DNA from: Acidobacteriota bacterium
Lineage (GTDB): Bacteria; Acidobacteriota; UBA6911; RPQK01; JAJDTT01
DNA: 64,000 nt
Reading direction: 5' to 3'
Assembly (NCBI GenBank): GCA_963668095.1
Contig: OY764083.1
Coordinates: 1,521,085-1,585,084 of the forward strand
Position numbers and translations under genes: made by a program
Notes under the pieces: model-generated
What the model saw: the letters and a program-made list of their open reading frames with translations, nothing else
The model's database searches: none
Told to the model about the DNA's origin: nothing
In this document: in pieces, positions 1-64,000 of the stretch
How positions within the stretch are numbered: position 1 is the first letter of the stretch
Layout: each line of letters starts with the position of its first letter

Positions 1-801
1 GTGGCCTTCGTGGGATTCGTGGATGCGGAGGTGCCCTGGTTCGGTTTCAGCCGGGAGGCTGGAGAAAACATACGAGCCTCGAACCTGCTGGTGGCCGCCT
101 GGTATGTGGTCTTCACCCTGCCCTTGTTGTTCTGGGTTCGGGAGGTCCAGCCTCGATCCCCGTTGTCGTCCCGAATGCTGCTGTCCTCCTTCCGGCATCT
201 GGCCGTCGCCTTCCGCGACGTGCGCCGCTACCGGGAGATCACCAAGCTCCTCCTGGCCCGGCTGATGTACAACGACGGTCTGGTGACCATCTTCGCGTTC
301 GGCGGGATCTATGCCACGGGGACATTCGGCTTCACTTTCTCGGAACTGATGATCTTCGGGCTGGCCCTGAACGTGGCGGCCGGCGTCGGCGCCTTCTTCC
401 TGGGGCACCTGGACGACCGGATCGGAGGAAAGCGGACCATCCAGATCAGCCTCTGTGGGCTTATCATCGCCGCCCTCGTCGCCATCCTGACCACCAGCCG
501 CCTCATGTTTTGGGGCGCCTGCATCCTGGTCGGCATCTGCTCCGGTCCCAACCAATCCGCCAGCCGTTCCCTCCTGGGCCGTTTCGTCCCCCGGGAGAAG
601 GAGAACGAGTTCTACGGCCTGTTCGCCTTCTCGGGCAAAGCGACCGCGTTTCTGGGACCCTTCCTGGTGGGCGTGTTGACCAGCCATTTCGATTCCCAGA
701 GGGTGGGCATGTCGACCATGCTCTTCTTTTTCGCCGCCGGGCTCTGGCTCCTTCGCTACGTGGACGAAGAAAAGGGCTGCCGGGAGTCGGGAAGGAACTG
801 A
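1..801 (+). CDS. MFS transporter, 5'-partial (UMF1/Atg22-like)
   Basis: The ORF is open to the window start and the translation shows multiple hydrophobic helices with MFS-like loops. The stop is at 799-801. Confidence 0.65.
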   Translation: MAFVGFVDAEVPWFGFSREAGENIRASNLLVAAWYVVFTLPLLFWVREVQPRSPLSSRMLLSSFRHLAVAFRDVRRYREITKLLLARLMYNDGLVTIFAFGGIYATGTFGFTFSELMIFGLALNVAAGVGAFFLGHLDDRIGGKRTIQISLCGLIIAALVAILTTSRLMFWGACILVGICSGPNQSASRSLLGRFVPREKENEFYGLFAFSGKATAFLGPFLVGVLTSHFDSQRVGMSTMLFFFAAGLWLLRYVDEEKGCRESGRN

Positions 802-905
802 CGCGGATACAAGACGGGTGGAGTTCGACATCCCCGGTGGGACCGGGTTATCCTTTCGCGGGTTTGTGATTCCGGTTTTTTTAAAAACAGTGTGAGGAGA
901 GATTC

Positions 906-2237
906 ATGACTCAGAGCGTCGCCACGATAGCGGAGAGTTTTCGAGCCCGGACGGCTCGGTCGCGCGAACTGTACGAGGGAGGGACCTCGTATACGGCGGG
1001 TCCGGCCAAGGGAGCGTACTACTACCGTCCCTATCCTCTCACCATGGACCGGGGAGAGGGCACCCGTCTCTGGGACGTGGACGGGAACGAATACCTGGAT
1101 TGCGCCAATCACCACACGGCCCAGGTGCTCGGGCACAACCATCCTCGAGTGATGGAGGCCGTCTACGCCCAGATTCCCAGGGGCTTGGCCGTGGGCGCTC
1201 CCATGGGGACGGAAGCCCCCATCGCCGAGGAGATGTGCCGAAGGGTCGACTCTCTGGACCGTATCCGCTTCGTCAATTCGGGAACCGAAGCCACTCTGCA
1301 CGCGATTCGGCTGGCCCGCGGATTTACCGGGAAGACGAAGATCGCCAAGTTCGAAGGGGGCTATCACGGCAGTCATGATCCGGTGGAGGTCAGTGTCGCG
1401 CCGCCTCTGGCCAAGGCCGGTCCGGCCCATGCGCCCAACTCCGTTCCGGGGGCGGGAGGAAGTTCCCCCAGCGTGGCCGATGAGGTCTTGATCCTGCCCT
1501 ACAACGACGAAGAGGCGGTGGAACGGCTCATCCTGGAGAACCGCGAAGATCTGGCCTGCGTCATCTTCGATCCCAAGTGCGGGATCCTGCGCATCCGTCC
1601 CGATTTTGCCCAGGCGGTCCGACGGATCACCCGGGAGAACGGCGTCCTCCTCATCTTTGACGAGATCGTCGCTTTCCGCTCGGCTCCGGGAGGACTCCAG
1701 GCCGTATTCGACATTGACCCCGACCTGACCTGTTTCGGAAAAATCGTCGGAGGCGGCTTCCCCGTCGGAGCCTTCGGAGGGCGGGCCGACCTCATGGATC
1801 TCCTGGACAGCAGCAAACCGGGAACCGGGTTTTCCCAGAGCGGAACCTTCAGCGCCCATCCCCTGGCCATGGCGGCCGGCCTGGCGATGCTCCAGGAACT
1901 GACGCAAGAGGCGTGCGATCACCTCAATCGGCTGGGGGACCGCCTCACCAACGGCCTCAACCGGATGTTCGCCCGCCAAGGCATCGTCGCCCAGGCCGTG
2001 AATACGGGCTCCGTCTTCAGCATCTACTTCGGCGACCACGAGCTGCGGAACTACCGCGACCTGGCCGCCCTCGACAGCTCACTCGTGGCCCCCACCTTCC
2101 TGGCGCTGCTGGAAGAGGGGTACTTCCTGGGTCACACGCTGGGCATGTGCGCCCTCTCGGTGCCCATGACCGACGACGACATCGACGGACTCATAGAAGC
2201 AACCGGCCGCGCCATCGCCCGAGCCCAAGCCGAATAA
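906..2237 (+). CDS. class-III aminotransferase (glutamate-1-semialdehyde 2,1-aminomutase-like)
   Basis: 443 aa. Sequence stretches typical of PLP class III / HemL-like enzymes include RLWDVDGNEYLDC, VNSGTEA, GGYHGSHD and FDEIV...FGKIVGGGFPVGAFGG. A Shine-Dalgarno-like GGAGAG lies upstream. Confidence 0.85.
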   Translation: MTQSVATIAESFRARTARSRELYEGGTSYTAGPAKGAYYYRPYPLTMDRGEGTRLWDVDGNEYLDCANHHTAQVLGHNHPRVMEAVYAQIPRGLAVGAPMGTEAPIAEEMCRRVDSLDRIRFVNSGTEATLHAIRLARGFTGKTKIAKFEGGYHGSHDPVEVSVAPPLAKAGPAHAPNSVPGAGGSSPSVADEVLILPYNDEEAVERLILENREDLACVIFDPKCGILRIRPDFAQAVRRITRENGVLLIFDEIVAFRSAPGGLQAVFDIDPDLTCFGKIVGGGFPVGAFGGRADLMDLLDSSKPGTGFSQSGTFSAHPLAMAAGLAMLQELTQEACDHLNRLGDRLTNGLNRMFARQGIVAQAVNTGSVFSIYFGDHELRNYRDLAALDSSLVAPTFLALLEEGYFLGHTLGMCALSVPMTDDDIDGLIEATGRAIARAQAE

Positions 2238-2254
2238 AAGCGACTTCCTTGCCG

Positions 2255-2505
2255 CCGAATGGGAGCGGCGGCATCCCTGCCGCCGACAGGGGGGTCTTGG
2301 GGGGACGGCAGTCCCCACTCCGCGTAGCGTCTTCCCAATAGCCGAATCGAAGAACGGGCGATTGGAAATCGCCCCTCCCCTCAGCGGAGCGGCGGCATCC
2401 TTGCCGCCGGCAGGGGGGACTTGGGGGGAACGGCAGTCCCCACCCCGCGTAGCGTCTTCCCAATAGCCGAATCGAAGAACGGGCGATTGGAAATCGCCCC
2501 TCCTA
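2255..2505 (+). repeat. REP-like structured intergenic repeat, two tandem ~120-bp units
   Basis: Unit 1 starts near 2263 and unit 2 near 2383, about 90% identical. Each unit holds three hairpins (ggcggcatccttgccgcc, ggggacggcagtcccc, gggcgattggaaatcgccc). A related copy lies in inverted orientation at 14590-14770. Confidence 0.8.
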
Positions 2506-3561
2506 TCCACTATTGACCACGGTATTCCGATCCTCCCCCTTCAGCGGCAACTCCACCCAGGCGCCGGAGCGCGCGTGGGAGAGGTGAAACCCGGCAATCG
2601 CTTCCAACGTCTCAACCGCTTCCACAGCCGGATAGGGAAAAGACGCGGTCCCCTCCAACCAATCCACGATCTCGCACACCGCCACATCCATCGACGTGGC
2701 TTCGGCCCGGGGACTGGGCCACTCCTCATTCCGGCCGTCCCAATACTCGATCCGCACCTCCTCGCCTCCCGTCGTAGCCCGTCCCTCGGTGCCATTGAAC
2801 CCAATGACCATGGGCACCCGGGCATAGTCGGCGGCATCCACCGTGGTCATCAATCCCCCTTCCAACCGCATCACGCCCCATCCCCCCGGGTCCTGAAACG
2901 CGGGTCCCCGGCAGTCCGGCTTCCCAGCCAGATCCAGCGTCCCCGAGACCGCTTCCACCCGGCGGCCGGTGATGAGCCGGATGGCGTCCAAGACATGGGT
3001 CCCCACGTTCCCCAGCCGCCCGGAGCTCCATTGGGCCGTCACCGAAGTCAACTCCCCCAGACCCCCAGCCGCGATATGATCCCTCAGCCTCCGATAATTG
3101 GGATTGAACCGCCGGTTGTGGTTGATGGCCAGCAACGACCCGGCTTCGTCGCAGGCCTCCACCATGTCGTGACCGTCGGCCGCGGTGTTGGCGATGGGTT
3201 TCTCGCAGAAAATGGCCCGGACCCCCTGCCGTGCAGAGGCCACCGTCATCTCCTTGTGAACCGGGGTATACGTCGCCACACTCACGATGTCGGCATTTTC
3301 CTTCTCCAACATCTCCCGCCAGTCCGCATACGTCCCGATCCCCGTCCGTTCGGTGAACCGTTCCCGGCGTCCCAAATCCCGGCTGCTCCCGGCCACCACC
3401 TCGACCCGGGGATGGTTGGCCAAGGCTTCGATGTGGGTCCCGTCCAGGTCCACCACCAGCTGGCCCAACACGTCTCCGGAAACCTGGTCCGCGCCGCCGA
3501 TGTAGCCGAGACCCATGATCACTGCCCGATGCGATTGATTCGTCATTCGTTTCACTCCCAA
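2503..3561 (-). CDS. Gfo/Idh/MocA family NAD(P)-dependent oxidoreductase
   Basis: 352 aa with an N-terminal Rossmann fold (IMGLGYIGG) and the family motifs EKPIA and AINHNRRFNP. Confidence 0.85.
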   Translation of the reverse strand: MGVKRMTNQSHRAVIMGLGYIGGADQVSGDVLGQLVVDLDGTHIEALANHPRVEVVAGSSRDLGRRERFTERTGIGTYADWREMLEKENADIVSVATYTPVHKEMTVASARQGVRAIFCEKPIANTAADGHDMVEACDEAGSLLAINHNRRFNPNYRRLRDHIAAGGLGELTSVTAQWSSGRLGNVGTHVLDAIRLITGRRVEAVSGTLDLAGKPDCRGPAFQDPGGWGVMRLEGGLMTTVDAADYARVPMVIGFNGTEGRATTGGEEVRIEYWDGRNEEWPSPRAEATSMDVAVCEIVDWLEGTASFPYPAVEAVETLEAIAGFHLSHARSGAWVELPLKGEDRNTVVNSG

Positions 3562-3777
3562 ATGGTTGTCTTACAGTTGTCCAAACCGGCCTCAAGATAC
3601 CGCAAAACGAGGAGGGAGGAGCGGTTGGCCGGTTCTCACTTTTCGTCCCTCTGGTTATGATGGGCCGTTCCATCGACAACAATTCGTCGATCGACTTGGA
3701 AATACTTGTGGAATTCCAGTGGGTTCCGTGTCGATCGCCTGTGGATTCCCTGTGAATCCGCGGCTGGAGGGATTTCC

Positions 3778-5658
3778 ATGACGGCAAAACGAACCTGGTT
3801 GGCGGTGGCTGCGGCCGCCGTCGCCATCGGATTGACTCTCACCTCCCATGCCCGGCCCCCCGAAGGCCCGATTCAGGTCCGGATCTGGAAGAACGTCATG
3901 GTGCCGATGCGAGACGGCGTCCGCCTGGCCACCGACGTCTACCTGCCCAATGGCGAGACCACGCCTCCCGGCCCCTTCCCCACCATCCTCATTCGGCACC
4001 CCTACGGGAAAATCAGGTCCGGCGCGACCGCCGAGTTCTTCACCACCCACGGCTACGCGGCGGCGATTCAGGACACTCGTGGCCGGTACGACTCGGAGGG
4101 GGAATTCTACATCTACGTCAACGAGGGCGAGGACGGATACGACGCCGTGGAATGGATCGCCGCCCAACCCTGGTCCAACGGCGACGTGGGGACCTACGGC
4201 GGATCCTACGGGGCCGCCTGCCAGAACGCTCTGGCGGCCCTGAGACCGCCTCACCTGAGGACCATGTTCGCCTACGTGGGCACCTCCAACTACATCGAGG
4301 ATGGGGCGGGCCGAGGGGGCGCATTCGCCTTGCTGCACAACATGGCCTACGGGTTCCGCCTGGCGCAGTTGGGAAAGGAGGCCGAGTCCGGCGACCCCGA
4401 CCAGAAGGAGGAATCTTCCACCCGCCTGGCCCTGAACCGAGCCAACGAGCAACTGGCGAACTGGCTCATGCGGGCGCCCCTCAAGTCCACCTCGCCGTTG
4501 TCCTGGGCGCCCTCCTACGCCAAGTGGTACGCCGACTGGCGGGCCCATCCCACCTACGACGACTACTGGAAGCAGAACGGTTACAACTTCGAGGAACGCT
4601 ACGCCCAATACCCGGACATCCCCATCTGCTTCATCGGCGGCTGGTACGACATCTTCAAGCGCGGGACCCTGAAGAACTTCCAGGGCCTGTCAGGCCGGCA
4701 GGGTTACGTCCATCTGGAGGTGGGACCCTGGACCCACTCCACCGGACGCACCTACGCCGGGGACGTGGACTTCGGTCCGGAGGTGAAGATGACGCTCAAG
4801 AAGAAGGCGGTGAAATGGTTCGACCAGTTCCTCAAGGGAAAGGACCTGGGCTTGGAGCAGCAGCCTCCAGTCAAGTATTTCGTCATGGGCGCCAAAAAGT
4901 CGAAGCGCAACGAAAAAGGGAGGCTCCAGAGCGGTGGCGCCTGGAAGAGCTCCGAGACATGGCCCCCTGCAGGGAGCCGGCAACTGCGTCTTTATCTGCA
5001 CGGCGACGGCAGCCTTCGCCGCGAGCCGCCTGGCGAACCGGGTACAAGCGGGTTCGAATACGATCCCAGGCGACCGGTGCCCACCATCGGCGGGAACATC
5101 GACTCGGGCAAGCAACTGGTGCGCCGCGGCGCTCACAACCAGACCCCCACCGAGGGAGAATTCGCGGCCACGGACCTGCTGCCCCTCTCTTCCCGCTCCG
5201 ACGTGCTCTCCTTTCAGACGCCGCCCCTCGAGGAGGACCTGGAGATCGCCGGTCCCATGCGGGTGGAGCTCTGGGTCTCCTCCACGGCCAAGGACACCGA
5301 CTTCACGGCCAAGCTCATGGACGTCTATCCGCCCTCTACCGACTATCCGGAGGGGTACGCCATGAACCTGGAGGACGGCATCCTCAGGATGCGCTTCCGG
5401 GAATCCCGGGAACGGGAGCACCTCATGGAGCCGGGCGCCGTCTACCGGATCGAAATCGACCTCTGGGACACGGCCAATCGTTTCCACAAGGGACACCGGG
5501 TCCGCCTGGACGTCTCCAGCAGCAACTTCCCCTTCTATGACGTCAACCCCAATACCGGAGAGTTTCTGGGACGCCACACCCATTTGAAGACCGCAGTGAA
5601 CACGGTCTACCATGCGCCCGATGGAGCTTCGGCGCTGGTCCTGACCGTGCCGGAATAG
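3778..5658 (+). CDS. CocE/NonD family hydrolase (S15 X-Pro dipeptidyl-peptidase-like), secreted
   Basis: A signal peptide (MTAKRTWLAVAAAAVAIGLTLTSHA) is followed by RDGVRLATDVYLP, HPYGK and GGSYGA, the hallmarks of the CocE/NonD alpha/beta-hydrolase plus C-terminal beta-sandwich architecture. The ORF-track start at 3706 is trimmed to the second in-frame Met. Confidence 0.8.
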   Translation: MTAKRTWLAVAAAAVAIGLTLTSHARPPEGPIQVRIWKNVMVPMRDGVRLATDVYLPNGETTPPGPFPTILIRHPYGKIRSGATAEFFTTHGYAAAIQDTRGRYDSEGEFYIYVNEGEDGYDAVEWIAAQPWSNGDVGTYGGSYGAACQNALAALRPPHLRTMFAYVGTSNYIEDGAGRGGAFALLHNMAYGFRLAQLGKEAESGDPDQKEESSTRLALNRANEQLANWLMRAPLKSTSPLSWAPSYAKWYADWRAHPTYDDYWKQNGYNFEERYAQYPDIPICFIGGWYDIFKRGTLKNFQGLSGRQGYVHLEVGPWTHSTGRTYAGDVDFGPEVKMTLKKKAVKWFDQFLKGKDLGLEQQPPVKYFVMGAKKSKRNEKGRLQSGGAWKSSETWPPAGSRQLRLYLHGDGSLRREPPGEPGTSGFEYDPRRPVPTIGGNIDSGKQLVRRGAHNQTPTEGEFAATDLLPLSSRSDVLSFQTPPLEEDLEIAGPMRVELWVSSTAKDTDFTAKLMDVYPPSTDYPEGYAMNLEDGILRMRFRESREREHLMEPGAVYRIEIDLWDTANRFHKGHRVRLDVSSSNFPFYDVNPNTGEFLGRHTHLKTAVNTVYHAPDGASALVLTVPE

Positions 5659-5776
5659 CCGCACAGCCTCCGGCAAGCGGCCCGGCGCAGAGCCGAAGTG
5701 TTACAATCTGCGGGCCGGCGAAACCGGGATCACGCCGGCCACGGCACATTCCACGAAGTTGCGGAGAACACGATCC

Positions 5777-6175
5777 ATGCGAAGATTCACGATTCGACTC
5801 GTCCTGAGCCTGTTCGGCAGCGGCCTGCTCCTGTTGGCCGCCGGCGCCCACGATTGGGAGGCCCCCGAAGAGGCCAAGAAGATGCAGAACCCCCACGCGT
5901 CCACCGACGAAGCCATGACCCTGGCCAGGACCCAATACGACGAGAACTGCAAGTTCTGCCACGGTGAGACCGGCGGGGCGGATGGTCCGGTGGCGGGAAT
6001 GCTCAAAGAAAAGCCCCCTTCGTTCAAAGATGCCGAAGTCATGGCCAAGGTCACCGACGGTGAACTCTTCTGGAAGATCACCAACGGAAAAGACCCCATG
6101 CCCGGCTATCAGAAGAAGCTCTCCGACGAGGAGCGGTGGCAACTGGTGAACCTCATCCGAACCTTCAACAAATGA
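5777..6175 (+). CDS. cytochrome c (class I, single heme)
   Basis: A signal peptide, a single CKFCHGE heme motif and a distal Met in KDPMPGY. The stop overlaps the start of the next gene (ATGA at 6172). Confidence 0.75.
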   Translation: MRRFTIRLVLSLFGSGLLLLAAGAHDWEAPEEAKKMQNPHASTDEAMTLARTQYDENCKFCHGETGGADGPVAGMLKEKPPSFKDAEVMAKVTDGELFWKITNGKDPMPGYQKKLSDEERWQLVNLIRTFNK

Positions 6176-8073
6176 ACCGCCCGTTCGGGATGAAGGTCCC
6201 CATCGACCGCCGTCACTTTCTGAAGACGAGTTCCGCGCTGGCCGCCGTCTGGAGCGCCTGCGCACCCGCCAGGCAAGCTGTGGACCCGGCCGCCCGGGAA
6301 TGGCAGCACTATGGCGGAGACGCCGGCGCCGGCCGCTACTCGCCCCTCGACCAGATCAACCGGACCAACGTGGCCGAGTTGAAGGTGGCCTGGACCTACC
6401 GGACCGGGGACGCCCTCCAGCGTCCGTCCACCACCATCGAGTGCACACCCATCGTGGTGGACGGCCGCATGTACGTCTCCACCGCCACACTTCAGGTGCA
6501 CGCGCTGGATGCGGCCACAGGCCGGAAACTCTGGAGCTTCGACCCCCACGGCGGGAAGCCGCTGCGGGGTTCCCCCGGGGTCAACCGGGGAGTCACCTAC
6601 TGGCAGAACCCGGACCGGACCGACGACCGCCGTATCTTCATGCCGGTCAGGGACATGCTCTATTCCATCGACGCCGGGACCGGGAAGCTGACGCCCGGAT
6701 TCGGCCAGGACGGAGTCATCGACCTGAAGGAAGACTTCGACCACGAAATGACCGGACTTTCCTTCAACTTGACCAGTCCGGTGGTGGCGTACCAGGGCCT
6801 GATCATTGTGGGAGGAGGCGGCGCGGAGGGACCCTACCCGGAGGCGCCGGGCCACATCCGCGGCTACGACGCCGCCACCGGCGAGCGGCGCTGGATCTTC
6901 CACACCACCCCTCGTCCCGGCCAGTTCGGAAACGACACCTGGGAGGGTGACTCGTGGAAGACCACGGGCGGGACCAACAACTGGGGCGGCATGAGCCTGG
7001 ATCCGGCACGGGGCTGGGTCTTCGCCTCCATCGGCTCGCCCGCCTTCGACTTCTACGGGGGCAACCGCAAGGGGGCCAACCTCTTCGGCAACTGCGTCCT
7101 GGCGCTGGACGCCTCCACCGGGGAGCGGAAATGGCACTTCCAGACCGTCCACCACGACGTCTGGGACTACGACCTTCCATGCCAGCCGGCCCTCATCAAC
7201 ATGACCCAGGGCGGAAGGACCTTCGAGGCGGTGGTCCAGCCCACCAAGATGGGGATGATCTTCTTCTTCGATCGGGAGACGGGCAAACCGGTCTTCCCCG
7301 TCGAGGAGCGGCCCATGCCCGCCTCGGACGTTCCAGGCGAGGAGCTGTGGCCGACCCAGCCCTTTCCGGTGAAGCCCCCTCCCCTGTGCCGGCAGGGGTT
7401 CATGCCGGACCAGATCACCGACATCTCCCCCGAAGCCCACGCCCACGTCAAGGAGATCTACGACCGCTCCCGTGTCGGGGCCCTCTACACTCCGCCCAGC
7501 CTTCAGGGGACCATCATCCATCCCGGTTTCCGGGGCGGCGCCCTCTGGGGAGGATGCAGCCACGACCCGGCGGCCAACCGCCTCTTCGTCAACACCAGCG
7601 AATGGACCAACCGCATCACGCTGGCGCCGGCCAAGGAGGATCAGCCCTTCGACTATGCCCTTCCGGAGCGCGCCCTGTTGCAGGACCCGGAGAAATACCC
7701 GGCCATCAAGCCCCCGTGGGGCTACCTGACGGCCATCGATCTGGACTCGGGGGATTTCGCCTGGCGGGTGGTGGCGGGAGAGATTCCGGAGCTGGAGGCG
7801 CGTGGAATCACCGGGACGGGGAGCCCCATGCACGGCGGGACCATCGCCACGGCCGGAGGCCTGATCTTCGTGGGTGGGTCCTTCGACAAGAAGTTCCGGG
7901 CCTACGACTCCGGCAACGGGCGGGTGGTCTGGGAGCATCAATTGAACGCCGGCGGCTTCGCTACCCCGTCCACCTACGAGGCGGAGGGCCGGCAGTATGT
8001 GGTCATTGCCGCCGGGGGCGGCCAGGCCGCTTCCAATTCGGGCGATGAATTCGTGGCCTTCGCGCTGGCTTGA
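6172..8073 (+). CDS. PQQ-dependent dehydrogenase (quinoprotein, 8-bladed propeller)
   Basis: A Tat signal (RRHFLKTSSALAAV) and repeated W-motifs. The DVWDYDLP sequence and overall layout fit glucose/alcohol dehydrogenase type quinoproteins. Confidence 0.85.
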   Translation: MNRPFGMKVPIDRRHFLKTSSALAAVWSACAPARQAVDPAAREWQHYGGDAGAGRYSPLDQINRTNVAELKVAWTYRTGDALQRPSTTIECTPIVVDGRMYVSTATLQVHALDAATGRKLWSFDPHGGKPLRGSPGVNRGVTYWQNPDRTDDRRIFMPVRDMLYSIDAGTGKLTPGFGQDGVIDLKEDFDHEMTGLSFNLTSPVVAYQGLIIVGGGGAEGPYPEAPGHIRGYDAATGERRWIFHTTPRPGQFGNDTWEGDSWKTTGGTNNWGGMSLDPARGWVFASIGSPAFDFYGGNRKGANLFGNCVLALDASTGERKWHFQTVHHDVWDYDLPCQPALINMTQGGRTFEAVVQPTKMGMIFFFDRETGKPVFPVEERPMPASDVPGEELWPTQPFPVKPPPLCRQGFMPDQITDISPEAHAHVKEIYDRSRVGALYTPPSLQGTIIHPGFRGGALWGGCSHDPAANRLFVNTSEWTNRITLAPAKEDQPFDYALPERALLQDPEKYPAIKPPWGYLTAIDLDSGDFAWRVVAGEIPELEARGITGTGSPMHGGTIATAGGLIFVGGSFDKKFRAYDSGNGRVVWEHQLNAGGFATPSTYEAEGRQYVVIAAGGGQAASNSGDEFVAFALA

Positions 8074-8584
8074 GCCGGGTTCCCGGGGCCGGCGCCTGGG
8101 AGCCGCGGTGTTGGTTCTGGTCCTGGGCGCCCTGTCCGGGGCGGCCCGCTCGGAGGACAAGGCGCCGGAGCCTCAGCCCATCCCCTTCAGCCACAAGGTC
8201 CATGCGGCCGCGGGCTTGAAGTGTGCCTTCTGCCACCCCATCGAGGAACCGGGGTTCTCGGCGGGACTGCCCGCCGAGTCCAAGTGCATGGTCTGCCACA
8301 CCGCCGTCAAGAGCGACAGTCCGGACATCCTGAAGCTGGCTAAAGCCGCCAAAGCGGGCGAGACGATCCCCTGGGTGCGGATCTACCGGGTGCCCGACTA
8401 CGTCTGGTTCTCACACGCCTTGCACGCCGTGGACGCCGAGATCGAATGCGCCGCCTGTCACGGCCCGGTGGCGACGCGGGAGGTGTTGGTGCAGGAGAAG
8501 CCGACATCGATGGAGTCCTGCATGGATTGCCACGCCGCGCAGAAAGCTTCCAACGGCTGCGAAGTTTGTCACCTGCGGCAGTAG
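8045..8584 (+). CDS. multi-heme cytochrome c (5 CxxCH)
   Basis: Five heme-binding motifs: CAFCH, CMVCH, CAACH, CMDCH and CEVCH. There is an N-terminal hydrophobic signal. The start is uncertain (ATG at 8045 or GTG at 8108) and overlaps the end of the upstream PQQ dehydrogenase. Confidence 0.7.
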   Translation: MNSWPSRWLEPGSRGRRLGAAVLVLVLGALSGAARSEDKAPEPQPIPFSHKVHAAAGLKCAFCHPIEEPGFSAGLPAESKCMVCHTAVKSDSPDILKLAKAAKAGETIPWVRIYRVPDYVWFSHALHAVDAEIECAACHGPVATREVLVQEKPTSMESCMDCHAAQKASNGCEVCHLRQ

Positions 8585-8752
8585 TGGCACCCCTTGTGGG
8601 TGCCCTCTTCCGCCTCACCTGCCGTCACACGGCCGGAGGGCGACCACAAGGGTCGCCCCTGCGATGCGAAGGCCCGATGGCGGGCAGCTTGGCATTGGGG
8701 CCAGGTCGCCCCTACTTTCACCGTCCACCGCAGAATGGCAATATACAGAACC

Positions 8753-10600
8753 ATGAAATCCAGCATACAACGCAAATACACCGTTCTCCTGTTCCCGCTT
8801 TTATTGGGCGCGGCCTGCGTCCCGGCGCCCGATCCTTCGGCTGACAACGACTGGCGTTACTACGGCAAGGACCCCGGTGGGACCAGGTATTCCGCCCTGG
8901 CGCAGATCAACCGGACCAACGTCCAGGAACTGGAGGTGGCCTGGATCTACCGGATGGGGGAGGTGAAACGCCCGCATCGAACCATCCCCGACCGGATGCA
9001 GGCTCCGTGGGAGACCACGCCTCTGGTCGTCGATGGTGTCCTCTACCTTTCCACGCCTTCCAACCGGGTGATCGCCCTGGAGGCGGAGACGGGCCGGGAG
9101 CTCTGGGAGTTCGACCCGCAGGAAGGCAGCGGCGAAGACCGCTTCTACCTCCAGCACCGGGGCGTCTCGTACTGGGAGGGAACCGTCGATGGGCAACCCC
9201 AGCGGCGGATCCTCATGGGGACGGGAGACGCCCGGCTGTTCGCGCTGGATGCGGAGACGGGGCAGTTGATCCCCGAGTTCGGCGAGGACGGGTGGGTGGA
9301 CCTGGACGGGGGCATGACTGCTCGCTGGCCCAAGAGCATCTACACGGTCACGTCCCCGGTGGCGGTCTACAAGAACGTGGTGGTCACGGGCTCCCGGCTC
9401 AGTTCCGGCCAGGAGAACAAGGGACCCAGCGGCAAGGTGCGAGCCTGGGACGTGCTTACGGGCGATCTGGTCTGGGAATTCCACACCGTTCCACGGCCCG
9501 GCGAGGCGGGAAACGAGACCTGGGAGGGAGACTCGTGGAAGGACCGTTCCGGCGCCAACGCCTGGTCCATCATCAGCGTGGACACGGAGCGGGGCTGGGT
9601 CTTCGTCCCCACGGCGTCCCCCCTGGGGCCCGACCGTGACGGTCAGAACCTGTACGGAAACACCCTGCTGGTGCTCGACGCCCTCACCGGAAAACTCATC
9701 TGGCACTACCAGGCGGTCCGCCATGACACCTGGGACTACGATCTACCGGCCCAGCCGGTGCTGGTGACCCTGGAACAGGAGGGTCGCGTGGTCCCGGCGG
9801 TGGCGCAGCCCACCAAGATGGGGATGGTCTTCGTTCTGGATCGGGAGACCGGCGTGCCCGTGCTCCCGGTGGAGGAGCGTCCGATGCCCCAGACCGGGGA
9901 CGGTTACAACTGGCCCACCCAGCCCATTACCGTCAAGCCGCCGCCGCTGGTTCGGCACAACCTGACCCGGGACGAGGTGAGCCGCGTGACCCCCGAGTCC
10001 TACGAATTCTGCCTGGAGCTCTTCGACTCGCTCCACTACGAGGGCATCTACACGCCCCGGCAGGAGGGGCCGACTCTCATGCTGCCCGGTTCCCTGGGAG
10101 GGGCCAACTGGTCCGGCGCCTCGTTTGATCCTACAACCGGGTTTCTCTACATCAATGTCACCGAGCTGGGGAACGCGCGCGGCGCGGGCCGGCGATTTTG
10201 GCAGGACAACAAGTGGCCCTGCCAGGAGCCTCCTTGGGGGACTCTGAACGCGGTGGACCTGAACCGGGGTGAGATTGTCTGGACGAGTGTTTTGGGCGTG
10301 GTGGAGGAGTTGATGGAGAAGGGGGTTCCGCAGACGGGGACTCCGAATCTGGGCGGGTCCATCGTCACCGCGGGCGGGCTGGTTTTCGTCGGGGGTACCA
10401 ACGACCGGCGGTTCCGGGCGTTTGACTCGGCCTCCGGAGAGGAGCTTTGGGTCAACCTGCTGGAGGCCAATGCCCATGCCACTCCTATGACGTTCTGGGG
10501 GGAGAAGACGAGTAAGCAGTATGTCGTGATCGCGGCTGGTGGGGGCAATGTGTTCAGTAACGTCACGTCTGACGGGTTGGTGGCTTATGCGTTGCCGTAA
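8753..10600 (+). CDS. PQQ-dependent dehydrogenase, second paralog
   Basis: A signal peptide (MKSSIQRKYTVLLFPLLLGAACVPAP) and the same propeller motifs as the 6172 gene (TWDYDLPAQP, QPTKMGM). An alternative start is at 8735. Confidence 0.85.
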   Translation: MKSSIQRKYTVLLFPLLLGAACVPAPDPSADNDWRYYGKDPGGTRYSALAQINRTNVQELEVAWIYRMGEVKRPHRTIPDRMQAPWETTPLVVDGVLYLSTPSNRVIALEAETGRELWEFDPQEGSGEDRFYLQHRGVSYWEGTVDGQPQRRILMGTGDARLFALDAETGQLIPEFGEDGWVDLDGGMTARWPKSIYTVTSPVAVYKNVVVTGSRLSSGQENKGPSGKVRAWDVLTGDLVWEFHTVPRPGEAGNETWEGDSWKDRSGANAWSIISVDTERGWVFVPTASPLGPDRDGQNLYGNTLLVLDALTGKLIWHYQAVRHDTWDYDLPAQPVLVTLEQEGRVVPAVAQPTKMGMVFVLDRETGVPVLPVEERPMPQTGDGYNWPTQPITVKPPPLVRHNLTRDEVSRVTPESYEFCLELFDSLHYEGIYTPRQEGPTLMLPGSLGGANWSGASFDPTTGFLYINVTELGNARGAGRRFWQDNKWPCQEPPWGTLNAVDLNRGEIVWTSVLGVVEELMEKGVPQTGTPNLGGSIVTAGGLVFVGGTNDRRFRAFDSASGEELWVNLLEANAHATPMTFWGEKTSKQYVVIAAGGGNVFSNVTSDGLVAYALP

Positions 10601-10658
10601 CCGGTTGAACGTGTCTGAGGAGGTGTGACGAGGGGGGACTACCGTCCCATAAGCGCTA

Positions 10659-10681
10659 AGCGGGGGTAGGAAAACCCCCGC
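10659..10681. repeat. conserved GC hairpin (agcgggggtaggaaaacccccgc)
   Basis: A 7-bp stem with an 8-nt loop. An identical 23-mer recurs at 20890-20912, and both copies sit downstream of convergent gene ends. GGGAC...GTCCC hairpins flank this one. Confidence 0.7.
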
Positions 10682-10829
10682 CTATCAGGAGGGGACTTTC
10701 CTGTCCCCCCGTCCCCGCAGCCCGAACCACGGTATCGCGCCAGGAGTGCCCGCCGCCGAGATGGATCCGCAGGGTCCGCAGCAGGCTTTTCGGCGCCTGG
10801 AAGGTCGCCGCTCCATTCGCTCCCATCGT

Positions 10830-11738
10830 TCAAAATAGGTTGTCGTCGTCGATCGGTTCGGAAGCGACGTGATTCCAGACCAGGGCCAGATTGAAGAGGT
10901 AGATGATGGAGCGCGTGAGGCGGTCGGCGTCCGAGAACTCGACCGGGTGGGCAAAGCGGTTTCTGTGATGGTTCATTGCCATCAGCATCTGCGGGACGTT
11001 CAAATCCCGGGTCACGGGGAGCAGATGTTGGCTTCTCAACCTGGAGACGATATCCGGAAAAGAGAATCTGGGTGAGTCGATAATTCCGACCATCTGTCGA
11101 AGATTATTTGATAGTTCGTTATGCGTGCTCATCACGAACCTGTCGGAATTCAAGACCGGTTCCAGATCTCGCATCCAGATCCTGAACGAGGGGTCGCCCG
11201 AGACCTGACACGCCAGTTCCTTGAGCATTGCCTCCAGATTCTTGAGGTTCGTCCGCTCGGTTAGGTCGATATCACCGTCAGCTCGGGTTTCGGAGGGGAG
11301 GTATGCATCCTCGACGAGCGATTGCGTCTGCCGCGCTGACTTCTCGACATTATTGACGATACTCAGAATCGTCTTGACACTTTCGTCGAGGCCTTCCAAA
11401 CGGTCCCGCACCGAAGACAATGACGGTTTCTTCGATTTATCCTGGTGTTCCCCGGGTATGGACTCATCCTGACGCGCATCGACCGGAGCCGGAGGCGGGG
11501 TCCGTTTTATGGGAGGTTTTCGAATCTTGAATATTGCGGCGTCGCGTTGGAACTCTCGACTCAAACGGCGATAGCACGCTGTCGTCTTGGGATAGACCCA
11601 ACGCGTTCGTTGCGGGTCCCAGCGGCGACCGGGGATTTTTTTGGCTCGCTCTTTTTCTCCGGGAGCGATCTTGACTTCATAGTCCTTTTCGGTCTCCGTG
11701 ACTTCGATGGGGAAGAAATTGCCTCTGGGAAATGGCAT
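10830..11738 (-). CDS. hypothetical protein with C-terminal HEPN-like Rx4H motif
   Basis: About 300 aa. The C-terminal NHHRNRFAHP fits the HEPN Rx4-6H motif (Abi_2 / Swt1-like). It is the last gene of the SSF-PPK2 operon. The start is taken at MPFPRGNFF. Confidence 0.4.
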   Translation of the reverse strand: MPFPRGNFFPIEVTETEKDYEVKIAPGEKERAKKIPGRRWDPQRTRWVYPKTTACYRRLSREFQRDAAIFKIRKPPIKRTPPPAPVDARQDESIPGEHQDKSKKPSLSSVRDRLEGLDESVKTILSIVNNVEKSARQTQSLVEDAYLPSETRADGDIDLTERTNLKNLEAMLKELACQVSGDPSFRIWMRDLEPVLNSDRFVMSTHNELSNNLRQMVGIIDSPRFSFPDIVSRLRSQHLLPVTRDLNVPQMLMAMNHHRNRFAHPVEFSDADRLTRSIIYLFNLALVWNHVASEPIDDDNLF

Positions 11739-11789
11739 TGCTCGCCAACTGGCAGTGATGCCGGCTCCGCACATCGGCGGCCGGACGGT

Positions 11790-12629
11790 TCAGTAAACCT
11801 CAGGAACGAACCGCTGGATCCCCATGGGGGGCCGGACGTAACCGCCGTCCTCCTGGCGGGGCGGGAGCTCCAGCTCGGGCGGGTCTTCCTGGTTGTAGTC
11901 GAACCGGCTCAGCAAGTGGGAGATGCAGTTGAGGCGGGCCCGGCGCTTGTCGTCGGCGTTGACCACGTACCAGGGCGCTTCGGGTGCGTCCGTCTTGTCG
12001 AACATGGCGTCCTTGGCCTTGGAGTACTCCACCCAGCGCAGCCGGGACTCCAGATCCATGGGACTCAGCTTCCAGCGCTTGCGCGGATCCTTGATCCGGG
12101 CCTGGAAGCGGCGTTCCTGTTCCTCGTCGCTCACCGAGAACCAGTACTTGATGAGATGGAGGTGGGACCGGAGCAGCATCCGCTCGAACTGGGGGCAGGA
12201 GTAGAGGAACTCCCAGTACTCCTCGTCGGTGCAGAACCCCATGACCCGCTCGACTCCGGCCCGGTTGTACCAGCTCCGGTCGAAGAGCACGATCTCGCCG
12301 GCGGCCGGGAGATGCGCCACGTAACGCTGAAAATACCATTGTGTCCGCTCGCGTTCGGTCGGCTTGGCCAGGGCGGACACCCGGACCTGCCGCGGGTTCA
12401 GCGTCTGGATGATCCGCTTGATGACGCCCCCCTTGCCGGCCGCGTCCCTGCCCTCGAAGAGGACCACCACCTTGAGGCCCTCCCGGGCCACCCAGTCCTG
12501 GAGCTTGGTCAACTCCACCTGCAGGCGGCGGAGCTCCGCTTCGTAGTATTTCCGCTTCAGACGCGGGGGACCCTTTTGCAATCCGCCGCCGGCGGTCGAC
12601 TCGGCCTGGACGTCCATCCTCTCCTCCAA
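11790..12629 (-). CDS. polyphosphate kinase 2 (PPK2) family protein
   Basis: Walker-A-like GRDAAGKGG, the FDRSWYNR motif and a lid region, over a single-domain PPK2 length of 279 aa. Confidence 0.85.
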   Translation of the reverse strand: MEERMDVQAESTAGGGLQKGPPRLKRKYYEAELRRLQVELTKLQDWVAREGLKVVVLFEGRDAAGKGGVIKRIIQTLNPRQVRVSALAKPTERERTQWYFQRYVAHLPAAGEIVLFDRSWYNRAGVERVMGFCTDEEYWEFLYSCPQFERMLLRSHLHLIKYWFSVSDEEQERRFQARIKDPRKRWKLSPMDLESRLRWVEYSKAKDAMFDKTDAPEAPWYVVNADDKRRARLNCISHLLSRFDYNQEDPPELELPPRQEDGGYVRPPMGIQRFVPEVY

Positions 12630-12644
12630 AACGAAAATACCAGT

Positions 12645-14621
12645 TCAGCCCCTCCGTTTGAACCAGGGCAGCCAGCCAAGAATCAGAGTCGACAGGAGGG
12701 TGACGAAGAAGGAGACCGGCAGCGGCCACATCCAGGAGACGGCCTTGAGCCGGACCAGCAGCCGTCGCGACCCCAGGGTGACCACGTCATCTGGGGCGAT
12801 CACGGCGGGTGAACCGGGACGGTCGTTGACGCGGATCTCGGCATCTTCGGTCAGACCCCGAATCGACCAGCCCTCAGGAGTCCTCTCCACGCCGGCATGC
12901 CGGGTGGCCACCCCGTCTCCGCTCAGGACAAAGCGGTTGTTCTCGGGACTTGAGCCGATGGTGTCGAGTGTCTCGGGACGAGGCTCCCACCGCGTCGGCT
13001 CCTGTCCCTCCTCCAGGACGTAGAGGAAGATGTCGGGGTGGTCCTGGAACCAGTGTCCCAGGGACAGGTAGAACCCGGTCGCCAGGCCCAGGAAGGCCGC
13101 CAGCACCATGGCGGCGGCGCTGGCCCGGAATCGGAGGAAGGCGGCCACGAACATCCCTCCCAGGGTCCCGATGACGTAGGCGATGATCCGGGTCGTGAGA
13201 TCGAAGATGTTGCCCCGGGAGCCTTCGGGGATGGTGTTCAGGAAGAGGCAGAAGAGAACGGCGTAGATTCCGGCTGCCAAGGTAAAGAGCCGGGCCAGCC
13301 GGAGCTGGGATCTCTGAGAGAGCGGATCTTTTCGGAAGCGTCCCACGAAGTCGACGGTCAGGACGGTGGCGACACCGTGCATGCTGGAATCCAGCGCGGC
13401 CATGGCGGTGGAGAAGAGAGCGGCCACCACCAGGCCGGCCAGGCCTCGGGGCAAGGTATGGGCGATGAAGTGGGGGAAGACCTCGTCTGGCGTCCCCGGC
13501 AACTGGGCCTTGTAGTAGGAGTAGAGGGCGATCCCGCCCAGCCCCAGCAGGATGCCAACGCTCACGTCGGCGGCCTGGTTGGCCAGGATGGAACGCCGGG
13601 CCGCGCGGAGCGACCCCGTGGCCAGGTAACGCTGCACCATGAGCTGGTCCGAGCCGCAGGTGGAGACCCACCAGACGAAGGCGTAGATGGCCATCCCGAG
13701 CACGCTGACCCGGACGTAGGGATCCAGGCGGAAGAAGGGTTGGGGCTCGTGGTCCGCCGCCAGGATGTCCTGGAGCCAGGTGATGGGGCCGGTCCCGGTG
13801 TCGAAGAAGATGTACCCGATGGTAAAGAGCAGGCCGCCGAAGAGAATGATGAACTGAACCAGGTCGGTCCACATGACCGCCCGCATGCCGCCCAGGACCG
13901 TGTAGACGACGGCGATGACGCCGACCCCTAGCACCACCCAGGTGAAGGGCAGGTCGGCCATCTTGGACATGGCGATGGCGGCGGTGTAGACGATCATCCC
14001 CATCATGGAGAGCCGGATCAGCAGGAACAAGGTCGACCCGAACATCCGCGCGCCGAGGCCGTATTGTTCTTCCAGGTATTCGTAGGCGCTGGTGAGGCGC
14101 TTGCGCATGAAGAAGGGGACGAGGATCAGGACGGCCACCGCCACGCTGAAGGGGACGTGCATCTGCCGGCCCCAGACCCCGATCCCGTTCTTGATGAACT
14201 CGCCGGGTTCCGAGAGATAGGCAATGGTGGAGAGCAGCGAGGCGTACATGCTCAGCCCGACCACGAACCAGGGCATCTTCCGCCCGGCCAGAAAGTACTC
14301 GTCGGCCGATTTCTGCCGCTTGCTGAAGTAGTAGCCCAGCAGCAGCACGCAAGCGAAGTAGACGGCGACCACCACGTAGTCGACGGTCTGCAATCCGTCG
14401 TAGCGGTCGATACGCACTGGGGTTGTGGCCAAGGTCAGAAGGGGATGAATCGGACTTTCCTCGTAGCGGAAACCGGCCGAGGCGGACGTTGCGGCGGGTG
14501 AACGATCCCCGCCGGGTCGCCTCGACTCGGGGCAGAGGTTACGCGGGCACCACGCCGTTCGCAAGTCCGGTAGGAGGGGTGATGGGAGGCGACTTTCTTG
14601 CCGCCTGTTGGGAGGGGACAT
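12645..14621 (-). CDS. sodium:solute symporter family transporter with C-terminal FHA-like extension and terminal TM helix
   Basis: An SSF core (YFLAGR, 13-14 TM helices) is followed by about 90 aa that loosely resemble an FHA domain (ATRHAGV, IRGLTEDAEIRVND, VVTLGSRRLLV). A final TM helix follows. The N-terminal start is uncertain and the ORF track may over-extend it. Confidence 0.7.
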   Translation of the reverse strand: MSPPNRRQESRLPSPLLPDLRTAWCPRNLCPESRRPGGDRSPAATSASAGFRYEESPIHPLLTLATTPVRIDRYDGLQTVDYVVVAVYFACVLLLGYYFSKRQKSADEYFLAGRKMPWFVVGLSMYASLLSTIAYLSEPGEFIKNGIGVWGRQMHVPFSVAVAVLILVPFFMRKRLTSAYEYLEEQYGLGARMFGSTLFLLIRLSMMGMIVYTAAIAMSKMADLPFTWVVLGVGVIAVVYTVLGGMRAVMWTDLVQFIILFGGLLFTIGYIFFDTGTGPITWLQDILAADHEPQPFFRLDPYVRVSVLGMAIYAFVWWVSTCGSDQLMVQRYLATGSLRAARRSILANQAADVSVGILLGLGGIALYSYYKAQLPGTPDEVFPHFIAHTLPRGLAGLVVAALFSTAMAALDSSMHGVATVLTVDFVGRFRKDPLSQRSQLRLARLFTLAAGIYAVLFCLFLNTIPEGSRGNIFDLTTRIIAYVIGTLGGMFVAAFLRFRASAAAMVLAAFLGLATGFYLSLGHWFQDHPDIFLYVLEEGQEPTRWEPRPETLDTIGSSPENNRFVLSGDGVATRHAGVERTPEGWSIRGLTEDAEIRVNDRPGSPAVIAPDDVVTLGSRRLLVRLKAVSWMWPLPVSFFVTLLSTLILGWLPWFKRRG

Positions 14622-14770
14622 CCTTGTCCCCCATTCTTCATTTCGCCCGGTTGAAAGACGCTACGCGGAGTGGGGACTCCGTCCCCCCAAGTCCCCCCTG
14701 TCGGCGGCAAGGATGCCGCCGCTCCCCGGCGACAAGAAAGTCGCCGATATTATTGCGACGAGCGGGTGCT
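14590..14770 (-). repeat. REP-like structured repeat (inverted copy of the 2255-2505 element)
   Basis: The reverse complement matches ggagcggcggcatccttgccgccgacaggggggacttggggggacgg.gtccccactccgcgtagcgtc. It contains the ggggacatccttgtcccc hairpin. Confidence 0.75.
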
Positions 14771-14824
14771 ATGATTGGCTCCGGTTTCGGACCAAACAAT
14801 TCTCCTGACTTCTTTCCGATTCCC

Positions 14825-15673
14825 ATGAAGCTCACCCGTAGAAAAGTCCTGAAGACCCTGGGAATTGGCCTGGGGGCCAGCTACGTCGGATTGAGCGGGA
14901 CCTGGCTCTACGCGACGAGACTCGAGGTCAAACGGCTCCGGCTGGAGCGGGTCCGGGTGCCACTCCCAAGCTTGCCCAGTTCCTTGGACGGTTTGCGGAT
15001 CGTCCTTCTGAGCGACTTCCACCTGTTTCCCCACACGCAGATCGAACTCATCGACGCCGCCGTTGAGATGGCCAACGAGTGCCGGCCCGACCTGGTCCTG
15101 CTGGGCGGAGACTACGTGCTCTCCACCGCCGAATCCATCTACGAACTGGCGCCGGCCCTGGGCCGCCTGGACGCCAAGTACGGCGTCTTCGCCGTGCTGG
15201 GCAATCACGACCACTGGAAGAACTCGGATGCGGTGATGGACGGACTGACCCGCTCCGGGATTCACGTCTTCATGAACGAAGGATTGACCCTGTCGGTCGG
15301 CCGCCAACCACTCTACCTGGCCGGCGTAGATGATGGCTGGGTGCGGCGCCACGACTTCGAAAAGGCCCTGGCGAATCGCAACGGCGAGGACCCGACCCTG
15401 CTCCTGATGCACGAACCGGACTTCGCCGACGACTTCCTGGCCGATGGACGGGTCCTGCTCCAACTTTCGGGACACAGCCACGGCGGACAGGTCCGTTTCC
15501 CCTTCATCGGGTCGCCCTTCCTGCCCCCGTACGGACGCAAGTACGACCAGGGCCTGTACCGGGTCGGCCAGGGTTGGCTCTACACCAACGTGGGGATCGG
15601 CGTCACGGCCCCGCTGCGCCTGAACTGCCCGCCGGAGGTCACCGAGGTCACGCTGGTTTCCCAGAGTGCCTGA
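14825..15673 (+). CDS. metallophosphoesterase (YkuE-like), Tat-exported
   Basis: A Tat motif (TRRKVLKTLGIGLGAS) with the calcineurin-like metal ligands (LSDFH, GGDYV, GNHDH, SGHSHGGQ). Confidence 0.8.
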   Translation: MKLTRRKVLKTLGIGLGASYVGLSGTWLYATRLEVKRLRLERVRVPLPSLPSSLDGLRIVLLSDFHLFPHTQIELIDAAVEMANECRPDLVLLGGDYVLSTAESIYELAPALGRLDAKYGVFAVLGNHDHWKNSDAVMDGLTRSGIHVFMNEGLTLSVGRQPLYLAGVDDGWVRRHDFEKALANRNGEDPTLLLMHEPDFADDFLADGRVLLQLSGHSHGGQVRFPFIGSPFLPPYGRKYDQGLYRVGQGWLYTNVGIGVTAPLRLNCPPEVTEVTLVSQSA

Positions 15674-15852
15674 CAGGAGGGGCGATTTTCAGTCGCCGAT
15701 TCCGGATCCCCGATGCCGCATCCGGAGTTCGGGGGTTGAAGAGCTGCCGAACCCATGCGGACGATGGTGAGCATTGCCAAGCCGCTGCGGCTGACGGCCC
15801 GGCGGGCGTGTTATCGTTGTCGCAGACGACACTTAAGGCGGAGGATCAAAAG

Positions 15853-16077
15853 ATGGCAGAGCAGATTACTGTATCCGTCGATTCTGATGTAGCCAGCATC
15901 TACCGTACGGCCTCGGACGTAGAGCGTCGCAAATTGGATTTGCTCGTCAACTTGCGTTTACGTGACGCAACAGAGTCCAGGAAGTCACTCAGGGACATAA
16001 TGTCGGAAGTCAGTCGCAACGCGCAGCGACGGGGCCTGACTCGGGAGGTTTTGGAATCCATCCTGGACGATGAATGA
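15853..16077 (+). CDS. type II antitoxin, VapB/RHH-like (putative)
   Basis: 74 aa. It overlaps the PIN fragment below by 4 nt (ATGA), giving a typical antitoxin-toxin arrangement. Confidence 0.45.
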   Translation: MAEQITVSVDSDVASIYRTASDVERRKLDLLVNLRLRDATESRKSLRDIMSEVSRNAQRRGLTREVLESILDDE

Positions 16078-16190
16078 CGCGTTTTGTCATTGATTCCAAC
16101 GTCTTGGTCAGCGCCTTACTCTTCAGCGATTCCGTTCCAGGGAGGGTGTTTTTTCGAGCCTTCGATCTTGGAACGGTGCTGGTTTACTGA
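16074..16190 (+). pseudogene. truncated PIN-domain (VapC-like) toxin, 38 codons only
   Basis: MTRFVIDSNVLVSALL is the canonical PIN N-terminus with the first acidic residue. The ORF stops after 38 aa where about 130 aa would be expected. Confidence 0.55.
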
Positions 16191-16258
16191 GGCCGTACGC
16201 CGGGATTAGGAACAATTTCCTACCGATTCCGTTGCCATCCAAACCCGTCTGAGCCGTC

Positions 16259-17776
16259 ATGAGCCCACTCGACATCACGGTCCTGGTCGTCTACCTGGCG
16301 TTCATCGGCGGCTTGGCCTTCCACTTCTCCCGGCGCCAGAAATCGGCGGAGGACTACTTCCTGGCCGGACGCAATCTTCCCGGTTGGGTCGTGGGGTTCT
16401 CCCTCATGGGAACGGTGGTGAGCAGCGCCACCTTCGTGGGGCATCCCGGCAACGTCTTCTTCAGCGACATGTGGGCCTTCGCCTATCACCTGGGCCTGCC
16501 GGTGGTGGTCCTCCTGACCGTGGGGCGGTTCGTGGTCTTCTACCGCCGCACGCTCCGAATGAGCCCCTACGAGTACCTGGGCACCCGATTCGGGTATCCC
16601 GCTCAGGCCTACGCTTCCGCTTCCTTCATCCTGAGCCGGGTGCTGGATATGAGCCTGACCGTCTACTTCCTGGGGCTGGCCCTGGCCTTCGTCACCGGGT
16701 GGGACGTGTGGTGGGTGATCCTGGTGGTGGGTCTCTTGACCGTGGCCTACACCCTGGCGGGCGGCATCCAGGGCGTGGTCTGGACCGATTTCCTGCAGGG
16801 GATCCTGCTGGTGGGCGGCGGCGTGCTCTGCTGTGCGCTGATCCTCGGCCGGGGGGACGCCGGCCAGCTCCTGACCACCGCCTGGGAGGGAGGCAAGTTC
16901 ACTCTGGGAAGCTGGGAACCCAGCCTGATCGAGGACAATTTCTGGCTCCTGTTCGTGGGAGGGATCTTCCACTTCCTGCAGTCCTTCGGGACCGACCAGA
17001 ACATGGTGCAGAGGTACCTGCTGGCCCGAAGCGACCGGGAGGCCCGCCGCAGCGCCACCATGGGCATCCTCTCCTGCATCCCGATCTGGCTCCTTTTCAT
17101 GCTCCTGGGAGGCCTGCTCTGGGCCTTCTACCAGGCTGACCCCTCGGCGCTTCCCCCAGCGGTCGGTGAGGTCAAGGACAATATCATTCCCCACTTCATC
17201 ATGACCGAGTTGCCGCCGGGGCTCCTGGGGTTGCTCCTGGCGGGACTGCTGGCGGCGGCCATGTCCAGCATGGACTCGGACCTCAACAGCATCGCGGCGG
17301 TGGTGCTGCAGAATTTCTATCGCCGGTACCGCCCGGGAGCGGCCCAGCGCCGTCAGCTCATGGTGGGCCGGGTCGGGGTCGTGGTGGGCGGCCTGATGTC
17401 CATTTTCCTGGCGCAGCAGTGGATCGGCATCGAGTCCCTGGTGAAATACTCACTCGGTCTGGCGCTGGTCGTCTCGGGAGGAAAGCTGGGCCTCTTCGCC
17501 TTGGGATGGCTCTTTCCCAAGGCCACCTCCAAGGGGGCCTACGCCGGCCTCGCCGCCTGCGTGATGTTCACACTCTGGGCCGCCCTGACCCGGGTGGAGA
17601 TGCCCAACAGCCAGAGCCCGTTGCTGGATCTGGGCCCCTACAACTATCCCTGGATGCCCATGACCATCGGGATGATCGGGCATGTCCTGGTTCTGGGAGT
17701 GGGCTATGCCGCCAGCCGAGGGAAGGACGGCGCGGATTCCGGCGCTCACTCGAACGGCCCGGCCGATCCTGGCTGA
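16259..17776 (+). CDS. sodium:solute symporter family transporter
   Basis: 505 aa carrying YFLAGRNLP and the SSF helix pattern. It is a paralog of the 12645-14621 core without the C-terminal extension. Confidence 0.85.
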   Translation: MSPLDITVLVVYLAFIGGLAFHFSRRQKSAEDYFLAGRNLPGWVVGFSLMGTVVSSATFVGHPGNVFFSDMWAFAYHLGLPVVVLLTVGRFVVFYRRTLRMSPYEYLGTRFGYPAQAYASASFILSRVLDMSLTVYFLGLALAFVTGWDVWWVILVVGLLTVAYTLAGGIQGVVWTDFLQGILLVGGGVLCCALILGRGDAGQLLTTAWEGGKFTLGSWEPSLIEDNFWLLFVGGIFHFLQSFGTDQNMVQRYLLARSDREARRSATMGILSCIPIWLLFMLLGGLLWAFYQADPSALPPAVGEVKDNIIPHFIMTELPPGLLGLLLAGLLAAAMSSMDSDLNSIAAVVLQNFYRRYRPGAAQRRQLMVGRVGVVVGGLMSIFLAQQWIGIESLVKYSLGLALVVSGGKLGLFALGWLFPKATSKGAYAGLAACVMFTLWAALTRVEMPNSQSPLLDLGPYNYPWMPMTIGMIGHVLVLGVGYAASRGKDGADSGAHSNGPADPG

Positions 17777-17780
17777 TTCC

Positions 17781-18104
17781 TCACATCTCGTCTTGCCTTT
17801 GCGGTATACGTGCGATCCAATCTGCCCCAGCATATGTGACTGCATGTATGAGCACCTCGCAGGCTTGGTCGTCGACCGTAAAGGCTATGACGGCTTTTCT
17901 CCCCGCAGGGATCGCCCGCAAACCGGGTGCTATTTCGTTACGGATGGATCCCATGTGAGGAGTTTGTGCCAAGCCCGCGATGGTCCATTCAATTTCGGTC
18001 AGCGTCCGATCCGCCGCCACAGACCCCGCGTAGTCGAGGACCCATTGGACGATGTCCCGAAGATCACGTGCCACCAGCGGATGGAAACGGATGCGATGCG
18101 TCAC
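17781..18104 (-). CDS. ParE/RelE-family type II toxin
   Basis: 107 aa, ParE-like, with a 4-nt overlap with the upstream antitoxin. Confidence 0.65.
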   Translation of the reverse strand: MTHRIRFHPLVARDLRDIVQWVLDYAGSVAADRTLTEIEWTIAGLAQTPHMGSIRNEIAPGLRAIPAGRKAVIAFTVDDQACEVLIHAVTYAGADWIARIPQRQDEM

Positions 18105-18370
18105 GTCTTGGGATCAGTCCCAATAGTGGCGCGAGCCGTTGAGAAAGCGTGATCCTGGTCCACGAACTCGGAACGCGGTGTCCGCATACGCATGCGGATT
18201 TCTTCGGCCAGAGCCGAAAGCGCGACGTTTCGCTCGGTCTCGTCCTGCATCATCTGTTCGATGGCCGCCGCCACCGCAGCGCTCCGCGTAGCAAACACGC
18301 CTTGCCCCACCTTCTCCGCAAGGTACCGATGGTGGCGATCCGTAAAGCTGAGGGTCGTTTTGACGGTCAT
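18101..18370 (-). CDS. ParD-like antitoxin
   Basis: 89 aa. An RHH-like N-terminus (TTLSFTDRHHRYLAEKV) precedes the ParE gene. Confidence 0.6.
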   Translation of the reverse strand: MTVKTTLSFTDRHHRYLAEKVGQGVFATRSAAVAAAIEQMMQDETERNVALSALAEEIRMRMRTPRSEFVDQDHAFSTARATIGTDPKT

Positions 18371-18482
18371 CCGCGCCTCCTTGGTATGACTTAGTCATAT
18401 ACCACCTCGGCGGATCCGGCTCAAGAGAGACGGGATTTCTTGGTGGGAAGCCTCTTCGGTGCAAACCGGACTGTGCCGTAAC

Positions 18483-18590
18483 GAGAAGGGGACAGTCACG
18501 TTCTCGGTAGAAGGGGACACGCGGAGCGCGCTCCAGAAAAGGGGACAGTCACGTTCTCGCCCGGTCACGCCCGGTCACGTTCTCGCGCGC
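18483..18590 (+). repeat. two copies of the GGGACAGTCACGTTCTC motif plus GGTCACGTTCTCGC half-sites
   Basis: The full motifs lie at 18483-18505 and 18536-18560, with direct repeats of cccggtcacg at 18561-18586. This sits immediately upstream of the octaheme cytochrome operon. Confidence 0.8.
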
Positions 18591-18623
18591 GCTCGAGTGG
18601 TAATATTTATTGAAGGGAAGCGA

Positions 18624-19946
18624 ATGTCAGGACACTTCGGTCGCGAATTTTTCGACTCCCGACGGTGGCTGCACCGCATCCGCTTTTTCCTTCCGTTGCC
18701 CGTGCTGGCCTTGGTTTCATGTGGCGGCGAGACTTCGAAACAGGTCGCCTCGGACTGCGTCGAGTGCCACCGCGACGTGACACCCGGCATCGTCACGGAC
18801 TGGGAGTTGAGCCGTCACCATGCCGAGGGAGTGGACTGTTCCCTCTGCCATGGCGCCGAGCATCGCACGGCGGAGGACGTGGCGCTGGTGAAGACCGCGA
18901 CCCCCGATGTCTGCGCCACCTGCCATCCGATTCAGACGGAGCAGTTCCAAGGGGGCAAGCACGCCCTGGCCTGGGCCAGCATGAACGCCATGCCCACGAC
19001 GCATTGGCTCCCCATGGCCATGACCGAAGGCATGAAGGGCTGCGGCGGCTGCCATCGCGTCGGGCTCAAGAGCGAGGAGGAGATCCGGCAGTTGAAGGCC
19101 GACGGCGTCATGTTCGGCCTGGCGTCGTGCGACACCTGCCACACGCGCCACCTCTTTTCCGTCAAGGAGGCTCGCGAACCCCAAGCCTGCCGGACCTGCC
19201 ACATGGGAATCGACCATCCCCAGTGGGAGATGTACTCCTCGTCCAAACACGGCGTCCGGCATCTGCTCAAGCAGACGGGGGTCCTGCCGGAACAGGCGGC
19301 GGCGCCCACCTGCCAGACGTGCCACATGCCCAAGGGAAATCATGAGGTGCGGACCGCATGGGGATTCCTGGCCGTGCGGCTGCCCATGCCGGAGGACCCG
19401 GAGTGGGCGGCCGATCGGGCCACGATTCTCCAGGCCCTCGGCGTCCTGGACCCGGACGGCAAACCGACGCCCCGGCTGGAGGTGGTCAAGCAAGCCGACG
19501 TCGCCCGGCTGACTCATGAGGAGTGGCAGCACGAGCGCGACCGCATGATTCAAATCTGCGAGCAGTGCCACTCGTCAAACCTGGTGAAAGCGGAGTTGAA
19601 AAAGGGCGATGAGATGATTCGGGAGACCGACCGGCTGCTGGCCGAGGCGATCCGCATCATCGCTTCCCTCTACCGCGACGGCATCTTGCGGAAACCGGAC
19701 CACTACTCTTACGACTTCCCGGATCTGCTGGCTTTCCACGATGCTCCGTCGACGATCGAGCAGCGCCTCTTCAAGATGCACCTGGAGCACCGGATGCGCG
19801 CATTCCAGGGCACGTTTCACAACAATCCGGACTACGCGCTCTGGTACGGTTGGAGCGAGATGCTGCAGGACCTGACCGAGATCAGGACGCTGGCGCAGGA
19901 GTTGCGCGACAAGCACCAGCCGCCGGTGCGGAGTTCCGCCCGGTGA
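18624..19946 (+). CDS. octaheme c-type cytochrome, hydroxylamine-oxidoreductase (HAO)/ONR-like family
   Basis: Eight CxxCH motifs (CVECH, CSLCH, CATCH, CGGCH, CDTCH, CRTCH, CQTCH, CEQCH) and a signal-anchor. The size of about 440 aa fits HAO-like proteins. Confidence 0.6.
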   Translation: MSGHFGREFFDSRRWLHRIRFFLPLPVLALVSCGGETSKQVASDCVECHRDVTPGIVTDWELSRHHAEGVDCSLCHGAEHRTAEDVALVKTATPDVCATCHPIQTEQFQGGKHALAWASMNAMPTTHWLPMAMTEGMKGCGGCHRVGLKSEEEIRQLKADGVMFGLASCDTCHTRHLFSVKEAREPQACRTCHMGIDHPQWEMYSSSKHGVRHLLKQTGVLPEQAAAPTCQTCHMPKGNHEVRTAWGFLAVRLPMPEDPEWAADRATILQALGVLDPDGKPTPRLEVVKQADVARLTHEEWQHERDRMIQICEQCHSSNLVKAELKKGDEMIRETDRLLAEAIRIIASLYRDGILRKPDHYSYDFPDLLAFHDAPSTIEQRLFKMHLEHRMRAFQGTFHNNPDYALWYGWSEMLQDLTEIRTLAQELRDKHQPPVRSSAR

Positions 19947-20560
19947 CGGGCGAAGTCATCATCCTCGGCGTCCTGGGGATCGCAACTCTTGCGGTGATCG
20001 GGGCGCTCGTCCGCCGGCCCGAGTGGACCAACGGAGTCAGGGGCAAGATTCTCGCGTTTCTTGCACTCCTGGCTCTACCGGGGCTCTTGTTCGTGGGCGG
20101 AGCCGGCCGGCACTACGACCAGGCCAAGACAACCAGCTTCTGTCTCTCCTGTCACGTCATTCAACCCTACGGAGAGAGCCTTCACATCGACCATCCGCGG
20201 TTCCTTCCCGCCGCCCACTACCAGAACAAACTCATCCCCGCCGACAAGGCCTGCTACACGTGTCATACGAGTTACACCATGTTCGGGGACGTGGACGACA
20301 AGATCCGCGGCGTACGGCACGTCTGGCACAGCGTGATGGACACCGCGTCCGATCCGGTGAAGCTCTATGCGCCGTATGAGAACCGGGCCTGCCTGGAATG
20401 CCACGAAGGAGCCAGGTCCTACGAGGAGAACACGGTTCACGCGCCGTTTCGGACCGAACTGATGGCCGGCACGAAATCGTGTCTCATGTGCCACAACCTG
20501 ATTCACGAGGTCACGAAACTGGACCGGTTCGACCGCTGGGATCCGGAGGCGGCGCCATGA
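19943..20560 (+). CDS. NapC/NirT/NrfH-family tetraheme cytochrome c (membrane quinol dehydrogenase, cM552-like)
   Basis: An N-terminal TM helix with four CxxCH motifs (CLSCH, CYTCH, CLECH, CLMCH). The GTG start overlaps the stop of the upstream hao-like gene. Confidence 0.7.
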   Translation: MTGEVIILGVLGIATLAVIGALVRRPEWTNGVRGKILAFLALLALPGLLFVGGAGRHYDQAKTTSFCLSCHVIQPYGESLHIDHPRFLPAAHYQNKLIPADKACYTCHTSYTMFGDVDDKIRGVRHVWHSVMDTASDPVKLYAPYENRACLECHEGARSYEENTVHAPFRTELMAGTKSCLMCHNLIHEVTKLDRFDRWDPEAAP

Positions 20561-20769
20561 GTTGGATTCGATCGCTGGGCTTGCGAACCGGATTCGCCGG
20601 CCGCCTTCAACTCGCCGGACTGCTGATCGCGGCCGGGATCGTAGTGGAGTTGGGCACGCTGTTCTGGAACCACCCGATCTCCCTGTTCCTGTTCCTGACC
20701 TTGGGAGCGGGTCTGGTGGGAGCGGGCATGCTTCTCTACCTGTGGTCTGTCGTCACCCGGAGCGAGTGA
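20557..20769 (+). CDS. small membrane protein (2 TM), hypothetical
   Basis: 70 aa. An ATGA overlap links it to the NrfH-like gene, and it has two hydrophobic helices. Confidence 0.4.
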   Translation: MSWIRSLGLRTGFAGRLQLAGLLIAAGIVVELGTLFWNHPISLFLFLTLGAGLVGAGMLLYLWSVVTRSE

Positions 20770-20805
20770 CGCCCTTCGGAGCCGGACGAGTCCGGGAGAA
20801 AGGGA

Positions 20806-20828
20806 CAGTCACTTTCTCTGGAGGGGCG
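20806..20828 (+). repeat. GAGAAAGGGACAGTCACTTTCTC motif copy
   Basis: A perfect 7-bp inverted repeat flanks the GGGACAGTCA core. A gggcg...cgccc hairpin follows at about 20833-20851. Confidence 0.8.
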
Positions 20829-20889
20829 TCTTTCAGGCGCCCTCTTTCGCACCAACCATGCCCCATGGCCAGGGACTGCAGGTTGCGAG

Positions 20890-20912
20890 AGCGGGGGTAG
20901 GAAAACCCCCGC
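20890..20912. repeat. conserved GC hairpin (identical to 10659-10681)
   Basis: 23/23 nt identical to the other copy. Confidence 0.7.
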
Positions 20913-21032
20913 TCCTCCTGGAACACCCCTGTTCCTCTCACGCTCTCGCCAGCCTATGGCCGGTGGGAGATCTCCTACCTTTCTCGATCCCTCATATTCC
21001 CTCCAATTCCTGATAAAGTACTTCGAATCCTG

Positions 21033-23723
21033 ATGAAAGTTCCTTTATGGCTGGTGGCCGGCGGACTTTTGTTCTCGATGGTCGCGGCGGCGCCGCCGGC
21101 CGCCGCGCAGTCCGGACAGATCGCGGGCGTGGTCGCCGACGCCACCGGCGGGGTGCTGCCCGGGGCGAGCGTCACGCTGACGGGCGGGCCGGATCGGCGT
21201 CTCCAGACGCAGACGGACGATAGCGGCCGTTTCACCTTCACGGGCCTCGATCCCGGCACCTACACGGTCACCGTCTCCCTCGGCGGCTTCGATGCCGAGT
21301 CGGTAGACGTTGCCGTCCGAACCGAACCGGTAGAGCTGCCGGTCATCACCCTGCAGCTTGCCGCCCTTGACGATGAGTTGGTCGTAACGGCGACCCGCAT
21401 GGAGGAGCCGCTGAGCATCTCGGTGGCGACCGGCGCGGATATCGAGCGGCAGCGAATAGGCAACCTGACGGAGCTGGCACGCTGGATGCCCGGCCTGACG
21501 GTGGTCGACCAGGGCGCGCGCGGCAGCAACGTCGTCATCGCACGCGGCCTGCACACGGACGCGCTGACCGGCTCCGAGCAGGCCGGCAACAACTACAACA
21601 ACGGCGTCGCCACCTACCTCGGCGACATCCCGCTGGCGGTGGACCTCCGGCTGCACGATATCGAGCGGGTGGAGGTCCTGCTCGGGCCGCAGGGGACGTT
21701 GTACGGCGCCGGCACGCTGGCGGGCGCCGTGCGCTACCTGCCGCGCCGCCCCGACACCGAGCGGCGCACGTTCGAGCTGCGCGGCGACGGGTTCGCGCTG
21801 GCGCACAGCAGCTCATTCGGCTCGGATGCCGGCTTCACCTTCAACCTGCCGATCATGACCGGGAAGCTTGCGCTGCGCGGCTCCGTCGACCGTTACACCA
21901 ATCCCGGATTCATCGACTATGACTATCTGCTGCGGACGCCCGGCGTCTCCGAGCCGGAGCCGGACCTGGCGGACCCCACCGCGGCGGCGGCCAATTTGCG
22001 GAGCGAGCCCAACGCCAACACCGAGGAGACGGTCTCGGCGCGGTTCTCGCTGCTGTGGCAGGCGACTCCGGAGTTATCGGCGCTGTTCGCCTATCACCTC
22101 CAGGATCAGCAGGTCGGAGCACGGCAGATCAATCATGCCCGGTCGTTCGACACCGGCCGCTACGTGGCGGCGCACCGATACCTGGAGCCCAGCGACCGCA
22201 GGAACCAGTTGTGGAGCCTGGAGCTGAGTTGGGCGCCGGGACCGGCGGAGCTGACCACCGCCGTGGGCTACTCCCGTTACTCCCAGCAGGGACAGCGCGA
22301 CCAGACCGACCTGTTGATCCAGGCGTTCGGCATCGCGGGGCTACTGCCGGGCGAGTTTCCGGCGCTGACTGAGGCGCGGGCCATCGATCCGGGCGTCTCT
22401 GCCACCGACCTGACGGCGCAGTTTCGCTCCTTCTCCGCTTATACCCGCGAGGATTCCCGGGAGAAGCGCCTCAACTGGGAGACGCGCTTGGTCTCGACCG
22501 GGGAGGGGCCGTGGCGTTGGGTCGGCGGCGTCTTCTTCAACCACTACGACAGCAACGGCACCAGCTTCGAATTCGCTCCCGGCCTCACGGAATTCTCCGG
22601 CGTCACGCCTGTCGTGGAGGGCAGCCCCGTGTCCGATCCGGTCGAGTACTACTCCCTCGGGAGTAGCGCAGTGGAGGAGCGGGCGCTGTTCGGTGAGATC
22701 TCGCGCGACCTTGGCGACCATTGGCGCGTGGCAGTCGGCGGCCGCTGGTTCGGGTACCGCATCGACACCGGCAGCGCGACCGAGTTCCCGTACACGCCCC
22801 TGTACAACTCGCCGTTCACCGCCTTCGATTCCCGCGACCGTGGCAAATTGTTCAAGGCCAGCGTCAGTTACCGGTTCGACGACCAGACAAACGCCTATTT
22901 CACCCGATCCGAGGGGTACCGCATCGGCGGCGGCAACAATTTCCGGGTCTGCACCGACGAGGAGATCACCCTGCTCACCGACGCGGATCCCGGGAACGAT
23001 CCACCGCAGTCCGGTTGCATCTACGAGGATCAGGCGCTGATCCGGCCGGACACGACAACCAACTACGAAGTGGGGCTGCGCCACTCGGATCGCGACGGCC
23101 GGTTCAGCGCCGGCGGCACACTGTTTCACGTCGACTGGAAGGATATCCAGGTGGCGGGTTTGACACCCTTCAGCGCGCAGCCGATCACGCTGAACGGCGG
23201 CGGAGCGGTCAGCCGCGGTGTCGAACTCACGGCGGCCGCCGACCCGACGACGGCGTTCCGCCTCCGCGGATCGTGGTCATTTGCACACGCCCAACTGAGC
23301 AAGGACTCCCCCGGGCTCCTCGAAGGGGGCGCCGACGCGTTCAAGGGAGACCGCCTCTCGGGCGCGCCGCGCCAGCAGGGCAGCCTGTTGGCCTCCTACA
23401 ACTGGCTCGTCGGCCGCAGCGTGGTCGAGCTGCTGTATGGCTACACGTATACCGGCGACGTGCTCACGCGCATCGGATTGCGCGCCGGCGGCGAGACCCT
23501 GCCGGCCTACGATCTCCACAACCTGTCGGCGTCGATCTCGAAGGACGACTGGACGCTGGAGTTCTACGCGAACAACCTGCTGGACGAGTACGCCGTCACC
23601 GGCGTGCGCCAGACACCGGCCTTCATCGGTGTGACCGACGAAGGCTTCCGGTCGCGGCGCTACTTCGCCAACGTGCTCACCCCGCGGCGGATCGGCGTCC
23701 GCCTCCGCTTTGCTTTTCGCTAG
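21033..23723 (+). CDS. TonB-dependent outer-membrane receptor with N-terminal CarboxypepD_reg-like domain
   Basis: A signal peptide, then GQIAGVVADATGGVLPGASVTLTG...DDSGRFTFTGLDPGTYTV, a plug domain and a 22-strand barrel over 896 aa. Confidence 0.85.
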   Translation: MKVPLWLVAGGLLFSMVAAAPPAAAQSGQIAGVVADATGGVLPGASVTLTGGPDRRLQTQTDDSGRFTFTGLDPGTYTVTVSLGGFDAESVDVAVRTEPVELPVITLQLAALDDELVVTATRMEEPLSISVATGADIERQRIGNLTELARWMPGLTVVDQGARGSNVVIARGLHTDALTGSEQAGNNYNNGVATYLGDIPLAVDLRLHDIERVEVLLGPQGTLYGAGTLAGAVRYLPRRPDTERRTFELRGDGFALAHSSSFGSDAGFTFNLPIMTGKLALRGSVDRYTNPGFIDYDYLLRTPGVSEPEPDLADPTAAAANLRSEPNANTEETVSARFSLLWQATPELSALFAYHLQDQQVGARQINHARSFDTGRYVAAHRYLEPSDRRNQLWSLELSWAPGPAELTTAVGYSRYSQQGQRDQTDLLIQAFGIAGLLPGEFPALTEARAIDPGVSATDLTAQFRSFSAYTREDSREKRLNWETRLVSTGEGPWRWVGGVFFNHYDSNGTSFEFAPGLTEFSGVTPVVEGSPVSDPVEYYSLGSSAVEERALFGEISRDLGDHWRVAVGGRWFGYRIDTGSATEFPYTPLYNSPFTAFDSRDRGKLFKASVSYRFDDQTNAYFTRSEGYRIGGGNNFRVCTDEEITLLTDADPGNDPPQSGCIYEDQALIRPDTTTNYEVGLRHSDRDGRFSAGGTLFHVDWKDIQVAGLTPFSAQPITLNGGGAVSRGVELTAAADPTTAFRLRGSWSFAHAQLSKDSPGLLEGGADAFKGDRLSGAPRQQGSLLASYNWLVGRSVVELLYGYTYTGDVLTRIGLRAGGETLPAYDLHNLSASISKDDWTLEFYANNLLDEYAVTGVRQTPAFIGVTDEGFRSRRYFANVLTPRRIGVRLRFAFR

Positions 23724-23745
23724 GTGGGGGAAGGACGGAACCGGT

Positions 23746-24744
23746 TCAGTCGCTTACTCGGACGGTCCTGCCGCTCCGCCGTGATTCTTCGGCAGCGTCG
23801 GCAACTCGGAGGGCGCGCCTCCCGTCATCGAAGCCGGGGGAAGGCTTGACGCCTCGCTCCACGGAATCCACGAAGGCATCGATCTCCCGCGTGAACGCTT
23901 CCTCGTACCGCTCGATGAAGAAGGGGTGCAGCCGGTCGCGGGCGGCGGTCCCAGATTCGGTGTAACGTTCGATGCTGGTCCGAGTCGGATTGGCGGAAAC
24001 CAGCATGCCGCGTTCTCCGAACAGCTCGATTCGCTGGTCGTAACCGAAGGAGCAATGGCGCGAGCAGTTGACGTGGCAGAGAGCGCCGGAGGCCATCCGT
24101 ATCACCACCATGGCGCTGTCCACATCGCCGAGTTTCCCGGCACGGGCATCGAACAGGACACTGCCCATGGCCGTGACCTCTGCGGGCTCTTCGTCGAACA
24201 GGAAGCGGGCCATGTCGAAGTCGTGGACCATCATGTCCCGGAATATTCCCCCGGAACCCTGAAGAAAGCGCAGGGGCGGGGGGAACGGATCCCGGCTGCT
24301 GATGACGGCCTGCTCGAGGTTGCCGATCTCGCCGTTTCGGGCAGCCCGGCGCAGCGCGCTGTGGCCGGGGTCGAAACGCCGGTTGAATCCGATCTGAAAC
24401 GGCACACCGGTCTCCGCGAGAACCGCCCCGCAGGCGTCGGCTCGTGCCATGTCCAGGTGGATCGGTTTTTCGCAGAACACCGCCTTGCCGATGCGCGCCG
24501 CGCCTTCGATCAGATCGCAATGGGTGCTCGTAGAGGAGGAGATGCAAACGGCATCGATGGCGGGATCACCGAGCAGAGCATCTACGGAATCGACGGAAAC
24601 CGATCCGGTTTCAGTTGCGGCCGAGGCGGAGGCGTCAGCATCGACGTCGTAGATCCCTGCGAGTTCCACACGGTTGTTTGCCGCGAGGATTCTTGCGCGC
24701 ATCCGGCCGATCCTGCCGACTCCGAACAGTCCGATCCTGAGCAT
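23746..24744 (-). CDS. Gfo/Idh/MocA family oxidoreductase (inositol 2-dehydrogenase-like)
   Basis: GLFGVGRIG, EKPI and GFNRRF motifs. Confidence 0.85.
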   Translation of the reverse strand: MLRIGLFGVGRIGRMRARILAANNRVELAGIYDVDADASASAATETGSVSVDSVDALLGDPAIDAVCISSSTSTHCDLIEGAARIGKAVFCEKPIHLDMARADACGAVLAETGVPFQIGFNRRFDPGHSALRRAARNGEIGNLEQAVISSRDPFPPPLRFLQGSGGIFRDMMVHDFDMARFLFDEEPAEVTAMGSVLFDARAGKLGDVDSAMVVIRMASGALCHVNCSRHCSFGYDQRIELFGERGMLVSANPTRTSIERYTESGTAARDRLHPFFIERYEEAFTREIDAFVDSVERGVKPSPGFDDGRRALRVADAAEESRRSGRTVRVSD

Positions 24745-25106
24745 GGAATTCTCCTTGGTAACGCGACGAAGGGGCGGACGCTGAAGCTGACGCCCCGCTC
24801 AACCCGGCGCTCCGAGTATACAAGCGGGTAGTTGGTTGCGTCGTTTCCAAAAGGAGCGGCGTCATTCTTGGCGCCGTTCTTACGGCCTCGCATTCAAGAA
24901 AAACCGCGCGGCCACATCGTCTCTGCCGGCCGATGTTCGTCCTCACCTCCAGCGCGAAAAAGAGGGAATGGACCGGCCTTCCTTCGAAGTGAAGAACCGA
25001 GACGTCCAGCCGCCGAGCTTCGAACTCCCCCAACGCTCGTAGGAGGGCGCCAAGAATGACGCCCCTCCGCTGATCACTAACTCAGCGACCTGGTCAGAAA
25101 TTCGGC

Positions 25107-27443
25107 CTAAAAACTCATTTGGAGTCCGACGCGCGCGGTTCGCGGGATGGAGGGATGGGTGTGCACGTCGTCCACACCCGCTAACGGTTCCCCCGGGAGA
25201 CGCGACGTATAGAAGTAGTCGATGTCCGACACCGGGGAGTTCAGAAGGTTGAACACCTCGAACAAGATGGTGACGCGGCGGTTGAAGCGGATGCCGAGCC
25301 GGCCGTTCCAAACGGTCGTGGAATCGGACCTGGCGGAGTTGTCCTCGATCAAGGGCCGTGGTCCGAAATGGCGCACCCGGACGCTGCCGAACAATCGCTT
25401 CACCGGTTCGAACGTGAGGGCGCCGGAGAAAACGCGGTTGAGCGAACCGGGAATCCGCGATCCTGAGGGGTCGCGGTCCGAAAACCGCGCGGAGGTGAAC
25501 GCGAGGTCGGCCTCGGCGGTCATCCAGGGTGTGAGACGCATGTAGTTCGCCCACTCGATGCCGTAGCGGTAGCTTGGACGGCTGGCGGCCGTCACGCCCG
25601 CATCGCCCAGGAAGAGCAGCTCGGAATCGAAGTCCAGGTACCAGAGGGCCACCGTGGAATGCAGTCCCCGCGGCCTCACCGTCCGCACGCCGACTTCCCC
25701 GCCCCGCGCCTTGACCAGCGGACGGAAGCTCTCGGCCGGCTCGCCCGTGCGCGGGTCGATCCGGACGGTCGCGCCGCGCACGTCGTTGCTGTGGAAACCC
25801 TCGCCCCAGTTGGCATAGAACTCGGTCTGCCGCCACGGTCCCAGGATCGCCGTCAGCTTGGGGCTGACGATGGAATCCGCACCGGCGCCGGAGTTCACCG
25901 GATCTCTGGCGTCGACGGCGAAACGATAGATGTCGCCGCGAAGCCCGATGGAGGTCCGGAAGAACGAAGTCCAATCGAGCACACTCTCGCCGAATACGCC
26001 CAGCGACGTCTGGCGCAGCGCGTCCTCGCGCACCGTATTGGTGCGCCGCTGCCGAACCGTGTCATACAGACCGAGGACATTGGCGTCGTCGTGGCGCAAC
26101 TGGGTGCCGGCCTTCCATTCCAGGGGCCGTCCGAGAAACTGCCGCAGGCGCCGGTGGGTGAGCTTGGCACCGGTCGAGGTGCGGCGGTCCACTTGCTCGA
26201 ACTGATCCCCGTCGGCCGGATTGGCCAGAAAATAGGTGAAGTTCTGGATCAGGTTCAAGCCGTAACGCATGCCGAAGGCGGTGATCCGGGTCGAAGCCTC
26301 CCCGTTCGAGCGAAGGCTATCGGCGACGAGGCCGTGCCGGTAGGTTCGTCCGCCGCCGGTGGGATCGATTCCAGCGAACCGGTCGATCCGGCCCGATTCG
26401 ATGGCCCGCACCGGCACCTGGTCCGTTGCGTGCCAATTCGCCGCATAGCTCAGGCCGGTGATGGAGAAGCCGTTCTGCGTGTCTCCCCGGCTGTAGCGCA
26501 GAACGCCATTCACCTTGCGCAGCTCGTCGGGGTCGACCCAGGGACCGTCGTTTTTGCCCACCTCCACGCCGACGAGCAGGTTGCCGTCGCCCAGGCGCGG
26601 TGACGCGGCGCTGAAGAAGCGGCTCCAACCCTGGCCACCGACGCTGATGCTGGTCACCGGCTGCTCCAGCACGCTCAGGTAGCTGACGTTGGCCGAGCCG
26701 GCGGCGGAAAAGTCGCCGTCTTCGGCGAAGTACGGCCCCTTCTTGAACTGGATGCCGCTGACCAGCTCGGGAATGATCACGTTGGAGTCCGAGTAGCCGG
26801 AGGCGTGGGCGCCGGACGGCATGTTCAGGGGCATTCCGGCGACGGTGGTGGCGAAATCGGTTCCGTGATCCAGGTTGAAGCCACGCAGGTAGTACTGGTT
26901 GGCCTTCCCCTCGCCGCTGTGCTGGCTGATGACGAGGCCCGGAACCGTCTCCAGCACTTCGCCCGGGCGCATGACAGGCCGCGCCTGAAGTTGGGTCGCG
27001 GTGATGGCGCCGACGCTGGCGGCGGAGGCGATCCCGACCAGGTTCTCCGCCGGCTCCGGAAGGTCGGCGATGTTCCGCAATGTGGGCCGGGCGGTCACCA
27101 GGACGTCGGCGGTCAGGGAGAGCACCAGGACGAGATCCACCGTCAGGACCTCACCCGGGGCCACGGTCACCTCACGGCGGGCGCCGGCGAAGTTGATCCG
27201 CCGGAAAGTCAGCGTGGCCGGTCCCGTGGGAACCCCCTCGATGCGCCACTTCCCCGCGCCATCGGCGACGGAGGCGAGCTCGGCGCCGTCGGCCTCGAGG
27301 TTGACGAAGACTCCGGGAAGGACGCCCCCGGTCTCGTCGACGACGGTTCCGGTGAGGGTTCCGGTGGTTTCGGCGGCGGCGAAACCGGCACACGCCAGGA
27401 AAAGGAAGGCTGCAAGGGAGGAGGTTCTACGGAAGAGGACCAT
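25107..27443 (-). CDS. TonB-dependent receptor with CarboxypepD_reg-like N-domain
   Basis: A signal peptide, then TGTLTGTVVDETGGVLPGVFVNL, a plug and a beta-barrel. The protein ends in the aromatic terminal residue (...LQMSF). Confidence 0.85.
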   Translation of the reverse strand: MVLFRRTSSLAAFLFLACAGFAAAETTGTLTGTVVDETGGVLPGVFVNLEADGAELASVADGAGKWRIEGVPTGPATLTFRRINFAGARREVTVAPGEVLTVDLVLVLSLTADVLVTARPTLRNIADLPEPAENLVGIASAASVGAITATQLQARPVMRPGEVLETVPGLVISQHSGEGKANQYYLRGFNLDHGTDFATTVAGMPLNMPSGAHASGYSDSNVIIPELVSGIQFKKGPYFAEDGDFSAAGSANVSYLSVLEQPVTSISVGGQGWSRFFSAASPRLGDGNLLVGVEVGKNDGPWVDPDELRKVNGVLRYSRGDTQNGFSITGLSYAANWHATDQVPVRAIESGRIDRFAGIDPTGGGRTYRHGLVADSLRSNGEASTRITAFGMRYGLNLIQNFTYFLANPADGDQFEQVDRRTSTGAKLTHRRLRQFLGRPLEWKAGTQLRHDDANVLGLYDTVRQRRTNTVREDALRQTSLGVFGESVLDWTSFFRTSIGLRGDIYRFAVDARDPVNSGAGADSIVSPKLTAILGPWRQTEFYANWGEGFHSNDVRGATVRIDPRTGEPAESFRPLVKARGGEVGVRTVRPRGLHSTVALWYLDFDSELLFLGDAGVTAASRPSYRYGIEWANYMRLTPWMTAEADLAFTSARFSDRDPSGSRIPGSLNRVFSGALTFEPVKRLFGSVRVRHFGPRPLIEDNSARSDSTTVWNGRLGIRFNRRVTILFEVFNLLNSPVSDIDYFYTSRLPGEPLAGVDDVHTHPSIPRTARVGLQMSF

Positions 27444-27589
27444 AATCTCCAGTACGGCAAATTCACTGCGGGACCTGCGTCGTCCTTGGTCTGCGACCGG
27501 ACAGGAACTCGGGCGGGGTCCCGCCAGATTCGGCGAACGTGACCGGGAGGATTATACCGTCCTTTACTCCGCGCCGTCCCTTTTTCCGC

Positions 27590-28240
27590 GCTATGAATTC
27601 CGTCGAAGAGTGGTGCGCCAGTGACGACTGCCGCCTGCGCTATGGAAGCCGCCGGCGAATGAGAGGTTGCGCGAGTGTCAGGAGAGCCCAACGACGGCTC
27701 GGGAGAAACTACTTCCGGGCCAGCTCCCACGACTTCCGCGTGAATGTGATGTAACGCACGGGCGTCTTGCAAGTCTTGCAGATTGCTCCGCGTTTCCTGA
27801 CGTCGCGCTTGATGGCCCAGCCGCACGTGACGCACCGCGCGATATAGCGGGGCGGAGCAAATTCCACCGTGTGGCAGCGGTCGCCGGTGCATCCGACCGA
27901 ACGCGCGACCGCCTTCCAGGCGGCGTCATGATTGTGCTTGGGGCCGACCAGAGCGTGCGCGATCTCGTGGAGAATCGTGTCCCTGACCTGCGGGCCGGTG
28001 GCGTGCAGGCAATAGAGGCGGGAGAGCCCGATGACCTTGAGTCCGAAATCGCAGACTCCCGCCCGCTTGGAGGCATCCTCGAACTGAAAGCTCCATCCCG
28101 TGAGTCCGTGCCGGCTTATCAGCCGCTCCGCCTCCGCCGCAACTTCGGCCAGTTTCCTGCCATCGTCGCGATCAGGATTCCGGCCGGCTCGTGTCAGCAG
28201 ACCATAAGGAACGTATTAGCTTCCGTTTTCCGTGGCGACC
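27590..28240. repeat. ~650-bp segmental duplicate of 29293-29943 (3' end of EEP gene + 3' two-thirds of SprT-like gene)
   Basis: Over 95% identity at a 1703-bp offset. The SprT-like copy here has a TAA stop where the full copy reads ATEHGSYY, so this copy is a fragment. Confidence 0.85.
27709..28230 (-). pseudogene. SprT-like metalloprotease, N-terminally truncated duplicate
   Basis: It keeps the HEIAH and zinc-ribbon C-terminal portion but loses the N-terminus after an in-frame stop. Confidence 0.6.
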
Positions 28241-28262
28241 AGGGCGCACGCACCGGACGGGG

Positions 28263-28285
28263 GAAGTAGACTGTCCCTTTCTCGC
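28263..28285 (-). repeat. GGGACAGTC motif copy (reverse orientation) at the duplication junction
   Basis: The reverse complement reads gcgagaaagggacagtctacttc. Confidence 0.75.
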
Positions 28286-28486
28286 TGGAGGCTACAACGT
28301 CAACCTTTTGGTGGATTCAGCGCCGGGTGCTCAGACGCGTCAGGAGGCGGCTGCGTAGCTGATATCCAGAAAGATCTGGCGGACCACGACCGGATCCTGG
28401 TCGCGAGAGAAGTAGCCCTTGGACTTCCGCGTAGGGCTCGAAATGACCTTACGACGATACGAGCGAAATTTCCTTGAGAGGTAGAA

Positions 28487-29365
28487 ATGCCAACAAAATT
28501 AGTGTGTTGGAACATCGCAAAAAGACACGAGGCTTGGAGACAACTGGTGAAAATGGATGCTGACGTCGCCTTGCTTCAAGAAGCCGGGAAAATACCAACC
28601 GACGTTGCCGGCAAGGTCCAAACCGGTGGAAAGGAACATTGGGACCCACACACATGGAACTCGCGTTGGTATGAAGGGCGATTCAAGAAACTATTCGACC
28701 GCTTCCCAATGATCGTGAAGCTCTCCGACCGTGTCCAAGTCGAATGGTTCAAGCAGGTTAGCCCGATCAGCGAAACGACGGAGGACGAGATCGCGGTCAG
28801 TGGAATCGGCACGATTGCCGCGGCGAGGGTCATCCCATCCGATGCCCCGCCGTTCATCGTTGTGTCCATGTATGCGCGCTGGATCAGTCCGCATCCGTCT
28901 ACCAAGAGTAAGTGGAGCGTAGGCAACTCCGATGTTTCGGCTCACCGCATTCTCTCTGACCTTTCGGCATTCATAGGCAGCTACGACCCGAGCACGCATC
29001 GAATTCTGGCAGCGGGCGACCTCAACATGGTCTACGACGGTATTGACCATGCTCCGTCGGTGCCTGGGTCCCGCGACCGCGGCGTGTTTGGCAGGATGGC
29101 CGCGCTCGGCTTGGAATTCATGGGACCGCAATATCCGGCGGGAAGGCTGGCGCGCCGAATATCCGGAGGCTCGCCGCCCGATCCTCGGAACGTGCCTACT
29201 TACCACACGGTCCGCAAGTCTCCCGCGACGGCCCAGCTCCAGCTCGATTATGCGTTCGCCTCCCGCGGCTTCCACAAGACCGTCAAGGTACGCGCCATGA
29301 ATTCCGTCGAAGAGTGGGGCGCCAGTGACCACTGCCGCCTACTCATCGAAGTCGCAGATCAATGA
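28487..29365 (+). CDS. endonuclease/exonuclease/phosphatase (EEP) family protein
   Basis: 292 aa. The N-terminal MPTKLVCWNIAKRHEAW...DADVALLQEA and C-terminal AAGDLNMV...SDHCRL patterns match the EEP fold. Confidence 0.55.
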   Translation: MPTKLVCWNIAKRHEAWRQLVKMDADVALLQEAGKIPTDVAGKVQTGGKEHWDPHTWNSRWYEGRFKKLFDRFPMIVKLSDRVQVEWFKQVSPISETTEDEIAVSGIGTIAAARVIPSDAPPFIVVSMYARWISPHPSTKSKWSVGNSDVSAHRILSDLSAFIGSYDPSTHRILAAGDLNMVYDGIDHAPSVPGSRDRGVFGRMAALGLEFMGPQYPAGRLARRISGGSPPDPRNVPTYHTVRKSPATAQLQLDYAFASRGFHKTVKVRAMNSVEEWGASDHCRLLIEVADQ

Positions 29366-29411
29366 GAGGTTGCGCGAGTGTCAGGAGAGCCCAACGACGG
29401 CCCGGGAGAAA

Positions 29412-30245
29412 CTACTTCCGGGCCAGCTCCCACGACTTCCGCGTGAATGTGATGTAACGCACGGGCGTCTTGCAAGTCTTGCAGATTGCTCCCCGTTTCC
29501 TGACGTCGCGCTTGATGGCCCAGCCGCACGTGACGCACCGCGCAATATAGCGGGGCGGAGCAAATTCCACCGTGTGGCAGCGGTCGCCGGTGCATCCGAC
29601 CGAACGCGCGACCGCCTTCCAGGCGGCGTCATGATTGTGCTTGGGGCCGACCAGGGCGTGCGCGATCTCGTGGAGAATCGTGTCCCTGACCTGCGGGCCG
29701 GTGGCGTGCAGGCAATAGAGGCGGGAGAGCCCGATGACCTTGAGTCCGAAATCGCAGACTCCCGCCCGCTTGGAGGCATCCTCGAACTGAAAGCTCCATC
29801 CCGTGAGTCCGTGCCGGCTCATCAGCCGCTCCGCCTCCGCCGCAACTTCGGCCAGTTTCCTGCCATCGTCGCGATCAGGATTCCGGCCGGCTCGTGTCAG
29901 CAGACCATAAGGAACGTAGTAGCTTCCGTGCTCCGTGGCGACCAGGGCGCGCTTGGGTCCGAGACGCGCGAGGACACCTTCAATGGCGCCCTGACCGTGC
30001 GGGACCAGGACCTCGTCATCCGGGCGGAATCGGGCTTTGAACCGGTCCCGCCTCAGAGCCACTCGCTTTCTACTTCCACCTTCGTTACGAGCGAGGAAGT
30101 CCCACGGCACCCCGTAGTCGGTGCCGTCCTCCCCCACGACTTCGGCTTTCCGAGGAGTCTTGCGTGCGATGTGCCCGCTGATCCAGACACCCTGGTCCCG
30201 GAACTTCACGGGATCATGAATGCAGAACTGCGTGGCGCTAGACAC
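29412..30245 (-). CDS. SprT-like zinc metalloprotease with C-terminal zinc ribbon
   Basis: A HEIAHALVGPKHNHD zincin motif and a CVTCGW...CKTCKTP ribbon. It is convergent with the EEP gene. Confidence 0.7.
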   Translation of the reverse strand: MSSATQFCIHDPVKFRDQGVWISGHIARKTPRKAEVVGEDGTDYGVPWDFLARNEGGSRKRVALRRDRFKARFRPDDEVLVPHGQGAIEGVLARLGPKRALVATEHGSYYVPYGLLTRAGRNPDRDDGRKLAEVAAEAERLMSRHGLTGWSFQFEDASKRAGVCDFGLKVIGLSRLYCLHATGPQVRDTILHEIAHALVGPKHNHDAAWKAVARSVGCTGDRCHTVEFAPPRYIARCVTCGWAIKRDVRKRGAICKTCKTPVRYITFTRKSWELARK

Positions 30246-30563
30246 TGTCCGAACTCACAAAATGATTTGCCGTGCCCTGTCCGGGATCCGAGTCATCACA
30301 GAGGACGAACGACCGGCGTCCCTCCGGGAGAAGGATCCAGGAGCCGGATCAGCCTCAGTCGTCTCCTGTGGGACCCGGCTCCGAAACCGGGGCTGTGCCC
30401 GCCGGACAAGGCATTCTTGGGAGCATACCGAAAGTATATGACCGAGGAGCAACACGTCTCCGTCGGGATGCGTGGAATGGTCCTCCAGCCGCCCATTCAA
30501 ATTCCGTAGGGGCACCTCTTGTGTGTTGTGGGTGCCCTCTGTCAATGGCCATTGAAAATGTCA

Positions 30564-30624
30564 GGGTTTTCGGTCTGGCCCGCTTCGGTCGCTCCGCTCC
30601 CTACACGGGCCAGACCGAAAACCC
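30564..30624. promoter_or_regulatory. perfect 19-bp inverted repeat with 23-nt spacer
   Basis: gggttttcggtctggcccg at 30564-30582 pairs with cgggccagaccgaaaaccc at 30606-30624. It lies between the SprT-like gene start and the degraded higB. Confidence 0.7.
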
Positions 30625-30752
30625 TTGCGGCGCTCACGACACGGTTCCCCCGGCGGCGAGCGGTTCACCGCCTCTTCGACCAGCCACGGGATGGATCACC
30701 TTGGAGAGCTCCGCGTGGCGGCGCATCCGATAGCTGTTGCCCCGGATGTTGA

Positions 30753-30944
30753 CGATGTGGCAGCGGTGCAGGAGCCGGTCCAAGAGCGCTACGGGATCTC
30801 GCCATACCGCCCGGCAACCGGCTCGAAGTTCTCAAGGGTCGTCTTTCAGGCTTCCATTCCATTCGCGTCAACAACCGGTGGCGCATCGTCTTCAGGTGGA
30901 CCGATACCGGACCAGAACAGGTGGCGATCGTAGATTATCATTGA
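30753..30944 (+). pseudogene. higB: HigB-family (RelE/ParE superfamily) toxin, N-terminally disrupted
   Basis: The C-terminus ([37 protein letters not shown]) matches HigB. No start codon exists in this frame after the stop at 30750-30752, and the N-terminal half is missing or shifted. Confidence 0.6.
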
Positions 30945-30976
30945 AGAATTACCCTATAACGTTATAGGATACGAAC

Positions 30977-31321
30977 ATGAAACAGCCCATCACGCCCGGA
31001 GAGATTTTGCTCGAGGAGTACCTCAAACCGATGGGGATTTCACAGAATGCCATGGCTCGAGCCATCGGTGTCTCCCCAAGGGCGATCAACGAAATCGTCC
31101 TTGGCCGACGGTCGATCACTCCGCCCATGTCGATCCGTTTTGGCGCCTTCTTTGGTCAGTCGGACGAATTCTGGCATGGCATCCAAGTCGAGTGCGACTT
31201 CCGCAAGCTGGCAGGGGACAGGAACCGACTGGTTGCCGACATTCAACCGGCTGCGGCCGTAGCGGCCCGTGGCGACAGCCGCCGCGGCGCTCGACCGACG
31301 CTGCAATCTGGACGCGCGTAA
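30977..31321 (+). CDS. higA: HigA antitoxin (XRE-family HTH)
   Basis: [37 protein letters not shown] is the classic HigA HTH sequence. It follows the higB remnant. Confidence 0.75.
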
Positions 31322-31469
31322 CTACAGGTGGTCCCAATCGTCTCCGAAACACTGGAGAAGTTGACTGCCCCTCTCTCGTTCCCACCGAAGTTGTCGATTG
31401 CCGCCTTTGCGGAGTCGTCTGGCTTGAGGGTGTGTTTCCTAAATGCACACATTGTGTAATTACTGGATC

Positions 31470-31757
31470 ATGAGGGCCAGTTTCGACTGGAGCACGGAGA
31501 AGAATCAAAGACTCATCGAGCAGCGAGGAATCTCATTCGAGAGTGGCGTCTCCGCCATAGAGCAAGGCGGCTTGTTGGATGTACTGGAACACCCGATCCA
31601 GGATCGCTACCCGGGACATTTGATCTACGTCGTGGAATCCGACGAGTACATTTTTCTTGTACCTGTTGTGACGCAGGCCGACGGCACTCGTTTTCTGAAG
31701 ACGATTATTCCCAGCCGAAAGGCGACGAAGACTTACCGGAGGAGGCAGCCATCGTGA
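31470..31757 (+). CDS. brnT: BrnT-family ribonuclease toxin (DUF497)
   Basis: FDWSTEKNQRLIEQRGISFES...IYVVESDEYIFLVPV matches BrnT. Confidence 0.65.
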   Translation: MRASFDWSTEKNQRLIEQRGISFESGVSAIEQGGLLDVLEHPIQDRYPGHLIYVVESDEYIFLVPVVTQADGTRFLKTIIPSRKATKTYRRRQPS

Positions 31758-32029
31758 ACGACAAATTGAGCGCCGAAGAGCGCGACATTCTCGGCCGATA
31801 CGAGCGGGGTCATTTGCGCTCCGCTCCTGGTGCCGAACGCGAAGTCGAGGTGGCCCGTCAGGCGGCACGTAATACGTTCAACAAGACCAAGCGAGTGAAT
31901 CTGCGGGTAACCGAGCGCGACTTCAAGCTCGCTCACTCGCGGGCCAGGGAAGAAGGGATCCCTTATCAAACACTGCTGTCCAGTGTGATCCACAAATACT
32001 TGGCCGGCCGGCTGACCGAGAAGAGGTAG
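31754..32029 (+). CDS. brnA: BrnA antitoxin
   Basis: A 4-nt overlap with brnT. The C-terminal RHH-like VNLRVTERDFKLAHSRAREEGIPYQTLLSSVIHKYL fits BrnA. Confidence 0.6.
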   Translation: MNDKLSAEERDILGRYERGHLRSAPGAEREVEVARQAARNTFNKTKRVNLRVTERDFKLAHSRAREEGIPYQTLLSSVIHKYLAGRLTEKR

Positions 32030-32101
32030 CTTGCCATCGCGGTGCGTGGAGAAATCGTGACGTTCGATGGGTCCGTCGGCTCCGTGCTCGGGAGTCCGCC
32101 G

Positions 32102-33514
32102 ATGTCAGGAGCAGCAGGATTGCGGAGCAGACCCTCTATTACGATCGCTCTCGCACTGACCCTGGCTTGTGCCGCGTGCGGTGAACCGGCCGAGGTGCTG
32201 GTGGGCGAGCGGCTTCTTGTCCTGGAAGGAGCCACTCTGATTGACGGCACCGGCGCCGAACCGCGCGAGGACAGCGTCGTCGTGGTGGACGGCGACCGAA
32301 TCCTCAGGGTCGGCAGCACCGGTGACTTCCATTACCCCAACTCGGCACGGCGAAAAGACGTCTCGGGCCACTTCGTGCTTCCGGGATTCATGGACATGCA
32401 TGTCCATGTTCACCCCGAGGCTCGGATCGAGACCGTGGAGGCGTTGCTTGAGTTCGGAGTGACCACGATACGCAGCCCGGGCGCCGCTCAAAGCGCCGGC
32501 GTCGAGCTCCGGGACCAGATCGCGGCGGGCCAGGTTCGCGGTCCGCGGATGATTACCGGCGCCGCTTTCATCAACGGGTCTCCTCGATTCGATTGGACGG
32601 TAGCCGTGGCAACGCCGGATGAGATCCGGGACGTGGTTCGACAACAGGCCGCGGCGGGTGCGGACCTGATCAAGCTGTACTGGGACGTGACCCCGGAACT
32701 GGTGGCCGCTGCGATCGAAGAGGCTCACAGGCTCGGTCTGAAGATCGCTGGCCACCTCCGGGCAACGAGCTGGACCCAGGCGGCACGGCTGGGTATCGAT
32801 GCCCTGCTCCACAGCGGCGCGGAAGGGCCGACCTGGGAGCTGGTTCCCGAAAGGCACCGGGCCCAACTGCGGGCACTGCCTTACCGGGAATTCTACGCCC
32901 GTTGGATCGAGTTGGTGGAGCTTGACGGCGAGCTGATGAGCTCCTTGATTGCCGCCCTCGTTGCCAACAACGTGACGGTCGACCCGACTCTGGTCGCGAT
33001 GCAAAGCCTCCACTTCGGCGACGACCCGAAGGTTCTCGAAAGGCTCGAGCCTGAGCGGGCTCCTCCCTCGGTCGTCTCCCTTTGGGGTCCGGATTGGCAG
33101 CAGCGAAACCCGTTTGTCTTCACCAATCCCATGGGAGTCGCCCGAGACCTCACGTCCGGCAAGGACGTATTTCCCGTCGCACTCGAGATCGTACGGAGGC
33201 TTCACGAGGGGGGAGTGAGGCTGACTGCAGGAACCGACGTGGGAATGCCCTGGATTACGCCGGGCGTGAGCCTGCACCGGGAGCTGGAGCTTCTGGTCCA
33301 GGCCGGCATTGACGAGGCCGATGTGATCGTCTTGGCGACCCGGAACGGCGCCGAGGGCCTGGGGCTGGAGGATCAGCTCGGAACCATCGAAGCCGGAAAG
33401 CTGGCCGACCTGGTCGTGCTCTCGGCGGACCCACTGTCGGACATTCGCAACACTCGTTCGGTGACCGCCGTCTACAAAGCCGGTGAACTCGTCTATTCGG
33501 CCACGCCGCCTTGA
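32102..33514 (+). CDS. amidohydrolase-family metal-dependent hydrolase (secreted or lipoprotein)
   Basis: A signal peptide with a Cys-rich lipobox-like end, the MHVHVH metal-binding motif and a TIM-barrel amidohydrolase layout (GTDVGMPW). Confidence 0.8.
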   Translation: MSGAAGLRSRPSITIALALTLACAACGEPAEVLVGERLLVLEGATLIDGTGAEPREDSVVVVDGDRILRVGSTGDFHYPNSARRKDVSGHFVLPGFMDMHVHVHPEARIETVEALLEFGVTTIRSPGAAQSAGVELRDQIAAGQVRGPRMITGAAFINGSPRFDWTVAVATPDEIRDVVRQQAAAGADLIKLYWDVTPELVAAAIEEAHRLGLKIAGHLRATSWTQAARLGIDALLHSGAEGPTWELVPERHRAQLRALPYREFYARWIELVELDGELMSSLIAALVANNVTVDPTLVAMQSLHFGDDPKVLERLEPERAPPSVVSLWGPDWQQRNPFVFTNPMGVARDLTSGKDVFPVALEIVRRLHEGGVRLTAGTDVGMPWITPGVSLHRELELLVQAGIDEADVIVLATRNGAEGLGLEDQLGTIEAGKLADLVVLSADPLSDIRNTRSVTAVYKAGELVYSATPP

Positions 33515-33644
33515 AACGGGCGAGGAAGGGAGCGGCGGTTTCCTAACCGCCGGCTTCCGGAGTGTCCGTGAACGAGCGCGTATCGTGGGCAACGGGTAAG
33601 CGCCCCTCCTTGTTTCTTAGAGGGGGACAGGAATGTCTCCCCTC

Positions 33645-34619
33645 CTACCGGGCGGCCAGCTTCGCAATCGGGATCCGCAGGAAGAACACGCCCGGTCCTC
33701 CCTCCTGATCTTTGTCGATGTCGTAAAAGACCACGCCGATTGTCTTTTCGTCGAGTTGCACGGTTCGGGGACAGGCCCGGCCGTTGATCGCCCGGCCCGG
33801 GTTGTAGTACTCGAACACGCCATCCCATGTCTGCCCGTCGTCGTATGAGATGCGATAGCGGATGCGCTCCCCGCCAAAGCCGGGTCCGAGAATCTCCGAG
33901 GCCAGCAGCCAGCCGTTTTTCAGACCGACCATTTCATGCCGCCAGCCCTGCGTGCTGATGTCCGGAAAGCCGTCGATGGTCTTCCACGTCTTGCCGTTGT
34001 CCGTTGATCGGAGGCCGGCACCGCTGACGAACGTGCCTCGCGGAGTCTGCACGATCGGGATCAACCCGTGATCACGGCCATCGCCGAACGGTGTTGCCTT
34101 GGAAGTGGCCGGATCAAACACAAACGTCCGGTCGATCAGCGACACGAGCCATTGCCCTGACTTCAGTTCGGTAACGGGGTGCCTGGTGACGGATCTGACT
34201 TCGGGATCACGCGGGAATGGCTGCGGGTCGCTCCACGATACTCCTTCGTCACTCGACAGGGAGTACAAGACGGACCGTGGTTCTTTCTGAGTGACCGGCG
34301 TATCCCAGCGGTTCCAGCAATGCACCAGGCGGCCGTCGCTCAGCGTCGTCAGCGAACCCGGGTAATAGGTCTTCTCGACGGTATGGACAAACGGAACCGA
34401 TTCGGACCATGTCATTCCGCCGTCCGATGATCGAGTGATGCGCAGGTCCACGTGATTCACTCGTCCGTACGTCACGACGATGGTCCCCGAGCGGGTGACA
34501 CAGGCCGCCGGGTGAATGTGCCCGTCGACCGGGACAGCAATCCGGACCGGTTTCAGTTGATGGTCGCTGGCGACGACCGTTGACACGGTGAATAAAGACA
34601 GCACGGCGAGTCGGTTCAT
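33645..34619 (-). CDS. BNR/Asp-box repeat protein (sialidase-like beta-propeller), secreted
   Basis: A signal peptide and four SxDxGxTW Asp-boxes (SSDGGMTW, SSDEGVSW, STDNGKTW, SYDDGQTW). Confidence 0.7.
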   Translation of the reverse strand: MNRLAVLSLFTVSTVVASDHQLKPVRIAVPVDGHIHPAACVTRSGTIVVTYGRVNHVDLRITRSSDGGMTWSESVPFVHTVEKTYYPGSLTTLSDGRLVHCWNRWDTPVTQKEPRSVLYSLSSDEGVSWSDPQPFPRDPEVRSVTRHPVTELKSGQWLVSLIDRTFVFDPATSKATPFGDGRDHGLIPIVQTPRGTFVSGAGLRSTDNGKTWKTIDGFPDISTQGWRHEMVGLKNGWLLASEILGPGFGGERIRYRISYDDGQTWDGVFEYYNPGRAINGRACPRTVQLDEKTIGVVFYDIDKDQEGGPGVFFLRIPIAKLAAR

Positions 34620-34796
34620 CAGATGCCTCCAAGTGTTGAACGCGGAATCCTGTGCAAGGAGATTACCTCAGACGCTATGAAATAAGGAGGTTGAGGCCGA
34701 TAAACAGGCCGGTCAACCAACCCGCGCAATGTACAGCCTTGGATCCGGTTCTCTCGACCTGCGGTCCCGATCACGTTTCCCTTTCCTCAAACGCTA

Positions 34797-35403
34797 GGCG
34801 TGAGGGCCTTGCTCCCGGATGATTCTCAAAGCCAGGTCGGGATCGATCTGGACGATCATCTCGGGCTCGGCCCGGACTCCCGCGGGCAGGTCGAAACCCC
34901 CGACGGCACTGCGCGCGTGCCAGCCTGACAGAGATTGATCCCTGCCATCTTCCGCAAACTGAGAGAGCGGTCCGCCGAAGACGTCATGAAAGACTTTGGA
35001 ATATCCGTTGACAACCAGGTGCGAGAGGGTCAGGACCCCACCGCCGGCCGAGTTGACCATGCCGAGACCTTTGACGCAGTACCAGACATCGTTCAGCGTC
35101 CCCAGAGGATGGAGTCCCCAGAGGATGGAGTCCCCAGTGCAGAACGCGGATGTGTGCGATACCCGCCTCGCGAGCTGCCGCGGCCCCCTTCTCGACTTCC
35201 GCATCATCGTCGGTGACGGCTCCCATGCCGGCGGTGGTGCCGGAAAGAAAAACCAGACCCGAGGGGGTAAAGGTGGCCTGGGCGAGGTTCTGCGCACCTG
35301 GAGGCGGAAGTGAGTCTTCCTTCTGCCCCAGATCGATTCCCAGCCGGGTGATCCGGTCGTAGACATCGAAATTCCTCTTCCAACCCGAGTTCAGTTCAAC
35401 CAT
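34797..35403 (-). pseudogene. RidA/YjgF-family protein disrupted by 16-bp tandem duplication
   Basis: The N-terminal part is in one frame (GLVFLSGTTA...) and the C-terminal part in another (PARSAVGGFDLPAGVRAEPEMIV). A tandem gaggatggagtcccca x2 at 35105-35136 produces the +1 shift. Confidence 0.6.
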
Positions 35404-35609
35404 CGGTTTCCTTCGTTGATGACTATTGTTTATGGATAAAGAGAAAGCCTTGGATCTAACAATTCGCTGAAATCAGATCCGATGAGCCTATCTCGAAACT
35501 CTCACGTTCCACTTGCCGCAGCGTCGGAATCATCCGTCCTGGCTGCGTGACGCGGCCTCAGCGTCGCCGACGTATGCTAGCGGAAGGACGTTCAGGAGAG
35601 AAGCGAAAA

Positions 35610-36845
35610 TCAGACCTCGGCCGCTTGGTCCCAGACCCGGAGAAAGTTCTCCCCCAGGATCTTGCGGATGTCCCGGTCGCTGTATCCCCGCTTCACCAGG
35701 CCCCGGGTCAGGTTCGGCCGCTTGGATCGGTCTTCCAGGTCCTCGACCGGCTCGTTGTCCGAGGAGACCGCAACGTGGTCGATTCCGGCCACCTTGACGG
35801 CATGGTCGATGTGGTCCAGGAAAGCGTCGATGGGAGGCAGGTCGATTTCCTCGGTGTAGGAATGCGAATCCAGCGTATTCCTCATGGCGGCGGCAATCTC
35901 CCAGGGATCGGAGTGCTCCCGGGCCAGGCGCAGATCCCGGTCCGTGTAGTCGGGGAGGAACCGGGACTTCATCATGTCGTTCAGGGCCTTGGCATCCAGG
36001 TAGGAGGGAACGGTGAAGATGCTCACCACGCCTCCGTTCTCGGCCAGGGCCCGCAGCATCTCGTCCGTAAGGTTGCGCTGCACGTAGCACAGGGCTCGGC
36101 AACCGGAATGGGTGGCGATGATGGGTTTGGAACTGGTGCGGATCGTGTCCCAGAACGCCTGGTCCGAGGCATGGGAGACATCCACCAGCATCCCGATCCG
36201 GTTGCACTCGCGGACCACGTCGCGGCCGAAGTCGCTCAATCCGGTCTTGGGGTTCAGTTCCCCGCTGGAGTCGACCCAGTCGAAAGCGGCGATATGGGTC
36301 AACGCGAAGACCCGGATTCCCATGCGGTGATACATCCTCAGGACGGCCAGATCATTGTGGATCCAGCCCGCGTTGAGCATGGGGATCACCGCAATCCTGC
36401 CGGCTCCGGCGATTCGCTCGACATCGGAGGACCGAAGGGCCAGTTCCACGGCATCCGGGTGCTTCCGCACGCTTTGCTGCAGTATCTCGTCGACGCGCTG
36501 CAGGACCCGCTTGACCACGTCCGGGCCGTCAAACAGGTTGTCGCAGATGTTCTTGCCCGCCTCGGGAGGATTGATGATTCCTTCCCGCGCATCGCTCCGG
36601 AAGATTTCTTCCACGCCGATCCCGTGGACGATGGCGTCGACCTGGCCCGTTTGGAAGTCTTCCAGGTAAAGCTTGCCGTAGGTGTCGATGACAATGGCGT
36701 CCCAGTGGAGTTGGGCTGGTTCTGGAGGCCCGGGAGATCCAACTGAGCGTTCACCCTGCGTGCATCCGCCCGCCATACCCAAAGCAACGGCCGAAAGAGA
36801 CTGCTTGAGAAAGCCACGTCGTTTCATGGAACTGATAATCCTCAT
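35610..36845 (-). CDS. membrane dipeptidase (peptidase M19), Tat signal
   Basis: A Tat motif (MKRRGFLKQSLSAVALGMAGG) with the M19 motifs VDVSHASD, IATHSGCRAL and RNLTDE. Confidence 0.8.
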   Translation of the reverse strand: MRIISSMKRRGFLKQSLSAVALGMAGGCTQGERSVGSPGPPEPAQLHWDAIVIDTYGKLYLEDFQTGQVDAIVHGIGVEEIFRSDAREGIINPPEAGKNICDNLFDGPDVVKRVLQRVDEILQQSVRKHPDAVELALRSSDVERIAGAGRIAVIPMLNAGWIHNDLAVLRMYHRMGIRVFALTHIAAFDWVDSSGELNPKTGLSDFGRDVVRECNRIGMLVDVSHASDQAFWDTIRTSSKPIIATHSGCRALCYVQRNLTDEMLRALAENGGVVSIFTVPSYLDAKALNDMMKSRFLPDYTDRDLRLAREHSDPWEIAAAMRNTLDSHSYTEEIDLPPIDAFLDHIDHAVKVAGIDHVAVSSDNEPVEDLEDRSKRPNLTRGLVKRGYSDRDIRKILGENFLRVWDQAAEV

Positions 36846-37027
36846 TTCAACTTCGGATCCGAATTCCTCCGAGGGACGCACCACACTACTCACCTTCACC
36901 CATCGGAGGCAGCAACCTTTCTCATATTTCTATTGAAGGCGCCACTAAATCCCTTGAATTCCACCTGCTTTTCGCTGAGAAGCTGATCCCCAAAAACATG
37001 TCTCCATCTGCTCGTCAGCAGCAGACG

Positions 37028-37051
37028 GGAGATGTAGACTGTCGCTTTCTC
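37028..37051 (-). repeat. GGGACAGTC-family motif copy (variant GCGACAGTC)
   Basis: The reverse complement reads cgagaaagcgacagtctacatctc. It sits upstream of a compositionally distinct gene. Confidence 0.65.
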
Positions 37052-37397
37052 GATCCGTCCCTATGATGGGTCCAGTTAAAGTCGAAGAGACATACATGGC
37101 CGGAAAAACGCCGAACATGCACAAGGCTCAAGAAGACAAGATCATCGGAATCCGCCGCCAGGACTGCCGACAGAGGACGACTTGGCCGAGCCGGTGTTCT
37201 CGCCGAGGAGATCATCAACAGCCTAGAATCTGGCATGAATAGTTTCCGTGATATCCCTACTGGTTTGCGTCAGGCAGGTAGTTGATGGGCCGCTGATTCA
37301 TGCACCATGGCCGTCTTTTGGAACACGATCCTCTTCTAAAGCTTATTTCCGGCGAACTCCGCATGGAGAACGCCAACACACTTTTGGAGGCCACCCT

Positions 37398-39530
37398 ATG
37401 AAGATTTCCACGATCCTCGACAAGATTGACGAAAAGCAGCTATTCGTACCTGCGTTTCAGCGCGAGTATGTCTGGAAACGCGATGACGCGAGGCTGTTGA
37501 TAGATTCGTTGATAAAGGAATATCCGACGGGCACGATGCTCACTTGGGAAACTGATCAACCGCCCGAGTTTAAGGGGCCGCATAAGTACAACTCGAAACA
37601 AGGTGCAGTTCGCCTCCTACTCGACGGCCAACAGCGTGTCACAACACTTTACATGCTGATCCGAGGTGAGTTTCCACCTTATTATACGGCGGCTGAGATC
37701 ATGGCTGACCCACGCGGGCTCTATGTAAACGTTGATACATTAGAATTAGCTTACTACATGAAGATAAGAATGGAAAGGAACCCGCTTTGGCTGGACATCA
37801 CTGAATTGTTTCGTGGTAAGATAGACGCGTTTGACTTGGAGCCTGCCTGTTCCGCTATCGGCAAAAGCCTCACAATCGATGAGCTTAAGCGGTACAACAA
37901 GAATATCAACGCAATTAAACAAATCGTGGGTCGTGAATTTCCTGAACAAACGATCCCGATCAAAGCCAATATCCGGGAAGCCATCGACATATTCTATAAA
38001 GTAAACGCCAGCGGTGTTGCGCTGACAGAGGCCGAGTTGGCTATGGCACAGATTTGCGGGTATTGGCCGGAGGCTCGCGACCTCTTTAAGGTCAAGCTTG
38101 CTGAACTGGAAAAGTCAGGCTTCGGATTTCGGCTGGATTTCTTGGTATATGTGCTGCTCGGATGTGTGCATCACATGGGCTCGGATATGCGCAAGCTTCA
38201 TGCTCAGGATAACAAGGCTGCCCTTCAATCGGCGTGGAAACGGCTCGACGAGCAGGTCCTTGACTACGTCGTGAATTTACTCCGGGCGAGCGCGTTTGTG
38301 GACCACTTCCGTGAAATCAACTCGCCTTACGCGCTGGTCCCAATCATCGTCTACTGCTTCGACAAGGAGGGCACACCCCTGACGGATCTAGAGATTCGGA
38401 AGATGGTGAAGTGGTTTTACTATTCTCAGATTCGATCACGCTACGTCAGCCAGCTTCCACAAAAGCTTGATCGCGATCTTCGCACGTTGACCGAATCGGA
38501 ACAGCCATTTGACGATCTTCTGCAGGTGATCGCAGAGGAGCGCCCGCTCGAAGTGCTCCCACTAGAGTTCGAAGGCCGGGCGACCCGACACCCCTTGTTC
38601 AGCATGGTCCGATGGTATTTGAAGAGCCGAGGAGCAGTATGCCTAACAACTGGTGTCAGTCTCCACAAGAATATGGGCAAGAAGTACCAGATCGAGATGG
38701 ATCACATCTTTCCCTTTTCCCGGTTGAAGCGCAAAGGCTACGGAAGGGGCAACCGTATCAAGTATGCCCTGGCTCAGGAATTCACCAATCGCGCACTGTT
38801 GACCCAAGTAGCGAACCGCAGCAAGGCCGCGATGGATCCCGCGCGCTATCTGGCGGATGTCGCGGAAAAGTTTCCCAATGCGCTTGATTTGCAGTGCATT
38901 CCTATCGATCAGAAATTGTGGAAAATAGATAACTATGAGAGATTTCTGGAGAGCCGCCGAGCGCTTCTCGCTTCTCACATCAATGCGTATCTCAACAGTA
39001 TCACTGTTACGGAAGAGGTCTTCGTGCCCGCGTCGATCGAGGATCTCATCAAGGATGGTGAGAGCGATGAGTTGGAGTTTAAGGCAACTCTGCGCTGGGA
39101 CATCATAGAGGGCAAGGTCAACAAAAAGCTTGAACAGGTCATCGTAAAAACTGTGGCTGCGTTCGCCAATGCACAAGGCGGGAGTTTGCTCATCGGCGTT
39201 GATAATGACGGGCGAGCAGTCGGCCTGTCCCGTGATTATGAATCACTCGGCGAAGCCAGTAGAGATCGGTTCGAGGTGCATCTGCGTAACGTGCTTAACC
39301 AGCAGCTTGGCCCGACTTTCGTTGCCAGCAAGATTAAAACCCAGTTTCATGCAGTGGATGATGGCGACGTGTGCCAAGTTGACGTAACCACGGCTAAGGA
39401 GCCGGTGATTGTCGCGATCAAAGACAAGAATGGTCGGTTGTTGGAGAAGTTCTACGTAAGAAGTGGGAACTCGTCTCAGGAAATCCCGATGAGTGAGATG
39501 ACTTCCTACGTCAAAGAGCGGTTTGGATAA
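37398..39530 (+). CDS. GmrSD-family type IV restriction-like protein (DUF262 + DUF1524/HNH) with C-terminal AlbA_2/Schlafen-like domain
   Basis: The N-terminus has FQREYVW...DGQQRVTTLYML (DUF262 / ParB-like). The middle has IEMDHIFPFS (a DUF1524 His-Me finger). The C-terminal ~150 aa (ESDELEFK...VAAFANAQGGSLLIGVDNDGRAVGL) match the AlbA_2 (divergent AAA / Schlafen-type) domain. Local GC is about 50%. Confidence 0.7.
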   Translation: MKISTILDKIDEKQLFVPAFQREYVWKRDDARLLIDSLIKEYPTGTMLTWETDQPPEFKGPHKYNSKQGAVRLLLDGQQRVTTLYMLIRGEFPPYYTAAEIMADPRGLYVNVDTLELAYYMKIRMERNPLWLDITELFRGKIDAFDLEPACSAIGKSLTIDELKRYNKNINAIKQIVGREFPEQTIPIKANIREAIDIFYKVNASGVALTEAELAMAQICGYWPEARDLFKVKLAELEKSGFGFRLDFLVYVLLGCVHHMGSDMRKLHAQDNKAALQSAWKRLDEQVLDYVVNLLRASAFVDHFREINSPYALVPIIVYCFDKEGTPLTDLEIRKMVKWFYYSQIRSRYVSQLPQKLDRDLRTLTESEQPFDDLLQVIAEERPLEVLPLEFEGRATRHPLFSMVRWYLKSRGAVCLTTGVSLHKNMGKKYQIEMDHIFPFSRLKRKGYGRGNRIKYALAQEFTNRALLTQVANRSKAAMDPARYLADVAEKFPNALDLQCIPIDQKLWKIDNYERFLESRRALLASHINAYLNSITVTEEVFVPASIEDLIKDGESDELEFKATLRWDIIEGKVNKKLEQVIVKTVAAFANAQGGSLLIGVDNDGRAVGLSRDYESLGEASRDRFEVHLRNVLNQQLGPTFVASKIKTQFHAVDDGDVCQVDVTTAKEPVIVAIKDKNGRLLEKFYVRSGNSSQEIPMSEMTSYVKERFG

Positions 39531-39574
39531 ATGTGCGGGTTCAGCGAGACGGCTCGCGAAGACGTCCCTCTAGC

Positions 39575-39598
39575 GGGAGAAGTGACTGTCCCTTTCCC
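39575..39598 (-). repeat. GGGACAGTCAC motif copy
   Basis: The reverse complement reads gggaaagggacagtcacttctccc. It sits immediately downstream of the GmrSD-AlbA gene. Confidence 0.75.
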
Positions 39599-39654
39599 GC
39601 CCCTACAAACGAGGACGGCGTGGTCCGCGAGAGTCTCCTTGCCATCGTGCCGGT

Positions 39655-39939
39655 TCAGTTGTCCGCCGGCACCAGCGCTACCGTCAGCCGCGTTCCGGTC
39701 GCTTCGGCGTAGCGACGCAAGGTGGCAATAGACGGCGAAACGCCGCCGCCTTCCAGCCTTGCGACCGCGGACTGAGTCGTGCCGAGACGGCGCGCAAGTT
39801 CCTCCTGCGTCAGCCTCGCTGCGGTTCGGGCGCGAATCAGCGCCTCGATCAGTGCGAACTCCTCATCGGCCCGCGCGTATTCCTCCCGGAATTCAGGGTC
39901 CTTCATGAGGCGCTTCTTCAGGTCTTTTAGTCTCGTCAT
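39655..39939 (-). CDS. XRE-family HTH regulator (antitoxin-like)
   Basis: 94 aa with the HTH LTQEELARRLGTTQSAVARLE. It lies directly downstream of hsdR with no cognate toxin gene adjacent. Confidence 0.7.
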   Translation of the reverse strand: MTRLKDLKKRLMKDPEFREEYARADEEFALIEALIRARTAARLTQEELARRLGTTQSAVARLEGGGVSPSIATLRRYAEATGTRLTVALVPADN

Positions 39940-39943
39940 GTTG

Positions 39944-42900
39944 TCACCTGCTTACGGAGGGTCGCCCAAGCGTGGCAACCGGGCGGTACGCGAGCCGGAA
40001 CGACGTATCGCTAACCCAACTTTTGAAATCCGGATCGTCCATGAACTTCTTGAACAACTGAGTATCGTCCTTCATTACGGCCATCATGACTCGCAAAAGA
40101 GCGTTGTCGTGCTCGATGCGCGCGTTTTCCCGGTCCGAGTTTTCTTGAGCGTTCTTGAAAGCGGTGTCCTGCGCGACTCGTGAAGGAATCGTTTCGGTGA
40201 TGAGCCGGTGCACGCGGTCCGCGTCCTCCCAGGGAATGTTGCCGAAGAGATCGTTGAAAGCCTTGATGATGTTCGAGAGGCGGTCCAACTCGGTCTCGCC
40301 AGGGCTACCGGGACCGGAGTCCCAACCGGGGCTGATCTCGGCATCCTCATCCGACAGAATGATCTTCTGCACCGCCCGTTTCTCGACCCGGTAGCTGTCC
40401 ATGTCGATGGCGTCGAGGATGCCCTTTGACAGATCGTCCTCACGCGGCGACGGCAGCTTCGAGACCAGGAAATTCAGGAAAATCGAGCGTTCTTCCCACC
40501 CGGCATTGTTGTACGGAAGGACCGAGGAGAGGATGGCGTAGGTTCTCAGGAAACCCTTGGCCTGGCGCTTGAACTGAACCTGCTCGTCTTTCTCCAGGTC
40601 CTGCAGGTACGCCGCCACGCAGGCATCGAGGATGGGATCGAGTTCCTCACGGTCCTCGCCGGCCAAGTAGCGCGACACGAACTCTTTGACCTGCTGGCGG
40701 GAATAGACCTGGGCGCCGTCCAGATCTGCCTGGAGGTCGTGCAGCTTGTTGGGATCGGTCTCGTCGGCCAGGATCGTCGCTCGATAGTAGTCGGCGAAGG
40801 CGTCGCGGATGGTGTCCGACTCGTTCAGGAAATCCAGCACGAACACGTCGTGCTTCTTGGGGTGCGCCCGGTTGAGCCGGGAGAGGGTCTGGACCGCCTT
40901 GATGCCGGAGAGCGTCTTGTCAACGTACATCGTGTGCAGCAGAGGTTCGTCGTAGCCGGTCTGGAACTTGTCCGCACAGACCAGAAAGCGGTACGGATCC
41001 TCCCGGAACCTCTCGGCAATCTTGTTCGACGGAAAGCCGTTCAGCTTAGGCTCGCTCAGCTTCGCCCCGCCGTACTCATGCTTCCCCGAGAAGGCCACGA
41101 TGGCCTAGTAGCGGCTCTTTCGTTCCTTCAGGTAGTCGCGGATGGCATGGTAGTACTGGATCGCCCGTTCAATCCCGTTGGTGACGACCATCGCCCGGGC
41201 TCTGCCGCCGATCTTGCCACGGGACAGGACCTGGGTGTGGAAGTGGTCCACCATGATCTCCGACTTGAGGCGGATCGCGTGGTCGTGCCCTTCGACGTAG
41301 CGCCGCAGCTTCCTGCGGGCCTTCTTAACGTCGAATTCGGGATCGTCCTCCACCGCCTTGGCGAGCTTGTAGTAGCTCCTGACCGGCGTGTAGTGGCGCA
41401 GCACGTCCAGGATGAAACCCTCCTGGATCGCCTGCTTCATGCTGTAGGTGTGAAAGGCGTGATGCCGGACCGTACCGTCGCTCTGCGGGTCCGCATCGCC
41501 GAAGATCTCCAGCGTCTTGTTCTTGGGCGTGGCGGTGAAGGCGAAGTAGCTGGCGTTGGAAAGGATCTTGCGCGATTCCATCACGCGGCTGATCCGATCC
41601 TCGTAGGTTTCCTCGTCCTCGGCTTCTCCCGCCTTGCCCAGCGCCTTGGACATGGCTGCGGCGGTGCGGCCCCCCTGGCTTGAGTGGGCCTCGTCGATGA
41701 TGATGGCAAAATGCCTCCCGCGATGTTCGTTGCCGATCTCATCGAGAATGAAGGGGAACTTCTGGATCGTCGAGATTATGATCTTCTTGCCGGACTCAAT
41801 GAACCGCCGCAGGTCGCCAGAACGCTCAGCGTGTCCCACCGTCGAGCGCACCTGGGCGTATTTCCTGATCGTGTCTCGGATCTGCCGGTCGAGGATACGG
41901 CGGTCGGTGACGACGATGATCGAGTCGAAGACCGGAGCGTCGTCCTTTTCCAGCCGGATCAGTTGGTGGGCCAGCCATGCGATCGAAAAGCTCTTCCCGC
42001 TACCCGCCGAGTGCTGGACCAGATAACGCTTCCCCGCGCCGCGGGCTCCCGCGTCGGCCAGGAGCTCGCGCACCGCGTCGATCTGGTGATAACGCGGCCA
42101 GATCTGGACTCGCCGCTTCTTCCCCGTCTTGGCGTCCTTCGATTCCACGACCTGGGCGTAGTTCTCAAGGATGTTGGTCAGGCTCCGGCGGGTCAGCACC
42201 TGGCGCCAAAGGTAGTTCGACCGCAGGCCGTTGGGGTTGGGAGGGTTTCCCGCACCGTCATTCCAACCCCGGTTGAAGGGCAGGAACCAGGAGGCCTTTC
42301 CCTTGAGATGGGTGCAGAAACGGACCTCGTTCTCGTCTACCGCGAAGTGGGCCGCACAACGGCCGAACTCGAAGAGCTTCTCGCGCGGGTTGCGGTCCTT
42401 CCTGTACTGCTCCATGGCGTCGCTCACCGTCTGCTTGGTGAGGCGGTTCTTGAGTTCGAAGGTGAAGACGGGAAGGCCATTGATGAAAAGTCCGATGTCG
42501 AGTGCGCGGTGGGTGCCGTGCCGGCCGTAGCGGAGCTGACGGGTGACGGTGAAGCGATTCTGCCGGAAGCGCCTCTTGGCCTGCTCGTTCTCGGGCGAGG
42601 GGGTTCCGTAGAAGAGGTCGAGTTCGTGGGGACCGTGCCGGATGCCGTTTCGGAGGATGTCGATGGTGCCGCGTTTGGAGATCTCGCCCTGCAACCGGGC
42701 AAGGAACCTGCGGCGTCCGGGGCCGTCTTCGGTCAGTCGCAGGGCCGTGGCGGTTTCGGGTTGGGTGGTTTTCAGGAAGGCGCGGAGTTGGACCAGATCG
42801 ACGCAGTACTCACGATTGTAGTCGCGGTGGTTGCCGCAGGACCAGCCGACGCCACCGTAGCTGGCGGGGGGTTGGCTGACCGTACCCGTTGCCGGCGGGT

Positions 42901-42973
42901 CGCAGGGATCGCCGGTCAGGGCCTTGCAGATAAGACTTTCAAGGCCGCGTTCGGTCGTGTCGGTGGTCGCCAT
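39944..42973 (-). pseudogene. hsdR: type I restriction enzyme R subunit (HsdR) interrupted by one in-frame TAG
   Basis: N-terminal nuclease and helicase motifs (HSAGSGKS, IIDEAHSSQ) sit in 41105-42973. The C-terminal HsdR domain sits in 39944-41098, in the same frame. A single amber codon at 41105-41107 (...KSRY*AIVAFSGK...) separates the two halves. Confidence 0.85.
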
Positions 42974-43009
42974 AGAACACGCCCGCAGTCAGATCGGGAC
43001 TTCCATTTA

Positions 43010-43306
43010 TTACCCGGGCCCCATCTGTTCAACAACGGTCCACATATCGTCAACACGTTGCTGAATACGTCGCCAGGACGCCGCCTGCAATTCGACGATC
43101 GCCAATCGCCTGTCCGCGAGGTTTTGTTGAAGACGGAGATTCTGATCCGTCGTCACCAAGAGCCGATAGCCATCCGTTTCTGCTTGGTCGAGCAATTTGC
43201 TATTGCGAAGACTCGACCACCCTCGCTCGAAGGCGGTATGCACCACATGTGTGGGCAGATGCCGGCGAAGCGGGGCCGGCCCACCCTGATCAAACAGTAT
43301 TTTCAA
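43010..43306 (-). CDS. DUF5615-family PIN-like protein (putative toxin)
   Basis: LKILFDQG...LLVTTDQNL...LAIVEL matches DUF5615. A TTG start overlaps the DUF433 stop (TTGA). Confidence 0.5.
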   Translation of the reverse strand: MKILFDQGGPAPLRRHLPTHVVHTAFERGWSSLRNSKLLDQAETDGYRLLVTTDQNLRLQQNLADRRLAIVELQAASWRRIQQRVDDMWTVVEQMGPG

Positions 43307-43527
43307 GGCAGCGAGTCCTTCAAGTCCCAGGTCTCGTGGTCGAGAACACTTTCGACCTGCCAGCGTCCAACGCCTGGGAACCACTCCAGAAACTGTTCAA
43401 TCGTGGCGCCATCTCTGAGGTTTTCGAACAGCGCCGCAACGGATACTCGCGTGTCGCAAAATACCCAGGCTCCGCTGACCTTTTCCGGGTCGCGCTCGAC
43501 GGCAGAACACGTCTTCCATCTGGTCAT
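43303..43527 (-). CDS. DUF433-family protein (putative antitoxin partner)
   Basis: VFCDTRVSVAALFENLRDGATIEQFLEWFPGV matches DUF433. It is embedded between hsdS and hsdR. Confidence 0.55.
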   Translation of the reverse strand: MTRWKTCSAVERDPEKVSGAWVFCDTRVSVAALFENLRDGATIEQFLEWFPGVGRWQVESVLDHETWDLKDSLP

Positions 43528-44915
43528 CGAGCTACGTCCTCTGGCATCTCAGTAGTGTTTTCAAGCTTGATCGTGTCTGTCGGCGCGTCGAGTTCTTCCG
43601 ACATTGCGACCGCCGCCTCGCGGACATCGAGCTTACCCGTGACGACATCGGCGATCAGGCGCGCGCGGTATTCGCGGAGCATTTCGATTTGCCGGCGGGT
43701 CCGATTGATGATGTGGTCGGTCTCAAGGATAATCTCGTTTAGAAACTCGACGATAGCCTGCTGCTCGCCGACCGTTGGTACCGGCACGGGAATCTGTCCA
43801 CATTGGTCAAAATAGAGACGCAGTCTCATATCCATGATACCCCTAGAGCGTTTCTTGAACTGTGCCAGATAGATCCGTGTTCTGAACAGGTGATGGTAAT
43901 AGTCTGACGCTAGATCAACAATTGGCATTAATATATCATATGCGGGGCTCGTAACACCATCATAATGGGAAACTCCAACAGCGCCCATCCACGCTAACAA
44001 CTTATTTAAGATTAAATCTCCCTTTTTCACAATCCAATAATCATCAGTTGTTGAAGCCTTATTACCTTTTTCCTCAAGTTCCTTTCTAGGACGCACTCCA
44101 ATATGTGTGTAAATCGATAAAAGCTCCCTGCCGTGCGCAACACCTGATTTTTCCGTTCGTAGTCTGAACATCGTCTTTATCCGCCGCACTTCCCAATGCG
44201 CCGGAACATGGGCGAATCCGTCCACGCCGGAGGCGTTGTAGGCTGGGTAGGGCTGGCCAGTTCGGACATCGATCTGGCCCGTCACGGCTTGGTGGATGAT
44301 GGCCTGCTTCTGCTCCTCCAGAAGCTCGATCAGCCTTTCCTTGGCCCGGATGTAGCGCCGGATGCGACTGTCGGCGTGATCGAGGAAGCGGCCGATTTCA
44401 GCTTGCTCACCTGCCGGAGGAACGGGGAATGGGGCTCCAAGAAAGGCATCGTCCGTCAACTGGAGGCGGGATATCCAGATACCCTTAGAGCGTACTCGCA
44501 GTTCCCAATTGAATGGTTCCGAACGCAGGAGCGTGTCGATGTAGGCGGCGGATACGTCCATCGGGTGCCTTAAGCGGTATACGCCGTAGGCAGTGCTAAC
44601 GATGCCGTGGCACTGAGATATTCCTAGCCCACGGCTCCATGCCCATAGGCTATTGATGACAAGATCCCCAGGCCAGCAAAGCTTATGACCAACGTAGGAT
44701 TCAGCCTTAAACATCGTGACAGCGGTAGACTTCCTCGGTACGACCCCACGGTCTGACGACACTGTGAGCAACTCTTCTTCCCCAGTTGCCGAACGCTCAT
44801 CGATACAGCGGAAGAGTACTTTGCCACGCAGAACTTCCCAGTGCTCAGGTATAAGACCCAACCATTCCACACCAGAATCCATGTAGGTCGGATAGGGCTT
44901 GAGATCGGTGATCAT
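43524..44915 (-). CDS. hsdS: type I restriction-modification specificity subunit (HsdS)
   Basis: Two target-recognition-domain halves with a conserved central and C-terminal coiled region. A 4-nt overlap links it with hsdM. The second TRD (about 43840-44110) is markedly AT-rich. Confidence 0.85.
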   Translation of the reverse strand: MITDLKPYPTYMDSGVEWLGLIPEHWEVLRGKVLFRCIDERSATGEEELLTVSSDRGVVPRKSTAVTMFKAESYVGHKLCWPGDLVINSLWAWSRGLGISQCHGIVSTAYGVYRLRHPMDVSAAYIDTLLRSEPFNWELRVRSKGIWISRLQLTDDAFLGAPFPVPPAGEQAEIGRFLDHADSRIRRYIRAKERLIELLEEQKQAIIHQAVTGQIDVRTGQPYPAYNASGVDGFAHVPAHWEVRRIKTMFRLRTEKSGVAHGRELLSIYTHIGVRPRKELEEKGNKASTTDDYWIVKKGDLILNKLLAWMGAVGVSHYDGVTSPAYDILMPIVDLASDYYHHLFRTRIYLAQFKKRSRGIMDMRLRLYFDQCGQIPVPVPTVGEQQAIVEFLNEIILETDHIINRTRRQIEMLREYRARLIADVVTGKLDVREAAVAMSEELDAPTDTIKLENTTEMPEDVAR

Positions 44916-46894
44916 GACCCTCCTTCGCCCAGGATCTCAGTTAGCAACCCTTCCGTCTCTTGCTCCAGCGCCAGGATGTCAGCGCGGATCTCTTCCAGCG
45001 TGCGCATCGGCTCAGGCTTGTAGAAATATCGATTGAAACTGATTTCGTAGCCGATCTTCACTTTTTTCGGCGGATACCATGCGTCGCCGGCATAGGGTAC
45101 AACCTCGCGAATCAAGAACCCATCAATGCCTCCCTCCTCCAACAGAGGGATCTGTTCGGTGTCGCGCAGATTGGTGTCCGGTTCGTACTCCACCACGGCA
45201 GATCGCCCATTGATGGTAGTTCTGAATAGGCCGTGAAGGGGGTTGGGTTCGGTCCCCCGCTTGTGAATCTTTTTGATCACGGCCGGTGCCGTCTCACTCC
45301 GCTCGCCACTTGCTTTCAGTCTTCTGATCTCCGCAGCCTTGTATGCACGGCTGGAGTCAATACCTTCGATCCGCAACGGCCTTTCCACCGTCACCTTCCA
45401 GTAGCCGAAGGCGGCATTGTCGAAGATCTTGCTCTCCTCGTTCTCCTCGAACCCGAGGAACGTCTCGCAGATCCAAGCAATGTCCTCTTCAGCGAGTTCG
45501 CAGTTCTTCTTTCCCAGGTTTTTCCGCAAAGGCTGGAATCTCTTCGTAGCGTCGATTAGCTGCACCTTGCCCTTCCGGTGATCCGGTTTCCGGTTTGTGA
45601 GGACCCAGACATAGGTGGCGATGCCGGTGTTGTAGAACATGTTGAGCGGCAGAGCGACGATCGCTTCCAACCAGTCGTTCTCGATGATCCAACGACGGAT
45701 GTTGCTCTCCCCCTGGCCGGCATCACCAGTGAAAAGGGAACTGCCGTTATGGACCTCGGCGATCCGGCTGCCGAGGGGCGTATGCTCCTTCATCTTGGAG
45801 AGTTTGTTGGCGAGAAACAACATCTGACCGTCGCTGGTCCGTGTGACCAGGGAACATTCGGGATCGCCCGCATGCTCGATCACGAAACGCGGGTCGAGCA
45901 TCTCCTTCTTGCCGCCCATGCGCGCCAAGTCGCTCTTCCAGCTCTTGCCGTAGGGTGGATTGGAGAGCATGAAGTCGAACTCGCTGGACGGGAAAGCGTC
46001 GTTGGCGAGTGTCGAGTGCTCGGGTCCGCCCACGATGTTGTCGGCCGCCGCGCCTTCCCCTTTCAGCAGCAGGTCGGCCTTGCAGATGGCGTAAGTCTCG
46101 GCGTTGATCTCCTGGCCGTAGAGGTGGGTGGAGACCTTCTTGCCCCGCTCGGCAGCGAGCCGCGACAGGGTCTCCTCGGCCACCGTCAACATGCCGCCGG
46201 TCCCGCAGGCGCCGTCGTAGAGCAGGTAAGTTCCGGACTTGATCTCGTCGGCGATGGGTAGGAAGAGGAGCTTCGCCATAAGCGTCACGGCGTCCCGCGG
46301 GGTCCAGTGTTCCCCCGCCTCCTCGTTGTTCTCCTCGTTGAAGCGCCGGACCAGCTCTTCGAAGATCGACCCAATCCCGTGGTTGTCGAGGCCGGGATGC
46401 CGCACGGACCTGTCAGCATTCAGGACCGGGTCGGGACTCAGATTGATTTCCGGCGAAGTGAGCTTCTCGATCATCGAGCCCAAGGCATCGGCCCTGGACA
46501 GCCGTGGAATCTGGTTGCGGAATTCGAAGTTGTCCAGAATGTCCTGAACGTTGGGAGAAAAGCCGTCCAGGTAGGCCTTGAAGTCGGCCGTGAGCTGCTG
46601 CCGGTTGCCGCGGGACCTCAAGTCGCGCAAGGTGAACTTCGAGGTGTTGTAGAATTCCTGTTCCGAGGCCTGCCGCAGGGCCGGATCCTGCTCGACGATA
46701 CCCAGCCCATCGAGACTGGCTTTCATATCAAGCACGGCCTGCTTCGTGTCCTCGAGCACCACATCCAGCCGCCGCAGGACGGTCATGGGAAGAATGACGT
46801 CGCGGTACTTGCCACGCACGTAGAGATCGCGCAGAACGTCGTCGGCGATGCCCCAGATGTAGTTGGCGATCCAGTTCAGATCGTTGCTGCTCAT
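44912..46894 (-). CDS. hsdM: type I restriction-modification N6-adenine methyltransferase subunit (HsdM)
   Basis: The NPPY motif (LSNPPYGKSW), the AdoMet motif (DGACGTGGML) and an HsdM N-terminal domain. The ORF track extends to 46975; the start is placed here at MSSNDLNW. Confidence 0.9.
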   Translation of the reverse strand: MSSNDLNWIANYIWGIADDVLRDLYVRGKYRDVILPMTVLRRLDVVLEDTKQAVLDMKASLDGLGIVEQDPALRQASEQEFYNTSKFTLRDLRSRGNRQQLTADFKAYLDGFSPNVQDILDNFEFRNQIPRLSRADALGSMIEKLTSPEINLSPDPVLNADRSVRHPGLDNHGIGSIFEELVRRFNEENNEEAGEHWTPRDAVTLMAKLLFLPIADEIKSGTYLLYDGACGTGGMLTVAEETLSRLAAERGKKVSTHLYGQEINAETYAICKADLLLKGEGAAADNIVGGPEHSTLANDAFPSSEFDFMLSNPPYGKSWKSDLARMGGKKEMLDPRFVIEHAGDPECSLVTRTSDGQMLFLANKLSKMKEHTPLGSRIAEVHNGSSLFTGDAGQGESNIRRWIIENDWLEAIVALPLNMFYNTGIATYVWVLTNRKPDHRKGKVQLIDATKRFQPLRKNLGKKNCELAEEDIAWICETFLGFEENEESKIFDNAAFGYWKVTVERPLRIEGIDSSRAYKAAEIRRLKASGERSETAPAVIKKIHKRGTEPNPLHGLFRTTINGRSAVVEYEPDTNLRDTEQIPLLEEGGIDGFLIREVVPYAGDAWYPPKKVKIGYEISFNRYFYKPEPMRTLEEIRADILALEQETEGLLTEILGEGGS

Positions 46895-47220
46895 TGGATA
46901 CTCAGGATATCTCAAACTGTCCAGAATCCCAGGATACCGGGAGTATTCCGGCGGGATGAAACTTGGTCCTGGCATTGCGACACCGATTTGGTAGTGGACT
47001 CTCCCGTTCTCTCAGTGGAGCATCGGTTCTTCGTCCCGTGCGGGCGATCCGGCTCTTTTGCGGCCCCTGGAAAACGCGGAGACTTCTCGTATGCTCCCCC
47101 ACCGGTCGCGGGCCGGCGGAATCCAGACAGAAAAAGAATGGTCTGGGAGCGTCGGCTCTCCGCCGTCAGACTCCGATGGAGCCAGAGGAAGAGGAGCAAT
47201 GGGGGGACAAGAAAAAGCGT

Positions 47221-47243
47221 GAAGGGAACAGTCACGTTCTTGC
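47221..47243 (+). repeat. GGGAACAGTCACGTTCTTG motif copy
   Basis: It lies upstream of hsdM, at the boundary to an AT-rich segment and the IS elements. Confidence 0.7.
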
Positions 47244-47550
47244 TCTCACCCGTAGGACCTGCTCGCCGGAGAGACAGGTAGCCCCCTGAGGTGAGCTACC
47301 TGTGTCAGACAGATCGTGTAGAACCGGATTCACAATCCAGGAGTTGTCGTCCAAGACCTTGGGAGCGGAATCTGATTTTCCTGTTTTCGACACATGTTTC
47401 AAGCCCTCGTTTTTGTGTAAGTCGTTTTTTCTCTGTGATTTGTCACCCATAGCATAACAACTGACCATGAAAACACCGGAGCTTGAAAATACCTCCTACT
47501 CCTTATTTCTCAGTAACTTACGAAATTCCGAGTGAGAACTGGACACCTAG

Positions 47551-49320
47551 GAGGCTGTCCGACAACTCGGCATTGAGCGAGTTCCGTCCGTAAAAACGCT
47601 CATGGGCGATGGCCCGTGGCTCCGAATCCCGTTGAATCTCGGGCTCCGAAGCCGAGGGAATCGATTTATTGCTCTAATTTCGGCTCGGAAAGGGCATTCA
47701 GAGGCCGGGTTTTGCCTTTAAATGGCCTGATCCGCCCTTTTTTACGCGAAAGCCGCTCGTTTCCCGAATTCCGGACACACCTCTCCCTGCACCGCCGCAA
47801 GAATGATCTTCTTGAGGTTGTGCGCCGCACAGACGAGTGAGAATTCCCCGGCCACTTTCGCCTTGCCCCGCAACCCGAAACCTCGGAATCCCGAGTTCTT
47901 GATTTGCCCGAACACCGGCTCCACGATGGTCTTGCGACGCGCGTAGATCGCTCGCCCCTCCGGTTTCGACATCCGCTCGTTCATGGCCCGTCGCAACGGC
48001 TCCTGCCCGTCGCTCGTGATCGTGCGGGCCGCTCCTGACTTCGAACGGCAACAGCGACGGTAGTATCGGCAGCCCGCGCACACTTGACGATCGCCCTGAT
48101 ACACTCGCCGTCCCTGGCCATTGCTGCTCTTCAATGTCAGCAACTGCCCGCCGGGACATTCATAGGCGTCCTGCTGCGCGTCGTATCGAAAGTCCGCCTT
48201 CACCAGCCGGCGGTCACTCTCGTCCAGTTCCGTCTTCGCCTTCTTCTCTCCCCGGTCCGTCGCCACGTAGGCTTCCACCTTGCGGTCCGACAGTGCCTGC
48301 AGGTTCGTCCCCGAGTAGTAGCCGTTGTCCAGACTCATCGTCTCCGGCAGATCCCCGGTCGACTCCTGCACCTCATCCAGCGCCGGTTTCACCTCCCGCA
48401 CGCCCGTTGCCTGCTGACTCACGTGCTGTCCCACGATCACCTGAGCCTCGTCGTCCACGCTGATCTGCGGGTTGTAAGCGTACTCGAACGCGCCGTTTTT
48501 CTTCATGATCCGCGCGTCGTGATCCGCGAAGCTGATCTGTTTCTTGTCCTCGATCTCCTGCCCCGGGTGCAACTCCGCCTCCCGCTCTTCCAGCGCCTGC
48601 TTCGCCGCCCGGACCTTCTCCAACCGCTTCTTCTTGTCCTGCAGCTCCTCGGGCAACTCGTAGCCCGTCTCCTCCTGATAGGCTTGATCCTCTTCCTCGT
48701 CGCAACGATCCGCCTGTCGCGTCAGGGCTTCAATCTCCTCGCACAACTCCTGCTCCCGTTGCTTGAGCCGCCCGTAGCTCATCGCCTTGTGCTTCGAGCT
48801 GTTGGCCTTGAACTTCGAGCCGTCCAGGCTCACATGGCCCAGACTCACCAGTCCCATCTCCATTGCCAGCCGCACCGTCTGCTTGAAGCAGGACCGGAAG
48901 AACTCCCCATGGTCCTTGCGGAAATCGCTCAACACCCGGAAGTTCGGGCAGTTCCTCCCGGCGATGTACAGGAACGCCAGATCCTGCCGGCAGCGCTGCT
49001 CGATCTGGCGTGAACTGAACACCCCGTGGCTGTAGGCGTAGATCAGGATCGAGACGAGCTGACGCGCCGCGTAGGCCCGTTGCCCCTGGGGGCTGTACTG
49101 GGCCTCCACCTCCATCGTGTCCAACTGCCGGAACAGATCCCGGTAGAGGAAACAGTCGTGATCCTTCGCCAGCAGGTCAAACACGCTGGCGGGAAACAGT
49201 TGGCTCTGGTAGTGACCATTCGCGTAAGGCTTGAAGCGGGGTAGCATCCGAGACTCTCCTGACGATCCGATGCCCTGATTTTAGGCAGCGTCGGTGACAG
49301 TTCTGTTCTCGGACAGCCTC
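47551..49320 (-). mobile_element. IS1182-family insertion sequence
   Basis: The terminal inverted repeats are GAGGCTGTCCGA at 47551-47562 and its reverse complement at 49309-49320. A single 501-aa transposase lies at 47742-49247 (minus strand). Confidence 0.75.
47742..49247 (-). CDS. IS1182-family DDE transposase
   Basis: LDGSKFKANSSKHKAMSYGRL with a C-terminal Cys cluster and the ...VEPVFGQIKN motif. Confidence 0.8.
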   Translation of the reverse strand: MLPRFKPYANGHYQSQLFPASVFDLLAKDHDCFLYRDLFRQLDTMEVEAQYSPQGQRAYAARQLVSILIYAYSHGVFSSRQIEQRCRQDLAFLYIAGRNCPNFRVLSDFRKDHGEFFRSCFKQTVRLAMEMGLVSLGHVSLDGSKFKANSSKHKAMSYGRLKQREQELCEEIEALTRQADRCDEEEDQAYQEETGYELPEELQDKKKRLEKVRAAKQALEEREAELHPGQEIEDKKQISFADHDARIMKKNGAFEYAYNPQISVDDEAQVIVGQHVSQQATGVREVKPALDEVQESTGDLPETMSLDNGYYSGTNLQALSDRKVEAYVATDRGEKKAKTELDESDRRLVKADFRYDAQQDAYECPGGQLLTLKSSNGQGRRVYQGDRQVCAGCRYYRRCCRSKSGAARTITSDGQEPLRRAMNERMSKPEGRAIYARRKTIVEPVFGQIKNSGFRGFGLRGKAKVAGEFSLVCAAHNLKKIILAAVQGEVCPEFGKRAAFA

Positions 49321-49321
49321 C

Positions 49322-51405
49322 TAGCCCGAGTTTACCACGTTGAACCACAGAATACAGATAAGTTCTTTTGTTTCATAGACATAGAGAAGACAGTCCGTAT
49401 GACCTAACGAGGCTGCGGCAGGGGTTGGATCGCGTGGCTGTCGAGGCCCAGGATTTCGTACATCCGCCGCTGTTCGGCCCCCATCTGCGAGAGCGTCGTC
49501 CTGAGTTCGGGCTCGCTGCCTTCCTCCCGAGCGGGATAGAGCACGTCGACCTCGCGGATTCCGCGGAGCGCGTCCAGCAGTGCGGGAATTGAGTCCTTCA
49601 CGCCGTGGCGGCTCAGTTCCCGCTGCAGCAGCCCGCACAGCATCAGCGCCAGCACGCAGCAGAACACATGCACGGCGATCTTCTGGTCCGTCCAGTGGTA
49701 TTGCGGCCGGATCGCGATACAGTCGCTGTCCTTCAGCTGCCGGAAGGCGCTCTCGACATGATGTTGGGCCCGGTAGCCCCGCACTAACTCGGCGTCGCTC
49801 CAGTCTGCCTGGTCGGTGAACAGCAAGGTCTTGCCCAGCAGCGTGCGCTGCAGATGCTCCCAGGCGCCCCTCTGGAACCGGTAATTCACCTTGGGCAGGC
49901 CGTCCTCCTCACGCACCTGGACGTTGAACAGGTCCCGCATGTGCCGGGCCCGCAGCCAGCCGTCGACCTTCTTGCGCGTGGTGGCGACGCCCGGCTTGCG
50001 CCCCCCGCGGATCTTGCCGTCGCGCCAGCGGCGCAACCGTTGCTGCAGCGCCCGCAGGTGCTGGCGCCGCTTCGCGATCTCGCGCAGCAGCGTCCGGCAC
50101 TGGGCGTCGAACAGCGCCTGGTTCCAGATCACCAGCACCGTGCGCTCGACGCCGAACACCTCGTACTCGGTGCGGTAGACGCGCACGCCGGTCAACCCGT
50201 CGGCCTCCAGCGAGCGCATCTCGTCGGCCGCCACGGCCAGCAGGTTCGGGTGCTGGGTCGGCACCAGCGAGCCGATGAAGTGGAAGGGGCCGCGCTCGAC
50301 CCAGTCCAGGTTCTCGCGCGAGTTGTTGCCCTTGTCGAAGACCAAGGTGACCGTCTCGGCGCCGACGGCGATCTCCTGGTAGCGCCGCGCCAAGTCGGCG
50401 GCGAGGCTCTGGAACAGCGGCGCATCGGGCCGGTTGCCGGGATAGGTGCGATGCAGCAGGGGCAGGCGGAAGTCGGCCGTGACCAGCAGCGCCACGCCGA
50501 TGATGCGCAACGACCTGCGGCCCTCCTTGCTGTGGCCTCGCTGGGCCAGTTGGGAGCGCTCGTTGAAGGAATCGATGTAGGTGAAGAAGTTGGTGGCGTC
50601 AAACAGCACCTGGCGCAGATCGAGGTCGAACTCGCGGGTCATGGCGGTCACGATGTCGCGTTCGATGGCCGGGATCGCAGAGACGGGGATGCGGTGCATG
50701 TGGTCCCAGAAGCGCTGGCTGGTGAGCTGGCGGGAGCGCAGGGGGAGCAGGCGGGTGAGGGCGGTGGAATCGAACCAGCGGGCGAGGCTGGCCTTGGAGC
50801 CGGGGGCGAGGCAGCGGTTGAGGACGGCGGCGAGCAGGTAGTGGCCGACGGAGGGGCCGGAGCCGCGCTTGGGGACATGGCGGTCGATGTGCTCGACGAG
50901 CCGCAGGCGGCGGGCGAGGGTGAGCAGGGCGGCGGAGGCGCCGAACTCGCGCACGACGGCCTCCCGAGGCTGGGCGGGGACGGGTCCGGCCCGGAGTTTC
51001 TCGAGGATCTTGTCGGCGCGGCCGAGATAGGTCTGGGAGACGATCTTGGGCTTGCCGTCGACGCGCTTGCAGACCCGGGCGTAGTAGTAGGGGTGGCCCC
51101 GGATGATCTTCTTGACGAGGCTGGCCATATAGTTAGGTCATACATTAGCGAAGAGAGAGGCGCGAGTCAAGGTCCATCGTCTGAAATAAAAAGATTTTCC
51201 CCTTGGATCAGATAGATACTTCCACACCATACTTGTCCAAGACCAATATGTGTTAGGTCATACACACGCGGAATTCAGTCATCCGGAAGGATCAATCGGA
51301 CAGGGTGGATAAACTCTTTCCTATCAGTAACTTGAAGATGAGAAATCGGTCAGCCCATGCACTGGGGCAGTGCTATGCTGACGCGAACACGGTAAACTCG
51401 GGCTA
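49322..51405 (-). mobile_element. IS1634-family insertion sequence, copy 1 (2084 bp)
   Basis: The terminal inverted repeats are TAGCCCGAGTTTACC(A/G)(C/T)GTT. It is identical to the copy at 58267-60350 (inverted) except for one base in the terminal inverted repeat. Confidence 0.8.
49404..51128 (-). CDS. IS1634-family transposase
   Basis: 574 aa starting ...KIIRGHPYYYARVCKRVDGKPKIV, with a DDE domain. Confidence 0.8.
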   Translation of the reverse strand: MASLVKKIIRGHPYYYARVCKRVDGKPKIVSQTYLGRADKILEKLRAGPVPAQPREAVVREFGASAALLTLARRLRLVEHIDRHVPKRGSGPSVGHYLLAAVLNRCLAPGSKASLARWFDSTALTRLLPLRSRQLTSQRFWDHMHRIPVSAIPAIERDIVTAMTREFDLDLRQVLFDATNFFTYIDSFNERSQLAQRGHSKEGRRSLRIIGVALLVTADFRLPLLHRTYPGNRPDAPLFQSLAADLARRYQEIAVGAETVTLVFDKGNNSRENLDWVERGPFHFIGSLVPTQHPNLLAVAADEMRSLEADGLTGVRVYRTEYEVFGVERTVLVIWNQALFDAQCRTLLREIAKRRQHLRALQQRLRRWRDGKIRGGRKPGVATTRKKVDGWLRARHMRDLFNVQVREEDGLPKVNYRFQRGAWEHLQRTLLGKTLLFTDQADWSDAELVRGYRAQHHVESAFRQLKDSDCIAIRPQYHWTDQKIAVHVFCCVLALMLCGLLQRELSRHGVKDSIPALLDALRGIREVDVLYPAREEGSEPELRTTLSQMGAEQRRMYEILGLDSHAIQPLPQPR

Positions 51406-51477
51406 AAGCTTCTACGGGTTTATTGGAAATGCCCAGATCTGCAACTGTATGCCACAAGGGGCCAGGTTCAGCACGGA

Positions 51478-53496
51478 GTGGATATCGTTGACCTAAGTGG
51501 CCAAGAGCCCCTGCGTGCTGCTCAGTGTAAGCTGCACGAAGAAGGGAAAGTGACGAAACGATCAGAGGTTAAGAAAGAGATCGAGAAGGCACTGGGATTC
51601 CATCCTGCCATTGGCCGATACGTAATCATGACCACCGGAAAGGTCCGGAGAGAAGTACATGACTTACAGTTGGAGATCAATCGAAAACACAGGGAAAAGA
51701 ACCTTTTCATCGTAGAAGTGTTGGATTGGTGTTCCATTGAGGAACTTCTCAATGAATACACGAGCGTTCGCGATTGGTACGAGGGTGACCCATCAGTCGC
51801 GGCCGCCAAAAGGGTCGAGTCGAAGATAGATGATCTGCGTGAGTTGCTTGAGATGAGTTCCGGTCCAGGTCGCGGCGACGACAACCAGGACAGATTTCAC
51901 GCTATGATTGATGAAGCACGAAGTTACCTCGATAAACACGACTACCAGATAGCGAAGCTTCTGCTGAAGCGAATCAAAGTTCAATGTTGGGACAAGCTTA
52001 ACGCACGGCATAAGTTTAGAGTGTTAACCAACCTTGCGGTTGTTGAGTTGTCAGCTGATAACCCCAAGGGAGCGGCTGAGTTGTTTCTCAATGCAAAAAA
52101 ATACCAGCCTGCTGACAAAACAGCTCGGACCAACGAAGCACGGAGCTGTCTGATATTGGGGCAACGTGAGCGAGCCTTTGAGCTTGCCGACAAGCTAAAA
52201 GACGAATTCCCTCGCTCCAAGCAGATATTGGGAATCTTTATTCAAAGTGCACCTGATTCAATGCCACTGGAATCGTTCGAAGAATCGGTGCCTCAAGACT
52301 TGCTTGGTGAGGAAGAAGTGGCCGTCGCCTTAACGTACCGGGCACTCGATTCCAACGAGTTGGCAAAAGCTGAGACTTTTATCAGATCTGCGACAGGTGG
52401 TAATAGTCACACGTCGATGACGTGGCTATTGCTCGGTCGGATTATCCTTCAGTCGGAAATATCACAGAACTATCAGAGGCATGGAACGGGAGCCCTAGTT
52501 TGTGACCAAGATAGGCTTCATGAAGCTGAAGATGCCCTTGGACAAGCTCTCATGTGGGCCGGGAAAGAGCGGTCCACTTCCGCGACGGTAGAAGCGTTAC
52601 TTAACAGAAGTCGGACTAGATTCTTGTTGGACAAGAATGCAGAAGCCCGTAAGGACTTAGTGGAGGCTCGAAGGATCGCTCCAGAAAATTCACTCGTCAT
52701 CGAAACCTATGGCGAATCGCTTAGGTTTGAGGGAAAAACTGATGACGCGATCGAGTACATGCGTCGCTTAGGGCAAGAGAAATTGTCCGATCATGGTCGA
52801 CTAATGCTGGGGATGCTTCTTATTGAGCGTGGACGTTCCGGTGATCACCGAAGTGCTGCAGACTTGTTTAGTCGAGTGGCGAAAAGTGAGGCCAAGCTGC
52901 CAGAGGATTTCCGCGAGAACGCCATTGAGGTTGGACTTCAGGCTTTCGCGAGCCAGAGGAAATTCGACGCAGGCCAAAAGCTGTTGGAAAAAGTTCCTGA
53001 GGGGACTATTTCTGATGTCTGCTTGAAGACTCTGGTAGCAAGGCTCTATTTGTTGGAAGGTCGGCAAGAAGATGCTTCACAGTTTGCGGACCAAGCTCTT
53101 GACATAATAAGCGATGTAACGTCGATATTTGACGTTCGTCGGATTGCCCGATTGTTGTCTGACTTAGGACGCTTCAACGACGCACTTCCTCTTTGGCAGC
53201 GAACTTCTGTCCCAAGTGTACTAAGCGAGGATACGATGCGCCTGTTGGAATGCGCCAGTCGCCTCAACAGGCATGAAGTCATGCTCGATACGTTCGAAAA
53301 ACTGCGTGATGGGAGAGCAATTGACCGAACGCTACTCGACACCGAGCTTTCTCTGCTCGAAAGATATGATACCGAAGCTGCGATAAAGATTCTTGAGAAA
53401 GAAATTAACCAGCGACCGGACGATACAGAGCTCAAATTAAGGGGATTATATACCAAACTAGCCAAAAACTGTCATAGGTTTCTGGTACAATCCTAG
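51478..53496 (+). CDS. TPR-repeat protein with N-terminal PD-(D/E)xK-like remnant, probably N-terminally truncated by IS1634
   Basis: The reading frame stays open upstream into the IS right end, with no ATG, so the only start is a GTG at 51478. The N-terminus has VDLSG...AAQCK and the rest is TPR-like helical repeats. Local GC is about 50%. Confidence 0.45.
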   Translation: MDIVDLSGQEPLRAAQCKLHEEGKVTKRSEVKKEIEKALGFHPAIGRYVIMTTGKVRREVHDLQLEINRKHREKNLFIVEVLDWCSIEELLNEYTSVRDWYEGDPSVAAAKRVESKIDDLRELLEMSSGPGRGDDNQDRFHAMIDEARSYLDKHDYQIAKLLLKRIKVQCWDKLNARHKFRVLTNLAVVELSADNPKGAAELFLNAKKYQPADKTARTNEARSCLILGQRERAFELADKLKDEFPRSKQILGIFIQSAPDSMPLESFEESVPQDLLGEEEVAVALTYRALDSNELAKAETFIRSATGGNSHTSMTWLLLGRIILQSEISQNYQRHGTGALVCDQDRLHEAEDALGQALMWAGKERSTSATVEALLNRSRTRFLLDKNAEARKDLVEARRIAPENSLVIETYGESLRFEGKTDDAIEYMRRLGQEKLSDHGRLMLGMLLIERGRSGDHRSAADLFSRVAKSEAKLPEDFRENAIEVGLQAFASQRKFDAGQKLLEKVPEGTISDVCLKTLVARLYLLEGRQEDASQFADQALDIISDVTSIFDVRRIARLLSDLGRFNDALPLWQRTSVPSVLSEDTMRLLECASRLNRHEVMLDTFEKLRDGRAIDRTLLDTELSLLERYDTEAAIKILEKEINQRPDDTELKLRGLYTKLAKNCHRFLVQS

Positions 53497-53498
53497 CC

Positions 53499-54485
53499 AT
53501 GATGAGAGAACGCAAGAGCAAGAAAGCACCGGGAAAGCATCACAGGGAAGGGCTGACCATCATCCAATTGCTCAAGCTGTTCCCCGACGATTCCACGGCT
53601 GAGAGGTGGTTCGAGAAACAGCGGTGGCCGGAAGAGCGGTGCTGCCCGGACTGCGGCTCAGTCAACACGATGGCAACCAAGAACCGGAAGCCGATGCCCT
53701 ACCGCTGCCGGGACTGCCGACGCCATTTCAGCGTCCGCAAGGGCATGGTGATGCAGTCCTCCAAGATCGGCTACCAGAAGTGGGCCATCGCCATCTACAT
53801 GATGACCACGGGGCTCAAGGGAGTTTCTTCTATGAAGCTCTACCGCGAGTTGGGCATCACGCAAAAGACCGCCTGGTATCTCATGCAGCGAATCCGTGAG
53901 GGGTTCTTCGGGAACGCTGGCAACTTCACCGGCCCAGTCGAGGTTGACGAGACTTATATGGGCGGCAAGCGTCGCAACATGAGCAACGCCAAGCGCAAGG
54001 CGTTGGCTGGAACTGGGCGCGGCTCCGTTGGCAAGACGACTGTCGTGGGAGCCAAGGACCGATCCACCAAGCGGGTTGCGGCGAAGGTTGTCCCTGACAC
54101 CAAGGCCAAGACTCTCCAGGGTTTCGTCCACGATCACACCCGGCCGGGAGCGAAGGTCTACACGGATGATTCCTCGTCCTACGTCTCGCTGAGCAACCAC
54201 GAAAGCGTGAAGCACACCGTCCAGGAGTTCGTCCGGGGCGATGTCCACACCAACGGCGTGGAAAGCCTCTGGTCCATGCTCAAGCGCGGCTACGTCGGGA
54301 CCTACCACAAGATGAGCCCCAAGCACCTGGACCGCTACGTCCGGGAGTTCGCCGGCCGTCAGAACATCCGAGAGTTCGACACCCTGACCCAAATGGCGAT
54401 CATCGCCAAGGGTCTGGATCACACCATCCTCCACTACCGGGACCTAATCGCCGATAACGGCCTTTCGTCCGGTGCCAGAGAGTAG
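53499..54485 (+). CDS. IS1595-family (ISXO2-like) transposase
   Basis: An N-terminal zinc ribbon (CPDCGS...CRDCRRHF) and DDE_Tnp_IS1595 motifs (VEVDETYMGG). Confidence 0.8.
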   Translation: MMRERKSKKAPGKHHREGLTIIQLLKLFPDDSTAERWFEKQRWPEERCCPDCGSVNTMATKNRKPMPYRCRDCRRHFSVRKGMVMQSSKIGYQKWAIAIYMMTTGLKGVSSMKLYRELGITQKTAWYLMQRIREGFFGNAGNFTGPVEVDETYMGGKRRNMSNAKRKALAGTGRGSVGKTTVVGAKDRSTKRVAAKVVPDTKAKTLQGFVHDHTRPGAKVYTDDSSSYVSLSNHESVKHTVQEFVRGDVHTNGVESLWSMLKRGYVGTYHKMSPKHLDRYVREFAGRQNIREFDTLTQMAIIAKGLDHTILHYRDLIADNGLSSGARE

Positions 54486-54565
54486 CAGAGGAAAAGCTGT
54501 GGAGAATCCTTTGGGAATCCTGTTAAGTTCTTGTTTCTCAACTGTTTACGGGGGTTTTTGTTGCA

Positions 54566-55219
54566 ATGCCGAGTCTAGCAGCCTACTCTGACGCCGTGTC
54601 ACCGGCTGATGACCTATCCAGCTATCTGCACGGACGTAGGTTCGGGACCATTTTGGCCGATCCGCCGTGGAGGTTCATGAATCGGACGGGCAAGGTAGCC
54701 CCGGAGCACCGACGCCTGTCTCGCTACCAAACGCTCTCGTTTGAAGAAATCGAGGGTCTTCCGGTTCAGAACCACTTGGCGGACGTCGCTCACTGCTATC
54801 TGTGGGTTCCAAACGCGCTTCTCCCTCACGGCCTCCAGACTCTCCGCGCTTGGGGTTTCCAGTACAAGACGAATCTGATCTGGTTCAAAATTCGCAAGGA
54901 TGGCGGACCCGATGGGCGTGGCGTTGGTTTCTACTTCCGCAACGTGACGGAAGTGATCCTGTTCGGGGTCCGGGGAAAACACGCCCGAACTCTGGCCCCA
55001 GGCCGCCGTCAGGTCAATCTCATTGCATCCCGGAAGCGGGAGCATTCTCGGAAGCCTGATGAGCAGTATGACGTCATTGAAAGTTGCAGCAGGGGTCCGT
55101 ATCTGGAGTTGTTTGGCCGGGGAATCAGGGATAATTGGACGGTCTGGGGGAATCAGGCCAAAGACGATTATTCTCCCGCTTGGCCGACCTATGCCCACAA
55201 CTCCACCAATGCTGTCTGA
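54566..55219 (+). CDS. MT-A70-family DNA N6-adenine methyltransferase
   Basis: The DPPW motif (ILADPPWRF) and an MT-A70 fold over 217 aa. Confidence 0.8.
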   Translation: MPSLAAYSDAVSPADDLSSYLHGRRFGTILADPPWRFMNRTGKVAPEHRRLSRYQTLSFEEIEGLPVQNHLADVAHCYLWVPNALLPHGLQTLRAWGFQYKTNLIWFKIRKDGGPDGRGVGFYFRNVTEVILFGVRGKHARTLAPGRRQVNLIASRKREHSRKPDEQYDVIESCSRGPYLELFGRGIRDNWTVWGNQAKDDYSPAWPTYAHNSTNAV

Positions 55220-55934
55220 CTTGAGGAGTGTCGGTTTTGATGTCCAGACAGAGAACCACGCTACAGCTATCCTCACTCGGGACTTCCCGATTCCGTTTCG
55301 GGAAATCTGCGAGGTTCTGTTGGAATTCAGGATTGCGGACGTGGAATTGATCCGTGGGGGTGGGGGAGAATCCGCTCCGACTCAACGACTGAGGCGAGCG
55401 CTCACAATCCGGGGATGGACCAAGCGAAACATCGTTATCCGCAAGACCGTAGACGGCGAAGAGCGGTCTTCCATGACGCATGAAATAGACCACGTTCGAC
55501 AGACTCCTAACGGCTCTGTGGCCTTGGAAATCGAATGGAATAACAAGGATCCGTTCTTTGATCGAGATCTAGAGAATTTCCATCGCTTGCATAGTGAGGG
55601 GGCAATTAGCGTTGGTGTGATTGTGACGCGGGGGCGGTCGCTTCAGGACGATCTGGAAAGGATTGTCCTCCGGTGCGCGCAGAATCATCAAGTGCAAGAC
55701 TTCGATGATTTGTCATCGCTTTTTGGATTGAATCCGACCATACGGCAGAGACGTAGCGTCCGGTCTGTTGGGGATGATTTCTCCCGTGAATGGGCGCGGA
55801 TGTTCGTCCGGGATAAATTCGGTTCCTCCACAACCCATTGGGTGAAACTCCAGGATCGGATAGATCGGGGTGTTGGGAGTCCCTGCCCATTGGTCCTAAT
55901 CGGAATTCCCGACAAAGCTGTCCATGAGGAGTGA
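55209..55934 (+). CDS. putative type II restriction endonuclease (PD-(D/E)xK-like), partner of the MT-A70 MTase
   Basis: An 11-nt overlap with the methyltransferase gene. A candidate active site THEIDH...ALEIEWNNK gives a D...ExE/K layout. No family is recognised with confidence. Confidence 0.35.
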   Translation: MLSDLRSVGFDVQTENHATAILTRDFPIPFREICEVLLEFRIADVELIRGGGGESAPTQRLRRALTIRGWTKRNIVIRKTVDGEERSSMTHEIDHVRQTPNGSVALEIEWNNKDPFFDRDLENFHRLHSEGAISVGVIVTRGRSLQDDLERIVLRCAQNHQVQDFDDLSSLFGLNPTIRQRRSVRSVGDDFSREWARMFVRDKFGSSTTHWVKLQDRIDRGVGSPCPLVLIGIPDKAVHEE

Positions 55935-56084
55935 ATGAAGGATAAGAAACGGACGAAAAAGCCGGGAAGACCCAAGACCCGGATCATCAAGTTGGACGCG
56001 ACGCCGGAGGAAGTGGCCAAGCGGATGTTCGCCAACTCGAAGCCGCCAGACCCGTCTATCCGCGTCAGGAACCGGCCCGACTAA
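55935..56084 (+). CDS. small basic ORF (49 aa), hypothetical
   Basis: Its ATG overlaps the upstream stop (TGAATG). The sequence is lysine/arginine-rich (MKDKKRTKKPGRPKTR...). It is not in the ORF track because it is under 60 aa. Confidence 0.25.
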   Translation: MKDKKRTKKPGRPKTRIIKLDATPEEVAKRMFANSKPPDPSIRVRNRPD

Positions 56085-56133
56085 CAGGGGCTTTGGCTAG
56101 TTTGGTATATAATCCCCCAAATTAAGGCGTTCA

Positions 56134-57885
56134 ATGCTAGGATTGGCTCTTGATCGGCCTGAGTTAGTAGATCAGGATCCATCGAGCGTTCCAACAGCTG
56201 ACGATGTGGCCATAAGTAAGGCCCCTGATGCTGTGCATGTCCTACGCGCAATCGGGCAGGAACAATATGCTGTGCAGTACGCCTATGAAGTGATTCGCCA
56301 TAATTTTCAGAATCCGGATGCGCACAAGGCATTCATTCTAGCTTTATCTCCGTTCCCGAACGAGCCAGAGCTGGAAGAGCCAGTACGGGTCGGAACGGGG
56401 GTCGCAGTATGTTATGTGGAGCAGGGAGACTCTACCCCTCACTGGATTATCGTCGAAGACTCGCCAGAACCTGCATCGCAGTTCGCAGAACCCGAACTGT
56501 CACCCGATCACGGAATCTGTAAGGGCATGATCGGCAAGAAAGTAGGAGACACTTTTGTCCTCGCCAAAGGCATCCAGGATCGCGTCGCCACAATCACGCA
56601 AATCCAGAATAAATATGTCCATCGATTTCAAGACTGCACGGGACAGTGGCAGGTGAGGTTTCCAGAGTTACCGTACCTACAGGCTGTCAGGATTGCGAAA
56701 CAAACTGGCAAGTCGAATGAGGCAGAATCGGACTTTAGCGCAATTCTTAAGTCCCTTGATCAACGTTATGAACATGTAAAACGGATTCAAGGAATTTACA
56801 AAGAGAACCTAACCCCTCTTTATATATTCGGAAAACCTTTTGGCAAGAATGCTTTTGAAGCGATCCGGCATCTTGCGTTGTCATGCGATGTATCGGTCAA
56901 GTGCTGCGTTGGTACAATTGAAGAGCGTGAGGAAGCAGCGAAATCATTCAGGTCTTGCAATACAGTTGTTCTGGACATGAGCGCAATCTCTACGCTTTTC
57001 TTGCTGGATAGGCTCGATATTTTGAAGTCCTTGGTGGTCGATCTTGTAGTTTCCAAGGGCACAATGAGTGTGCTTAGAAACATGATCGCTAATGAGGCAC
57101 GGGGTTACTGCGGAAAATCAGGAGTAATGTTTAAGACGGACACAGGATACTCAATGGTGGAATCGACAGCCGTCCAACACGATAAGTACATCAAGTTACT
57201 GAGGCATCTTGTTGAAGTGTTAGAGAATAACTGCAAAATTAAATCGTGCAAGACGCTAGCTGCAATGAAGCCCGGGAATAGGGAAACGCTAATTGAGGTC
57301 TTTGGCCAATATGGGGCAGAAACAATTTTGCTGTCTGCCGTGCCGGGAGCCGTATTGTGGACTGATGATCAAGTGCAGGCAATGCTGGCCAGAAGCAAGT
57401 ACGGTGTGGCGCGAGTGTGGACGCAGTTTGTTATCGGGGTACGTGCAGAATCTGGCATGGTAAATCCCGAGGTCTATCTTGACGCAAGCGCCAAGCTTCT
57501 CGGATACGGGTATGACTTTTCTGTCGCAGATCCGGCAATTATAAGATGTGCGGGAGCCATTGCAGAGTGGAAGGTAGACGGCTGGCCCCTTTTACAAGCA
57601 CTGTCCACATTTTCTGACGAATCCGTCGATCTAAGGCAGGTGCTTGAGTTGGCAGCGGGATTTCTCAGGTTACTGTATCAAGACTCAATCCTTCCACAAA
57701 CTAAGTCGAATATCACCGTGAAGATTCTCGAAAACGTTGCGAAGAGAATGGGAGGAATTGAGGCAATTCAAAGCCTCCACAGAGCTCTTCCGAGAGTTTT
57801 TGGTGTAAATGTCGTTGGCTGTGCGGACGCGACAAAAACCATCGAAGCCTGGCTCAAGAGCGTTAACAATCGTCTGTTCATGTAG
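56134..57885 (+). CDS. hypothetical protein with GreA/GreB-C-like segment and C-terminal PIN-like domain
   Basis: Residues about 130-165 (GICKGMIGKKVGDTFVL...ATITQIQ) resemble the FKBP-like C-domain of GreA/B. VVLDMSAIS...LWTDDQ suggests a PIN-like fold. GC is about 48%. Confidence 0.4.
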   Translation: MLGLALDRPELVDQDPSSVPTADDVAISKAPDAVHVLRAIGQEQYAVQYAYEVIRHNFQNPDAHKAFILALSPFPNEPELEEPVRVGTGVAVCYVEQGDSTPHWIIVEDSPEPASQFAEPELSPDHGICKGMIGKKVGDTFVLAKGIQDRVATITQIQNKYVHRFQDCTGQWQVRFPELPYLQAVRIAKQTGKSNEAESDFSAILKSLDQRYEHVKRIQGIYKENLTPLYIFGKPFGKNAFEAIRHLALSCDVSVKCCVGTIEEREEAAKSFRSCNTVVLDMSAISTLFLLDRLDILKSLVVDLVVSKGTMSVLRNMIANEARGYCGKSGVMFKTDTGYSMVESTAVQHDKYIKLLRHLVEVLENNCKIKSCKTLAAMKPGNRETLIEVFGQYGAETILLSAVPGAVLWTDDQVQAMLARSKYGVARVWTQFVIGVRAESGMVNPEVYLDASAKLLGYGYDFSVADPAIIRCAGAIAEWKVDGWPLLQALSTFSDESVDLRQVLELAAGFLRLLYQDSILPQTKSNITVKILENVAKRMGGIEAIQSLHRALPRVFGVNVVGCADATKTIEAWLKSVNNRLFM

Positions 57886-57954
57886 AGAGTTCTCACCCGG
57901 CAAGTCCGATTTTCAAAGATTGGATCGGCTGGGGCAAGGGGCAGAAGCTACAAT

Positions 57955-58019
57955 AAAGCGGTGCCGGCTGGGGCCGCCAGCAGGATTTTCGACTTCTCTG
58001 AGGACCGGCACCGGTTTTT
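57955..58019 (+). terminator. structured Rho-independent terminator
   Basis: cggtgccgg ... ccggcaccgg with a nested gctgg/ccagc hairpin, followed by TTTTTT. Confidence 0.55.
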
Positions 58020-58074
58020 TAGACACACGGGTCCCTGAAAGCCGCCGTCTGACAATGGATGTCAAGGCTGCGCT

Positions 58075-58266
58075 CAGAGCAGCGGGAGGACCAGAACCAG
58101 CAATTTGAAGGTGGTGATCGAGAGGGCCACGTACTGTTGAAAATGGGGCCAGCCTTTCCAGGTGCAGCGTCGGAGACCGAAGACGCGCTTGAGCATCGAG
58201 ATGCAACCTTCGATGCCGGCGCGAAAGCGTCGCAGTTGCCGGTGGACTCAACCCAAGCGCACTATC
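58075..58266 (-). pseudogene. IS5-family transposase C-terminal fragment, truncated by IS1634 copy 2
   Basis: The translation ...IEGCISMLKRVFGLRRCTWKGWPHFQQYVALSITTFKLL* is the characteristic IS5/IS4 transposase C-terminus. The coding sequence stops abruptly at the IS1634 end. Confidence 0.6.
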
Positions 58267-60350
58267 TAGCCCGAGTTTACCGTGTTCGCGTCAGCATAGC
58301 ACTGCCCCAGTGCATGGGCTGACCGATTTCTCATCTTCAAGTTACTGATAGGAAAGAGTTTATCCACCCTGTCCGATTGATCCTTCCGGATGACTGAATT
58401 CCGCGTGTGTATGACCTAACACATATTGGTCTTGGACAAGTATGGTGTGGAAGTATCTATCTGATCCAAGGGGAAAATCTTTTTATTTCAGACGATGGAC
58501 CTTGACTCGCGCCTCTCTCTTCGCTAATGTATGACCTAACTATATGGCCAGCCTCGTCAAGAAGATCATCCGGGGCCACCCCTACTACTACGCCCGGGTC
58601 TGCAAGCGCGTCGACGGCAAGCCCAAGATCGTCTCCCAGACCTATCTCGGCCGCGCCGACAAGATCCTCGAGAAACTCCGGGCCGGACCCGTCCCCGCCC
58701 AGCCTCGGGAGGCCGTCGTGCGCGAGTTCGGCGCCTCCGCCGCCCTGCTCACCCTCGCCCGCCGCCTGCGGCTCGTCGAGCACATCGACCGCCATGTCCC
58801 CAAGCGCGGCTCCGGCCCCTCCGTCGGCCACTACCTGCTCGCCGCCGTCCTCAACCGCTGCCTCGCCCCCGGCTCCAAGGCCAGCCTCGCCCGCTGGTTC
58901 GATTCCACCGCCCTCACCCGCCTGCTCCCCCTGCGCTCCCGCCAGCTCACCAGCCAGCGCTTCTGGGACCACATGCACCGCATCCCCGTCTCTGCGATCC
59001 CGGCCATCGAACGCGACATCGTGACCGCCATGACCCGCGAGTTCGACCTCGATCTGCGCCAGGTGCTGTTTGACGCCACCAACTTCTTCACCTACATCGA
59101 TTCCTTCAACGAGCGCTCCCAACTGGCCCAGCGAGGCCACAGCAAGGAGGGCCGCAGGTCGTTGCGCATCATCGGCGTGGCGCTGCTGGTCACGGCCGAC
59201 TTCCGCCTGCCCCTGCTGCATCGCACCTATCCCGGCAACCGGCCCGATGCGCCGCTGTTCCAGAGCCTCGCCGCCGACTTGGCGCGGCGCTACCAGGAGA
59301 TCGCCGTCGGCGCCGAGACGGTCACCTTGGTCTTCGACAAGGGCAACAACTCGCGCGAGAACCTGGACTGGGTCGAGCGCGGCCCCTTCCACTTCATCGG
59401 CTCGCTGGTGCCGACCCAGCACCCGAACCTGCTGGCCGTGGCGGCCGACGAGATGCGCTCGCTGGAGGCCGACGGGTTGACCGGCGTGCGCGTCTACCGC
59501 ACCGAGTACGAGGTGTTCGGCGTCGAGCGCACGGTGCTGGTGATCTGGAACCAGGCGCTGTTCGACGCCCAGTGCCGGACGCTGCTGCGCGAGATCGCGA
59601 AGCGGCGCCAGCACCTGCGGGCGCTGCAGCAACGGTTGCGCCGCTGGCGCGACGGCAAGATCCGCGGGGGGCGCAAGCCGGGCGTCGCCACCACGCGCAA
59701 GAAGGTCGACGGCTGGCTGCGGGCCCGGCACATGCGGGACCTGTTCAACGTCCAGGTGCGTGAGGAGGACGGCCTGCCCAAGGTGAATTACCGGTTCCAG
59801 AGGGGCGCCTGGGAGCATCTGCAGCGCACGCTGCTGGGCAAGACCTTGCTGTTCACCGACCAGGCAGACTGGAGCGACGCCGAGTTAGTGCGGGGCTACC
59901 GGGCCCAACATCATGTCGAGAGCGCCTTCCGGCAGCTGAAGGACAGCGACTGTATCGCGATCCGGCCGCAATACCACTGGACGGACCAGAAGATCGCCGT
60001 GCATGTGTTCTGCTGCGTGCTGGCGCTGATGCTGTGCGGGCTGCTGCAGCGGGAACTGAGCCGCCACGGCGTGAAGGACTCAATTCCCGCACTGCTGGAC
60101 GCGCTCCGCGGAATCCGCGAGGTCGACGTGCTCTATCCCGCTCGGGAGGAAGGCAGCGAGCCCGAACTCAGGACGACGCTCTCGCAGATGGGGGCCGAAC
60201 AGCGGCGGATGTACGAAATCCTGGGCCTCGACAGCCACGCGATCCAACCCCTGCCGCAGCCTCGTTAGGTCATACGGACTGTCTTCTCTATGTCTATGAA
60301 ACAAAAGAACTTATCTGTATTCTGTGGTTCAACGTGGTAAACTCGGGTTA
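58267..60350 (+). mobile_element. IS1634-family insertion sequence, copy 2 (inverted relative to copy 1)
   Basis: 2084 bp carrying an identical 574-aa transposase at 58544-60268. Confidence 0.8.
58544..60268 (+). CDS. IS1634-family transposase (identical to 49404-51128)
   Basis: Identical translation. Confidence 0.8.
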   Translation: MASLVKKIIRGHPYYYARVCKRVDGKPKIVSQTYLGRADKILEKLRAGPVPAQPREAVVREFGASAALLTLARRLRLVEHIDRHVPKRGSGPSVGHYLLAAVLNRCLAPGSKASLARWFDSTALTRLLPLRSRQLTSQRFWDHMHRIPVSAIPAIERDIVTAMTREFDLDLRQVLFDATNFFTYIDSFNERSQLAQRGHSKEGRRSLRIIGVALLVTADFRLPLLHRTYPGNRPDAPLFQSLAADLARRYQEIAVGAETVTLVFDKGNNSRENLDWVERGPFHFIGSLVPTQHPNLLAVAADEMRSLEADGLTGVRVYRTEYEVFGVERTVLVIWNQALFDAQCRTLLREIAKRRQHLRALQQRLRRWRDGKIRGGRKPGVATTRKKVDGWLRARHMRDLFNVQVREEDGLPKVNYRFQRGAWEHLQRTLLGKTLLFTDQADWSDAELVRGYRAQHHVESAFRQLKDSDCIAIRPQYHWTDQKIAVHVFCCVLALMLCGLLQRELSRHGVKDSIPALLDALRGIREVDVLYPAREEGSEPELRTTLSQMGAEQRRMYEILGLDSHAIQPLPQPR

Positions 60351-60658
60351 GGCAAAGTAATTCAAAATCCCGTTCGTTCCGTGGTCTGTTGTGACTTTTG
60401 CGCATAAGCCTACCCACAATACTAATTGGAAAGAGATATAAGATAGCCAGAAAAAGGGGAACAGTTACCTCTCTCTAGCCGGGGGATCTCAACAGATACA
60501 AAGGTAATGGTCGTTTTCTGTGGCATAAGTGTTTTGACAACGACCATTTACAATACCACAGGAGCACGACATTATGGTCACACAGTGTACCAGAACAGAG
60601 GTCAGGGAGAAGCAGGCTGTCCCTTTCTCGCGCCCCATGTAGGACACGAGGTCGCAGA

Positions 60659-62491
60659 TCACGACACGGCCTCTTTTTCAAGACGATCCGGGTTCCATAT
60701 TCGTTCGGCCAGACAGCGATAGAGTTGCTGGCGTTCGTCCAGATCTTCCCTTCGGAAGTTTGTGTGCGACCTGAACTCTAACCCGCTCCTCTGGACGAAT
60801 CGTACGAATCCCGGGTCGCGATCGTACGCGTCGTCGTGGAGGCTCTGAGCAAGGAGGTTGTGTTTCAGATAGTGTGCACGCTTATCGGTGTAAGGGAGGT
60901 CGCCGTAGCTGGCGTTAAATGGCTTCGGAAGGAGCAGAAGCCCACCAATCCGATTGCGATACTCGGCGAAATCCGATGGGTGAGTAAAGTCATCGGTGTG
61001 GCGCTCGGGATGATCAGCCCATATATGCTCAATCTCATACCCCTTCTTTCCCCAGCGTCTAATGTACTCATGATAGCGAGAAGGTCGCCCGGAACTGGTC
61101 TCTACATAGTCCGTCATCCGAGCCAGGAGCCTATGGATCTGCGGACCATTTGTGCCATGGAGACGAAACCGATCATTGCTGGAAAAGATTTCCCTTTCGG
61201 CCGATAGCCGATTCCCGAGCAGGTCAATCAGCCTACCCACGTCCTTCCGCCGGATTTCGCGCATGACGAGGAACATGGCGTACTGCATTGTCGAGTAGTC
61301 GATCGCCCGCCAATTCCAGATTCGCCGCGTAATCAGAATGTCGAGATAGGCAGACACAACCCGCAGTTTGCGTAGGTTTTCCGACTCGCTGTCTCCCGAA
61401 TTCAAGGATGCGAGGAGAACTGGGTACTGAAGTGTAAAGTTGTTCTGCGCACAGAAATGGATGGCCTCCAGTCCATCAGTGAGCGTATCGGCAGCTCGAC
61501 GAAGTCGTTTATACCACCGGCCATAGAACGCGAAATCTTCCTCGATGAAGCGTGCAAACTCGCGACTTGACGCCAAGCCAAGTTCTTTCTCGTGCTCGCG
61601 TACCCAGCGATGAAACTCCGTACCGATACGATCGAAGTCCCGCGCGGTAGCACCTTTCTTCCTTTCACGAATGGTCTGGGCGTATTGGCTTCGGAGCCAT
61701 GCCTTGATTGCATCGGCGTCCTCGTCCTTTCCGACGTCTCGCAGCCTTGTCACTTCGTTCTGCCAGTGGCGGCTGGCGGCATTGCGCCTGTTGGGCTCGG
61801 TAATGTTTGCGAGAAGATAACCCTTCAGCATCTCGGTTGGCGTAAGAGAGAGTCCCCGGTCGTTCATGGTCTCGAAGATCGTGTAGGCATCCGCATCCGT
61901 GTATGCGGTGATCTCTACAAGATACACGTTCTCGATCAGCCAATCCGCGAAATGTGGAAGCGCTTTGGCAGCGATATCGCCGGGAAAGAGCTCTTCCACA
62001 TCCTGGTACCGGTGAACGATGTTGGCAACGGACTCCGGTTGGTCGGTCTCGTCGAACGGCGAGTCGTTGAAAAGTGCTCGCATACAAGCAGCACGTTCCG
62101 GGACATCAAGATTGAACGAGACCTGCCCGAATCTCTTGGAGAATATCAAGCCAGCAAGTTGAACTTTCTGATCGGCGTCAACCAGCGTTCGATAAATGTG
62201 TATTAGGATGAGGGTTAACGTTGTGAGTCGCTGCTGCCCGTCGATGACAAATTTGCGGCTGTCCTTGGCACTCACGATTATGGATCCGAGGAAGTAATGG
62301 CCATAGTTCTCGACATCGCTTTGGTCGTGGCCCTCGTCGTAGCTATCCTTGAACTTCTCGGTTAGATCCTCAAGAAGCTCTCTCACTTGTTTTCTTTGCC
62401 AACGATATTCTCGCTGGTAGTAGTCGATTGCGAACTTGGCATGGCCGAGTAAGGAGCGCAAGTTCTTGGCGTCGCCATGAATCTTCTTCAT
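60659..62491 (-). CDS. GmrSD-family type IV restriction-like protein (DUF262 + DUF1524)
   Basis: The N-terminus has DGQQRLTTLTLIL (DUF262) and the C-terminus has YEIEHIWADH (DUF1524). It has no AlbA_2 domain and GC is about 50%. Confidence 0.75.
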   Translation of the reverse strand: MKKIHGDAKNLRSLLGHAKFAIDYYQREYRWQRKQVRELLEDLTEKFKDSYDEGHDQSDVENYGHYFLGSIIVSAKDSRKFVIDGQQRLTTLTLILIHIYRTLVDADQKVQLAGLIFSKRFGQVSFNLDVPERAACMRALFNDSPFDETDQPESVANIVHRYQDVEELFPGDIAAKALPHFADWLIENVYLVEITAYTDADAYTIFETMNDRGLSLTPTEMLKGYLLANITEPNRRNAASRHWQNEVTRLRDVGKDEDADAIKAWLRSQYAQTIRERKKGATARDFDRIGTEFHRWVREHEKELGLASSREFARFIEEDFAFYGRWYKRLRRAADTLTDGLEAIHFCAQNNFTLQYPVLLASLNSGDSESENLRKLRVVSAYLDILITRRIWNWRAIDYSTMQYAMFLVMREIRRKDVGRLIDLLGNRLSAEREIFSSNDRFRLHGTNGPQIHRLLARMTDYVETSSGRPSRYHEYIRRWGKKGYEIEHIWADHPERHTDDFTHPSDFAEYRNRIGGLLLLPKPFNASYGDLPYTDKRAHYLKHNLLAQSLHDDAYDRDPGFVRFVQRSGLEFRSHTNFRREDLDERQQLYRCLAERIWNPDRLEKEAVS

Positions 62492-62499
62492 GTATTTCC

Positions 62500-62700
62500 T
62501 CCTCCGATGATCTCCGCGAACAGTTCGATTGTATCCGAGTCTGCCGCCAGAATATTGTCCAGGGTCCTAAGACTCACGTTTGTAGATATACCGATTGAAG
62601 CTGATCCCGTACGCGATCTTCACACTCTTGGGAACGTACCAAGTTTCCATTTCATACGGGAATACCTCACGGCGTGGGCACCTCTCAATACTGTATGCCA
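62500..62700 (-). pseudogene. hsdM 3'-terminal remnant
   Basis: About 75% nucleotide identity to the 3' end of hsdM at 44930-45080. The translation ...WYVPKSVKIAYGISFNRYIYK... matches HsdM ...WYPPKKVKIGYEISFNRYFYK.... Confidence 0.6.
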
Positions 62701-62704
62701 TTGG

Positions 62705-62968
62705 CCGGGCCATCGGTGTCTCCCCGAGGGCATCAACGAAATCGTCCTTGGCCGACGGTCGATCACGCCGCCCATGTCGTTTCATTTTAGCGCCTTCTAC
62801 GGTCAGTCGGACAAGCTCTGGCACGGCATCCAAGTCGAGTGCGACTTCCGCAAGCTGGCGGGGGACAGAAACCGACTGATTGCCGACATTAAACCGGCTG
62901 CGACCCTGGCAGCCCGTGGCGAGAGCCGCGACGGCACTCGACCTGCGCTGCATTCAGGTGAACGGTAA
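62705..62968 (+). pseudogene. higA 3' fragment (frameshifted)
   Basis: About 88% identical to 31045-31321, with a 1-nt deletion near the start of the match, so it lacks the HigA N-terminus. Confidence 0.65.
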
Positions 62969-63082
62969 CGACAGGCGGTCACAAGGGTCTCTGGTACAAG
63001 AGTTGCTCGCAATGCAGTGACACTTCGACCAGCAAAATCCCCGCCCGCCGTTCGTGGACGCGGTCACAGATGCCGAGGCATG

Positions 63083-64000
63083 TCAGGACGCCTCAGCGTA
63101 GCTAATCTCCAGGAAAACCTGATGGACCACAACCGGGTCCTGGTCGTGTTGGATGACGTTCTTGACGCGGCCGAAGGCTTGCTTCAGGAACTCGGCCGGA
63201 TCCGCGTTGGGGGGACCGATCAGACCCGCGAAGGGGCCGGCGGCAGGGACGTTCGAGATCAGGCCCACCTCGTTCATGCCGTTACGGGCCACACCCGCAG
63301 GGACTTGGAAATGAAACCAGTCCCCGTCCCGCTCGGGCTCGGGCAACAGGGTGTGGTTGAGCCGGACCCAGAGAGTGGCCCCCTTTCCGGCCTTGGCCGT
63401 GTAGACGCTCAGGCGCAGGCTGGCCTGCGAGTCTTCGGCGGCGGGTCCCAGGTGGAACCGCAGCTTCCTCTCGACCCGGTCCAAAACAATGGGCAGAGGC
63501 TCGGAGCAGTGATAAAACGGCCCACCGCTATGCGCCGTTGGGTTGATAGCGTAGACCTTGTCCTTGCCGGCCATCGTCTCGCGCTCTCCCAACTCGCTCA
63601 GCACCCCCTCGAACTCCTCTTCGGTCAGCGGCTGCGTCGGCTCATGTCGGAAATTGAACAGGTAGATCCCATCGGCGCCCTGGTCCAGGTAGTAGTCGGC
63701 ATACGCCCGCATTCCCTGGCGGAACAGAGGCTCGCCCCGCAGCGTCGCCCAAGCACCCGCCCGCATGGTATTGGGATTGATGGACGGATAAACCTGCACC
63801 CCCGTCTCCCCGGCCAGGCGCACCCATTGGCCGATGGCCAACTGGTCCGGCATGTATCCCAGGCCCACCAGCAGCGCGTCCACCAGCCCCTCCCGGGCCC
63901 AGGCCTCCACGTCCAGACCGATCTCCAGGTTGGTCTCCAGGGAATCCATCACGTGGACCGCCAGGGTGTAGGGCCGCCCCCGCTCGTCTCCGATGCCGTT
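63083..64000 (-). CDS. hypothetical protein, 5'-partial (runs off window end)
   Basis: The frame is open to position 64000. A 20-aa C-terminal remnant of a paralog lies at 28325-28385. Confidence 0.4.
   Translation of the reverse strand, partial: NGIGDERGRPYTLAVHVMDSLETNLEIGLDVEAWAREGLVDALLVGLGYMPDQLAIGQWVRLAGETGVQVYPSINPNTMRAGAWATLRGEPLFRQGMRAYADYYLDQGADGIYLFNFRHEPTQPLTEEEFEGVLSELGERETMAGKDKVYAINPTAHSGGPFYHCSEPLPIVLDRVERKLRFHLGPAAEDSQASLRLSVYTAKAGKGATLWVRLNHTLLPEPERDGDWFHFQVPAGVARNGMNEVGLISNVPAAGPFAGLIGPPNADPAEFLKQAFGRVKNVIQHDQDPVVVHQVFLEISYAEAS

Follow-up and report, generated by a model that had tools for sequence, protein, structure and literature searches.

The 64,000-nucleotide stretch of Acidobacteriota DNA analysed here (the window) carries a dispersed motif that very probably represents short, non-autonomous extragenic repeats, of the REP or 'TIR-repeat' type, of a RayT/TIRYT-like Y1 (HUH) tyrosine transposase whose gene lies elsewhere in the genome. 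This 23-bp intergenic element is real and occurs in high copy in a soil Acidobacteriota lineage; as repeat DNA, selfish or domesticated, it is of a known kind, and it is neither a gene switch nor a cassette site. REP-type repeats and domesticated Y1 transposases are widespread, but we know of no established mechanism by which REP repeats multiply.

The exact 11-mer core, GGGACAGTCAC, occurs four times in the window (18489+, 18542+, 20802+ and 39582-) compared to 0.03 expected occurrences, and allowing one mismatch adds 47225+. A search with GAGAARGGGACAGTCACKTTCTC at up to three mismatches recovered four distinct sites, one of them scored on both strands, versus 0.00 in shuffled sequences, which confirms the imperfect palindrome originally described around the core. 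When the 23-mer is modelled as GAGAAGGGGACAGTCAC[CGT]TTCTC and up to five mismatches are allowed, nine copies are found where practically none is expected (Table 1), at a density of about one per 7 kb. The original prediction of seven core copies was right about the excess but not about the number: its copies at 28261, 37029 and 47219 are real but degenerate variants, those at 31355 and 60607 had been missed, and its coordinates were 0-10 nt off (20806 becomes 20796, and 47221 becomes 47219). As it had stated, every copy in the window is intergenic, lying between ORFs that have Pfam support or clear codon bias. Furthermore, 127 of the 138 copies present in 551 kb of Acidobacteriota loci fall outside confident genes, which make up 63% of that sequence as called by a codon-bias ORF caller made for this analysis rather than by a standard gene finder.

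Table 1. Full, partial and degenerate copies of the repeat in the window.
Feature	Position	Strand	Setting
Full copy GAGAAGGGGACAGTCACGTTCTC	18483..18505	+	About 140 bp upstream of multihaem (hao-like) gene
Partial left-half duplicate AGAAGGGGAC	18509..18518	+	Inside hypervariable stretch 18506-18590
Full copy GAAAAGGGGACAGTCACGTTCTC	18536..18558	+	Second copy 5' of hao-like gene
Right-half partial duplications GGTCAC-GCCC-GGTCACGTTCTC	18563..18584	+	
Full copy GAGAAAGGGACAGTCACTTTCTC	20796..20818	+	27 bp past the stop of the last cytochrome-operon gene, ahead of a terminator-like hairpin
Variant copy GAGAAAGGGACAGTCTACTTCCC, GTCTA subtype	28261..28283	-	661-bp duplication ends 14 bp away
Degenerate copy GAGAGAGGGGCAGTCAACTTCTC	31355..31377	-	HigA-like HTH gene on one side, BrnT-like gene on the other
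Degenerate variant GAGAAAGCGACAGTCTACATCTC	37029..37051	-	Between divergent M19 peptidase and GmrSD-AlbA genes
Copy GGGAAAGGGACAGTCAC-TTCTCC, core exact, tail lacking one base	39576..39598	-	Between convergent GmrSD-AlbA and HTH genes
Variant GTGAAGGGAACAGTCACGTTCTT	47219..47241	+	hsdM start on one side, IS5/IS1182-like IS on the other
Degenerate copy GAGAAAGGGACAGCCTGCTTCTC	60607..60629	-	IS-like repeat on one side, GmrSD gene end on the other

The conserved part of the repeat is the 17-nt core GAGAAGGGGACAGTCAC. Conservation across copies exceeds 90% at positions 1-17, the 3' tail (positions 18-23) is variable, and the sequences flanking the 23-mer show no conservation. No regular TSD is apparent at the copies, and the main repeat type has no GTAG foot. 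The copies are accompanied by polar micro-duplications that pivot on the central A (GGGGAC, A, GTCAC): left-half duplicates lie upstream in 23 of 137 copies, with three on the wrong side, and right-half duplicates lie downstream in nine of these 137, with one on the wrong side. Among the matches listed in a scan of a genome collection, several long-read Acidobacteriota MAGs contain the 17-nt core in many copies each, and it also occurs in Planctomycetota and Proteobacteria, where its 3' tails are specific to the lineage. A literature search with the repeat sequence itself returned unrelated primers only. Clustering of 1901 ORFs near copies revealed no conserved neighbour protein with a fixed geometry, only common families, including HigA-type HTH proteins, GFO/IDH oxidoreductases, esterases and IS transposases.

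The link to a transposase rests on related genomes, as the window contains no RayT-like gene. These genomes encode a family of RayT-like proteins, about 311 aa long, that contain NHFH and YVELN motifs; the HUH motif NH[FY]H and the Y motif YVELN are invariant in the alignment, with an insertion between them. One member, encoded by L081:106-1044, matches Pfam Y1_Tnp (27 bits) and has 381 homologues, some of which were named RayT by JGI. The match to NCBIfam REP_Tyr_transpos covers almost the whole model (E 7e-13), with a score of 48.6 bits that lies below the cut-off of 80. The best fold match of the AF2 model (pLDDT 79.6) is 4ER8, in which the E. coli RAYT is bound to a REP hairpin; next come the TnpA proteins of IS608, IS200 and ISDra2. 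PDB sequence searches with the protein and with a profile gave no transposase match, and the relation to RAYT is visible only by family HMMs and fold comparison. The C-terminal 133 aa have no Pfam match even at E 10, and are helical with lower confidence in the AF2 model. The family may belong to subclass 2.1, which has a C-terminal HTH domain (Bac_DnaA_C / HTH_23 / HTH_28-like), or to subclass 2.3, which it also resembles in size, insertion and copy number. Among the matches listed, three motif-rich genomes have three paralogues each and three others have one each; the paralogues are 84-90% identical, occupy syntenic positions in different genomes and have no tnpB next to them.

Judged from their sequence, the RayT-like loci have the layout of a REPtron or TIRtron. 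A '+' core is found 140-310 bp upstream of the gene in all 10 loci examined, and a '-' core 180-370 bp downstream in nine of them, the tenth locus ending too near the gene. Every flanking copy carries GGGGACAG (or GGGACAG), and it shares only GAAGGGGACAGTC with the main dispersed type; the tails are GTCTGTTTTYC or GTCTCGATTCCC in the flanking copies and GTCAC[CGT]TTCTC in the dispersed ones. None of the seven close paralogues read is flanked by the main repeat subtype.

The closest known systems are the TIRtrons of TIRYT genes (Di Nocera et al. 2013, PMC3733652) and the class 2 TnpA_REP proteins (Quentin et al. 2018, PMC6006769). TIRYT genes, four acidobacterial ones among them, have inverted repeats with a common GGGGWSAS on both flanks (PMC3733652), and the repeat consensus is given as GGGG[AT][CG]A[CG] (PMC6006769). 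The GGGGACAG of the repeat core fits this consensus. As in TIRtrons, which have been described in Acidobacteria among other phyla, a RayT-like Y1/HUH gene lies between such inverted repeats, the repeat is dispersed in the genome and a typical hairpin with GTAG foot is lacking. In contrast to TIRtrons, the core is 17 nt long, is very abundant and recurs in Acidobacteriota, Planctomycetota and Proteobacteria; dispersed and gene-flanking copies have different 3' tails, and the dispersed ones nearly always share their orientation; and the protein, of about 311 aa, has the HUH-Y insertion and a C-terminal 130 aa without a Pfam HTH match. The element also resembles the REP/BIME/REPIN repeats and their RAYTs (E. 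coli TnpAREP, Pseudomonas REPINs) in being a short, high-copy, extragenic imperfect palindrome, and its 23 bp fall within the 20-40 bp of REP units. A domesticated-looking Y1 enzyme at conserved chromosomal positions and flanked by repeats, variable arrays, partial duplications, and an association with rearrangement and IS insertion points are further shared features. Unlike classical REPs, however, it has neither a GTAG nor a CGTC foot, its hairpin is weak and uncompensated, and it occurs as singletons in uniform orientation instead of inverted doublets (BIME/REPIN), while several RayT paralogues are present per genome where a classical RAYT is single. The Y1 HUH fold is shared with IS200/IS605 elements (IS608, ISDra2), but the dispersed 23-bp units carry no transposase gene, subterminal hairpins or tnpB, and there are no near-identical full-length copies. 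The original prediction had offered a REP/MITE-like element as one of its options, and it is the REP part that is borne out, by the high extragenic copy number, the cores inverted around RayT-like Y1 genes and the fit to GGGGWSAS. Unlike MITEs, the copies are co-oriented singletons with unconserved flanks, and no paired TIRs enclose a body.

Comparisons of a few loci suggest that the dispersed copies are mobile. The copy at 18483 is kept in OZ246889 (L032), an Acidobacteriota MAG about 95% identical to the window, and is absent at the orthologous site of OZ253580 (L102), while the copy at 18536 is absent in both and the hypervariable stretch around it differs from L032. TnpAREP cuts on both sides of REPs and builds multi-REP arrays by strand transfer (PMC3333891). 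By analogy, the transposase would recognise the core, and one DNA strand would be cut and rejoined next to the ACA/GTC junction. The unit might then be copied to new intergenic sites by strand transfer or by 3'-OH priming, as in the Ton-Hoang 2012 model for BIME growth, and the same step would yield the half-copy duplications. If the reaction used one specific single strand, the copies within a chromosomal region would be co-oriented. Once in place, copies may become weak points for indels, IS insertion and rearrangement, and we propose that this is why they seem to stand on either side of variable modules, for instance the window's defence genes.

The orientation of the copies is unusually uniform. 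Adjacent copies at least 500 bp apart share their orientation in 56 cases versus 3, and those less than 500 bp apart in 24 versus 1, independently of gene strand. In IS200/IS605 elements, strand-specific single-strand chemistry leads to an orientation bias relative to replication, and chemistry of this type offers a ready explanation for the co-orientation. It is possible, although tentative, that the repeats form a strand-polar REP family, in which a RayT-type enzyme uses one specific single strand, probably the template of the lagging strand, each replication domain has one orientation, and the half-copy duplications record the cut at ACA/GTC. In a stronger version, the co-oriented copies, which start with the SRS octamer GAGAAGGG, would have been recruited to mark chromosome polarity. 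Alternatively, the motif could be primarily a signal of chromosome polarity or architecture that is read by a DNA-tracking or nucleoid protein, as FtsK/SpoIIIE read KOPS/SRS, with its orientation selected by replication or segregation and the RayT link secondary. The near-perfect co-orientation of distant neighbours whatever the gene strand and the identity of GAGAAGGG with the B. subtilis SpoIIIE SRS octamer speak for this, as do the sampled loci of OZ253580, which fall into two domains of orientation on a circle of 6.2 Mb, with about 3.1 Mb between the switches. Nevertheless, such a signal is unlikely to be the primary role. None of local GC skew, GC3-skew decomposition, tRNA orientation and the octamer skew in coding regions gave a clear direction of replication; the GC3-skew component is not significant, and GAGAAGGG within genes is hardly skewed with the motif strand (10 versus 7). 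At the switch at 2.27-2.29 Mb of OZ253580, local genes do not tell an origin from a terminus, and many orientation switches occur in other genomes. In addition, polar octamers of the KOPS type are short words that also occur in genes, whereas the element is a 17-23-mer confined to intergenic regions, and a polarity signal leaves the inverted copies at RayT genes and the half-copy duplications unexplained.

A site-specific recombination site dedicated to the shuffling of gene cassettes (integron attC-like or dif-module-like), corresponding to the cassette boundary originally suggested, is extremely improbable, even though copies lie on both sides of the GmrSD-AlbA gene and of the type I RM locus. 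The units originally named are indeed flanked by copies, but pairs around modules are expected because the element sits in a large share of the lineage's intergenic regions, and they do not show that the motifs define modules. The segmental duplication originally given as 650 bp measures 661 bp (27587-28247 and 29291-29950, 97%), and the copy at 28261 lies 14 bp from its end. Homology with L016 and L102 stops at the copy at 20796, and the adjoining TonB receptor gene (21033-23723) is missing in both of their genomes, which points to its gain or loss next to the repeat. Copies lie no more than 100 bp from 21 of 48 homology end-points, and no more than 22 bp from 14 of them. A weaker form of the recombination idea does hold: copies often abut indel and rearrangement breakpoints, as REPs are known to do. 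The enrichment does not clearly exceed that expected of any intergenic feature. Moreover, no integrase or recombinase is found among the ORFs scanned, the hao/NrfH operon persists in OZ253580 where the upstream copies are absent, and no segment with a copy at each end was observed to be gained or lost as a whole in the loci compared. Integron cassettes are single promoterless ORFs in one orientation, whereas the units flanked here hold several genes in mixed orientation, and the 23-bp site with its 1-bp centre is unlike attC sites (about 55-140 bp) or Xer sites, which have a 6-8-bp spacer.

The palindromic 23-mer (11-1-11), the two copies 85-140 bp upstream of the hao-like gene and the HTH_3 proteins near copies in 11 loci could indicate an operator for a palindrome-binding transcription factor, such as the abundant HigA/XRE-type HTH proteins nearby. 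This option of the original prediction is not supported by the placement of the copies, which lie between convergent genes (26) as often as divergent ones (21), and also between tandem genes, nor by their orientation, which takes no account of gene strand. Conservation of the right arm is poor, tail and left arm are not complementary in other lineages, the density in the window is high, and HTH genes lie anywhere from 12 to over 2000 bp from their nearest copy without a fixed geometry, so that an operator is highly improbable. Position and orientation statistics speak against a promoter, sigma-54 or operator reading. A primary role in RNA, stabilising the 3'-UTR or forming a terminator hairpin in the way proposed for many REPs, is very unlikely too. 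The tail side of the motif faces a gene 3' end in 68 cases versus 38, the copy at 20796 is flanked by a stop codon and a terminator-like hairpin, and the main subtype can form a 7-bp stem, with a folding energy of -3.6 to -6.5 kcal/mol at best. However, orientation is unrelated to gene strand, there is no compensatory change at pair 6:18 of the stem across copies, the RayT-flanking and other-lineage variants do not fold, and neither the tandem arrays of L038 and L051 nor the whole window has an Rfam match.

To conclude, the probable REP/TIR-type repeat of a RayT/TIRYT-like transposase forms a very abundant family in this uncultured Acidobacteriota lineage, with three features relevant to mechanism: a core found across phyla, polar half-copy duplications that point to the cut site, and the near-perfect co-orientation of neighbours. 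If the strand-polar reading is true, the lineage would be a natural read-out of how REP-type repeats spread, and it would offer a directly testable 17-nt recognition core common to several phyla. The frame around the defence and cytochrome modules consists of common intergenic repeats and fragile points, not of regulatory or cassette signals, and in annotation the copies should be masked and not read as operators.

The dispersed 23-bp motif is a repeat of the RAYT/TIRYT-associated class, to which it is a new addition from uncultured Acidobacteriota. The genes of the window (60.8% G+C) include TonB-dependent receptors carrying CarboxypepD_reg domains, a multihaem cytochrome/NapC-NirT operon, GmrSD-type nucleases and a type I RM system, alongside several IS elements. 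The window holds four exact 11-mers GGGACAGTCAC (18489+, 18542+, 20802+ and 39582-) versus 0.03 expected, with a further site at 47225+ once one mismatch is allowed. The 23-mer GAGAARGGGACAGTCACKTTCTC at up to three mismatches finds four distinct sites (20796, which scores on both strands, being counted once) versus none in any shuffle, which demonstrates that the repeat is real and non-random, as originally predicted. Allowing up to five substitutions gives nine copies. The count of seven GGGACAGTCAC cores in the original prediction does not hold, since three of those copies are degenerate, and it missed two copies; some of its coordinates are off by up to 10 nt, and its statement that every copy is intergenic holds for all nine.

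Motif copies (23-mer search, up to five substitutions) and other features; positions without a prefix are those of the window
Feature	Position	Strand	Remark
Motif copy	18483	+	
Motif copy	18536	+	
Motif copy	20796	+	
Motif copy	47219	+	
Motif copy	28261	-	
Motif copy	31355	-	
Motif copy	37029	-	
Motif copy	39576	-	
Motif copy	60607	-	
TonB receptor gene	21033-23723		
TonB receptor gene	25107-27443		Internal ~1.6-kb difference, window versus OZ246889
Direct duplication, 661 bp	27587-28247 / 29291-29950		97% identical
HigA-type HTH_3 antitoxin genes	30977-31321 / 62695-62991		Paralogous, 85% nucleotide identity
Type I restriction R subunit, two adjoining ORFs	39944-41098 / 41105-42973	-	N-terminal part HSDR_N/SWI2_SNF2/ResIII; C-terminal part T1R_D3-like
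IS5/IS1182-like IS	~47640-49322		Terminal inverted repeats CTAGGAGGCTGTCCGA
Its transposase	47742-49247	-	DDE_Tnp_1_6 + DUF772
Inverted IS-like pair, 2086 bp	49320-51405 / 58267-60352		99.95% identical
Second dispersed repeat	2262-2503		~120-bp unit in tandem, 96% identical
Related inverted copy	14627-14744		
Hairpin GGGCGATTGGAAATCGCCCC	L115 ~6255-6290		Downstream of RayT gene in another genome
Tandem array	L038 3830-4750		OZ244623; units 110-240 bp
Tandem array	L051 7200-7800		Planctomycetota JBCDEM010000043; units 110-240 bp

Each 2086-bp IS-like copy carries a gene of very high GC3 for a 574-aa protein that has no Pfam match, and the ~6.9 kb between them carry a TPR protein, an IS1595 transposase, a BglII-like endonuclease and a PIN-TPR-GreABC protein, a segment that resembles a composite transposon carrying a defence island. 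The two-ORF hsdR may be a frameshifted or split gene. HigA-type HTH_3 genes also occur near motif copies in 11 other loci, at variable distance, and the ~120-bp repeat unit contains the palindrome GGGGACGGCAGTCCCC and the terminator-like hairpin GGGCGATTGGAAATCGCCCC.

A scan of GTDB (one genome per species) for GAGAARGGGACAGTCAC recovered at least 112 loci, the chance expectation in 596 Gb being ~140 matches by our own arithmetic. Many of the loci listed are singletons in unrelated taxa, often within conserved clostridial coding sequence, and such singletons are not family members; the clostridial 17-mer (...DYDREKGTVT... in L011, L014, L017, L065, L083, L089, L096 and L101) was rejected as a match due to chance or coding, with no relation to the repeat. 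About 60 of the matches listed trace to a small set of Acidobacteriota MAGs, most of them assembled from long reads (OZ241897, OZ246889, OZ253580, OZ242374, CBDCJH01 and CATOST01), whose loci often hold 2-6 copies per 8 kb. Locus L032 (OZ246889, 4.592 Mb) is collinear with the window over 18.2-25.2 kb at 94.7% identity, which indicates that the window comes from a close relative of this MAG.

At up to four mismatches, 551 kb of Acidobacteriota loci contain 138 copies, 127 of them outside confident genes, which make up 63% of the sequence. Conservation exceeds 90% at every one of motif positions 1-17 (GAGAAGGGGACAGTCAC) and is loose over positions 18-23 (position 18: C 58, G 45, T 34); the left arm shows no compensatory changes to match in the aligned copies. 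In other lineages the identical core is followed by another tail, in many cases recurring along with GGTCAC. The tail is CATTTAGG in OZ244623, AAATCTT in a MAG of the Planctomycetota, TTTTAGAA (three times) in one of the Sedimentisphaerales and TTTTCC in Allosphingosinicella. Hence the imperfect palindrome of the original prediction is present in the window lineage, where it belongs to the tail, but it is not a family-wide feature. The units of the L038 and L051 tandem arrays each end with the core GAGAAGGGGACAGTCA and a lineage-specific tail repeated with GGTCAC, those of L051 also start with an inverted GGGGACAGGCA, and neither array matched Rfam.

The motif sequence itself has no match in the searchable literature. 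Di Nocera et al. 2013 (PMC3733652) report RAYT-like 'TIRYT' genes, including four of cultured Acidobacteria, with inverted repeats on either side that have GGGGWSAS in common and in some cases are dispersed through the genome. The same consensus is written GGGG[AT][CG]A[CG] by Quentin et al. 2018 (PMC6006769); GGGGACAG of the motif agrees with both. A Y1_Tnp domain was identified in one ORF of the loci retrieved (L081:106-1044). At E<=1e-5 the encoded protein has 381 homologues, to some of which JGI gives the name 'REP element-mobilizing transposase RayT'; the matches listed include three paralogues each in three motif-rich genomes and one each in three others. NCBIfam REP_Tyr_transpos matches the protein over model positions 3-144 of 146 (E 7e-13, under the curated cut-off), NH[FY]H and LYVELNAVRAG do not vary among the aligned sequences, and the top solved-structure match of the predicted model (pLDDT 79.6) is 4ER8, the E. 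coli RAYT in complex with a REP hairpin, ahead of the IS608, IS200 and ISDra2 transposases. Family profile, invariant motifs and modelled fold are evidence that the L081-type protein is probably a RAYT-like enzyme.

Ten gene contexts were read: four Acidobacteriota genomes supplied eight, all of close paralogues, and the other two are of distant homologues (~54-57% identity). One to three '+' cores lie 140-310 bp upstream in all ten, and one to five '-' cores lie 180-370 bp downstream in nine, the tenth locus (L119) stopping ~300 bp beyond the gene, which limits the downstream view. No core was seen in the L118 context of a RayT-like homologue. This inverted arrangement, as opposed to the co-orientation of dispersed copies, is the REPtron/TIRtron layout, and together with the fit to the TIRYT consensus it bears out the REP/MITE-like reading among those originally offered. 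Furthermore, the paralogues hold matching neighbourhoods across genomes (secA-LPG synthase / rayT / cytochrome c-Mo oxidoreductase, and ABC-ATPase / rayT / TonB receptor), which is the behaviour of domesticated RAYTs and not of IS. No RayT-like gene was found in the 64-kb window.

Copy direction is uniform in 35 of 37 multi-copy loci, and neighbouring copies separated by 500 bp or more share a direction in 56 cases and differ in three. Flanking genes are convergent (26), divergent (21), tandem-opposite (34) or tandem-same (12), and coding bases divide 129 versus 152 kb relative to the motif strand, so orientation is independent of gene strand, and the proposal of a transcription-factor operator is unsupported and improbable. 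An RNA element is also unlikely, and the Rfam search of the whole window gave no matching family. The motif contains GAGAAGGG, the SpoIIIE SRS octamer, as a polarity signal might, but inside genes this octamer shows no skew with motif strand, which makes that reading doubtful. The sampled loci of OZ253580 form two orientation domains with switches ~3.1 Mb apart on a 6.2-Mb circle, and those of OZ246889 and CBDCJH01 show more switches; the GC3-skew component relative to the motif is +0.019 with a CI that spans 0, and tRNA orientation as a proxy for replication direction draws on five genes only. The most economical explanation of the co-orientation would be a strand-specific chemistry on single-stranded DNA, of the IS608 and ISDra2 kind.

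The original prediction also had the copies bracketing gene modules as possible recombination sites, and homology between the window and its relatives does often stop at a copy. Loci L016 and L102 lack the TonB receptor gene at 21033-23723, with the breakpoint at copy 20796, a truncated M19 peptidase fragment in L111 stops 19 bp from a copy, and L067 holds between two copies a 372-bp fragment that derives from the end of the window's IS5/IS1182-like IS. A copy said to mark the exact point where a duplication diverges (28263) lies at 28261, 14 bp from the end of the 661-bp unit. Homology end-points lie within 100 bp of a copy in either genome in 21 of 48 cases and within 22 bp in 14 of 48, with no demonstrable excess over expectation, because breakpoints and copies are both confined to intergenic DNA. 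In the loci compared, no segment with a copy at each end was observed to move as one piece, and the hao/NrfH operon persists in OZ253580 where its upstream copies are missing, which leaves the cassette reading unsupported and an integron-like site improbable. The bracketing is best read as the result of an intergenic repeat being very common and doubling as a fragile site.

Copy 18483 is common to the window and OZ246889, which lacks copy 18536 and the adjoining half-copies and has an additional 11-nt left-arm duplicate at site 20796; at the orthologous site of OZ253580 the whole block of copies and half-copies is missing, with flanks and hao-like gene conserved. A partial left half (…GGGGAC) lies directly upstream of 23 of 137 copies versus downstream of 3, and a partial right half (GTCAC plus tail) directly downstream of 9 versus upstream of 1, so the central A is the pivot of the duplications. 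Half-copies of this kind are what strand cleavage and religation next to ACA|GTC would yield. TnpAREP cuts both sides of REP in vitro, and its strand transfer and primed synthesis generate arrays and variants (PMC3333891); the half-copy duplications resemble these products, and a similar mechanism may act on the motif. The polar micro-duplications and the co-orientation are the features of this repeat that are worth following up.

What the first reader, a model, noticed from the sequence alone, without database searches (positions are those of the whole stretch)
37398..39530. GmrSD (DUF262+DUF1524) fused to a C-terminal AlbA_2/Schlafen-like domain in a low-GC cassette
GmrSD-type type IV restriction enzymes normally consist of the DUF262 NTPase/ParB-like domain and the DUF1524 His-Me nuclease. 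Here a further ~150-aa C-terminal domain is attached, with the AlbA_2 / divergent-AAA signature (ELEFK...VAAFANAQGGSLLIGVDNDG). That domain type is typically found in Schlafen-like and RecG-C-like nucleic-acid-binding modules. This three-domain architecture is not the canonical GmrSD layout. The gene has GC near 50% against about 65% around it, and it is bracketed by the GGGACAGTC motif. Both features suggest horizontal acquisition as a self-contained defense cassette.
Basis: partly seen in the sequence, partly recalled or inferred. Interest (0 to 1): 0.65.

Follow-up and report, generated by a model that had tools for sequence, protein, structure and literature searches.

The report
BrxU-like restriction enzyme fused to Schlafen
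This is an intact, horizontally acquired single-gene phage-defence protein that joins a BrxU/GmrSD-type DNA restriction module to a Schlafen-type RNase domain; that architecture (DUF262-Schlafen) was already published and shown to protect E. coli, so this copy is a new member of a known kind.

Summary
The gene is real. It is one uninterrupted 710-aa ORF at 37398-39530 (+) with a GGAGG ribosome-binding site. Pfam confirms GmrSD_N/DUF262 (E 2e-29) and SLFN_AlbA_2 (E 1.5e-17). Pfam DUF1524 does not hit. A divergent His-Me nuclease is nonetheless present: a DHIFP motif, a BrxU/HEC-05 profile match over residues 2-534, and a BrxU fold match.

The Schlafen catalytic motif ExxxxExK is intact (E555, E560, K562). 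One peripheral Asp is Asn (N603) in this subclade.

The "GGGACAGTC bracket" is not supported. There is one exact copy, downstream and outside the transferred block, and it belongs to a short repeat of the host genome.

Horizontal acquisition is supported by other evidence. The same ~2.3-kb unit (37276-39571; 86-89% nt identity) sits among unrelated neighbours in other genomes. It is a low-GC island here (51% vs 61%) and a high-GC island elsewhere (53% vs 39%).

The architecture is not new. More than 120 clusters of ~710-aa homologues span many bacterial phyla and archaea. Perez Taboada et al. (2026) list DUF262-Slfn fusions as a class and showed that an E. coli member blocks T7.

Verdict: a new member of a known kind. 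Its mechanism is still unsolved, so interest is modest.

The parts
37276..37397 (+). Co-transferred 5' untranslated/promoter region, including the ribosome-binding site GGAGG at 37386-37390
   Evidence: Nucleotide homology with the related loci L002/L004 starts at 37276, and with L001 at about 37350. The sequence was read. No sigma-70 consensus promoter was found.
37398..39530 (+). Coding sequence of the 710-aa DUF262-His-Me-Schlafen protein, stop codon included
   Evidence: ORF list. An identical protein, P0001, and more than 120 clusters of 710-713 aa homologues. dN/dS is 0.09-0.17 against close relatives.
37404..38054 (+). DUF262 / GmrSD_N ParB-like NTPase domain (residues 3-219). Motifs: FQREYVW 20-26, RLLIDS 32-37 (nt 37491-37508), DGQQR 76-80 (nt 37623-37637)
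   Evidence: Pfam PF03235, E 2.1e-29. BrxU 7p9k sequence alignment. D76, G77, Q79 and R80 are invariant and S37 nearly invariant in alignment A1. Motif definitions are from PMC8565348.
38055..38639 (+). All-helical linker domain (residues 220-414), as in BrxU
   Evidence: AlphaFold2 secondary structure with pLDDT mostly above 85. Foldseek alignment to BrxU over 611 columns.
38640..38837 (+). Divergent DUF1524-type His-Me (HNH) nuclease finger (residues 415-480). DHIFP is at 435-439 (nt 38700-38714), with N464 and N473
   Evidence: PADLOC HEC-05 (BrxU) profile positions 27-595 of 600 match residues 2-534. Weak HNH_4 hit at 415-444. Weak alignments to Cas9 HNH, 'VEVDHALPFSR'. Strand 432-436, strand 465-469 and helix 470-476 in the model. 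N464 is invariant. Pfam PF07510 itself gives no hit.
38838..39002 (+). C-terminal helices that finish the BrxU-like core (residues 481-535)
   Evidence: Model helices 481-534. Core-only relatives of ~530-545 aa end here.
39003..39038 (+). Flexible inter-domain linker (residues 536-547)
   Evidence: Residues 539-543 are the only segment with pLDDT below 50. This is the junction where relatives carry other C-terminal modules.
39039..39527 (+). Schlafen / AlbA_2 nuclease domain (residues 548-710). ExxxxExK = E555...E560-F-K562 (nt 39060-39083). D602-N603-D604 is at nt 39201-39209
   Evidence: Pfam PF04326, E 1.5e-17. Foldseek hits to the SAMD9 tRNase/DBD, DIP2311, SLFN14, SLFN13 and SLFN11. phmmer hits to SLFN8/13, 12, 11 and 14. 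E555, E560 and K562 are at least 90% conserved. N603 aligns with SLFN14 D249.
39531..39571 (+). Short conserved 3' tail of the transferred unit, containing a small GCGAG...CTCGC inverted repeat
   Evidence: Homology with L001 and L004 ends at 39571. No canonical intrinsic terminator was found.

Best explanation
The locus encodes a stand-alone, horizontally mobile anti-phage protein of the DUF262-Schlafen class (pSlfn7 in Perez Taboada et al. 2026).

Residues 1-535 form a BrxU/GmrSD-type module. It has a ParB-like NTPase (RLLIDS and DGQQR motifs), a helical linker and a His-Me DNA nuclease (DHIFP). A flexible tether joins it to a single-lobe Schlafen RNase domain with an intact ExxxxExK active site.

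Shown here:
- the domain composition and the intact motifs;
- purifying selection on every domain;
- transfer of the gene as a single ~2.3-kb unit;
- location next to a type I restriction-modification operon and an IS element.

Known from the families:
- Prokaryotic Schlafens are kept inactive until a fused sensor changes their oligomeric state or conformation, and then cleave tRNA.
- An E. coli DUF262-Slfn protects against T7 and other phages.

Inferred:
- The BrxU-like module is the sensor for invading phage DNA. It probably also cuts that DNA.
- Its NTP- and DNA-driven dimer/monomer cycle licenses the tethered Schlafen domains to pair and cleave tRNA.
- This would add translation shut-off (abortive infection) to restriction within one polypeptide.
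For: Domain identity:
- Pfam DUF262 and SLFN_AlbA_2 are above threshold.
- The BrxU/HEC-05 profile matches residues 2-534 at E 6e-45. HEC-05 is BrxU.
- The AF2 model has pLDDT 88.3. Foldseek gives BrxU at E 1e-14 over 611 columns, and SAMD9 tRNase, SLFN14, SLFN13 and SLFN11 for the C-terminal domain.
- GmrSD-defining motifs are present: RLLIDS, DGQQR and DHIFP.

Schlafen domain as a catalytic effector:
- ExxxxExK is present and matches the published catalytic motif.
- Of 47 representatives at 50% identity that carry both nuclease regions, 33 keep both motifs, 11 keep only the Schlafen motif, 2 keep only the His, and 1 keeps neither. Exact McNemar p = 0.022, uncorrected for phylogeny.
- The Schlafen domain is under purifying selection (dN/dS 0.15-0.28), including within the N603 subclade.

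Stand-alone, mobile defence gene:
- No neighbour is conserved across L001, L002 and L004.
- The shared nucleotide block is 37276-39571.
- GC contrast is 51% vs 61% here and 53% vs 39% in L002/L003.
- An HsdM-like methylase lies within 8 kb in 7 of 28 fused loci.

Published phenotype and regulation:
- EcoSlfn7 reduces T7 plating about 540-fold.
- Sensor-driven oligomeric control of a prokaryotic Schlafen is shown for CbCash.
- BrxU has an NTP-driven dimer-to-monomer switch.
Against: - No biochemical or phage data exist for this protein or any close relative. The coupling between the BrxU-like module and the Schlafen domain is inference only.
- I could not obtain the EcoSlfn7 sequence, so whether it is related beyond sharing a domain architecture is untested.
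- N603 replaces the Asp that aligns with SLFN14 D249 in this subclade. In SLFN14, D249N only moderately affects tRNA cleavage, but a weakened RNase cannot be excluded.
- Sister proteins carry DNA-reader modules (RAMA, Mrr_N, DUF4357) at the same C-terminal position. That fits a targeting role for the appended domain as well as an effector role.
- EcoSlfn7 acts best on T7, which has unmodified DNA. Classical modification-dependent sensing may therefore not apply.
- Loss of the His-Me histidine is not significantly more frequent in Schlafen-fused than in unfused relatives (Fisher p = 0.29).
Confidence: 0.6

Rival explanations
1. It is a type IV (modification-dependent) restriction enzyme whose AlbA_2/Schlafen domain is a non-catalytic nucleic-acid-binding or targeting module. 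The domain would help recognise or hold the substrate for the His-Me nuclease, and the only effector activity would be DNA cleavage.
For: - In sister proteins on the same core, the same C-terminal position carries known DNA-reader or binding modules: RAMA + Mrr_N + DUF4357 in P0182, and DUF5655 in P0253.
- GmrSD C-terminal extensions such as DUF4357 and DNA_binding_1 were reported in 2015.
- The best structural match of the C-terminal domain is deposited as a SAMD9 'DNA-binding domain with DNA' (7ksp).
- This subclade has Asn at the position of SLFN14 D249.
- The His-Me motif DHIFP/N464/N473 is intact in the window protein.
Against: - The catalytic ExxxxExK is intact here. It is kept in 44 of 47 representatives that carry the domain, more consistently than the His-Me histidine (35 of 47).
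- Eleven representatives have lost the His-Me histidine but keep ExxxxExK. A pure targeting domain would then have no nuclease left to serve.
- The same SAMD9 domain is a tRNase (9o0d).
- Every experimentally studied prokaryotic Schlafen is a tRNase.
- In SLFN14, D249N is only moderately impaired in tRNA cleavage and keeps residual activity on 5S rRNA.
Confidence: 0.22
2. The Schlafen RNase is the only relevant effector. The BrxU-like part is purely a sensor/NTPase switch, and its His-Me site is vestigial or serves only to bind DNA. This would be a pure abortive-infection tRNase with no restriction.
For: - The His-Me histidine has been lost repeatedly in Schlafen-fused relatives: 11 of 47 keep only the Schlafen motif.
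- The published view is that domains fused to prokaryotic Schlafens act as sensors.
- EcoSlfn7 is most active against T7, which lacks hypermodified bases.
Against: - In the window protein and all its close relatives D435, H436, N464 and N473 are intact.
- The His-Me segment has the second-lowest dN/dS of the four segments in all three window comparisons (0.10-0.12), lower than that of the Schlafen domain.
- His loss is not significantly enriched in fused versus unfused relatives (p = 0.29).
Confidence: 0.13
3. It is a decaying or non-functional remnant, or two separate genes mis-read as one, sitting in a degraded defence island.
For: - The neighbouring hsdR carries an in-frame TAG.
- An IS element is nearby.
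- N603 sits at a normally acidic active-site position.
Against: - The reading frame is uninterrupted and has a good ribosome-binding site.
- Length is identical in more than 120 homologue clusters.
- dN/dS is 0.09-0.17 overall and at most 0.28 in every domain in the comparisons that involve the window copy.
- The AF2 model is confident across all domains.
- The N603 variant is shared by at least 12 clusters of otherwise intact proteins.
Confidence: 0.03

Closest known systems
EcoSlfn7 / DUF262-Slfn class of prokaryotic Schlafens (Perez Taboada et al., Nat Microbiol 2026, PMC13056530)
   Same: Same Pfam-level architecture, DUF262 plus a Schlafen nuclease domain with Ex4(E/D)xK. Both are single-gene systems found in defence islands. 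The class is reported as 1.8% of 5,930 prokaryotic Schlafens, and the E. coli UC4224 member protects against T7 and other phages.
   Different: DNA searches of E. coli genomes with this gene and with two gammaproteobacterial relatives found nothing, so orthology is untested. The paper does not mention a His-Me/DUF1524 nuclease in this class and did not study the mechanism. The window protein comes from a ~61% GC environmental bacterium and has N603 at a peripheral active-site Asp.
BrxU (E. fergusonii pEFER; PDB 7P9K; PADLOC HEC-05), a GmrSD-family type IV restriction enzyme
   Same: Residues 1-535 match BrxU by sequence (E 2.8e-13), by profile (E 6e-45) and by fold (E 1e-14 over the whole chain). 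The RLFDS-like, DGQQR and DH(I)xP motifs are shared.
   Different: BrxU ends after the His-Me domain and has no Schlafen domain. Identity is only ~18%. BrxU is embedded in a BREX locus, whereas this gene sits convergent to a type I RM operon. BrxU's specificity for modified DNA is not established for this protein.
GmrSD (Eco94GmrSD / CT596) and SspE
   Same: The DUF262 NTPase plus DUF1524 His-Me nuclease layout. C-terminal add-on domains are known in the family.
   Different: Only weak N-terminal similarity to SspE profiles (E 3e-5 to 1e-2, residues ~11-88). Pfam GmrSD_C gives no hit. There is no phosphorothioation (ssp) or other partner gene nearby.
Other prokaryotic Schlafen effectors: RorSlfn5 (Ig-like sensor), CbCash (Csx15 sensor), SLFN-pAgo
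   Same: A single-lobe Schlafen nuclease domain with the same catalytic motif is fused to a sensor module. Activity is gated by the sensor, through trigger binding or oligomerisation, and the output is tRNA cleavage.
   Different: Here the fused module is itself a putative nuclease/NTPase (BrxU-like), not a protein- or cyclic-nucleotide-binding sensor. The Schlafen domain is C-terminal here and N-terminal in RorSlfn5 (catalytic E15/D20).
Mammalian SLFN11/13/14 and the SAMD9 tRNase domain
   Same: The fold and the ExxxxExK catalytic core of the C-lobe. Weak but specific sequence hits centre on ...AFAN.QGG.LLIGVDD....
   Different: Mammalian SLFNs have two AlbA_2-like lobes in one chain (two hits per chain) plus helicase domains. 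This protein has one lobe and would need to oligomerise. N603 replaces the residue equivalent to SLFN14 D249.

Membership tests
GmrSD / BrxU family of type IV restriction enzymes | N-terminal DUF262 (PF03235) domain with the nucleotide-binding RLFDS-type motif and the DGQQR motif | tested here: met
   PF03235 E 2.1e-29, 103.5 bits against a cut-off of 33.2. RLLIDS is at 32-37 and DGQQR at 76-80. D76, G77, Q79 and R80 are invariant. Motif definitions are from PMC8565348.
GmrSD / BrxU family of type IV restriction enzymes | C-terminal DUF1524 domain recognised by Pfam PF07510 (GmrSD_C) | tested here: not met
   No PF07510 hit at E<=0.1 on this protein. Only 7 of 28 family members give weak hits, the best at E 2.8e-4.
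GmrSD / BrxU family of type IV restriction enzymes | His-Me/HNH nuclease with a DH(I)xP motif and downstream Asn residues on a beta-beta-alpha fold | tested here: met
   DHIFP at 435-439, with N464 (invariant) and N473. Strand/strand/helix at 432-436, 465-469 and 470-476. The BrxU profile covers this region and the BrxU fold alignment covers the whole chain. BrxU's motif is DHIYP.
GmrSD / BrxU family of type IV restriction enzymes | NTP-dependent cleavage of modified (5hmC / glc-5hmC) DNA; NTP-driven dimer-to-monomer switch | not testable with these tools
   These are biochemical properties, known only for BrxU and GmrSD.
Prokaryotic Schlafen nucleases, DUF262-Slfn class (pSlfn7) | Schlafen/AlbA_2 nuclease domain | tested here: met
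   PF04326 E 1.5e-17, 64.7 bits against a cut-off of 25.3. Foldseek hits to the SAMD9 tRNase, SLFN14, SLFN13 and SLFN11. phmmer hits to SLFN8/13, 12, 11 and 14.
Prokaryotic Schlafen nucleases, DUF262-Slfn class (pSlfn7) | Catalytic Ex4(E/D)xK motif | tested here: met
   E555-SDEL-E560-F-K562. The motif is as defined in PMC13056530. It is at least 90% conserved in A1 and is kept in 44 of 47 representatives.
Prokaryotic Schlafen nucleases, DUF262-Slfn class (pSlfn7) | Fusion of the Schlafen domain to DUF262 in one polypeptide | tested here: met
   A single ORF. Both Pfam domains are in one protein. The same holds in more than 120 homologue clusters.
Prokaryotic Schlafen nucleases, DUF262-Slfn class (pSlfn7) | Tandem peripheral active-site aspartates (SLFN14 D248/D249). 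These are conserved in only a subset of SLFNs and are not part of the published prokaryotic definition | tested here: inconclusive
   D602 is present, but N603 aligns with D249. The column is Asp in about 88% of close and nearly all distant relatives. SLFN14 D249N keeps partial activity.
Prokaryotic Schlafen nucleases, DUF262-Slfn class (pSlfn7) | Sequence homology to the experimentally tested member EcoSlfn7 | not testable with these tools
   No supplementary files are held for the paper. E. coli genome DNA searches gave no match. No E. coli plasmid carries a similar Schlafen domain.
Prokaryotic Schlafen nucleases, DUF262-Slfn class (pSlfn7) | Phage defence and infection-triggered tRNA cleavage | not testable with these tools
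   This requires experiments.
SspE (phosphorothioate-sensing DUF262-DUF1524 nickase) | Full-length match to SspE profiles and association with sspABCD | tested here: not met
   Only residues ~11-88 match SspE profiles, at E 3e-5 or worse. No ssp genes are in the neighbourhood.

The most novel reading that the evidence does not exclude
This would be a two-nuclease immune protein in which a BrxU-type restriction module and a Schlafen tRNase are mechanistically coupled. The NTP- and DNA-driven dimer/monomer cycle of the restriction module would act as the infection sensor. It would license pairing of the tethered single-lobe Schlafen domains, so that one polypeptide carries out both restriction of phage DNA and abortive-infection-type tRNA cleavage. 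The repeated loss of the His-Me histidine in some lineages, and the D603N change in this one, would mark evolutionary tuning between the two outputs.
Probability: 0.3. Interest if true: 0.55.

Novelty: new member of a known kind. Interest (0 to 1): 0.3.

Why it matters
DUF262-Schlafen proteins are one of only two prokaryotic Schlafen architectures shown to protect E. coli, but their mechanism has not been studied.

This analysis adds four points:
- The 'DUF262' partner is a complete BrxU-like restriction module with an intact His-Me nuclease. These proteins may therefore combine DNA restriction with tRNA cleavage.
- The Schlafen catalytic motif is retained more consistently than the His-Me histidine.
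- The same C-terminal junction hosts alternative modules in relatives (RAMA, Mrr_N, DUF5655 and unknown ones).
- The gene moves as a ~2.3-kb unit between genomes of very different GC content.

None of this changes the classification. It does give concrete mutants and constructs for working out how a Schlafen effector is gated by a restriction-type sensor.

Tried and rejected
1. Frameshift or two-gene reading. Rejected: the ORF is continuous, homologues have the same length, and the model is confident.
2. GGGACAGTC as a cassette boundary. Rejected: there is a single exact copy, outside the conserved block and not conserved in related loci. It is part of a host repeat, GAGAA-GGGACAGTCAC-TTCTC, also found at 18489, 18542, 20802 and 28269.
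3. Flanking direct or inverted repeats. None were convincing.
4. The longer GTG-initiated ORF from 37248. Rejected: all homologues start at MKIS, and the ribosome-binding site precedes the ATG.
5. Small upstream and downstream ORFs as partner genes (37300-37401; 39531-39731). They are not conserved beyond the short homology tails and have no Pfam hit.
6. The 59-aa ORF at 37063-37242 as a transposase remnant. Pfam and a plasmid tblastn search found nothing.
7. Retrieving EcoSlfn7. No supplements are held. E. coli genome DNA searches with the window gene and two gammaproteobacterial relatives gave no match. A plasmid tblastn with the Schlafen domain gave no Escherichia hit.
8. Identifying the source organism. 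An exact-protein contig lookup and cluster names returned nothing.
10. tRNA and Rfam scans for an integration site or an RNA partner found nothing.
11. Phage-encoded copies. Only weak partial DUF262 matches were found.
12. Enrichment of His-Me loss in Schlafen-fused versus unfused relatives. Not significant (p = 0.29).
Full report
**1. What is in the sequence**

A single ORF runs from the ATG at 37398 to the stop at 39528-39530 on the + strand and encodes 710 aa. The ORF lister also reports a longer GTG-initiated version from 37248. All homologues begin at MKIS..., and a GGAGG box (37386-37390) lies 7 nt upstream of the ATG, so 37398 is the start.

The reading frame is uninterrupted. The 120 best-scoring homologue clusters are nearly all 709-713 aa long (three differ: 643, 706 and 718 aa). 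All carry the same two precomputed Pfam domains.

**2. Domains**

- Pfam gives GmrSD_N/DUF262 over residues 3-219 (E 2.1e-29) and SLFN_AlbA_2 over residues 555-696 (E 1.5e-17). Both are far above the gathering scores.
- Pfam GmrSD_C/DUF1524 does not hit at E<=0.1. There is only a sub-threshold HNH_4 match at 415-444. Among 28 family members, 7 give weak GmrSD_C hits and 6 give weak HNH_4 hits.
- The region is nevertheless a His-Me nuclease of the GmrSD type:
  - The PADLOC HEC-05 profile matches residues 2-534 to profile positions 27-595 of 600 (E 6e-45). HEC-05 is BrxU.
  - phmmer finds BrxU (7P9K) at E 2.8e-13.
  - An AlphaFold2 model has mean pLDDT 88.3, and its only segment below 50 is residues 539-543. 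It matches BrxU over 611 alignment columns at E 1e-14.
  - The three motifs that define GmrSD enzymes in the literature are RLFDS, DGQQR and DHIYP (PMC8565348). They are present here as RLLIDS (32-37), DGQQR (76-80) and DHIFP (435-439), followed by N464 and N473.
  - These residues sit on a strand-strand-helix element in the model.
- The C-terminal domain matches the SAMD9 tRNase/DNA-binding domain, the AlbA_2 protein DIP2311, and SLFN14, SLFN13 and SLFN11. By sequence it matches SLFN8/13, 12, 11 and 14.

**3. Catalytic residues of the Schlafen domain**

The published catalytic motif of prokaryotic and human Schlafens is Ex4(E/D)xK (PMC13056530). The window protein has E555-SDEL-E560-F-K562.

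One deviation was found. In the GVDxDG turn the protein reads D602-N603-D604. N603 aligns without gaps to SLFN14 D249 (the 9jr9 chain has native length). This column is Asp in about 88% of close and nearly all distant relatives. It is Asn or Thr in the window's own subclade of 14 clusters: 13 have Asn (12 DND, 1 DNE) and one has Thr (DTD). All clusters that I could match to names are at least 88% identical to the window protein.

In SLFN14, D248 and D249 are peripheral active-site residues. D249N only moderately reduces tRNA cleavage and keeps residual 5S rRNA cleavage (PMC12215978). The Schlafen domain is under purifying selection even between two N603 carriers (dN/dS 0.15). I therefore read N603 as a tolerated or tuning substitution, not an inactivation.

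**4. Distribution and modularity**

- The word-indexed search finds 2,431 relatives.
- The exhaustive search of representatives at 50% identity finds 11,055 proteins at E<=1e-3 and 509 at E<=1e-30.
- Full-length fused homologues (25-65% identity) occur in the following groups:
  - Alpha- and Gammaproteobacteria, Planctomycetota, Bacteroidota, Chloroflexota, Acidobacteriota, Actinomycetota and Gemmatimonadota;
  - Desulfobacterota, Elusimicrobia, Marinimicrobia and CPR lineages;
  - Nitrospira and Verrucomicrobia;
  - a DPANN archaeon and haloarchaeal plasmids.
- The 94 top representatives of at least 480 aa, plus the window protein, split as follows:
  - 45 carry the Schlafen motif on this core;
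  - 25 are core-only (~520-590 aa);
  - 25 carry other C-terminal extensions.
- Where recognisable, those other extensions are RAMA + Mrr_N + DUF4357 or DUF5655.
- A crude NJ tree of the core intersperses these states. The junction at residues ~536-547 therefore looks like a module-swapping point. This is suggestive only.
- Of 47 representatives that have both nuclease regions, 33 keep both catalytic signatures, 11 keep only ExxxxExK, 2 keep only the His-Me histidine and 1 keeps neither. Exact McNemar p = 0.022, uncorrected for phylogeny.
- Loss of the histidine is not significantly commoner in fused than in unfused relatives (p = 0.29).

**5. Context and mobility**

- The gene lies between a peptidase M19 gene (35610-36899, minus strand) and a minus-strand type I RM operon. 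That operon runs hsdM 44912-46975, hsdS 43524-44915, then hsdR as two ORFs, followed by an XRE-type HTH gene at 39655-39939. An IS transposase lies beyond it.
- The gene is convergent to the RM operon, so it is not co-transcribed with it.
- Close relatives (85-92% aa identity) sit in unrelated neighbourhoods:
  - a toxin-antitoxin/TIR island (L001);
  - amino-acid and sugar metabolism genes (L002/L003);
  - an IS-disrupted type I RM locus (L004/L005).
- Nucleotide homology to all of them is confined to 37276-39571, or 37350-39571 for L001. This defines a ~2.3-kb unit that carries its own upstream region.
- The unit is 51% GC here against 61% for the window. The 86%-identical copy in L002/L003 is 53% GC inside a ~39% GC genome. 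Opposite GC contrast in two hosts is direct evidence of recent horizontal transfer.
- An HsdM-like methylase lies within 8 kb in 7 of 28 fused loci and 7 of 34 core-only loci. This fits the report that GmrSD-like genes often accompany type I RM and Hma systems.

**6. The GGGACAGTC claim**

- The 9-mer occurs five times in the window against 0.82 expected. Only one copy is near the gene: 39584-39592, minus strand, downstream.
- The upstream candidate has a mismatch, and one-mismatch matches are at chance level.
- All five copies share a longer pattern, GAGAA(A/G)GGGACAGTCAC(G/T)TTCTC. Its folding signal is weak.
- The downstream copy lies beyond the end of the transferred block and is absent from related loci. 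It is a short repeat of the host genome, not a cassette boundary.

**7. Comparison with what is known**

- C-terminal add-on domains in GmrSD proteins were catalogued in 2015 (PMC4619093).
- Perez Taboada et al. (bioRxiv 2025; Nat Microbiol 2026) surveyed 5,930 prokaryotic Schlafens and list DUF262 fusions as 1.8% of them. They showed that the E. coli UC4224 DUF262-Slfn protein (EcoSlfn7) lowers T7 plating about 540-fold and affects a broad range of phages. They did not study its mechanism.
- By their Pfam-based criteria the window protein falls in this class.
- Full-length relatives, such as the one on the Haloquadratum walsbyi C23 plasmid NC_017457, are in RefSeq complete genomes, which was their search space.
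- I could not obtain the EcoSlfn7 sequence, so direct homology is untested.

**8. Mechanism**

- Shown: domain identity, intact motifs in all three catalytic modules, purifying selection, single-gene mobility and defence-island context.
- Established for relatives:
  - BrxU's cycle of NTP binding, monomerisation, hydrolysis, re-association and cleavage of modified DNA.
  - Sensor-gated tRNA cleavage by prokaryotic Schlafens, with activity controlled by oligomeric state.
- Mammalian SLFNs contain two AlbA_2-like lobes per chain (two hits per chain). This protein has one lobe.
- Inferred: the BrxU-like module senses phage DNA and probably cuts it. Its dimer/monomer cycle governs productive pairing of the tethered Schlafen lobes, which then cleave tRNA.
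- Rivals:
  - a purely sensory BrxU-like part;
  - gene decay, which the selection data make unlikely.

**9. Verdict**

The 'DUF1524' call holds only in the sense of a divergent His-Me finger that Pfam does not recognise. The motif bracket is wrong.

The interpretation of a mobile, self-contained defence gene is supported. The architecture is not new. This is a new, environmentally derived member of the published DUF262-Schlafen defence class, and its mechanism is still open.

Noticed in passing
window 18489-18497, 18542-18550, 20802-20810 (+); 28269-28277, 39584-39592 (-): GGGACAGTC is the core of a longer recurrent element, GAGAA(A/G)GGGACAGTCAC(G/T)TTCTC: a short GAGAA/TTCTC stem around a constant loop. 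There are five exact copies against 0.82 expected. Folding z-scores are weak (-1.95 to +0.9). It looks like a short repeat of the host genome. Its function is unknown.
   Followed up: partly
window 41105-41107 (minus strand), between ORFs 41105-42973 and 39944-41098: The type I restriction subunit gene hsdR is interrupted by an in-frame TAG (...KERKSRY*AIVAFSG...). It splits the N-terminal nuclease/SWI2-SNF2 part from the C-terminal part. This is a probable pseudogene or a sequencing error; hsdM and hsdS look intact.
   Followed up: partly
window 39655-39939 (-): A 94-aa XRE/HTH_3 protein is encoded 4 nt downstream of the hsdR C-terminal ORF. No toxin-like partner is adjacent. It could be a controller (C) protein or an orphan antitoxin.
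   Followed up: no
window 47742-49247 (-): An IS transposase (DUF772 + DDE_Tnp_1_6 / DDE_Tnp_1) lies just upstream of the type I RM operon. A related DUF772 transposase sits directly downstream of the homologous gene in locus L001 (10342-11649).
   Followed up: no
window 37063-37242 (+), in the low-GC spacer 36900-37275 (52% GC): A 59-aa ORF (MMGPVKVEETYMAGKTPNMHK...) recalls, from memory only, an IS1595-type transposase motif. Pfam and a plasmid tblastn search gave no support.
   Followed up: yes
L002 8001-10157 and L003 6268-8424 versus their flanks: The same gene (86% nt identity to the window copy) is a 53% GC island in a ~39% GC genome, whereas it is a 51% GC island in the 61% GC window. 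In more distant hosts the gene's GC tracks the host but stays 2-7 points lower.
   Followed up: yes
Proteins P0182 (923 aa), P0253 (760 aa) and P0185/P0194/P0203/P0210 (837-973 aa): Relatives with the same BrxU-like core carry other C-terminal modules in place of Schlafen: RAMA + DUF4357 + Mrr_N, DUF5655, or 300-450 aa with no Pfam match. The unannotated modules may be further uncharacterised sensor or effector domains.
   Followed up: partly
Proteins P0131, P0134, P0139, P0146, P0148, P0170, P0200, P0208, P0216, P0223: These are Schlafen-fused relatives in which the His-Me catalytic histidine (H436 equivalent) is replaced or deleted while ExxxxExK is retained. They are natural 'nuclease-dead restriction module' variants, useful for separating the two activities.
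   Followed up: partly

Follow-up and report, generated by a model that had tools for sequence, protein, structure and literature searches.

In the 64-kb stretch of DNA analysed here (the window), an IS1182-family insertion sequence (IS) directly adjoins the first of two inverted IS1634-family copies, and 6867 bp separate this copy from the second one. These elements, the short duplications at their edges and a transposase remnant beside the second copy are the following:

47547-47550, no strand: CTAG, left target-site duplication of the IS1182-family element
47551-49320, minus strand: IS1182-family IS, 1770 bp, with its transposase at 47742-49247 and terminal inverted repeats GAGGCTGTCCGA
49321-49324, no strand: CTAG, outer duplication of IS1634 copy 1 (site A) and also the right duplication of the IS1182-family element
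49325-51402, minus strand: IS1634-family copy 1, 2078 bp, CCCGAG...CTCGGG, with its transposase at 49404-51128
51403-51406, no strand: CTAA, inner copy of the site-B duplication, its partner being TTAG at 60348-60351, on the opposite strand
58090-58260, minus strand: decayed remnant of the C-terminus (about 57 aa) of an unrelated DDE transposase, from reading the sequence (DDE_Tnp_1, E = 0.0024)
58266-58269, no strand: CTAG, inner copy of the site-A duplication
58270-60347, plus strand: IS1634-family copy 2, 2078 bp, identical to copy 1, with its transposase at 58544-60268
60348-60351, no strand: TTAG, outer copy of the site-B duplication

The family name given to the pair in an earlier, sequence-only reading of the window was right: the 574-aa ORF matches NF033559 with 290 bits (cut-off 100) over model positions 2-482 of 483. 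A repeat search of the window returned inverted arms of 2086 nt (49320-51405 and 58267-60352) at "100%" identity. Compared base by base, the two copies as first delimited, at 2084 bp, differ at position 3 (49324 is G, against the complement of 60348), and comparison with 33 relatives assigned this base to a 4-bp target-site duplication, outside the IS. In relatives from several phyla, the arrangement is CTAG/CCCGAG...CTCGGG/CTAG in 31 of 33, and CTAA...CTAA in one (L047). Because of these matched flanks, we take the element to be 2078 bp long with a 4-bp duplication. Thus, the identical inverted pair described earlier stands for the 2078-bp cores (2078/2078, 100%) and not for the 2084-bp coordinates, which hold the one mismatch. 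Each core has a perfect 12-bp terminal inverted repeat, CCCGAGTTTACC, and in copy 1 the subterminal 12-mer GTTAGGTCATAC is present three times.

The neighbouring element was also correctly placed: the IS1182 boundaries at 47551-49320 are exact, with CTAG on both sides (47547-47550 and 49321-49324), and its transposase matches NF033551 with 414 bits (cut-off 270), together with Pfam DDE_Tnp_1_6 and DUF772. Its relatives in loci L008 and L001 are likewise flanked by CTAG, and in both loci they adjoin IS1634 relatives. CTAG is found 28 times in the 64 kb, against 227 expected, and 25 of these 28 lie within the 34-61 kb island. The pile-up arises because both types of IS target this rare tetranucleotide, and side by side because each insertion regenerates the rare target on both flanks. 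Here, the IS1182-family element would have entered the CTAG that copy 1 had regenerated on its outer side, independently of the rearrangement described below. In the core genome of the host, CTAG is depleted about ten-fold; this may steer CTAG-specific IS1634-like and IS1182-like elements towards island DNA of recent acquisition and towards one another's flanks.

Part of the DNA between the IS1634 copies is itself a mobile element, an IS1595-family transporter IS:

53433-53440, no strand: CAAATTAA, left 8-bp target duplication of the transporter IS
53441-56117, plus strand: IS1595-family transporter IS, 2677 bp, with perfect 26-bp inverted repeats GGGGATTATATACCAAACTAGCCAAA
53499-54485, plus strand: IS1595 transposase (NF033547, 189 bits, cut-off 75; PF12762, 1.8e-39)
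54566-55219, plus strand: MT-A70 N6-adenine methylase (MT-A70, 2.3e-29; DPPW motif; PADLOC MTase_II, 6e-89)
55209-55934, plus strand: BglII/BamHI-like restriction endonuclease, REase (Endonuc-BglII PF09195, 4e-27; D-X12-E-X-E read in the sequence)
55935-56084, plus strand: conserved small basic ORF inside the transporter IS
56118-56125, no strand: CAAATTAA, right 8-bp target duplication of the transporter IS

The sequence-only reading had recognised an IS1595 transposase and an MT-A70 methyltransferase with an overlapping putative REase, and the profile matches agree with it, including PF12760 (4.6e-06) for the N-terminal zinc ribbon of the transposase. It had listed them as separate cargo genes, whereas together they make up a single mobile unit that has inverted repeats and an 8-bp duplication of its own. 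The methylase and REase genes overlap by 11 nt and, judging from their domains, are a predicted type II restriction-modification (R-M) system. The unit of transposase, MT-A70 methylase and BglII-like REase, usually followed by the small ORF, recurs in other organisms at four further sites, where the AT-rich 8-bp duplications are different; with the window, this makes five independent insertions in public data. We tentatively suggest, at slightly less than even odds, that the transporter IS may be a self-mobilising R-M system whose sole cargo is the methylase, the BglII/BamHI-like nuclease and the small basic protein, and that, in metagenomes from the environment and from hosts, it may be in active spread between bacterial phyla, here knocking out a competing defence gene.

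That gene is found in three pieces, two of them between the IS1634 copies and the third just outside copy 2:

51403-53440, plus strand: middle fragment, codons 19-697 of a 1283-aa gene
56126-57885, plus strand: C-terminal fragment, codons 698-1283 plus the stop codon (putative GreAB-C region, PIN domain PF20698)
60352-60405, minus strand: codons 1-18 (MRKSHNRPRNERDFELLC), with the start codon at 60405-60403, stranded outside copy 2

Excision of the transporter IS restores the host ORF in frame. When the inversion is undone and both an IS1634 copy and the IS1595 element are excised, the reverse complement of 60352-60405 followed by 51403-53440 and 56126-57885 gives an uninterrupted ORF of 1283 codons. 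At least 76 homologues of 1275-1290 aa cover 99-100% of this ORF at 46-73% identity, and they are collinear with it: 15 of them align without gaps over both junctions, MRKSHNRPRNERDFELLC/LKLLRVYWKC and DDTELKL/RRSMLGLALDR. The N-truncated TPR/nuclease and the GreAB-C/PIN proteins, previously described as separate, are both pieces of this one gene, according to the restored ORF and its homologues. The restored protein matches PF20698 at 1.1e-12, above the cut-off, at residues 979-1116, has TPR matches at residues 229-618 and presents a weak Mrr_cat_2-like match at its N-terminus (E = 0.017). The ORF at 56134-57885 has a PIN-TPR-GreABC domain match in Pfam; no Pfam model matched the stretch from the TPR to the PIN region, where the GreA/B C-terminal-like domain would lie. 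PADLOC has no model for a TPR-GreAB-C-PIN system. The homologues are stand-alone genes in defence or mobile contexts. The gene would originally have been a single-gene conflict system of 1283 aa on the minus strand, immediately downstream of a GmrSD gene, encoding a restriction-endonuclease-like domain at its N-terminus together with TPR repeats, a putative GreAB-C region and a PIN domain. In its three pieces, it is presumably inactive.

The flanks of the IS1634 copies agree with the split gene. Copy 1 has CTAG on the outer side and CTAA on the inner side, and copy 2 has CTAG on the inner side and TTAG on the outer side, so that the matched pairs are exchanged; reversing the inversion in silico gives CTAG/CTAG and TTAG/TTAG. 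Read from the bases at the four edges, such exchanged flanks are the signature of an inversion between the copies. That the pair could invert the intervening DNA had been foreseen, and relative to the ancestral gene the swapped flanks and the restored ORF indicate that this has already occurred. An alternative without inversion was considered, in which the flanks would be explained by a duplication of 2 bp (TA) combined with a single point mutation at the terminus of copy 2, but it fails on codons 1-18, which it leaves unexplained outside copy 2 on the opposite strand. As for site A, no empty version of it was present in the retrieved loci, and reversing the inversion does not restore the transposase remnant beside it; therefore, only site B and the flank pattern prove the inversion independently.

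The earlier proposal was a true composite transposon, with the IS1634 pair and a 6.9-kb cargo imported together by means of the two outer IS ends. Identical inverted copies do bracket defence-type genes, whose G+C of about 0.47-0.55 is below that of the IS copies (up to 0.71) and also below that of parts of the surroundings, and the structure could in principle be mobilised in the future. Nevertheless, we consider this origin highly improbable, and the claim of imported cargo falls on two counts. The outer flanks, CTAG (49321-49324) and TTAG (60348-60351), are no matching 4-bp duplication, and codons 1-18 of the enclosed gene lie directly outside copy 2, in perfect alignment with the N-termini of the homologues; therefore, the supposed cargo is resident DNA inverted in place. 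In addition, the cargo adjoined IS1634 in none of the 80 IS1634-bearing loci. Thus, of the features of a composite transposon, the window has the same IS on both sides of passenger DNA, and it has neither the matching outer duplication nor a foreign passenger.

The assembly itself might also be responsible. Perfect inverted repeats around a segment are the classic source of orientation ambiguity in assembly graphs, and a wrong choice of orientation would yield exactly the swapped-flank pattern, the true gene then being interrupted by one IS1634 copy only; since flip-flop between 2-kb inverted repeats is common, both orientations may also coexist in a mixed population. All four junctions are clean, distinct and biologically coherent, so both copies are real, and the collapsed repeat with a single real copy that had been considered previously is excluded. 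The orientation of the segment is then the sole feature that could remain an assembly choice. Related genomes, and an REase identical to that of the window, are on multi-megabase contigs typical of long-read assemblies, and reads far longer than 2.08 kb would settle the orientation trivially. We regard an artefact or a mixed population as unlikely.

The best explanation, which we hold to be very probable, is that this is an eroded part of a defence island in which a resident 6.9-kb segment was inverted between two IS1634 copies, rather than a composite transposon brought in from elsewhere. An element of the IS1634 family, which inserts at CTAG, and rarely at CTAA, with a 4-bp duplication, would have come to occupy two sites: site B, a CTAA in codons 19-20 of the 1283-aa gene, and site A, a CTAG about 6.9 kb away. 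With the copies in opposite orientation, the intervening DNA would have been flipped and the inner flanks exchanged. This would have left codons 1-18 and the promoter outside copy 2, pointing away from the remaining gene. The transporter IS inserted at codon 697 with its 8-bp duplication, independently of the inversion. The element boundaries, the duplications, the swapped flanks and the restored ORF with its collinear homologues are direct observations, and what is inferred from them is the order of events, the route to the inversion and the present loss of function of the gene.

Two routes could have produced the inversion, and their end product is identical. In the first one, RecA-type homologous recombination would have acted between two independently inserted IS1634 copies. 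In the second one, the second copy and the inversion would have arisen in a single step, by intramolecular replicative transposition into the other site. Such a step gives what is observed, namely copies and segment both inverted and, at each copy, one flank that is old and one that is new, and it accounts for the 2078/2078 identity without recency or gene conversion. IS4-related DDE elements are generally held to be cut-and-paste, which counts against the one-step route. For an IS1634-family element in Geobacillus, replicative transposition was suggested and donor loss was not seen (PMC8024623), which counts in its favour. Recombination seems somewhat more likely, and the single step is a plausible but less likely variant of the same explanation.

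Such an event is of a known kind and belongs to ordinary mobile-element biology, though its reconstruction is unusually clean. The window clearly illustrates how a defence island is reshaped and worn down by mobile elements: a single gene preserves the traces of three events (insertion of an IS, inversion between IS copies and insertion of a transposon), and each of them is reversible in silico with base-pair precision. Two annotations are corrected: the truncated TPR/nuclease protein, the GreAB-C/PIN protein and a short piece that had no annotation belong to one 1283-aa gene, presumably now a pseudogene, and a single transposon comprises the transposase, the methylase and the nuclease. The window also brings out an IS1634 subgroup in several phyla that is CTAG-specific and makes a 4-bp duplication. 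If the channelling by target rarity is true, it would lead predictably to IS pile-ups and to defence islands that decay. Finally, the R-M transporter IS bears on the long-standing idea of R-M systems as selfish mobile elements, as the mobilising transposase is within the R-M unit and several independent insertions are visible.

Compared to known systems, the arrangement resembles the IS-bounded inversions of, for example, IS26, IS1 and IS5, which are recognised by exchanged duplications: it shares the identical inverted copies, the flipped segment and one flank per original site. It differs in that its element belongs to the IS1634 family, targets CTAG strictly and duplicates 4 bp, and in the independent proof provided by a split gene with full-length homologues. 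Duplications in the IS1634 family are usually 5-6 bp, or long and variable. ISGka5 has a 6-bp duplication (PMC8024623). The element of the window shares with this family (ISfinder; NF033559) a single long DDE transposase (574 aa), short inverted repeats starting with C and a length of about 2 kb, whereas its subgroup presents a 4-bp duplication of the palindromic CTAG (31/33 copies) and three conserved subterminal GTATGACCTAA(C/T) motifs. As in the compound transposons Tn10 and Tn5, an IS pair surrounds non-IS genes and the outer ends are jointly usable in principle; unlike them, there is no matching outer duplication, the enclosed gene continues outside and there was no movement as a unit.

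The 1283-aa gene resembles the predicted TPR-GreAB-C-PIN conflict system (PF20698) in its PIN domain, TPR array, weak Mrr_cat_2-like N-terminus and defence-island setting, but in the window it is broken into three pieces. The element that interrupts it shares with IS1595 transporter ISs such as tISCpe8 and MTnSag1 (PMC5704250; 10.1101/2021.05.26.445724) the zinc-ribbon transposase, inverted repeats of about 25 bp, the 8-bp duplication and the passengers inside. Known examples of that type carry lincosamide resistance and mobilisation passengers (PMC5704250; 10.1101/2021.05.26.445724), whereas here the passengers are a complete predicted type II R-M pair and a conserved small basic ORF. The transposon-like R-M units of Furuta, Abe and Kobayashi (2010; PMC2853133) also have R-M genes within inverted repeats and an 8-bp duplication, and one of them carries a COG3677-type transposase-like gene (PMC2853133). 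In those units the mobilising enzyme is unknown or degenerate (PMC2853133), whereas the unit in the window has an intact IS1595 transposase and is represented by five independent insertions.

The DNA enclosed by the two inverted IS1634-family copies had been taken for the separate cargo of a composite-transposon-like structure, and we found that it is continuous with the DNA outside copy 2. Parts of one disrupted gene of defence type lie on either side of copy 2. An element at 53441-56117, whose 26-bp inverted repeats and 8-bp duplication (CAAATTAA) are both perfect, breaks the TPR ORF of this gene; once the element is excised, the TPR and GreAB-C/PIN ORFs fuse in frame into a single unbroken ORF of 1283 codons. 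When the 6.9-kb segment is reversed in silico and the IS and one copy of the duplication are removed, a frame opens from the ATG at 60405 (minus strand) and leads directly into what had been read as an N-truncated TPR protein. A database search retrieved more than 70 homologues of the reconstructed protein (1275-1290 residues, 99-100% coverage, 46-73% identity), and 15 homologues are gapless over both junctions (...MRKSHNRPRNERDFELLC/LKLLRVYWKC... and ...DDTELKL/RRSMLGLALDR...). This gapless alignment places codons 1-18 beyond copy 2 and on the strand opposite to the remainder of the gene, an arrangement whose only source would be an inversion of the segment or its mis-orientation by the assembler.

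The restored protein presents a weak Mrr_cat_2-like nuclease match at its N-terminus, where D...QxK is legible in the sequence, together with a TPR array and the PIN domain of the TPR-GreAB-C-PIN system (PF20698). PADLOC had no model for it, and a literature search on 'TPR-GreAB-C-PIN' found no papers. The homologues are encoded by stand-alone genes whose neighbourhoods are of defence or mobile type. For two intact ones (P0001 and P0004), the context is a different defence or mobile one with no synteny to this locus, so neither provides an orthologous empty site.

The two inverted IS1634 copies proposed in the sequence-only reading were confirmed as the arms of a perfect long inverted repeat (49320-51405 and 58267-60352), and a perfect 2-kb repeat far exceeds chance. 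Base-by-base comparison of the copies at their first proposed length of 2084 bp found one mismatch only, at the third base (TAG vs. TAA), and they are identical within the 2078-bp limits 49325-51402 (copy 1) and 58270-60347 (copy 2). Each contains a 574-aa ORF for an IS1634-family transposase (NF033559, 290 bits, cut-off 100), which had no match with Pfam alone. Domain and family models also agreed with the IS1182 (NF033551) and IS1595 assignments and with the remaining domain calls (TPR, MT-A70, BglII-family endonuclease, PIN-TPR-GreABC, and a short DDE remnant).

Scanning one genome per species retrieved IS1634 relatives at 80 loci, the nearest of which (80-98% protein identity) were in long-read Acidobacteriota and Bryobacterales MAGs. 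In all 13 of the 13 full-length close relatives, a C precedes the TAG and a G follows the CTA. A wider motif search found 31 copies from several phyla with the flanks CTAG/CCCGAG...CTCGGG/CTAG, and a single copy with CTAA on both sides (locus L047). One pairing, in locus L025, had unmatched flanks (AAAT/CTAG); its left end is probably not real, since its right end also belongs to a CTAG/CTAG pairing of canonical form in that locus. The flanks of the relatives (CTAG/CTAG; CTAA/CTAA) show an element of 2078 bp that targets the palindrome CTAG, occasionally CTAA, and duplicates 4 bp. Each copy contains the 12-mer GTTAGGTCATAC three times (vs. 0.1 expected in the whole window), at 49397-49408, 51132-51143, and 51252-51263 and at the mirror positions in copy 2. 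Positions and orientation are kept in relatives of other phyla, down to ~57% transposase identity, and these repeats probably serve as subterminal binding sites for the transposase.

On the plus strand, copy 1 has CTAG outside and CTAA inside, and copy 2 has CTAG inside and TTAG outside. Neither copy has a matching duplication; with the inner flanks swapped, the pairs become CTAG/CTAG and TTAG/TTAG, a pattern classically left by inversion between IS copies in opposite orientation. Inversion of the segment had been raised as an alternative to transposition, and the swapped flanks and the gene reconstruction make it what happened, in the assembled orientation, which may be fixed, polymorphic, or an assembly choice. 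A model with a 2-bp TA duplication and a point mutation at the IS tip was rejected: the L047 copy is flanked by CTAA/CTAA, and the model also fails to explain why codons 1-18 are found beyond copy 2 and on the opposite strand. The inversion is not an on/off switch, because an IS copy parts codon 18 from codon 19 in either orientation and flipping never restores the 1283-aa gene.

Two routes lead to exactly the observed product. In the two-step route, independent insertions at site A (the CTAG target) and site B (the CTAA target, in codons 19-20 of the gene) would have been followed by homologous recombination. IS4-related elements are usually held to be cut-and-paste. In the one-step route, intramolecular replicative transposition from one site into the other would have inverted the segment and created the second, oppositely oriented copy in a single event, which would account for the 100% identity of the copies; replicative behaviour was suggested for a Geobacillus IS1634-family element (PMC8024623). 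We lean tentatively towards the two-step route.

Site A gave no second proof. Next to it lies an orphan fragment from the C-terminus of a DDE transposase (57 aa, GIEGCISMLKRVFGL..., 58090-58260, minus strand), and after reverting the inversion this remnant is not continued in the outer left flank, which presents stops within six codons and nothing transposase-like upstream. Since reverting the inversion does not restore it, the remnant is either older than the IS1634 events or was cut by another event. The reconstructed empty site A was not found in the 180 fetched loci.

The composite-transposon interpretation is right formally only: two IS copies do surround a segment, but the outer flanks are unmatched and the structure did not arrive as one. 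This cargo was found at none of the 80 IS1634 loci. The IS1634-bounded structure could conceivably move in the future.

The element inside the gene (53441-56117) falls into the transporter IS (tIS) class, which has been described in the IS1595 family (PMC5704250; TnCentral preprint), and it is the most interesting item of the region. It contains:

53499-54485, IS1595 transposase
54566-55219, MT-A70 N6-adenine methylase with a DPPW motif (PADLOC MTase_II, 6e-89)
55209-55934, BglII-family nuclease, with an 11-nt overlap with the methylase gene and D-X12-E-X-E legible in the sequence
55935-56084, small basic ORF, directly after the nuclease gene

Among solved relatives, the methylase is closest to METTL3 and the MTA1 complex of ciliates. 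For the nuclease, a PDB sequence search returned nothing at E <= 0.1, and PADLOC had no model. The small ORF (49-55 aa, KKPGRP..TRIIKLDATPE..A.RMFAN.KPPDPS) had no Pfam match and could be a candidate regulator or transposition cofactor; it recurs in the other full tIS copies examined, with 71% identity in L091 (5727-5876) and 43% in L093 (5732-5899). The transposase-methylase-nuclease unit was also found elsewhere, with inverted repeats, differing AT-rich 8-bp duplications, and, where checked, the small ORF after it:

Window, inside the 1283-aa gene, same duplication as at the break in the TPR ORF
L091, inside an LRR gene, duplication TTTTTTTA
L093-L098, between recA and alaS, duplication TTTCATTT
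L101, JGI metagenome contig, duplication AAAAATTT
L102, JGI metagenome contig, duplication TTAAATTT

At a further locus (L081-L090), a decayed tIS copy has become fixed. The nuclease has more than 7800 homologues and the methylase-nuclease pair is very widespread, the two genes being adjacent in most of 80 JGI loci in variable order; the IS1595 transposase accompanies the pair in the closest clade only. In locus L092 (6022-8124), an MT-A70/BglII-like pair adjoins a GmrSD-Schlafen gene and is followed by another IS1595 transposase, downstream of which is a methylase of a different type (N6_N4_Mtase), so methylase capture by IS1595 elements may have happened more than once.

The adjacency of an IS1182-family element to IS1634 copy 1 held as well:

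47551-49320, IS1182-family element (NF033551, 414 bits)

It has CTAG on both sides (47547-47550 and 49321-49324), and the right one, which joins the two elements, is the outer duplication of copy 1. IS1182 relatives in other genomes are also CTAG-flanked. CTAG is ~8-fold under-represented in the 64 kb (28 sites vs. 227 expected from base composition) and unevenly placed, with 3 sites in the first 34 kb vs. 25 in the 34-61 kb island. Its low overall number and uneven distribution suggest that the island DNA was recently acquired and is a preferred landing ground for CTAG-specific IS. Each insertion regenerates CTAG at both its sides. With the site rare and regenerated, CTAG-specific IS will tend to land side by side or in CTAG-richer acquired DNA, which explains the side-by-side IS without a special mechanism. 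Elsewhere, an IS1182-like element adjoins an IS1634-like one via a common CTAG, arranged as in the window (L008, OZ253580.1, 7727-11582), an IS1182-like end adjoins the other end of an IS1634 relative (L001, CATOST010000018.1), and several further IS1634 copies have different IS ends (GGAGCCTGCGC...) right at their CTAG flanks.

The surroundings are a defence island with further decay:

37248-39530, GmrSD-Schlafen gene
39944-42973, minus strand, hsdR (type I restriction subunit), in-frame TAG at 41105-41107
43524-46975, hsdS and hsdM, beside hsdR
60659-62491, second GmrSD gene, immediately upstream of where the 1283-aa gene ancestrally started

The single TAG that splits hsdR (...KERKSRY*AIVAFSG...) marks a pseudogene or else comes from a sequencing error, and hsdS and hsdM look intact. 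Direct repeats of 310 bp (31042-31351 and 62690-62998) were rejected as island boundaries or att sites: they are paralogous HTH_3/HigA-like antitoxin genes (30977-31321 and ~62646-62998; 85% nucleotide identity over ~310 bp, 31.6 kb apart), and the window has no tRNA. A BrnT-like toxin ORF (31443-31757) comes after the first of these genes. Two other repeats were observed. A ~125-nt G+C-rich one (2262-2503 and 14627-14754), in two tandem copies and then inverted 12 kb away, resembles a MITE or REP-type element. A ~350-bp direct one (27587-27941 and 29291-29644; 94-97% identity, 1.7-kb spacing) looks like a gene segment that was recently duplicated in tandem.

A literature search that included MT-A70, BglII, and transposase found no paper describing this R-M tIS unit. 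Furuta et al. reported R-M units that lie within inverted repeats and show 8-bp duplications, and one of these units also had a transposase-like gene (COG3677) that was degenerate (PMC2853133). All that is seen in the region belongs to known kinds of mobile-element behaviour.
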